This document shows, piece by piece, positions 1-36,717 of a stretch of 36,717 nucleotides of DNA. Source of the DNA: Chiloscyllium plagiosum. Its lineage: Eukaryota. The notes beneath the pieces were generated by a model. It worked only from the letters and a program-made list of their open reading frames with translations. It had not been told where the DNA came from and searched no databases. How positions within the stretch are numbered: the first letter of the stretch is position 1; every line of letters begins with the position of its first letter. The position numbers were made by a program, and so were the translations under genes. The stretch is from assembly GCF_004010195.1 (NCBI RefSeq), contig NC_057755.1:3167197-3203913 (forward strand), read 5' to 3'.

Positions 1-1014
1 CGAGGGGAATATCAGACAGGTTTGTGTGGGTGAGAGAGGAATATCAGACAGGATTTACGTGCAAGACCGAGGAATTCAGACAGGGTTTATGTGTGAGAGA
101 GGGGAATATCAGACAGGAGTTTATGTGTGAGAGACAGGAATATCAGATAGGGGTTTATGTGTGAGAGATAGGAATATCAGACAGGTTTGTGTGTGTGAGA
201 GAGGAATATCGCACAGGGTTTACGTGCGAAAGCGAGGAATATCAGACAAGGTTTATCTGTGAGAGACAGGAATATCAGTCAGGGGTGTATATGTGAGAGA
301 TATATCAGACAGAGATTTATGTGTGACGGTGAGAAATATCAGACAGGGGTTTGTGTGTGAGAGAGGAATATCAGTCAGGGTTTTATGGGTGAGAGACAGG
401 AATATCAGACAGGAGTGTATGTGTGAGAGACAGGAATATAAGACAGGGGTTTATGTGTGAGAGACAGGAATATCAGACAGGTGTTTGCGTGTGTTTGAGA
501 GGAATATCAGTCAGGGGTTTATGTGTGAGAGACAAGAATATCAGTCAGGGTTTATGCGTGAGAGACAGGAATATCAGTCAGGGGTTCATGTGTGAGAGAA
601 AGGAATATCAGACATAGGTTTATGTATGAGAGTGAGGAATGTCAGAAAGGATTTATGTGTGAGGGACAGGAATATCAGACAGGGGTTTCTGTGTGAGAGA
701 CAGGAATATCAGACAGGGGTTCATGTGTGAGACAGGAATATCAGACAGGAGTGTATGTGTGAGAGACAGGAATATCAGACAGGTGTTTGCGTGTGTGAGA
801 GGGGAATATCAGTCAGGGGTTTATTTGTGTGAGAGAGAGGAATATCAGACAGGGGTTTATATGAGAGACAGGAATATCAGGCAGTGGTTTCGGTGTGAGA
901 GAGAGGAATATCAGACAGTCTTTGTGTGTGAGAAAAAGGAATATCAGATATGGTTTCTGTGTGAGAGAGAGGAATATCAGACAGTGTTTACGAGTGAGAG
1001 AGAGGAATGTCAGA
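1..1014. repeat. ~34-bp minisatellite (GTGAGAGACAGGAATATCAGACAGGGGTTTATGT)
   Basis: About 30 imperfect tandem copies are visible; ORFs 423-1086 are repeat translations. Confidence 0.95.
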
Positions 1015-1199
1015 CATTCTGTAAAATGTGCATTTCAGCCTGACAGACATTTCTGCTGCGTAATGGAATGCTTTAGACATTGTTGAAGGCAAGTTATCTC
1101 TGATTGGGAACGGGCAGCCAGTGATAGCAAACCAGGTAGAATGAGCAACAGTTGAAACATGGGTGAAATTGGTATGGAGAAGAAATATTTGGTTCTTAC

Positions 1200-1310
1200 A
1201 CCAAAAATCTTCAGTTCTCTGCTGAAAAAAGAGTTCACAATCCTGAGACAGTCATTCTCCTCCTCGACTATATCTAAGTACAGTGTTGAAATGTTTCTGT
1301 ATTCAGGTAG
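1200..1310 (-). CDS. Internal 111-nt phase-0/0 coding exon of an unidentified gene (LPEYRNISTLYLDIVEEENDCLRIVNSFFSRELKIFG)
   Basis: Minus strand: acceptor cttaatcttccttttcttccag ending at 1311, donor gtaaga at 1199. 37 open codons, non-repetitive, same phase as the upstream microexons. Confidence 0.7.
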
Positions 1311-1838
1311 CTGGAAGAAAAGGAAGATTAAGCACATTTCAGGGGATTCCAAGGTACTTTGTAGTCAGCGAATGAATAAATGACTCACTGTAAGGGTAAA
1401 CAAATAAAAATTGTACATTTTAAACACAGCAATGTAAGATTTAAGCAGAGATAATCTTATTCAATGATGCAAGCTGAAAGAAAAATATTTGGCTCAGGAT
1501 TCAAGGAGAATCCATTTTTAACCTCTTTATGCAGGTCACTCAGTACAGAAGAACCATTGCACTGTTGGAAAGTCAGCACTGAGGGAGCGCTGCACTGTCA
1601 GAGGGTCAGTATTGAGGGAGAATCACACTGCCAGAGGGTCAGTACTGCGAGAGTACCGCACTGTCAGATGGTCAGTACTGAGGGAGTGCCACACTGTCAG
1701 AGGGTTGGTACTGAGGGAGTACCGCACTGTCGGAGGGTCAGTACTGAAGGAGCAACACACTGTCAGGGGGTCAGTAACGAACATGTTTAAAAAGTGCCAT
1801 GAGTCCACTTTGTGTGAACAAAGCTGTTTCCCACTCAC

Positions 1839-1880
1839 CTGACTTAAACTCTTAGTGTCAAGCCCGAACCTCGACCCAGT
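1839..1880 (-). CDS. 42-nt microexon TGSRFGLDTKSLSQ
   Basis: ctaacatccaaatgttttggtgatttcttttcag|ACT...CAG|gtgagt; only phase 0 is open. Confidence 0.75.
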
Positions 1881-2444
1881 CTGAAAAGAAATCACCAAAA
1901 CATTTGGATGTTAGCAGTGGCACTATTGCCAAATACACTGGAATTAATTTACTGAGAAAATGCAAAGGACGTAGTTATTTGGGACAATGTGATGGAGTGC
2001 TGCACTATTGAAGGGTCAGTACTCAGGGAGTGCCGCACTGTTGGAGAGTCAATACTGAGGGTGCGCCAAACTGTCTGAGGGTCGGTACTGCAAGAGTATC
2101 GTGCTCAGAGGATCAGTACTGAGGGAGCGCTGCACTGTCAAAGGGTCAGTACTGAGGGATCACTGCACTGTCAGAGGGTCAGTACTGAGGGAGGGTCACA
2201 CTGTCAGAGGATCAGTGCTGAGGGGGCGCTGCACTGTCAGAGGGTCAGTACTGAGGGAACACCACAGTGTCAGTGGGTCAGTACTGAGGGAATGCCGCAT
2301 TGTTGAAGGGTCAGTACCGAGAGAGTGCCGCACTGGCGGAGGGTCAGTACTGAGTGAGCGCTGCACTGTCAGAGGGTCAGTAATGAACATGTTCAGAAAG
2401 TGGCATGAGTCTACTTTGTGTGAACAAAGCTGTTTCCCACTCAC

Positions 2445-2486
2445 ATGAGTTAAACTCTTGCTGTCAAGCCCGAACCTCGACCCAGT
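2445..2486 (-). CDS. 42-nt microexon TGSRFGLDSKSLTH
   Basis: Same branch point and acceptor; donor CAT|gtgagt. Confidence 0.72.
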
Positions 2487-3183
2487 CTGAAAAGAAATCA
2501 CCAAAACATTTGGATGTTAGCAGTGGCACTGTTGCCAAATACACTGGAATTAAGTTACTGAGAAAATGCAAAGGATGTAGTTGTTTGGGACAATGTGATG
2601 AAGTGCTGCACTATAGAGAGTCAGTGATCAGGGAGTGCAGCACTGTTGGAGAGTCAATACTGAGGGAGTGCCACACTGTCAGAGGGTCAGCACTGCGAGA
2701 GTACAGCACTGTCAGAGGTTCCGTCCTGAGGGAACACCACACTGTCAGAGGATCAGTACTGAGGGGACGTTGCACTGTCAGAGGGTCAGTGCTGAGGGAA
2801 CACTGCACTGTCAGAGGGTCAGTGCTATGGCAACACTGCACTGTCAGAGAGTCAGTACTGAGGGGGCGCTGCACTGTCAGCAGGTCAGTACTGAGGGAGT
2901 GCTGCACTGTCAGAGGATCAGTACTGAGGGGGCGCTGCACTGTCAGAGGGTCAGTACTGAGGGGGCGCTGCACTGTCAGCGGGTCAGTACTGAGGGAATG
3001 CCGCACAGTTGGAGGGTAGGTACTGAGGGAATGCCGCACTGTTGAAGGGTCAGTATCGAGGGAGTGCCGCATTGGCGGAGGGTCAGTACTGAGTGAGCGC
3101 TGCACTGTCAAAGGGTCAGTAATGAACACGTTTAGAATGTGCCATGAGTCTACTTCTTGTTAACAAAGCTGCTTCCCACTCAC

Positions 3184-3225
3184 CTGAGTTAAAGTCTTTC
3201 TGTCAATGCCTAACCTCGACTCTGT
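3184..3225 (-). CDS. 42-nt microexon TESRLGIDRKTLTQ
   Basis: CTAAC branch point, ttttcag acceptor, CAG|gtgagt donor. Confidence 0.75.
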
Positions 3226-3926
3226 CTGAAAAGAAATCACCAAAACATTTGGATGTTAGCAGTGGCACTGTTGCCAAATACACTGGAATTAATTTACTGA
3301 GAAAATGCAAAGGATGCAGTTGTTTGGGACAATGTGATGGAGTGCTGCACTACTGGAGAGTTAGTACTGATGGAGTGCTGCACTGTTGGAGAGTCAGTAC
3401 TGAGAGAATGCTGCAGTGTCCCAGGATCAACACTGAAAGAAAGCTGCACTGTCAGCGGATCCCAGGATCAATACTGAAAGAAAGCTGCACTGTCAGCGGA
3501 TCAGTACTGAGGAAGCATCGCACCAGCGAAGGGTCTACACTAAGAGAGCTCTGTGCTATTGGAAGAATTATACTGCAGGAATGCAGCATTTTCAAGCAGC
3601 AATAGGTGCTGCACTGTCAGAGGGTCATTACTGAGGGCATACTGCCCTGTTTCAAAGGTGGGGGCAGTACTGAAGGAGCAAAGCACCATTGGGGGCAGTA
3701 CTGACAGCACACAGGTGGTCCATTATGAGGCACCTACACTCTTTTGGGAGGCATGACTAAGGGATAGCTGCAATGTCAATGGTGTCACAATCAGATTAGA
3801 TACTAAAAGAGACCGTCTGACTCCTTTCAGTGTGCTTCTTATAGTCATGTTGGGAAACATAATGGATAATTTGTGTACAGCAAGATCCCTCAAACAGCAT
3901 CATGACAAAAGTTCAGAAAGTGCAAT

Positions 3927-6500
3927 AGAATATAGAACATTACAGTGTAGTAGTACAGGCCCTTCAGCCCTCGATGTTGCACTGACTATCTGAAGCCCAC
4001 CTAATCTACACTATTCCATTCTCATCTAGCCATCACCATCTGAGAAAAAGGCTCTCACTACCCAAACCTCTGATTATCTTATACATCTCAATTAACTCAC
4101 CTCTCAACCTTCTTCTCTCTAACAAAAACAGCCTCAAGTCCCTCAGCCTTTCCTCGTAAGACCTTCCCTCCATATCAGGCTCCATCCTATTAAATCTCCT
4201 CTGAACCATTTCCAAAGCTTCCACATCCTTCCTATGATGTGGTGACCAGAACTGTACATAATACACCAAACGTGGCCGCACCAGAGTTTTGTACTGCTGC
4301 AGCATAATCTCATGTTACCGAAACTCAATCCCTCTACCAATAAACACACCATATGCCTTCTTAACAACCTTATCAACTGGGTGGCAACTTTCAAGGATCT
4401 ATGTATCTGGATGCAGAGATCTTTCTGCTCATCTCCACTGCCAAGAATCTTACCCTTAGACCAATATTCCGCATTCCTGTCACTTCTTCCAAAGTGAATC
4501 ATCTCTCACTTTTCCATATTAAACTCCATTTGCCACTTCTCAGCCCAGCTCTGCAGCTTATCTATGTCTCCCTGAAATCCACAACTCTACCGACCTTAGT
4601 GTAATCCGCAAATTTACTAATCCATCCTTCTCTGCCCTCATCCAGGTCATTTATAAAAATGACAAACAACAGTGGACCCAAAACAGATCCTTGCGGCACA
4701 CCACTGGCAATTGAACTCCAGGATAAATATTTCCCATCAACCACCACCCTTTGTCTTCTTTTAGCAAGGCAATTTCTGATCCAAACCGCTGAATCACCCT
4801 CAAACCCATGCCTCCATGTTTTGTGCAATAGCTTACCGTGGGGAACCTTATTCAAAAGCCTTTACTGAAATCCATACACACCACATTATTGAGATTTATG
4901 AGAATGTGACCAAACAGGTGGATGAGGGTAAAGCAGTTAAAGTTTGTGAGGCACGACCTACCCTTCGCGTGTTGACTATCTCTAATCAACTTATTCATCT
5001 CTAGATGATTATAAATCCTATCTCTTATAACCCTTCCGACACTTGACCTACAACCAAACTATGGTTCATGGGTCTACAATTTCCAGGGTTGTCTCGACTC
5101 CTCTTCTTGAACAAGGGAACAGTATTTGCTATCCTCCAGTCTTCTGGCACTATTCCCATAGACAATGATGACAAAGATGAAAGCCAAAGGCTTGGCAACC
5201 TCTTTCCTGGCTTTTCATAGAATCCTAGGATAAATCCCATGTGGTCCAGTGGACTTATCTATTTTCAGACTTTGCAGAATTGCTAACACCTCCTCCTTAT
5301 GCACCTTAATCCCATCTAGTCTAGTAGCAAGTATCCCAATATTCCCCTCAACCACATTGTCTTTTTCTAGTATGAATACTGACAAAAAGTATTCATTTCA
5401 CACTTTATCTCCTCAGCTCCACGCACAACTTCCTACTACTACGCTTGAATGTCCCTAACCTTACTCTAGTCATTCTTTTATTCCTTATATACCTGTAGAA
5501 ATCCTTACGGTTCTCCTTGATCTTATCCACCAACAACTTCTCATGTCTCCTCCTGGCTCTTCTCAGCTCTCTTTAGGTCTTTCCTGGCTAACTTGTAACT
5601 CTCAAGCGCCCTAACTGAGCCTTCATATCTCATCCTAACATAAGCCTTCTTCTTCCTCTTGAAAAGAGATTCGACTTCCTTAGTAAACCACAGCTCCTGC
5701 GCTCGACAACGATCTCCCTGCCTGACCGGTACACACTTACCAAGGAGCCGCAGTAGCTGGTCCTTCAATAAGCTCCACATTTCAATTGTGCCCATCTCCT
5801 GCAGTTTCCTTCCCCATCCTATGCATCCTAAATCTTACCTAATCGCATTGTAACTGCCTTTCCCCCAGTATAACTTTTGCCCTGTGGTATGTACGTCATC
5901 TTTTCCATTACTAAAGTAAACATTATTGAATCATGGTCACTATCACCAAAGTGCTCACCTATCTCCAAATCTAACACCTAACCAGGTTCATTACCCAGAA
6001 ACAATTCTAATGTGGCCTTGCTCTTTGTTGGCCTGTCTACATACTGTGTCAGGAAACTCTCCTGCACACATTGAACAAAAACTGACCTATCTAAAGTACT
6101 TGAACTACAGTATTCCCAGTCAATATTTGCAAAGTTAAAGTCTCCCATAACAACTACCCTGTTACTCTCACTCCTATCAAGGATCATCTTCACTATCCTA
6201 CCCTCGACATCTCGAACTATTTGGAGGCCTATAGAAAACTCCCAACAAGGTAACCTCTCCTTTCCTGTTTCTAATCTCAGCCCATACTATCTCAGTAGGA
6301 GAGTCCTCAAATGTCCTTTCTGCAACTGTATTACTGCCCTTGTCTCAAAGTGCCACACCACCCCCTCGTTTACCATTTTCTCTGTTCTTACTGAAATATC
6401 TAAATCCCAGAACCTGCTCTACCCATGTCTCTGAAGTGGCCACAACATCAAAATCTCAGGTACCAACCCATGCTGCAAGTTTACCCACCTCATTCCGGAC
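3927..6500 (-). mobile_element. CR1-clade LINE, 5'-truncated and degenerate (ORF2 endonuclease plus reverse transcriptase)
   Basis: Minus-strand ORF pieces GVPQGSVLGPLLFVIFINDLD...ISKFAD, VPEDWRIAN, VVVMGDFNFANIDW, RPRLVYYVQFWSPH. Flanked by gcaat at 3922-3926 and 6501-6505 (possible TSD). Confidence 0.93.
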
Positions 6501-6543
6501 GCAATGAGTCTACTTTGTGTTCACAAAGCCTTTTCCCACTCAC

Positions 6544-6585
6544 CTGAGTTAAAGTCTTTCTGTCAAGGCCTAACCTCGACTCTGT
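6544..6585 (-). CDS. 42-nt microexon TESRLGLDRKTLTQ
   Basis: CTAAC branch point, ttttcag acceptor, CAG|gtgagt donor. Confidence 0.75.
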
Positions 6586-6794
6586 CTGAAAAGAAATCAT
6601 CCAAACATCTGGATGTTAGCACTGTTACTGTTGCCAAATACACTGGAATTAATTTACTGAGAAAATGCGAACGATGTAGTTGTTTGGGACATTGTGAGGT
6701 TACTATGTTGCCTGCCAGTCACATGTACATGTTAACTGTTAACATGGGAATTCCTGCACATGTGAGATTCACAGTAGGAATTAATCAAAGTGAT

Positions 6795-6975
6795 CTACGA
6801 ATATCATCCATTGCGTTACCTGTCTACTGCTTTTGTCACGTATTCAAAAAACGTTGTCATGTTTGTCAGGAATGACATACCCTTCCTGAATCTATGCTGA
6901 CACATCCTGATTAACTGAAACTGTTTGGGCTGATGAGTTACCCTACCCTTGATGATAGACTCCAACAATTTCCCC
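6795..6975 (-). mobile_element. Short CR1 LINE RT fragment
   Basis: Translation GKLLESIIKGRV...QHRFRKGMSFLTNMTTFFEYVTKAVDR resembles the CR1 QHGF..GRSCLTNL motif. Confidence 0.8.
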
Positions 6976-7559
6976 AGTGCAAATTGTGGCAGTACAGAGG
7001 GACAGCTGCACAGGCAGGAGGTCAGTACAGAGGGAATACTGCACTCTCTGGCTGCAATATACAGAGAATACTGCAGTGTCAAGGGACAGCAAAGAGAGAC
7101 TATGGCACAATTTGGGGGTAAGTCCAGAGGTTGGGTGCACCTTCAGGAGTCAGTGCTGGGGGACTGCTGCACTATTAGTGGGGTAGTACACGTTACATGC
7201 TGCATCACTAGGGGTGAGTACTGAGACAGCAAACTCAAGGATTCTGCACTGAGATCACTACGCTGTTTTCAGACGTATGGTTAAGAGTGAGCTGCAATCT
7301 CAACCATGTCACTGTCCAGCGAGATGTTAAACTAAGTCTCTGTTCTCTTTTAGTGTACGGCCACTGTTCTCATGTAGGGAAATACAATGGCCCATTTGTG
7401 CAGCGCAAGATCCATTAAATAACACGATGATAAACGAGCACTTTCAGAAAGCAACTACACTAGGGCGACTTTTCTTTCTTGGTAAGGCCTCTTCCCTCTC
7501 ATCGGATGTATACTCTCCCTCAGCATGTTGCAATGTCTGGGTCAAATGCGCAGAGCGAG

Positions 7560-8574
7560 TGTAATGACATGGGGTAAACTCTCCTGCTTAATTTAAAACC
7601 AGCAACACAGAAAAGATTTATCCCATGTAGTAATCTGTAAACTTCGAGTGGCCAAGAACTATTTAAAGTAAAAATAACAACTTTATTTCTTAAATTATAG
7701 CAGAGAATAATTAACTAATAATTATTTACAAGTCCTTACTCTAACCTATCTTTTACCTTCCCTTCTATATTAGTAGTCTGATTAAACTCCCGATTATAAT
7801 TTACAAAACAAAACGCCTGATTAAAAACCAGGCAGCTTTCATTCTACTCTGTATTTCGGTCTTTTCTTCTGCTTGGGAATACTGTTTCACAGGTGACTGA
7901 TCGATAAAGGGACCTTTTAAGAGAATGATTTTCTGGACAATGCGCAGATGTTATTGGCTTGGCAGTTCTCCTCTCAATTATTTAATTTTCCCCAGTCTTG
8001 TACCCCCCCACCCCCAAAGCATCAGATTGTGTCATTGGCTTTTAAGATTGTCAATATACTCAATTCAAACTGGATCTGGGTATAATTTAAACTGATGGGC
8101 CTAATTTGAATCTGTTTTGTCATGGGCGGCACGGTGGCACAGTGGTTAGCACTACTGCCTCACAGCGCCAGAGATCCAGGATCAATTCCCGCCTCAGGGG
8201 ACTGACTGTGTGGAGTTTGCATGTTCTCCCCGTGTCTGCGTGGGTTTCCTCCGGGTGCTCCGGTTTCCTCCCACAGTCACAAAGATGCGCAGGTTAGGTG
8301 AATTGGCCATGCTAAATTCCCGAAGTGTTAGGTAAGGGGTAAATGTAAGGGGTAAATGTAGGGGTATGGGTGGGTTGCGCTTCGGCGGGGCGGTGTGGAC
8401 TTGGTGGGCCGAAGGGCCTGTTTCCACAATGTAAGTAATCTAATCATCTAGTCATTTCCAGGCAGCCAGCTAATTTAGCTTTCGACCAAGTGTTACATTG
8501 TTACCTCATTGAGAACGCTTGGTACTGTCAAGTAACTCTCTTAAAGGTACAGTACACCCTACATCTTCGTAACA
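7560..8574. mobile_element. Probable solo LTR containing a nested SINE
   Basis: Termini tgtaatga...tcgtaaca (TG..CA, short inverted ends); flanks gcgag/gggag; homologous to 22024-22738. Confidence 0.65.
8124..8446 (+). mobile_element. tRNA-derived HE1 / V-SINE family SINE
   Basis: A-box tggcacagtggttagc, B-box-like gatcaattccc, V-domain tgtgtggagtttgcatgttctccccgtgtctgcgtgggtttcctccggg, (taatc)n tail. Confidence 0.9.
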
Positions 8575-8863
8575 GGGAGTGCTAGACCATTAGGGGTGCA
8601 GGACAGAGAGGGTGCTGCACTGTCAGGGGTCCAGTGCTGAGATAGCAAACTCAGGCAGCTACAATGTTGATGGTGTCACTGTCACACGAAATCTGAATCC
8701 CAGGTTCTGTCTGCCCTCTATCACATTGCAGTCCATGATCAACATAACGTTCAATTTCTGATGAGAATGGTCTCTCAAATAACTTTATGATGAATGAGCA
8801 CTTTCAGAAAACAGGGACGTAAGGCTGACCAACCTGTCTTGGTAAAAGCCAATTCCTCTTTAC

Positions 8864-8899
8864 TGAATCTGAGAACTTCAACAAAATATCTGAGCCAAC
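8864..8899 (-). CDS. 36-nt microexon variant VGSDILLKFSDS (weak splice signals)
   Basis: tttgtttccag acceptor, gtaaag donor, 12 open codons; branch region replaced by a LINE fragment. Confidence 0.35.
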
Positions 8900-9878
8900 C
8901 TGGAAACAAATCATCTATCACTCTGTGTAAAAACCTTGCCCAAAAATATTCTTTGAACTTTACCCCCTCACCTTAAATTGAGTATGAGACATTTCAGGTC
9001 TGAGAGGATGCAGCATAGTCTGGAAAGAAATGAAGAAAACATTTGGATGTTAGCAGTCTCACTGTTGCTAAACACATTAAAATTAATTTACTGAGAAAAA
9101 CTCAAGGATACAGTAATTCAGGATTCTGGGAAGTTACCATGTAGCCTGCCAGTCACAGCTAAGAACTACATGGCAACCTGTGAACACAGGAAATCATTAT
9201 TACACCTAACATTCATAAAGATGCGCAAGACACAATCATGAATCTTAAAACCCAGGAAGCCATTCAGCACTCAACTGCACCATGGTGGCAGTGCAGAGGG
9301 AGTCAGCAAAGAGTGCATGCAGCTGTGTTGGCGGCAGCATAGAACAAGTGTTGCACCATCAGGAAGGTCTATACACAGGGAGTGTGCACAGTCAGGGAGG
9401 ACTCGACACAAGGAGTGTTGTACCAGAGAGACTGTATAGAGGGAATCCTGCACCAGAGACACTGTACAGAGTGAGTGCTGTACTATCAGGAAGTACTGTA
9501 CACAGGGAGTATTGCACCAGAGATAATGCATACAGGGAATCCTGCCCCATGGACACTGTACAGAGTGAGTGATGCACGAGCAGAGACACTGTACAGGGGG
9601 CAAAGGGCTGTACCATCAGAGAGAGCTTTACAGTGCAAGTGCTGCATCATCAGAGACCCTGTACCGAGGGAGTGCCGAACTGTCAGGGAGGACTGTATAG
9701 AGGGAGTGCCACACCATCTGTCTGCCCTCTATCACTACGCAGTCCCTGTTGTCATGTGATCAACATAACAACCAATTTCTGTACAGAATGATCTCTCAAA
9801 TAATATTGCGGTGAAAGAGCACTTTCAGAAAACAGGTATGTAAGGCTGACTAACTGGTAAAAGTTGATTCGCCCTTAC

Positions 9879-9914
9879 CGAAGCTATGAACTTCACCGAA
9901 ATGTCTGAGTCAAC
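9879..9914 (-). CDS. 36-nt microexon VDSDISVKFIAS
   Basis: ttaac branch point, gatttgttttcag acceptor, TCG|gtaagg donor. Confidence 0.6.
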
Positions 9915-10066
9915 CTGAAAACAAATCACCAAAACATTTGCATGTTAACAATGTCACTGCTGCCAAATGCACTAGAATGAATTAACTGAGAAAACGGTGA
10001 AGGTGTGATAGTCAGGACCCCATGAGATATGCTGCCTGTTAGTCACAGCTAAAAACAGCACGGCTG

Positions 10067-12924
10067 CATACAACATAGAACAGTATAGCACAGGAACAGG
10101 CCCTGTTCATGCTTAACATGACACCAAATTAAACAAGTTCCTGCTGCCTATCCTGGCCAATATCCCTACATCCCTTGCTTATTCACGGGTTTATCTAAAA
10201 GCCATTTAAACACCTCTGTCATATCTGTTTCTATCATTACTTCTGGCAGCGTTCCAAGCACCTATCACTCTGTGTAAACATTTTGCCCAAACACATTCTT
10301 TGAGCTTTCCCCCCCTCTCCCCCTCACTTCAAATTCATGCTCTTTAGTACGAAACATTTCAACTTTGGGATAAAAATTCTGACCGTCAAACCTATTAATG
10401 CATCATAATTTAATAAACTTCTAACAGCTCTCCCCTTAGCCTCTGCCCTCCAGAGAAAATAACCGTAGTCTGCCAGCCACTTCTGAGAGCTCATACCCTC
10501 TAATCTGGGCAGCATCCTGATACACCTCTTCTGCACGCTTTCCAAGGCCTCCACATCCTTCCTGTAGTTTGGCAATCCCACACTTTCCACCTTGGTCCTT
10601 CCAACTCACTAGAACATGCCGGCCCTGAATTCTGATTAGGAGAATTTTAAACAATTCCCACATGTGAAATGTAGACTTGCCCAATAGCAGCTCCTCCCAA
10701 TTAACACTCCCGAGCTTCTGGCTAATACTGTTATAATTTTCCCTCCCCCAATTTAGTACCTTCCCGCAAGGTCCTGATTTATCATTATTCATAACTGTCT
10801 TAAAACTTGAGGAGCTGTTTCCAAAATGCTGCCCCACTGGAAGATTAGTCACCTGGCCAGGCTCATTTGCCAACACAAGATCCAGTATGACCCCTCCTCT
10901 AGTTGGACTATCCATATTCTGTTTTACAAATTCAGCTTGCATATACCTAACAAATCTGTCCCATCTAAGCTTCTTGCTGTGAGGGAGTCACAGTCAATTT
11001 CACAGGAGTTAAAGTCACCCACTATGGCAAACCTGTTATTTTGGCATTATTCTATAATCCACCTATATATCTGTTCCTCAATGTCCCGGTGACTGTTGGC
11101 AGCCCTATAGTGTAATGCCATCAGAGTGATTTCACCTTTCCTATTTTTGAGCTCTACCCATATTGCCATGGTGGATGACCCCAGCAATATGTCCTCTCTG
11201 ACTACAACTGTGACATTCTCCCTGATTAATAATACAACTCTCCATCTTCTTTTACTTTCTTCTCTATCTCGTCTAAAACATCGAAACCCTGGAACACTGC
11301 CCAGGCCTGTCCTGTCCCTCTCTGAAACCAAGTCCCTGTAATGGCCACAACATGAACTGATGTCTTATGTCATGATCCAGGCTCTAAGCTCATCTGCCTC
11401 AGCCAAAATACTCTTGCACTGAGAAATAAACACAATCAAACCCCTAGCCCCACTGTGTTCATTAACTGTGTCCCTGTCTATTCTTCCTTTCAGACTTATT
11501 GATCATTATAACTGTCTTCCCCTCAATCTCTCAACTTGCTGCCCTGGTTCCCACCCCCCGCCACTCGAGTTTAAAGAGTAGTCCTTTGAGGATACTGGTT
11601 CCCCTCATATTAGGTACAACCCATCCCTCCTATACAGGTCACTCCTGTCCCAGAAGAGGTCCCACTGATTCAAGAACATGCAACCCTGTACCAGTGCCTT
11701 TGCCATGCACTTATCTGTCTTATTTTCCTGTTTTGACACTCACTAGCGGATGGCATCAGAAGTATTCCAGAGATTACAATCTTTGAGGTCTTGCTTTAAC
11801 CTGCTGCTAACTCCCTGAACTCTTGGTGTAAGACTTTATTCCTCACTTTGCCCGTAACATTGGTACCAACATATACCACAATGAATAGGGTAAATACACA
11901 AGGCTTTTTCCCCTGGGGTGAGGGAGTCCAGAACTAGAGGGCATAGGTTTAGGGTGAGACAGAAAAGATATAAAAGACCTAAGGGGCAACTTTTTCACTC
12001 CAAGGGTAGAAAGGGCTGCCAGAGGAAGTGGTGGAGGCTGGTACAATTGCAACATTTAAGAGGCATCTGGATGGGTATATGATTAGGAAGGGTTTGGAGG
12101 GATATCGGCCGGGTGCTGGCAGGTGGGACTAGTTTGGGTTGGGATATCTGGTCGGCATGGACGGGTTGGACAGAAGGGCCTGTTTCCGTGCTGTACATCT
12201 CTATGACTCTAAAACCTCGAACTCATCACCTTCTCCTTTAATGATGCCGTGCAGCCATTCAGTGGCATCCTTGACCCTGGCTCCAGGGAGACAACACACT
12301 CACCTGCAGTCTTGACTTTGAATGCAGAAATGCCTTTCTGCTCCCCTGACGAAAGAATCTTCCATCATTACCGCTCTTCCTTTCCTCTTCCTCCCACCAG
12401 TTTGTAAGTGGGACTCCGGTAGACTGCTGCACTACCTATCTGTTCTTTCAGGGCTGTCTGATGGTCACCACCCATTCCCTTCCTTCCTCTAGGCCCTTGA
12501 GCTGTGGTGTGACCTCTCTAAACTTGCTACCCACATAACTCTCAGCCTCGAGAATGTGGCATGGGAGCTAAGAGATTATGAGCTCCAGCTTCTGCAAATG
12601 GGAACCCTTCCTCCACGTGTGGTCACCCAGGACACAGACAGCATCCAGGTCTCTCCACATGTGACAAGCTGTATATTCCACTTGGCTGGCCTCTCCTGAC
12701 ATCTCTTACATTTATAATTATCCCTTTAGACTGGAACAAAGTTTTACAACACCTTCAGCTGGTGAAAAACAGTCCCTATTGTCAATTACTCACTAACCAA
12801 TCAGATTACCATGCTTTCCTGGGACATCTATCTTCTGTGTTATCCAAACTCTCAATCCCGCTCCCCCCTTACCAATTCCGTAGTTTCTGCCATCCCACTG
12901 GTCCCGGGGTAAGTCCTTGTAGGT
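10067..12924 (-). mobile_element. Internally deleted CR1 LINE (ORF1 remnant, EN domain, 3' end)
   Basis: Minus-strand ORFs SPTRGGVILDLVLANEPGQV and IWVELKNRKGEITLMALHYR; degenerate CxxCxMW..DH ORF1 motif at ~12620-12680. The host repeat unit resumes at 12925. Confidence 0.85.
11881..12210 (+). mobile_element. CR1 LINE 3' end nested in opposite orientation
   Basis: Near-identical to 15685-16020; ends in the ctctatgactct tail. Confidence 0.88.
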
Positions 12925-13588
12925 CCCTGTTAACATGAGAAATTACAATTATCACTATTCACATTCATAATGGAGCTAGCTATACAATCATGAATCCAAC
13001 AATCTAAGAAGCCATTCAGCCCTCGTCTCTTTACCACAGTGGCTGTAAGGGGGAGTGCTATACAATAAGGGGTTGCAGTGCAGAGGGAGTGCTGTACAAT
13101 CAGGGGAGGCAATAGAGACAGAGTGCTACACAATCACAGGGACAGTACCCAGGGAGTGCAGCACTGTCAGATGCCAGTACAAAGGGAGTACTGCAATGTC
13201 ACCAGGCAGTATAGACGGAATGCCATACCATCGGGAGAAGCACAGAGGGAGTGCTGCACTGTCAGGGCGGCCATACAGAGTAAGTGATGCACCAGAGTTG
13301 TCAGGCCTTAGACAGCAAACTCAGGGAGTCCGTATTGACAGCATTACACTGTATTGTGAGACATGATTATGGGAGAGCTACAATGTTGATGGTGTCACTA
13401 TCAGGTGAGATGTTAAACCAAGACACGTCTGCCCTCTTTCAGTGTTCAGTCACTGTTGTCATGTTGGGAAACACAATGGCCCATTTGTGCAAAGCAAGAT
13501 GCATCAAATAACACTATGCTAAATGAGCACTTTCAGAAAGCAGCTGTATGAGAGAGAGAGAGTGTCAGCAAAGTTTCGTCCAACTCAT

Positions 13589-13630
13589 TTGATCCACACT
13601 TCCCCTTTCAAATCTGACCCTTGACCCCAC
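13589..13630 (-). pseudogene. Dead 42-nt microexon copy (VGSRVRFERGSVDQ)
   Basis: Exact 42-nt spacing, but the donor reads atgagt (GT>AT) and the polypyrimidine tract is deleted. Confidence 0.6.
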
Positions 13631-14208
13631 CTGGAAAGCACTTGGAAGTTCGCTATGCCACCATTTTCAATTAACTTGCAACTAATTTACTAAATAAATA
13701 CTCAGGATGCAGTTTTTAGAACTCACTGAAATTACCATGTAGCCTGCTATTCACAACCAGGATTTCTTGAGTTATACTTCATAATGGAGTTAGCTACACA
13801 ATCTTGAATCTAACAATCCAAGAAGCCATTCAGACCTCATCCCTGTACAATGGTGGGTGGGGGAAAGCACAGTTCAGAGGGAGGGCTGCACTGTCAGAGG
13901 GCGTACTGCATTGTCAGGGGATAAATGCTTCCACAGCAAACTCCGGGAATCTGTACTGAACAGCATTACACTGTTTTCAGAGACATGACTGAGAACTGCA
14001 ATGTTGACAGTGTCAATGCAAGCAAGATATTAAACTATGGCTCTGTCAGCCTTCCTTCAATGGACAGTCACTGTTGTCACATGGTCCACACAATGTCCAA
14101 ACTCTGCAGGGATAAACATTATAAAGAATACTGTGATAAAGGAGCACTTTTGGAAATCAGCTATGTGAAGACAACAAATCTGTCTTGATAAAGCATTTTC
14201 TCCCTCAC

Positions 14209-14250
14209 CAGATCTGTATCCGTCTTCAAAATTACTGACTTTGTTCCTTT
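14209..14250 (-). CDS. 42-nt microexon KGTKSVILKTDTDL
   Basis: CTAAC branch point, ttcttttcag acceptor, CTG|gtgagg donor. Confidence 0.72.
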
Positions 14251-14560
14251 CTGAAAAGAAATGAAGAAAACATTTGGATGTTAGCAGTGTCACTGTTACC
14301 AAACACACTGGAATTAATTTCTCTTGAGTTACCAGTTAACATGGGAAATTCCCATTATCACTGCTCACATTCATTATTCTGTTAGATACACAATCATGAA
14401 TCACTGCGATAAATGCGAACTGTCAGAAAAAAGCTAAGCAAGGGAGACAAATGCGAGGTTACCCTGTAGCCAGCTGGTCACAGGTAGGAACTGCCTTGTC
14501 ACCTATTAACGTGGGAAACTACTATGATTGCTCCTCACATTTGTAATTATGTTAATGACA

Positions 14561-16020
14561 AGACGGCCTTTGTGTGGAGCCTCAGAAAATGGGGGAGATA
14601 TTAAATGAATATTTTGCATCAGTATTTACTGTGGAAAAGGATATAGAAGATATAGACTGTAGGGAAATAGATGGTGACATCTTGCAAAATGTCCAGATTA
14701 CAGAGGAGGAAGTGCTGGATGTCTTGAAACGGTTAAAGGTGGATAAATCCCCAAGACCTGATCAGGTGTACCCGAGAACTCTGTGGGAAGCTAGAGAAGT
14801 GATTCCTGGGCCTCTTGCTGAGATATTTGTATCATCGATAGTCACAGGTGAGGTGCCAGAAGACTGGAGGTTGGCAAACGTGGTGCCACTGTTTAAGAAG
14901 GGCAGTAAAGNNNNNNNNNNNNNNNNNNNNNNNNNNNNNNNNNNNNNNNNNNNNNNNNNNNNNNNNNNNNNNNNNNNNNNNNNNNNNNNNNNNNNNNNNN
15001 NNNNNNNNNNNNNNNNNNNNNNNNNNNNNNNNNNNNNNNNNNNNNNNNNNNNNNNNNNNNNNNNNNNNNNNNNNNNNNNNNNNNNNNNNNNNNNNNNNNN
15101 NNNNNNNNNNNNNNNNNNNNNNNNNNNNNNNNNNNNNNNNNNNNNNNNNNNNNNNNNNNNNNNNNNNNNNNNNNNNNNNNNNNNNNNNNNNNNNNNNNNN
15201 NNNNNNNNNNNNNNNNNNNNNNNNNNNNNNNNNNNNNNNNNNNNNNNNNNNNNNNNNNNNNNNNNNNNNNNNNNNNNNNNNNNNNNNNNNNNCTAGGGAG
15301 TGTTGCTGAACAAAGAGACCTTGGAGTGCAGGTTCATAGCTCCTCGAAAGTGGAGTCGCAGGTAGATAGGATAGTGAAGGCAGCGTTTGGTATGCTTTCC
15401 TTTATTGGTCACAGTATTGAGTACAGGAGTTGGGAGGTCATGTTGTGGCTGTACAGGACATTGGTTAGGCCACTGTTGGAATATTGCAAGTCTGGTCTCC
15501 TTCCTATCGTAAAGATGTTGTGAAACTTGAAAGGGTTGAGAAAAGATTTACAAGGATGTTACCAGGGTTGGAGGATCTGAGCCACAGGGAGAGGCTGAAC
15601 AGGCTGGGGCTGTTTTTCCTAGAGCTTCGGAGGCTGAGGGGTGACCTTACAGAGGTTTACAAAATTATGAGGGGCATGGATAGGATAAATAGACAAAGTC
15701 TTTACCCTGGGGTCGGGGACTCAAGAACTAGAGGGCATAGATTTAGGGTCAGAGGGGAAAGATATAAAAGAGACCTCGGGGCAGCTTTTTCACGCAGAGG
15801 GTGGTACGTGTTTGGAATGAGCTGCCAGAGAATGTGGTGGAGGCTGGTACAATTGCAACATTTAAGAGGCATTTGGATGGGTATATGAATAGGAAGAGTT
15901 TGGAGGGATATGGGCCGGGTGCTGGCAGGTGGGACTAGATTGGGTTGGGACATCTGGTTAGCATGGACGGGTTGGACCAAAGGGTCTGTTTCCATGCTGT
16001 ACATTTCTATGACTCTATGA
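14561..16020 (+). mobile_element. CR1 LINE (5'-truncated, spans an assembly gap)
   Basis: ORF pieces LNEYFASVFT, GEVPEDWRLANVVPLFKKG and RRLRGDLTEVYKIMRG; ctatgactctatga tail; atgaca at both ends. Confidence 0.92.
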
Positions 16021-16377
16021 CACACTCAAGAATGTTCCAGCCCAGGGAACCATTCAGCAGTCATTCATGTGACAGCTAGAGGGCTCCACTGTCAGGGGTC
16101 AGTACTGAGACAGCAAACTCAGGGAGTCTGCACTGACATCATTACACTGTTTTCAGAGACACAGTGAAGGAAGAGCTGTAATGTTGATGGTCAGATCTGA
16201 TGTTAAAGCAAGGCTTTGCCTCCCTTTCAGTGTAAAGTCACTGTTGTCATGTCAGTAAACATAACATCCAATTTATCCAAGTAAAATCTCTCAAATAACA
16301 TTGTGATAATTGACAACGTTGAGAAAAACAGCGATGCAGGGTGATGAATTGGTCACGGTCAAGATGTTTAACCTCAC

Positions 16378-16410
16378 CTGATCTGTTCTTATTGAAATTT
16401 TTGACACAGT
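16378..16410 (-). CDS. 33-nt microexon variant TVSKISIRTDQ
   Basis: gatttctttccag acceptor, CAG|gtgagg donor, 11 open codons; branch point diverged. Confidence 0.55.
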
Positions 16411-16639
16411 CTGGAAAGAAATCACCATACCATGTGGGTGCTGGCAGTGTCATTGCTGCCAAATACAATGGAATTAATTTCCTGAGAAAATGTCAAGGAT
16501 TCAGTAGTTCCAGACGCTGTCAGGTTACCAGCTGCTACCTGCACACTTACCTGTTAACAAATTACCCTGACTACTGTTCACATTCATAACCCTAGTTCCA
16601 CAACAATGAACGTTACAACCCAGGAAGCTATGCAGCACT

Positions 16640-17610
16640 CCCCTCTGTATCACAGTGGACAATCGGGGGGGGAAGGCTAGATATATTAAGCTGTCTCATG
16701 GTGGGCAATCAGGAGGATGCTGGATGTATTACGGTGGGCANNNNNNNNNNNNNNNNNNNNNNNNNNNNNNNNNNNNNNNNNNNNNNNNNNNNNNNNNNNN
16801 NNNNNNNNNNNNNNNNNNNNNNNNNNNNNNNNNNNNNNNNNNNNNNNNNNNNNNNNNNNNNNNNNNNNNNNNNNNNNNNNNNNNNNNNNNNNNNNNNNNN
16901 NNNNNNNNNNNNNNNNNNNNNNNNNNNNNNNNNNNNNNNNNNNNNNNNNNNNNNNNNNNNNNNNNNNNNNNNNNNNNNNNNNNNNNNNNNNNNNNNNNNN
17001 NNNNNNNNNNNNNNNNNNNNNNNNNNNNNNNNNNNNNNNNNNNNNNNNNNNNNNNNNNNNNNNNNNNNNNNNNNNNNNNNNNNNNNNNNNNNNNNNNNNN
17101 NNNNNNNNNNNNTATTACTCTGTATCATAGTGGGCAATCGGGGGGGAGGCTGGATGTATTACTCTGTATCATGGTGGGCTATCGGGGGAGGGGAGGCTGG
17201 GTGTATTACTCTGTATCATGGTGGGCCATCGGGGGGAGGCTGGATGTATTGCTCTGTATCATGGTGGGCAATCGGGGGGAGGCTGGATGTATTACTCTGT
17301 ATCATGGTGGGCTATCGGGGGAGGGGAGGCTGGGTGTATTACTCTGTATCATGGTGGGCCATCGGGGGGAGGCTGGATGTATTGCTCTGTATCATGGTGG
17401 GCAATCGGGGGGAGGCTGGATGTATTACTCTGTATCATGGTGGGCTATCGGGGGAGGGGAGGCTGGGTGTATTACTCTGTATCATGGTGGGCCATCGGGG
17501 GGAGGCTGGATGTATTGCTCTGTATCATGGTGGGCAATCGGGGGGAGGCTGGATGTATTACTCTGTATCATGGTGGGAAATTGGCGGGGGTGGGGAGGCT
17601 GGATGTATTA
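16640..17610. repeat. G-rich 43/47-bp minisatellite with a 133-bp three-unit higher-order repeat
   Basis: Unit TATTACTCTGTATCATGGTGGGCAATCGGGGGGAGGCTGGATG; the gctatc variant recurs every 133 bp; spans a gap. Confidence 0.92.
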
Positions 17611-18068
17611 CACAGTTACAGAGAACTGCACACAGCAAGGGCTCTGTAGAAAGAGTGTGCTGCATCATCTGGCTGGTCGTACAGAGGGTGTGCTGCACTG
17701 TCAGGAGGGGCAGCACACAGTGAGTGTTGCACTGTAAGGGAGAAATATACCGAGCTGGAGATGCACCTTCAGGGGGTCAGTATTGAGACAACAAGCTCAA
17801 GAAGTTTGTACTGACGACATTACGCTGTCTTCAGAGTTTCAAGGAAGTGAGAGTTGCAATGTTGGTGGGGTCACTGGCAGGCAGGGTAATAAACCAAGGC
17901 TCTCTCTCTGCTCTGAGTCGCTATGCAGTCCCTGTTGTCAGGGAGCCAACATAACTTTCAACTTCAGCAGGGAAAGATCTCTCAAATAACACAGCAACGA
18001 ATGAGCACTTTCACAAAACAGCCATGAGGTTGAAAAATCTGTCTTCATGATTGCCCATTTGCCCTCAC

Positions 18069-18108
18069 CAGATCTGTACTCTTCATCGCAAATCCTGTCC
18101 CTGACAGT
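18069..18108 (-). pseudogene. Dead microexon copy (TVSRTALAMKSTDP type)
   Basis: Donor gtgagg intact, but the acceptor AG is lost (forward ttgg instead of ctgg) and there is a small deletion. Confidence 0.55.
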
Positions 18109-18734
18109 TTGGGATTCAAATCACCGAAACATTTGGATGTTAACAGTGTCACTGTCATCAAATACAATGTACATTATAATTAATTTACTGAGAAAACGGG
18201 AAAGATGTAGTATTCAACGCCCCATGAGACACCATGTAGACTGCCCGTCACAGGTAAAAACTGCAGGGTTACCTGATCGCCTGGGAAATTACCATTATCC
18301 TAGCTTACATTCATATTGGAGTTAGCTACACAATCTTCAATCTAACAACTCAAGAAGAGATTCAGACCTCATCGCTGTACTATGGGGGGCAGTACAGAGG
18401 GAGGGCTGCACTGTTAGGGGCAGTACACAGGGAGTGCTGCTCTATCAGGGGATAAATGCTTCCACAGCAAACTTCGGGAATCTGTACTGACGGCATTACA
18501 CTGTTTTCAGAGACATGACTGAGAGCTGCAATGTTGACAGTGTCAATGCAAGCAAGATGTTAAACTATGGCTCTGTCGGCCTTCTTTCAGTGGGCAGTCA
18601 CTGTTGTCACATGGTCAACACAATGTCCAACTCCTGCTGGGACAAATATTATAAATGTGTGAGAAAGGAGCATTTTCAGGAAACAGCTATGCGAGTACAT
18701 CAAATCTGTCTTGATAAAGCATCTTCTCCCTCAC

Positions 18735-18776
18735 CAGATCTGTACCCTTCTTCAAAATGCCTGACTTCGCCCCTTT
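18735..18776 (-). CDS. 42-nt microexon KGAKSGILKKGTDL
   Basis: CTAAC, tttctttccag, CTG|gtgagg. Confidence 0.75.
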
Positions 18777-19499
18777 CTGGAAAGAAATGAAGAAAACATT
18801 TGGATGTTAGCAGTGTCAGTGTTACCAAACACACTGGGATTAATTTCCAGAGAGAACACTCAGAATTCATTAGTTTGGGACCCCATGGGGTTACCATGAA
18901 GCCGATTAATTACAGCTAGTAACGGTGCGGTTACCTGTTAACCCGGAAAATTGCCTTTATCATGTCCACATTCAAAACGATGCTAGATACATAATCATGA
19001 ATCTTACAATGAATGAATCCATTCAGCCCCGACCCCTTTTACCAGGATTGCAGTGCAGATGGAGTACTGTGCCTATGGGATACAGTACAGAGTGAGTGCG
19101 GAAGGCAGCATCATCAGGGAGACTATACACAGCGAGTGTTACATGTTCAGGAGGCTATGTGGAGGGAGTACTGCACTGTCAGGGAGGCTGAACAGACTGA
19201 ATGTCTGTGGGTAAGCACTGAGACAGCAAACTCAGCAAATCTGTACTGACACCATTACCCTGTTTGCAGAGACACAATTAAGTGTGAGCTGCAATATTGT
19301 CACTGTCACTATCAGGAGAGATGTTAAACCAAAGTTCTGTCTGCCCTTTTTCAGTTTTTTATGTTGTCATGTGGGCAACATAAATGTCCAATTTCTGCTG
19401 AAAAAGATCTCTCAAATAACACTGCAATGACTGAGCACTTTCCAAACACAGCTACATGAGGCCAGCCAAATGTCACAGTAATGGTCCATTTGCCCTCAC

Positions 19500-19541
19500 C
19501 GGATCTGTACTCTTCATCGCAAGTGCTGTCCTCGACACAGT
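19500..19541 (-). CDS. 42-nt microexon TVSRTALAMKSTDP
   Basis: CTAAC, gatttgtttccag, CCG|gtgagg. Confidence 0.75.
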
Positions 19542-20127
19542 CTGGAAACAAATCACCAAAATATTTGGATGTTAGCAGTGTTGCTGATGTCAAGTACATT
19601 ATATTTTAATTACTGAGAAAACAGGAAAGATGTAGTATTCAACGCCCCATGAGATACCATGTAGACTGCCCATCACAGCTAAAAACTGCAGTGTTACCTG
19701 TTCACCTGGGAAATTACCATTATCCCAGTTTACATTCATAATGGAGTTAGTGGACAATCATACATCTAACAACCCAAGAAACCATTCACACCTCATCCCT
19801 GTACTATGGGGCAGTACAGAGGGAGGGCTGCACTGTCAGGGGATAAATGTTTATACAGCAAACTCAGAGTCTGTACTGACAGCATGACACTGTGTTCAGA
19901 GACACGATTCAGAGCTGCAATGCTGACAGTGGCAATGCAGGCAAGATGTTAAACTGTGGCTCTGTCTGCCCTGTTTCAATGTACAGTCTCTGTTGTCATG
20001 TGGTCAACATAATATCCAACTTCTGCAGAAACAAATATTTCAGAGAGCACTATGATAAAGGAGCACTTTCAGAAAACAACAACACAAATACAACAAATCT
20101 GTTTTGATAAAGCAATTTCTCCCTCAC

Positions 20128-20169
20128 CAGATCTGTACCCTTCTTCAAAATGCCTGACTTCGTCCCTTT
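20128..20169 (-). CDS. 42-nt microexon KGTKSGILKKGTDL
   Basis: CTAAC, tttctttccag, CTG|gtgagg. Confidence 0.75.
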
Positions 20170-21057
20170 CTGGAAAGAAACAAAGAAAACATTTAGATGT
20201 TAGCAGTGACACTGTTGTCAAAAACACTGGGATTTATTTCCTGACAGAACACTCTGAATTCATTAGTTTGGGACTCCATGAGGTTATCATGAGTCACAGG
20301 TAGTATCTGCATTGTCACCTGCAGACCTTTGAAATTATTATTGTACTGTCCACATTCAAAACTATGTTAGATACATAATCATGAATCTTACAAAGAATGA
20401 AGCCATTTAGCCCCCATCCCCTCTACCAGGATTGCAGTGCAGACGGAGTACTGTGCCTATGGGATACAGTACAGAGTGAGTGCGGACGGCAGCATCATCA
20501 GGGAGACTATACACAGCGAGTGTTACATGTTCAGGAGGCTGTGTGGAGGGAGTACTGCACTGTCAGAGAGGCTGAACAGACTGAATGCTGCATCATCAGT
20601 GGGTAAGCACTGAAACAGCAAACTCAGCGAATCTGTACTGACACCATTACCCTGTTTGCAGAGACACAATTAAATGTGAGCTGAAATGTTGACGGTGTCA
20701 CTATCAGGAGAGATGTTAAACCAAAGTTCTGTCTGCCCTTTTTCAGTGTGCAGTCACTGTTGTTATGTGGGCAACATAATGACCAATTTCTTCCGAGAAA
20801 GATCTCTCAAATAACACTGCAATGACTGAGCACTTTTCAAACACAGCTACATGAGGCCAGCCAAATGTCACAGTAATGGTCCATTTGCCCTCACCGGATC
20901 TGTTTTCAGTGTGCAGTCACTGTTGTCATGTGGGCAACATAATGACCAATTTCTTCCGAGAAAGATCTCTGAAATAACACTGCAATGACTGAGCACTTTT
21001 CAAACACAGCTACATGAGGCCAGCCAAATGTCACAGTAATGGTCCATTTGCCCTCAC

Positions 21058-21099
21058 CGGATCTGTACTCTTCATCGCAAGTGCTGTCCTCGACACAGT
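21058..21099 (-). CDS. 42-nt microexon TVSRTALAMKSTDP
   Basis: CTAAC, gatttgtttccag, CCG|gtgagg. Confidence 0.75.
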
Positions 21100-21686
21100 C
21101 TGGAAACAAATCACCAAAAAGTATGGATGTTAGCAGTGTTACTGCTGCTATGTACTCTATAATTAATTTACTGAGAAAACAGGAAAGATGTAGTATTCAA
21201 CATCCCATGAGATACCATGTAGACTGCCCATCACAGCTAAAAACTGCAGGGTTACCTGTTCATCTGGGAAATTACCATTATCACAGCTTACATTCATAAT
21301 GGAGTTAGCTGGACAATCATACATCTAACAACCCAAGAAGCCATTCACACCATATCCCTGTACTAGTATAGAGTATAGAGGAAGTGCTGCACTGTCAGGG
21401 GATAAATATTTTGACAGCGATCACCGGGAGTCTGTACTGATAGCATGACACTGTGTTCAGAGACACGATTCAGAGCTGCAATGCTGACAGTGGCAATGCA
21501 GGCGAGATATTAAACTGTGGCTCTGTCAGCCTGTTTCAATGTACAGACTCTGTTGTCATGTGGTCAACATAATATCCATCTTCTGCAGAGACAAATATTT
21601 CGAATAGCATATGATAAAGGAGCACTTTCAGAAAACAGCTAAGCGAGTATGACAAATCTGTTTTGATAAAGCAATTTCTCCCTCAC

Positions 21687-21870
21687 CAGATTAGATTAGA
21701 TTAGATTACTTACAGTGTGGAAACAGGCCCTTCGGCCCAACAAGTCCACACCGACCCGCCGAAGCGTAACCCACCCAGACCCATTCTCCTACATTTACCC
21801 CTTCACCTAACACTTCGGGCAATTTAGCATGGCCAATTCACCTTCAAAATTTCTGACTTCTTCCCTTTTT
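21687..21870 (-). pseudogene. Dead KGT-type microexon split by a SINE insertion
   Basis: Donor intact at 21686; exon body interrupted at ~21691-21842; acceptor AG lost (ttgg). Confidence 0.7.
21688..21842 (-). mobile_element. HE1 SINE 3' fragment
   Basis: Reverse complement of ~8297-8445 with an (attag)n tail. Confidence 0.88.
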
Positions 21871-22023
21871 GGAAAGAAATAAAGAAAACATTTGGATGTT
21901 AGCAGTGTCACTGTTGTCAAATACACTGGGATTAATTTCCTTACAGAAATACTCCAGATGGATTAGTTTGAGACTACATGAGGTTACCACGCAGCCCACT
22001 AATCACAGCTAGTACCTACGCGG

Positions 22024-22738
22024 TGGTATGACACGGGGTAATCCCCTCTGCAAATTTAAACCAGCCACACAGAAAAGTTCACCTCACACCCTAATCTGTT
22101 AAAATTCGAGAGGCAAGCAACAATCCGAGAGGTCACTATTTAAAGGAAACATTCACAATTTCATTTTTTACGTACAACAGCGAATATTAAAACCAACAAC
22201 TGTTTACAACTCCTTTCTCTTAAACCGATCTTTTGCCTCCCGCTCAGCAATGCCGGTCCAGTTAAAAATCCTGATTATGATTTACAAAAATAAGATCACA
22301 TTTCAAAATACCAGTCAGCTTTATCAAGTCTCCTTTGTAGATTTTATCTCGGTCAGTTTTAATTTTCTGCTGCGCACATTTCTTATTGACAGGTACCTTT
22401 CAGAGAGTTCTTCAACTCGCAGTCTATATTTGTGATGTACTTGGCAGTTCCCCTTCTAACTGTTCAAAATGTCTAGTTTTATACCCCAAAACATCGGATT
22501 CGTTTCATTGCTTTAATATTATCAAAATCCTAAATTAAAATGTGCTTGGATTTCGGTATCTTGAGGTATAGTTTAAACTGACTGGCCAAATTTGACTTTG
22601 TTTCATGGCAACTCATCTGCAGCTGTTTATTTCCCAAGTGTTACATTGTTACTTTGTTCAGGAGTCTCTGTACTTCGTCAGTCCTTCTAGTTTTTCAATG
22701 CTCTTAAAGGTACAATACAGCTCCACATTTTAATAATA
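22024..22738. mobile_element. Second copy of the probable solo LTR family
   Basis: Colinear similarity to 7560-8574 without the SINE (atgacacggggtaa..., ccaagtgttacattgttac, ctcttaaaggtaca); inserted at gcgg/gccg in the repeat unit. Confidence 0.62.
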
Positions 22739-23318
22739 GCCGTTAACTGTTCACCTTGGAAATTATCAATATACAGTTCACATTCAAAACTACGCCAGAT
22801 ACATAATCATGAATCTTACAATGAAGGAAAGCATTCAGCCCTCATCCCCTTTACCAGGATTGCAGTGCAGACGGAGTACTGTGCCTCTGCGGTACAGTAC
22901 AGAGTGAGTGAGGAAGGCAGCATCATCAGGGAGACTATACACAGCGAGTGTTACATGTTCAGGAGGCTGTGTGGAGGGAGTACTGCACTGTCAGGGAGGC
23001 TGAACAGACTGAATGCTGCATCATCAGTGGGTAAGCACTGAGACAGCAAACTCAGCAAATCTGTACTGACACCATTACCCTGTTTGCAGAGACACAATTA
23101 AGTGTGAGCTGAAATGTTGATGGTGCCACGATCAGGAGAGATGTTAAACCAAAGTTCTGTTTGCCCTTTTCGAGTGTGCAGTCACTGTTGTCATGTGGGC
23201 AACATAATGACCAATTTCTGCCAAGAAAGATCTCTCAAATAATGAATGACTGAGCACTTTCCAAACACAGCTACATGAGGCCAGCCAAATGTCACAGTAA
23301 TGGTTCATTTGCCTTCAC

Positions 23319-23360
23319 CGGATCTGTACTCTTCATCGCAAGTGCTGTCCTCGACACAGT
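23319..23360 (-). CDS. 42-nt microexon TVSRTALAMKSTDP
   Basis: CTAAC, gatttgtttccag, CCG|gtgaag donor variant. Confidence 0.65.
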
Positions 23361-23947
23361 CTGGAAACAAATCACCAAAATATTTGGACGTTAGCAGTGT
23401 TGCTGATGTCAAGTACGTTATAATTTATTTACTGAGAAAACAGGAAAGATGGAGTATTCAACACCCCATGAGATACCATGTAGACTGCCCATCACAGCTA
23501 AAAACTGCAGTGTTACCTGTTCACCTGGGAAATTACCATTATCCCAGTTTACATTCATAATGGAGTTAGCTGGACAATCATACATCTAACAACCCAAGAA
23601 GCCATTCACACCTCAACCCTGTACTATGGGGCAGTACAGAGGGAGGGCTGCACTGTCAGGGGATAAATGTTTATACAGCAAACTCAGAGTCTGTACTGAC
23701 AGCATGACACTGTGTTCAGAGACACGATTCAGAGCTGCAATGTTGACAGTGGCAATGCAGGCAAGATGTTAAACTGTGGCTCTGTCTGCCCTGTTTCAAT
23801 GTACAGTCTCTGTTGTCATGTGGTCAACATAATATCCAACTTCTGCAGAAACAAATATTTCAGAGAGCACTATGATAAAGGAGCACTTTCAGAAAACAAC
23901 AACACAAATACAACAAATCTGTTTTGATAAAGCAATTTCTCCCTCAC

Positions 23948-23989
23948 CAGATCTGTACCCTTCTTCAAAATGCCTGACTTCGTCCCTTT
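23948..23989 (-). CDS. 42-nt microexon KGTKSGILKKGTDL
   Basis: tttctttccag acceptor next to the gap, CTG|gtgagg donor. Confidence 0.7.
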
Positions 23990-25044
23990 CTGGAAAGAAA
24001 NNNNNNNNNNNNNNNNNNNNNNNNNNNNNNNNNNNNNNNNNNNNNNNNNNNNNNNNNNNNNNNNNNNNNNNNNNNNNNNNNNNNNNNNNNNNNNNNNNNN
24101 NNNNNNNNNNNNNNNNNNNNNNNNNNNNNNNNNNNNNNNNNNNNNNNNNNNNNNNNNNNNNNNNNNNNNNNNNNNNNNNNNNNNNNNNNNNNNNNNNNNN
24201 NNNNNNNNNNNNNNNNNNNNNNNNNNNNNNNNNNNNNNNNNNNNNNNNNNNNNNNNNNNNNNNNNNNNNNNNNNNNNNNNNNNNNNNNNNNNNNNNNNNN
24301 NNNNNNNNNNNNNNNNNNNNNNNNNNNNNNNNNNNNNNNNNNNNNNNNNNNNNNNNNNNNNNNNNNNNNNNNNNNNNNNNNNNNNNNNNNNNNNNNNNNN
24401 NNNNNNNNNNNNNNNNNNNNNNNNNNNNNNNNNNNNNNNNNNNNNNNNNNNNNNNNNNNNNNNNNNNNNNNNNNNNNNNNNNNNNNNNNNNNNNNNNNNN
24501 ACCTCGGGTTGGTTCTTGTGTCTAAGTGAACCGTGGTGACCTGAGGGGGAGGATGGGATTAGGGAATTGAGCTTGATTGTCAGCGTTGATCATATTCAAT
24601 GACAGAGCATGCTCGAGGGGCCGAATGGCCTACTCCTGCCCCTATCTTCTATGTTTCTGTGTGATGTTTCCAGGGTCACCAACAAGACCCCCGTTGGGTG
24701 GGAGAGAAAGCCGTGGGGGATGACCAATGAGGCTGTGACCCGATGTGGCCAGCTTCACCGAGTGGGCAAGTCATTGGCAGATGGAATAGAATGGGGAGAA
24801 ATGTCCGTGTGCAGCACAGATTTCCAAACTAACGCATTGACTGAATAAAATCCCCGTTCTCTGCCCAGTCCACACTTCTGACTGGATATTATTACATTGC
24901 AACATGAAGGTACTGAGTGTAACAGAGTTTCCTACATCCCATCATATCATCCACTTTGCTGTCAGTGTTTTGTGAATTGTATTGAAAACATTGGCAGGTG
25001 GAATAGAATTCATCTGGAATCAACCCTTTTTCTCTGTTTGAACT

Positions 25045-25500
25045 GAGGCTGTAATGAGGTCAGGATCTGAGTGGCCCTGGCGGAACCCGAACTGGGTGTC
25101 ACTGAGCAGGTTATTGCTGAGCCGATGTTGCTTGGTAGCAGTATTGATGACCCCTCCCATCACTTTACTGATGATCACAAGTAGACTGAAGGGATGGCAA
25201 ATGGCTGGTTTGGCTTTGTTCTGCTTTTAGTGCATGACATACCTGGGCAAGTTTCCACTCTCTGTTAGATGCCAGAGCTGTCACTCAGCAGCAACTGCCT
25301 GATTCGGGGTGTCAGATGTTCCGGAGCGCACATCATCTGTCCCATTGCTGGGATGTGATCAGGTCCACAGCCTTTTCCCGCTAGAGGAGGCCAAGATGGA
25401 TCAACCCAGCAGCATTTCTGTCTGAAAAGTTTATGAACGTGTTCAGTCTTATTGTTGCATGAATGTGTTCGCCTCTTCCCATTGTTGATTACTGGAGATA
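25045..25500 (-). mobile_element. Old non-LTR retrotransposon RT fragment
   Basis: Minus strand reads LSNNLLSDTQFGFRQGHS (QxGF motif) next to an SLLVIISKVMEG-like segment. Confidence 0.7.
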
Positions 25501-25806
25501 TATGTGTAGCCATGGTCACAAAGACTCATACGTCACTACCTCATGGGAGAGGGGCAACTGGTGGTGAGTTTAAAAGAATTCAAGATGGCGCCGACACTGG
25601 GCTAGTCCTTGTCAACTCCCAATAGCAGATCAAACTCTAACATTTCTTATAACCATTTGACATTTTCAAACTTAAATTCTATATTTGTTAAAATTATTGT
25701 GTGCAAGGTTTTTTTTGCTCTACAATGTAAGTCTTTGCTTACTCTGATCTCCTGTACAGCTCCCAAATAATGCTTTTCATTGTACTTAGGCACACATAAT
25801 AATAAA

Positions 25807-26006
25807 GAGAAAATGAGGTCTGCAGATGCTGGAGATCAGAGATGGAAATGTGTTGCTGGAGAAGCGCAGCAGGTCAGGCAGCATCTAGGGAACAGGAGAA
25901 TCGACGTTTCGGGCATTCCTGAAGAAGGGCTAATGCCCGAAACGTCGATTCTCCTGTTCCCTAGATGCTGCCTGACCTGCTGCGCTTCTCCAGCAACACA
26001 TTTCCA
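25807..26006 (+). mobile_element. Non-autonomous hairpin element (Penelope pLTR-like) with a hammerhead-like core
   Basis: Perfect 75-bp inverted arms (25843-25917 / 25932-26006); 15-bp TSD acacataataataaa; CTGAAGA-a-gggc-taat-gccc-GAAAC-GTC at 25919-25946. Confidence 0.85.
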
Positions 26007-27586
26007 ACACATAATAATAAATCAAATCAAACAGCTCTGGTGAGGTGAGAAGGAATGTCCTTCATGGTAACTTCAGCACATGTGGTAACTGTATTTCCTC
26101 TACATTACAAACCAGCAATGCAGCTCACTGAGAGAGCTAGTTACTGAGTGGGCATTCTCTGGAGAAGGGTATATTTGGAACACTGAGATTTAGAGATGGG
26201 AATGTTTGAGTGGAATGCAACATTGCTTCTGGAATAAAGCTTCTCATTTCTTCAATTAAAGTGATCAGAATTGTCCAATATTTAAAACTGAATTTGAGAA
26301 ATAAATACATATTTACTCAAGCCCTTAATGGACGTTGTCATAATCTGTTTGTTCACATCTCAAAGAAACACTCATTTGAACGGTGTTGCAACCTCAAAAT
26401 CCCCAGGCGATCCCCATGGCATAAAGTATTGGGTTTGCAAACGTGAGACATCAGTGTTTGATGCAGAGAGATTGACTGCGGCACGAAAGCACAGATCACT
26501 TCATAAGAGAAAATGCTTGAAACATTTGGAATCATCAATAAATTATTCCATGTGACTCTTGCTATCATTTGCCTTTCTGGTAAGTGACTTAAACTACTGA
26601 GGCTTTGTAAAAATGATTAAGAATTGCTCTCTGCACTTTGTGAAGAATGATGTTACATTCTGATCTAGTGCTCACAATTGGACAGACACTCAAACATTGA
26701 TGTCATTTATTCAGTCAGACATTTTGAATGTATTGATGGTTTAATCCTGACTCTTTACAGCCCTTGTGGTGAAGTGGTAAGGCCCCCACTCTGAACCACA
26801 AGTTTCACCTGCAATGGGTATATGTCTGAGCAATTTGGCTGATGTAATATTATTCAGTGAATCGCCACATATGACATCACTGGTCACGTGATACACACCT
26901 CTTTAGAAGCCAGTGTCTGTTTCTCAAGTCTGACAGGAGTGGTCTGCTGTTCAGGATTGAAGTCCGTACCCTGAGATGGGAATCGGTGTCAGATCCAAGG
27001 GACATGGAGGGACCTGTTTCTTAATGAGAACTGTGTCTGATCACGCCAGTACAGAGACCACGGGAAAAATTCAATAGATCAGACTGCATTCCAGGAGGAA
27101 GAAACAGAGTTAACATTTCAAGTCCAGTCTGACTCTGCATCAGAATTGCTTCCGGGAGCTAGGATCCAGGGTATGAGTATTAATTCTGAGGGGAGTATGC
27201 CACTTGGCAAACCCAAAATAAGGAGGATTCTGGTACTAGTCACTGGACCTGTACAAGAAATGGTCTGCTGCTGTTTTTCAGGTGAGTCTGATTTACAGAT
27301 CCAGTCCAATCGTACACAGTCTCAAAATGCCTCCAGGCTCTAACCTATCATGGGACAAGAAACCCTGTGGACAGCCTGAAAATGGGGACAGGCATCATTT
27401 GTGGACGATTTGAATTAATGCAGAATCTCAGTCTTGACCAGTTAAAAACTATCCTGGAATGTGTCAGTCATAGAATGCATTTAGTGGTATCTGTGAAACC
27501 GCAAAATACATGAAATTAAAACTTTCATTTGTGCTTAAAATAAAATCCTTACTGTTTAAGTCATGTGCAGGGGTTTATTCAATCTG

Positions 27587-28664
27587 TTTGTAAGATTGCT
27601 CACTGAGCTGGAAGATTAGTTTTCAGATGCTCCATCACCATACTAGGTAACGTCATCAGTGAGCCTCCGGTGAAGTGCTGATGTTGTGTCCCACTTTCTA
27701 TTTATGTTTCTTGGTTTCTTAGGGTGAGTGATACAATTTCTGGTTCTTTTTCTCAGAGGATGATAGATGGTGTCCAAATTGACGTGTTAATTGATGGAGT
27801 TCCAGTTAGAATGCCATGCCTCTAGGAATTCTCATGTGTCTCCGTTAAGCTTGTCCTTGGATGGATGTGTTGTCCCAGTTAAGGTGGTGCTCTGCTTTGC
27901 CTGTATGAAAAGATACTAGTGATAGTCGGTCATTTCTTTTTCTGGTTATTTTGTGTTCGTGTATCCTGGTGGCTAGTTTTCTGCCTGTTTGTCTGATGTA
28001 GTTTTTGTTACATTCCCTGCATAGTATTTTGTAAGTGACATTCATTTTGCTGGTTATTCTGGTTGTAAGTTTGCTCGCTGAGCTGGAAGCTTTGTTTTCA
28101 GATGTTTCGTCACCATTCTAGGTGACATCATCAGTAAGCCTCAGGTGAAGAGCTGGTGTTAGAACCAGCAAAGCCAATGACATTTACAAAATATCATGCA
28201 GGGACTGTCACAAACATTACATCGAACAAACAGGCAGAAAACTAGCCACCAGGATACATGAACACCCAAGTAGCCTCAAAAAGACATGGCCTACTAGCCT
28301 TTCGTGCAGACGAAGAAGGACATCACTTTAACTGGACAGCACATCCATCCTAGAACAGGCTAAACAGAGACATGCATGGGAATTCCGAGAGGCATGGCAT
28401 TCTAACTGGACCTGTTATCAATTAACACATCGATTTGAACCCCATTTACCATCCTCTGAGATAAAAGAACCAGAAATCACATCACTCACTCTAAAAAACT
28501 AAGAAACATAAATAGAAAGTGGGATATAACATGAACACTTCACTGGACCCTCACTGATGACATTACCTCATATGGTGATGAACTGAAAACATACCTTCCA
28601 GCTCAGCAAGCAAACCTTCAACCACAACCTCAATCTGAATTACAAATCTTCTCAAAATTGCTTA
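27587..28664. mobile_element. Penelope-like element remnant: two inverted 3' GIY-YIG fragments with pLTRs
   Basis: Minus strand NVTYKILCRECNKNYIRQTGRKLATRIHEH and plus strand NDIYKISCRDCHKHYIEQTGRKLATRIHEH; 13-bp TSD tttattcaatctg at 27574-27586 and 28665-28677. Confidence 0.88.
28097..28138 (-). ncRNA. Minimal type I hammerhead ribozyme-like motif in a Penelope pLTR
   Basis: Minus strand tta-CTGATGA-t-gtcacc-tagaat-ggtgac-GAAAC-ATC-tga. Confidence 0.55.
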
Positions 28665-29064
28665 TTTATTCAATCTGCAATTTAACACTTTCTGTTCACT
28701 TATTTCTTATGCAGTTAATTTACTTGCAATCATGATCCTATCCAGAGGAAAATGCGGCCTCTCAACCTGCACCAGTCATTACCTGGTGGCCATGGCGATA
28801 GCAGACCTATTTGTTATAATCACTGAGGTTATTCTGTGGCAGATTAAATATGATTATTTCCCCATATCTCTCCTGGACCTCACCCCTGAGTGCAGTGTTC
28901 ACAATGTTCTGATACGAGCAGCGATGGCCGGTTCTGTCTGGTTCACAGGCATCTTCTCCTTTGATTGATTCATTTCCATTTGTTTCCAGAACCTGGAAAA
29001 TGAAATACTGCACCAAGAAAAATGCAACTGTCATCCTCTCAATAACCTGCATTCTGCTCTGTTT

Positions 29065-29250
29065 GAGAGAAAGTGAGGGCTGCAGATGCTGGAGATCAGA
29101 CCTGAAAATGTGTTGCTGGAAAAGCGCAGCAGGTCAGGCAGCATCCAAGGAACAGGAGAATCGAAGAAGGGCTTATGCCTGAAACGTCGATTCTCCTGTT
29201 CTTTGGATGCTGCCTAACCTGCTGCGCTTTACCAGCAACACATTTTCAGC
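29065..29250 (+). mobile_element. Second hairpin element, inserted in GPCR exon 2
   Basis: Same family as 25807-26006; 12-bp TSD tctgctctgttt (29053-29064 / 29251-29262). Confidence 0.88.
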
Positions 29251-30029
29251 TCTGCTCTGTTTTAAAAATGTCCCCTTCTACTTTATATATGAACCGATAC
29301 AGGTCATTGCCAATGTCTCATGGTTCTGCTATCCAAAGGAAACTTATGTTATTGAGCCTGGATGGGTTGGATTTAATTGGTTTGATTGGGTTTTAACGTC
29401 CTTGCTTCCGTATGCTTTAATTCTGTTACTTAACGTTCTGACCGTGAGAAACATTTTAGTGACCAGTCGGGTCCGTCAGGGACTGAAAGGACAGAGAAAA
29501 GGAGAAATTCCCAGTGACCCAGAGATGGAGAGCAGAAGAAAGTCTGTGATTTTACTTTTGACCGTATCTGGCACCTTCATAATTCTGTGGTCAGTGCATG
29601 TTACAGAATTCTTTTATTATAATATTCGAGGAACATACCTGAGCAATTACAATGATTCAGAACTTATATTTGCAATGGCCGGTGTTTCCCTGGTGAATTT
29701 ACATTGCTGCATCAACACATTTGTTTATGTGGCAACTCAATCGAAGTTCAGAGAGCAAGTCAGGGAGATGTTAAAATATACTGTCACATTGATTATCCAG
29801 TTAATGAATAAACAAAAGACCTGAGTGTAGCGTAGAGGCAAGTACCAATATTTACTATCATGAATGAAAACGAAATCACCATAGCTGTTGGTGAATGCTG
29901 GAACCCAAGCTGTGATCCTCATTGAATCCCACTCGTCATCACCTTCCACTGAAAAGAATACACATTCTGCTTTCTGTTTGTTAATGAACTCTCTGTCCAT
30001 GCCAGTATAATACCCCAATCACACTGGCT

Positions 30030-30270
30030 TTGATTTTGCAAAACTAATTTTCTTTATGGGACATTACCAAAAAGTTTCTGAAAATCCAAGTACACTACAT
30101 CCACTTGATGTTCCTTATCTATTCTGAGTTTATCTTCAAGGAATTCCAATATGTTTGCAAAGCATGATTTCCCTTTCATCAATCCATGTTGACTTTGTGA
30201 AATCCCATATCAACATCTTTCAATATGAACACTTACATTTTCTAAATGACTGAGATTAAGCCAATCTGTC
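30030..30270 (-). mobile_element. Degraded CR1 RT fragment
   Basis: Minus strand SQHGLMKGKSCFANILEF- and VDVVYLDFQK-like motifs. Confidence 0.65.
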
Positions 30271-30644
30271 TAATCTTCTGTATCCAACAGGAAAAGTACA
30301 TCACTCTAATAAAGGTCATCTTTGCACCTTAATCTACAGACCCAGAAAATAGCAAGCACAATCTTACTACTCTAAAGAAATACTGCTCCAGGATAGCCTA
30401 TGTGTTTAAAGTTTAATCAAGGGACGGATCACAGCAAAAACATAATCAAAAATCATCACCTCTCCTCACTATTGTAGATACAGAAAATAAAGACAAATAA
30501 GGTTAAACCTCAAAAACTAATCATTTAGCCATTCACCTGCTGTCAGCACCCTCATACAAGTATCTCCAAGGTCAGCTGTGAGTTTCACTGTTTATTTTTC
30601 TTGGATGAGATCATTGAAACCAAAGAGCAGAAGCAGTCAGCTCC

Positions 30645-33600
30645 CCAGGGTCACTGCTGGCTCATACAGCTGTGCACGGTCACTGCTGGGCCACACAGCT
30701 GTGCAGGGTCACTGTTGGGTCACACAGCTGTGCAGGGTCACTGCTGGGTCACACAGCTGTGCAGGGTCGCTGCTGGATCATACAGCTGTGCAGGGTCACT
30801 GCTGGGTCACACAGTTGTGCAGGGTCGCTGCTGGATCATACAGCTGGGCAGGGTCACTGCTGGGTCACACAGCTGCGCAGGGTCACTGCTGGATCATACA
30901 GCTGTGCAGGGTCACTGCTGGATCGTACAGCTGTGCAGGGTCGCTGCTGGATCATACAGCTGTGTAGTGTCGCTGCTGGGTCACACAGCTGTGCAGGGTC
31001 ACTGTTGGGTCACACATCTGTACAGGGTCACTGCTGGGTCACACAGCTGCGCACGGTCGCTGCTGGATCATACAGGTGTGCAGGGTCACTGCTGGATCAT
31101 ACAGCTGTGCAGGGTCACTGCTGGATCATACAGCGGCTCAGGGTCACTGCTGGATCATACAGCTGTGCAGGAACACTGCTGGGTCACACAGCTGTGCAGA
31201 GTCACTGCTGGAACATACAGCTGTGCTGGGTCACTGCTGGGTCACACAGCTGTGCAGAGTCACTGCTGGGTCACACAGCTGGGCAGAGTCACTGCTGGAT
31301 CATACAGCTGTGCAGAGTCACTGCTGGATCACACAGCTGTGCAGGGTCACTACTGGGTCACACAGCTGTGCAGAGTCACTACTGGGTCACACAGCTGTGC
31401 AGGGTCACTGCTGGGTCACACAGCTGTGCAGAGTCAATGCTGGGTCACACAGCTGTGCAGGGTCACTGCTGGATCACACAGCTGTGCAGTGTCACTGCTG
31501 GATCACACAGCTGTGCAGAGTCACTGCTGGATCTCACAGCTGTGCAGAGTCACTGTTGGATCACAGCTGTGCAGGGTCACTGCTGGATCACACAGATGTG
31601 CAGGGTCACTGCTGGGTCACACCGCTGTGCAGAGTCACTGCTGGGTCACACCGCTGTGCAGGGTCACTGCTGGATCACACAGCTGTGCAGGGTCACTGCT
31701 GGGTCACACAGCTGTGCAGAGTCAATGCTGGGTCACACAGCTGTGCAGGGTCACTGTTGGGTCACACAGATGTGCAGGGTCACTGCTGGGTCACACAGTT
31801 GTGCAGGGTCACTGCTGGGTCACACAGCTGTGCAGGGTCACTGCTGGATCATACAGCTGTGCAGAGTCACTGCTGGCTCACACAGCTGTGCAGGGTCACT
31901 GCTGGATCATACAGCTGTGCAGAGTCACTGCTGGATCACACAGCTGTGCAGGGTCACTGCTGGGTCACACAGTTGTGCAGGGTCACTGCTGGATCACACA
32001 GCTGTGCAGGGTCACACAGCTGTGCAGAGTCAATGCTGGGTCACACAGCTGTGCAGGGTCACTGCTGGATCACGCAACTGCGCAGGGTCACTGCTGGGTC
32101 GCACAGCTGTACAGGGTCACTGCTGGATCACACAGCTGTGCATGGTCACTGCTGGGTCACACAGCTGTGCAGGGTCATTGATGAGTCATGCAGCTGTGCA
32201 GGGTCACCGCTGGATCATACAGCTGTGCAGGGTCACTGCTGGATCATACAGCGGCTCAGGGTCACTGCTGGGTCACACAGCTGTGCAGGGTCACACAGCT
32301 GTGCAGGGTCACTGTTGGGTCACACAGCTGTGCAGGGTCACTGCTGGATCATACAGGTGTGCAGAGTCACTGCTGGATCATACAGCTGTGCAGGGTCACT
32401 GCTGGATCATACAGCTGTGCAGGGTCACTGCTGGATCATACAGCTGTGCTGGGTCACAGCTGAGCAGAGTCACTGCTGGAACATACTGATGTGCAGGGTC
32501 ACTGTTGGATCATACAGCTGTGCAAGGGCACTACGGGGTCACACAGCTGTGCAGGGTCACTGCTAGATCATACAGCTGTGCAGGGTCACTACTGGGTCAC
32601 ACAGCTGTGCAGGATCACTGCTGGTTCACACAGCTGTGCATGGGCCAGTGCTGGATCATACACCTGTGCAGAGTCACTGCTGGGTCACACAGCTGTGCAG
32701 GGTCACTGCTGGGTCACACAGTTGTGCAGGGTCACTGCTGGGTCACACAGATGTGCAGGGTCACTGCTGGATCATACAGCTGTGCAGGGTCACTGCTTGG
32801 TCACACAGCTGTGCAGGGTCATTGATGAGTCATGCAGCTGTGCAGGGTCACCGCTGGATCATACAGCTGTGCAGGGTCACTGCTGGATCATACAGCGGCT
32901 CAGGGTCACTGCTGGGTCACACAGCTGTGCAGAGTCACTGCTGGGTCACACAGCTGTGCAGGGTCACTGCTGGGTCACACAGATGTGCAGGGTCACTGCT
33001 GGATCATACAGCTGTGCAGGGTCACTGCTTGGTCACACAGCTGTGCAGGGTCACTGCTGGGTCACACAGCTGTGCAGGGTCACTGCTGGGTCACACAGCT
33101 GTGCAGAGTCACTGCTGGGTCACACAGCTGTGCAGGGTCACTGCTGGGTCACACAGATGTGCAGGGTCACTGCTGGGCCACACAGCTGTGCAGGGTCACT
33201 GCTGGGTCACACAGATGTGCAGGGACACTGCTGGGTCACACAGCTGGGCCATGCAGATTCACTGCTGGATCGTGCAGCTGTGCAGAGTCACTGCTGGGTC
33301 ACACAGCGGCTCAGGGTCATTGCGGGGTCACACAGCGGCTCAGAGTCACTGCTGGATCACACAGCTGTGCAGGGTCACTGCTTGGTCACACAGCTGTGCA
33401 GGGTCACTGCTTGGTCACACAGCTGTGCAGGGTCACTGCTGGGCCACACAGCTGTGCAGGGTCACTGATGAGTCATACAGCTGTGCAGGGACACTGCTGG
33501 GTCACACAGCTGGGCCATGCAGATTCACTGCTGGATCGTACAGCTGTGCAGAGTCACTGCTGGGACACACAGCGGCTCAGGGTCATTGCGGGGTCACACA

Positions 33601-34487
33601 GCGGCTCAGAGTCACTGCTGGATCACACAGCTGTGCAGGGTCACTGCTGGGTCACACAGCTGTGTAGGGTCACCGCTGGATCATACAGCTGTGCAGAGTC
33701 ACCACTGGATCATACAGCTGTGCAGGGTCACTGCTAGATCGTACAGCGGCTCAGGGTCACTGCTGGGTCACCCAGCTGTGCAGGGTCACTGCTGGATCAT
33801 ACAGCTGTGCAGAGTCACTGCTGGGTCACACAGCTATGCAGGGTCACTGCTGGATCATACAGCTGTGCAGAGTCACTGCTGGGTCACACAGCTGTGCAGG
33901 GTCACTGCTGGATCATACAGCTGTGCAGGGTCACTGCTGGCTCCTACAGCTGTGCAGGGTCACTGCTGGGGCATACAGCTGTGCAGGGGTCACTGATGGG
34001 TCACATAGCTGTGCAGGGTCACCGCTGGCTCATACAGCTGTGCAGGGTCACTGTTGGGTCACACAGCTGTGCAGGGGTCACTGCTGGGTCACACAGCTGT
34101 GCAGGGGTCACTGCTGGGTCACAGCTGTGCAGGGTCACTGCTGGAACATACAGCTGTGCAGGGTCACTGCTGGGTCACACAGCTGTGCAGGGTCACTGTT
34201 GGGTCACACAGCTGTGCAGGGGTCACTGCTGGATCATACAGCTGTACAGGGTCACTGCTGGCTCATACAGCTGTGCAGGGTCACTGCTGGGTCATGCAGC
34301 TGTGCAGGGGTCACTGTTGGGTCACACACCTGTGCAGATTCACTGCTGGATCATACAGCTGTGCAGGGTCACTGCTGGGCCATACAGCTGTGCAGGGTCA
34401 CTGATGGGTCATACAGCTGTGCAGGGGTCACTTGGGTCACACAGCTGTGCAGGGTCACTGATGGGTCACACAGCTGTGCAGGGTCAT
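30645..34487. repeat. 29-bp minisatellite (CAGGGTCACTGCTGGGTCACACAGCTGTG), roughly 130 copies
   Basis: Continuous tandem array; accounts for all long ORFs at 30578-34652. Confidence 0.97.
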
Positions 34488-34629
34488 TTCTCGTTCACAC
34501 AACTTTGCAGATTTAATGTTCTGTCGGACAGTTGTGTAGGTTCTGTCAAACTGTCTACTGGGTTAATTGTTTTGTTTGCTCCATTAAAAAGCTCAGTCAA
34601 GTTTCTGAGACACTATTTTCCTCACACAC

Positions 34630-35600
34630 AAAAACATGCTCACTATTCATAATCAATCCTTCCCTCTCCAAATTCACAAACATCCTATCCTTCAGAATCA
34701 TCTCCAATTACTTAACCATTACCAACATCAGACTCTATAGTTCCCATGTCTATAGATCCAAGCCTACTCGTTACATCCCTTCGTAAACAATGGCATAATA
34801 TTAGCCATCTTTCAGTCTTCTTATTCTTCGCCCATGTTTATAGATTGATATAAATATTTCTGATAGTGGCCCTGCAATTTCCTCCCTAACTTCCCACACA
34901 TTTGATCAACTGCTGGAGCTTCATCTACCTTTATGTTTTCTAAGACCTCCAGCACTACCTCTTCTGTGGTATGTCACAATGTGTTCCCGGACTAACACTG
35001 CAGTCACTTGCCCTGCCTTATTTCCCAAGAGAATGTCAAGTTTTGCTCTGTCCCTCGTAGGATCATTCACATAGTGATAAAGAAAAATTTCTTGAACACA
35101 TTTAACAAATTCTTCACCATCCAAACCTTAACATTATAACAGTCCCAGTCAATGTTTGGAAACTTAAAATCCCTTACTATTATAGCCTTATTATTATTAC
35201 ATATATTTGAGATCTCTACATGTTTACGTCTCAATTTCCCTCTGACTATTGGGGAGCCTATAGTACAATCCCATCAAGGTTATCATTCCATTATTGTTTA
35301 TAATTCCAGCCCACACACTTTCACTAAATTATCCCTCAGAAATATCTTCCTGAATTACAGTAGTAATGTTTTCCTTAATCAAAAATATCACACCCGTTCT
35401 CTCTTGCTTCTCTTTCCATAATTCAGATAACACCTAAAACATTGAGCTGCCAGTACAGCCCTGCTCTCAGCCTAAGTTTCTGTAATAGCTGCACCATCCC
35501 AGTCCCATGTTCCCATACATGCCCTCATTTCATCAGCCTTACTTGTAAAACCTTTTGCATAGAATTAAATGTAGTTTGATTCTTCAGAGTTACTTCTGAC
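34630..35600 (-). mobile_element. Degenerate CR1 LINE EN-domain fragment
   Basis: DGEEFVKCVQEIFLYHYVNDPTRDRAKLDILLGNKAGQV. Confidence 0.8.
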
Positions 35601-35659
35601 TTGTTCTTGTCTGTATTTTCCATTTACCTTGCTCTTTTCTGATTCAGAACCATCCTCAT

Positions 35660-36632
35660 AGAGCCATCGATTTCTCCAGCATGGAGTCAGGTCTTTCGGC
35701 TGAAATTGGTCCATGCCGACCGAAATGTCCAACCAGGGTAACTCCATTTCCCTGCACTTGGCCCATACACTTCTAAACCTTTCCTATCCGTGTATTTGTC
35801 CAAATGCCTTTTCAATATTGTTTATGTACCCACTTCAACCACTTTCTCTGGCAGCTCATTCCATACGCATACCACCCTCTTTATAAAAAAAAGTTGGTCC
35901 TCAAGTTCCCTTTTATTCTTCCTCTTCTTCCTTAAATTGATGTCCTCTAGTCCTCGATTCCCCAACCCTGGGAAAATGACTGAGTGCATTCACACTATAC
36001 ACTTCTGTAAGATCCCCCTCTCAGTCTCCTAAACACTGAAGAAACAAGTCCCAGCTTATCCAAACTCTCCCTAAAGTCCTGGCAACATCCTTGTAAATTT
36101 CTTCTGCACTCTTTCCAGTTTAATAACATCCTTCCTATAGCAAGGTGACTAAAACTGATCGCAATACTCCAAGTGCGGCCTCACCAACGTCCTGTATAAC
36201 TGCAACGTAACTTCCCAACTTCTATACTCAATGCTCTGACTGATGAAGGCCAGTTTGCCGAAAGTCTTCTTCACTGGCCTTTCGACCTGTGACTCCACTT
36301 TCAGAGAACCGTGCACCTGAACTCCAAGGTCCCGCTGTTCCACTACACTCCTTAAGGAGCTAGCATTCACCATGAAACTCCTACCTTGATGTGACTTTCC
36401 AAAATCCAATACCTCACACTTATTTATATTAAATTGCATTTGCCATTTCTCAATCCATTTCCCCAACAGATCAATGTCCTGCTGCAATTTCTGGTAACCT
36501 TCCTCACTGTCCACGATACCGCTTATTTTAGTGTCAGCTGCAAACTTACTGATCATGCCTTGTACATTCTCATCCAAATCATTGATATAGATAGCAAACA
36601 GCAATGGGCCCAGCACCGACCCCTGAGGCACC
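35660..36632 (-). mobile_element. CR1 LINE RT C-terminal part and 3' UTR
   Basis: GVPQGSVLGPLLFAIYINDLDENVQGMISKFAADTKI...LVRPHLEYCDQF. Confidence 0.92.
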
Positions 36633-36717
36633 CCCAAGTCCCTCCTCCCTACCTTTTATCTTAGCCTGCTGGAAACCCAAGTCCCTCCTCCCTACCTTTT
36701 ATCTTAGCCTGCTGGAA
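36633..36717 (+). repeat. 43-bp direct duplication at the window end
   Basis: cccaagtccctcctccctaccttttatcttagcctgctggaa at 36633 and 36676. Confidence 0.85.

Follow-up and report, generated by a model that had tools for sequence, protein, structure and literature searches.

A tandem array of short, phase-0 coding exons in a predicted MS4A/CD20-like gene of the bamboo shark Chiloscyllium plagiosum

On the minus strand of the window, the whole 36,717-nucleotide stretch of the bamboo shark Chiloscyllium plagiosum genome analyzed here, positions 1839–23989 hold 16 copies of a locus-specific unit comprising a branch point, a pyrimidine tract, an AG, a short exon, and a GT. Are these short pieces genuinely exons and, if so, to which gene do they belong, and what might a run of them contribute to its product? 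A sequence-only reading of the locus had listed 14 of them as a hidden array encoding a K/S/T-rich stalk or linker. We find that the 42-nt pieces are genuine coding exons of a single gene, all in phase 0 and neutral to the reading frame, and that this gene is already predicted in public annotation but undescribed.

Exon layout, splice signals, and constraint

All 14 listed exons were recovered in place and in order on the minus strand, and 14 of the 16 unit copies are intact, the other two (e03* and e08*) having decayed (Table 1). The 42-nt length held for 11/11 exons so described, and the remaining three, one of 33 nt and two of 36 nt, are indeed multiples of 3. Two further in-frame exons, e12a (48 nt) and eM (54 nt), lie in the window outside the earlier list; the acceptor of eM aligns to intronic sequence of the other units. 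The upstream intron of e01 is lost in the N block, into which the array may continue.

Table 1. Exons, decayed copies, and the N block in the window, in transcript order after the N block
Feature	Position	Strand	Remarks
500-N run	24001..24500	.	directly upstream of e01; assembly gap or withheld stretch
e01, K-type module exon, 42 nt	23948..23989	-	AG, GTGAG donor, frame 0 open; peptide identical to e05
e02, T-type module exon, 42 nt	23319..23360	-	GTGAA donor; holds the internal Met where P0019 begins
e03*, dead K-type copy	21687..21868	-	acceptor CAG changed to CAA; exon split by ~150-nt insert
e04, T-type module exon, 42 nt	21058..21099	-	intact, frame 0 open; in P0019
e05, K-type module exon, 42 nt	20128..20169	-	intact, frame 0 open; in P0019
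e06, T-type module exon, 42 nt	19500..19541	-	intact, frame 0 open; in P0019
e07, K-type module exon, 42 nt	18735..18776	-	intact, frame 0 open; in P0019
e08*, dead T-type copy	18069..18109	-	no AG acceptor; 41 nt (1-nt deletion); frame-0 stop
e09, 33-nt variant exon	16378..16410	-	intact splice sites; absent from all protein models examined
e10, K-type module exon, 42 nt	14209..14250	-	intact, frame 0 open; in P0019
eM, 54-nt phase-0 exon with internal ATG	12873..12926	-	in P0019; not a module copy
e11, 36-nt variant exon	9879..9914	-	GTAAG donor; in P0019
e12a, 48-nt phase-0 exon	8972..9019	-	unit-type acceptor; in P0019; 15/16 residues as in P0009
e12b, 36-nt variant exon	8864..8899	-	GTAAA donor; 72 nt after e12a; absent from models examined
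e13, E-type module exon, 42 nt	6544..6585	-	intact, frame 0 open; in P0019
e14, E-type module exon, 42 nt	3184..3225	-	intact, frame 0 open; in P0019
e15, G-type module exon, 42 nt	2445..2486	-	intact, frame 0 open; in P0019
e16, G-type module exon, 42 nt	1839..1880	-	last of the array; nearest to last whale-shark unit (11/14 residues)
eL, 111-nt phase-0 exon	1200..1310	-	conserved MS4A juxtamembrane segment; aligns with start of solved CD20 chains

Phase 0 alone is stop-free across the set, as had been claimed: stops occur in frame 0 of 0/14 intact exons, in frame 1 of 14/14, and in frame 2 of 5/14. The splice signals described for the unit are likewise there, with an AG acceptor in 13 of the 15 acceptor regions (ahead of the 23989 copy the sequence is N block), a CTAAC branch point in 12 of the 15, TTAAC in two, and neither in one; the donors of the 14 exons are GTGAG (11), GTGAA (1), GTAAG (1), and GTAAA (1). 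A strict pattern (CTAAC, gap, YYYYCAG, 33–48 nt, GTRAG) matched 10 times, on the minus strand only, against an expectation of 0.07 from 100 shuffles, none of which reached 10; given that the copies duplicate one another, these matches are not independent events.

The arbitrary intron indels that the earlier reading noticed around the exons are real. Two distinct internal gap runs fall within exons, of 3 and 6 nt (both multiples of 3), in contrast to one multiple of 3 among the nine runs in the 100 nt downstream; the 100 nt upstream hold a single run, 4 nt long. Over 37 pairs of differing exon types, identity was 0.84 at −30 to −1 and 0.78 at −60 to −31, 0.61 in the exon, 0.78 at +1 to +8, and 0.44 at +9 to +38. 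The upstream 60 nt of intron are more conserved than the exon itself.

Differences between exon types peak at second codon positions (e.g., 5.5, 10.7, and 3.0 of 14 by codon position for K versus E), and a hand count of the minimum changes over four type sequences gave 7, 15, and 8, a skew that is a hint only (chi-square ~3.8, 2 degrees of freedom, not significant). Across 34 units from three species, the module consensus reads x-G-S-[K/R]-S-G-[I/L]-x-x-K-x-x-D-x, with K kept at position 10 in 30/34, K/R at position 4 in 32/34, and I/L at position 7 in 32/34. The keeping of this 14-residue motif between bamboo sharks and the whale shark points to selection at the peptide level.

Public models and family membership

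All protein models considered here are computational predictions, and among the proteins examined one comes from C. plagiosum, namely P0019 (XP_043539104.1, LOC122544131, 361 a.a.). Residues 9–217 of this model reproduce, exactly and in genomic order, the joined translations of 13 window exons (11 of the 14 earlier-listed exons plus e12a and eM), which bears out the claim of a modular K/S/T-rich region in one gene and means that the array was not hidden. Each of the 17 intact pieces in the window has a length divisible by 3 and an open frame 0; together they amount to roughly half of P0019, the remainder being ordinary exons. Given that the contig of P0019 and that of the window (C46) both measure 12,823,346 bases, and that residues 9–217 are exact window translations, P0019 is, on this sequence evidence, most likely the product of the locus. 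The model begins at the internal Met of e02, reads 6 nt beyond the GTGAA donor of that exon, and is without the first coding exon, e01, e09, and e12b; e01 is missing as it lies upstream of the model's start. The three array exons absent from P0019 are in no other protein model examined either, which makes the use of e12b doubtful.

Orthologous models sharing this module architecture (P0009, P0001, and LOC125488063) are available from a sister bamboo shark and the whale shark. Of these, P0009 (XP_072420739.1) comprises a first exon, nine K/T units, eM, e11, e12a, and four E/G units. In the whale shark, LOC125488063 has 12 predicted isoforms (X1–X12), which vary in the tail by entire 14-residue units and by a donor shift worth 2 residues; skipping in them is limited to three units, namely the final pair and an inner one. 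As a rule, the NCBI pipeline gives extra isoforms only with transcript support. By the proxy of these predicted isoforms, the array is probably alternatively spliced. The frame-preserving isoform diversity foreseen for the locus accordingly finds a match in whole-unit differences, but the suggestion that any subset of exons could be skipped does not, as three units only are skipped.

The public models (P0019, P0009, P0001, and LOC125488063) carry names such as 'uncharacterized' or 'hypothetical' only, and we found no literature on any of the loci or accessions, on the tails of MS4A proteins in cartilaginous fish, or on MS4A exon duplication. Three MS4A genes were noted in dogfish ESTs by a study in whose searched passages the word 'repeat' has 0 occurrences (Zuccolo et al. 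2010, PMC2826416). The gene is in public annotation already, and the locus opens no long-standing question.

The array likely constitutes the 5′ coding end of a ~96-kb gene whose product is a four-helix membrane protein of MS4A/CD20-like type. This gene has its first coding exon (63 nt, with an ATG and a GTAGGT donor; L014:8642-8704) ~31 kb upstream, and the tail falls between that exon and the juxtamembrane exon eL; the exons for the transmembrane part measure 114, 57, and 114 nt, each in phase 0. Against the Pfam CD20 profile (PF04103; cut-off 27.9), P0019 scores 32.9 bits (E 8.4e-8) over profile positions 2–89 of 156 only, and P0009, P0001, and P0002 score 30.7, 34.7, and 36.4, respectively. 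Residues 206–312 of P0019 match solved chains of CD20 (6y92, E 1.2e-5; 6vja, 2.6e-5) and Fc epsilon RI beta (8k7t, 3.6e-5) in an alignment that begins within eL, the likeness running on past the juxtamembrane motif and across the helices. Unlike this protein, 0/5 paralogues from sharks and a ray (P0010–P0014) have 14-residue arrays.

Of 122 matches among 1.84 billion representatives, 120 cover only the CD20-like domain region, and the tail-only matches (P0041 and P0131) are unrelated low-complexity repeat proteins. A search with the tail alone (P0009 residues 22–250) returned the query alone; neither it nor the 122 representative hits held a tail relative outside the whale shark and bamboo sharks. 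An AlphaFold2 model places helices at residues 216–230, 236–267, 272–302, and 313–357, but it is poor (mean pLDDT 39.8, pTM 0.21, 9-row alignment); it was given no weight here, including as evidence of disorder. The whale-shark orthologue has its longest contig, of 8,145,935 bases, in common with an MS4A12-like protein, and a related exon lies 2.5 Mb off on C46, the window's own contig.

The MS4A family includes CD20 and the IgE receptor beta chain, the tails of which matter for signalling, and members of this family cross the membrane in four helices and keep both termini, the N-terminal tail included, in the cytoplasm. By family topology, we infer that the module tail of the shark protein is cytoplasmic as well.

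Birth and death of units, and rival explanations

In the 3.56-Gb genome, 15 of the 17 matches to the unit lie inside the window and the other two on a small unplaced contig (C93702), which rules out a dispersed repeat or transposon as the source of the unit; C93702 carries a further, non-identical unit copy. Some duplications are young, with 94% identity over 1268 nt in one case and 98% to C93702 in another, and in such copies intact signals need no selection. Older copies have an intron identity of 78–87%, yet retain AG, GT, and frame. Units of ~0.6–1.4 kb, each consisting of an exon plus its splice signals, have multiplied by local tandem duplication.

Copies have also died, either by transposon insertion or by acceptor loss with frameshift. 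The sequence inserted into e03* is that of a dispersed repeat, with all 40 scored matches (of 496 candidates) at 93–100% identity and spread over many contigs, and the first 9 residues of this dead copy are identical to a P0009 unit. Such birth and death of units would account for differences between shark lineages in the number and type of modules. Different module types have expanded in the whale shark and in the bamboo sharks.

Could the copies be neutral pseudo-exons, spread by segmental duplication of an intron with one real exon and chained by gene prediction because their signals look good? The youth of some copies, the two deaths among 16, and the lack of concentration of between-type differences at third codon positions would all suit this. 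It would leave unexplained that copies with diverged introns keep AG, GT, and frame, that gap lengths are divisible by 3 in 2/2 exon runs as against 1/9 downstream, and that models from three species join the exons in the same frame. Ab initio chaining would also hardly choose a donor 6 nt past a weakened GTGAA, as one model does, and twelve whale-shark isoforms would imply transcript data. We consider this explanation very improbable. A second alternative accepts the exons but has translation start at the ATG of eM or later, with the upstream K/T exons 5′ untranslated or confined to rare transcripts, so that only a few last modules reach the protein. The independent sister-species model P0001 (GCC21597.1, a bamboo shark) does begin with the Met of eM, joined directly to the last unit and then to eL; P0019 begins at an internal Met in e02, and the starts of whale-shark X1–X3 and X5–X12 fall in sequence matching the unit intron. 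However, frame 0 is open in every intact K/T exon here, as in P0009 and the whale-shark models, and the first exon of P0009 has an ATG, ends in phase 0, and was found in this genome with a GT donor. The motif common to bamboo sharks and the whale shark argues for a translated peptide, and the dead copies show how frame and acceptor decay in units out of use. A late start is therefore improbable.

With coding exons translated from upstream of eM as the preferred reading, there is still the matter of where their product lies. A stalk or linker had been proposed from the sequence; taken as an extracellular or linker-type stalk, comparable to mucin-like regions or the products of schistosome micro-exon genes (MEGs), it agrees with the K-, S-, and T-rich composition and with exons that are short and symmetric. 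The modules, however, form an N-terminal tail that precedes the segment aligned to the juxtamembrane part near the N terminus of CD20 and Fc epsilon RI beta, which is cytoplasmic in those proteins, and the tail is strongly basic, as would fit the inner side of the membrane. The proposal of a stalk or linker thus gives way to a probable cytoplasmic tail, and we regard a stalk as exceedingly improbable.

Possible function and comparison with other exon systems

Each 42-nt exon, phase 0 at both ends, specifies a single 14-residue module of the N-terminal tail. Given that all coding exons examined are phase-0 symmetric, the frame stays intact whichever cassette is included or skipped, and a cell could vary module number; cassette splicing would be the means, as the predicted whale-shark isoforms suggest. 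A tail of this kind, which family knowledge suggests is cytoplasmic and disordered, might serve as a multivalent docking or phosphorylation scaffold, its valency adjusted by copy number and splicing, although this idea is a tentative one. It is rather unlikely that such a scaffold is also fast-evolving, copy-variable, and selected for diversity, with unit birth and death and splicing tuning the number of G-S-[K/R]-S-G-[I/L] motifs, for docking or phosphorylation, on an immune-type MS4A subunit in a carpet-shark-specific manner. Hints in that direction are the lack of third-position concentration, the upstream intron being more conserved than the exon, and the lineage-specific module types. If true, this would be the exon-level equivalent of receptor tails in which the number of signalling motifs varies.

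The locus is a clear case of a vertebrate repeat protein region grown exon by exon, in which each duplication brings along a branch point, a pyrimidine tract, and a donor as part of the unit, the 42-nt length protects the frame, and dead copies stand beside live ones. It would also make for an unusual MS4A member, with a cytoplasmic tail whose length could change at the level of the genome as well as through splicing. If the number of modules has an effect on signalling, aquarium-kept bamboo sharks would offer a tractable test system.

The sequence-only reading had likened the array to schistosome MEGs, described as having exons of 3–81 bp and encoding secreted proteins (bioRxiv 10.1101/2023.06.21.545858). 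The likeness holds as an analogy of exon symmetry, in that both have short, symmetric, multiple-of-3 exons which can be skipped with the frame safe. It goes no further, as MEG products are secreted by a parasite, whereas the shark array encodes a tail on a vertebrate membrane protein; the shark exons are tandem duplicates of one unit including its splice signals, and the two are without sequence relation. Membership of the MEGs was rejected, given that the gene is predicted to encode a CD20-like shark membrane protein.

Tandem exon-duplication arrays encoding repeats are known from the human IgG3 hinge, the titin PEVK region, and the alternative exons of catfish CD45. Like these, the shark array has adjacent exons that are homologous and match in length and phase, a lineage-variable copy number, and a predicted cassette-type inclusion; 16 unit copies could be aligned, with eleven exons of 42 nt and phase 0 throughout. 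Unlike them, it encodes a tetraspan N-terminal tail from a 42-nt unit in another protein family, and its 60 nt of upstream intron are better conserved than the exon.

Repeat unit and locality of the array

The window DNA is vertebrate and holds many satellites and LINE fragments. A repeat search of the window returned a 62-nt family (D10) of 15 copies, spread over 1879–23420, which on the minus strand forms a branch-point and pyrimidine-tract region with AG at its end; a 16th copy of the unit adjoins an N block. The anatomy described in the sequence-only reading (branch point, pyrimidine tract ending in CAG, short exon, and GT donor) was seen on the minus strand at the 15 D10 copies and at the 16th copy. 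In the 15 acceptor regions, the branch point reads CTAAC in 12, TTAAC in two, and neither in one. The 14 intact exons tabulated measure 42 nt (11 exons), 36 nt (two), or 33 nt (one), and only frame 0 is open in all of them: stops occur in none of the 14 in frame 0, in all 14 in frame 1, and in five in frame 2. A strict composite pattern gave 10 matches where 0.07 were expected, all of them on the minus strand. This excess shows the pattern to be real but, because the copies are duplicates, does not show independent selection. Two further copies, e03 and e08 (copies being numbered e01–e16 in transcript order), have decayed (see the table below).

Features of the locus (window coordinates unless a locus stretch is named)
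Feature	Position	Strand	Description
Window	G000:C46:3167197-3203913		in 3.56-Gb assembly
First coding exon	L014:8642-8704		31 kb upstream; ATG, 63 nt, GTAGGT donor, phase-0 end; known from P0009
Dead copy e03	21687-21868	-	CAA replaces CAG; split by young dispersed repeat
Insert in e03	21690-21840	-	93-100% identity in 40/40 scored matches (496 candidates), many contigs
Dead copy e08	18069-18109	-	no AG; 41 nt; frame-0 stop
Exon eM	12873-12926	-	54 nt
Exon e12a	8972-9019	-	48 nt
Exon eL	1200-1310	-	111 nt, phase 0 at both ends
Transmembrane exons	33-41 kb below window start		114, 57, 114 nt; all phase 0
N blocks interrupting array	14911-15292, 16741-17112, 24001-24500		
SMARCB1 exons	L015:4322-4579, 7906-8211	+	~24-28 kb above window end
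Open frames	28639-28968, 29183-29824	+	within first intron of MS4A gene
33-nt minisatellites	1572-1776, 2012-2386, 2605-3125		fill most of introns among last four module exons
29-nt satellite	30646-34510		133 copies, 3.9-kb array
34-nt satellite	2-1016		extends several kb past window start, within 34-kb intron before transmembrane exons
LINE reverse-transcriptase fragments	4033-6286 (-), 14559-15888 (+), 36149-36655 (-)		intronic

The duplication is local: of the 17 genome-wide matches to a 201-nt unit query, 15 fall within the window and two on the unplaced contig C93702 (2354 nt), which holds one more unit of the K/T type (two of the four module types, K, T, E, and G). This contig reaches 98% identity to the window over 722 nt (20181-20903) and 88–93% to other copies, and matches no window copy over its full length. 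The additional unit and the stretch of 500 N immediately before the first exon (e01) together suggest that the array is incompletely assembled; C93702 probably fits that N block or represents the other haplotype. Large N runs also lie outside the window, including 22 kb of N in the stretch that separates the transmembrane exons from the window start, and leave parts of the gene's introns unreadable.

An MS4A/CD20-like gene and its predicted products

Searching proteins with the translation of the juxtamembrane exon eL and three flanking codons per side returned seven proteins, all with the Pfam CD20-like domain: P0001 (bamboo shark, 202 aa, 92% identity) and six isoforms of the whale-shark LOC125488063. 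Further searches brought in P0009 (XP_072420739.1, 394 aa) from the sister bamboo shark, and a cluster look-up gave P0019 (XP_043539104.1, LOC122544131, 361 aa), whose contig, at 12,823,346 bases, is exactly as long as that of the window (C46). P0019 matches Pfam CD20 at 32.9 bits (curated cut-off 27.9) and, from the juxtamembrane motif encoded by eL onward, the solved chains of CD20 and Fc epsilon RI beta. Among 1.84 billion representatives searched, 120 of 122 matches are confined to P0019 residues ~137–361, where the final modules, the segment from the juxtamembrane exon, and the MS4A domain lie, and the two tail-only matches are unrelated low-complexity proteins. From the position of the transmembrane exons, the gene spans ~96 kb, with phase-0 symmetry in every coding exon examined.

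All of these protein models are predictions, and they include the array exons. From residue 9 to residue 217, P0019 reproduces exactly the translations of 13 window exons, in the order in which these lie in the genome (T, K, T, e07, e10, eM, e11, e12a, e13, e14, e15, e16, eL), among them two exons missed in the sequence-only reading, eM and e12a; e09 and e12b are absent, and e01 lies upstream of the P0019 start, beside an N block. P0009 comprises the first coding exon, nine K/T units, eM, e11, e12a, and four E/G units, skipping eL. In the separate annotation P0001, the protein starts at the Met of eM, joined straight to the last unit. The 12 predicted LOC125488063 isoforms carry tails of 7 to 10 units; the variation concerns the final unit, the final two, one inner unit, and two extra residues gained through a shifted donor. 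As a rule, the annotation pipeline predicts more than one isoform only where transcripts back them.

The array had been called hidden, but the locus is already in public annotation as an uncharacterised predicted protein. We found no description in literature covering the locus and accession names, MS4A in sharks, MS4A cytoplasmic tails in cartilaginous fish, and tandem exon duplication in MS4A genes, where one paper was relevant (PMC2826416, consulted in part).

Exon eL itself encodes a pair of Y-x-x-I motifs at a spacing of seven residues, which is tighter than in the classical immunoreceptor activation motif. In the cat-shark MS4A paralogue models P0012 and P0026, the eL-equivalent 35-residue segment appears in two tandem copies, a further exon duplication within this family but at another site.

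Evolution of the array and the putative role of the tail

By window self-comparison, the duplicated blocks differ in age: a 3.8-kb block is 94% identical, a K/T pair (~1.39 kb) 86.6%, the E/G units (0.6–0.74 kb) ~84%, and older matches 78–79%. Between exon types (37 pairs), the intron just upstream is best kept (identity 0.84 at -30 to -1 and 0.78 at -60 to -31), followed by the donor (0.78), the exon (0.61), and the downstream intron (0.44). Exon gaps are of 3 and 6 nt; the downstream 100 nt holds nine gap runs, one of them with a length divisible by 3. The splice signals and the frame are therefore held while the peptide drifts, and the array withstands the refutation that the sequence-only reading had itself proposed, namely splice sites and frame no better conserved than flanking intron.

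Across 34 units from three species, the module motif keeps G at position 2 (23/34), S/T at 3 (31/34), K/R at 4 (32/34), I/L at 7 (32/34), K at 10 (30/34), and D at 13 (25/34). Window and sister-species units pair by position (12–14 of 14 residues identical). Six whale-shark units are nearest each other (12–14/14) and far from window units (5–7/14), and e16 is the counterpart of the final whale-shark unit (11/14). This pairing would fit lineage-specific expansion or homogenisation, i.e., birth and death of exons. In other units, the sequence that aligns with the eM acceptor is intronic and lies ~150 nt before the exon, so eM has the look of a unit fragment that became an exon.

The gene is a new instance of two known kinds, MS4A proteins and tandem cassette-exon arrays, and the gene-structure part of our explanation is probably correct. 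Translation might instead start only at eM, as in P0001, leaving the K/T exons untranslated, a start that we consider improbable. Rather less probable again is that the units are neutral pseudo-exons chained by annotation, given the splice signals and frame held across the array.

The N-terminal part of CD20 is cytoplasmic, and the tail, which is basic and precedes the segment aligned with that part, would be cytoplasmic too; an extracellular stalk seems highly implausible. The tail is probably also disordered, with a repeated short motif placing serine or threonine beside basic residues. Its likeliest role would be as a multivalent docking or phosphorylation scaffold, with module number set by gene copy number and cassette splicing, a putative function that we put forward tentatively.

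Surroundings of the gene

SMARCB1, identified by the Pfam INI1 DNA-binding (E 2.7e-19) and SNF5 (E 5.8e-11) domains, stands on the other strand in a head-to-head arrangement with the MS4A gene, its start ~5.5 kb from the first coding exon of the latter. The two open frames in the first intron read like the two halves of a rhodopsin-type receptor that lacks introns, with ~214 nt of repeat-like sequence lying between them, and might represent either a nested gene or a damaged copy; the first half has a weak Pfam 7tm_1 match (E 2.8e-4, 20.9 bits, under the 30.5 cut-off) and the second has no match. The 33-nt minisatellites could, as an idea only, promote unequal crossing-over between units. Two of the three LINE fragments match Pfam RVT_1 (E 6.8e-9 and 7.6e-10), and one of the LINE fragments accounts for the great length (3.3 kb) of the e13–e14 intron.
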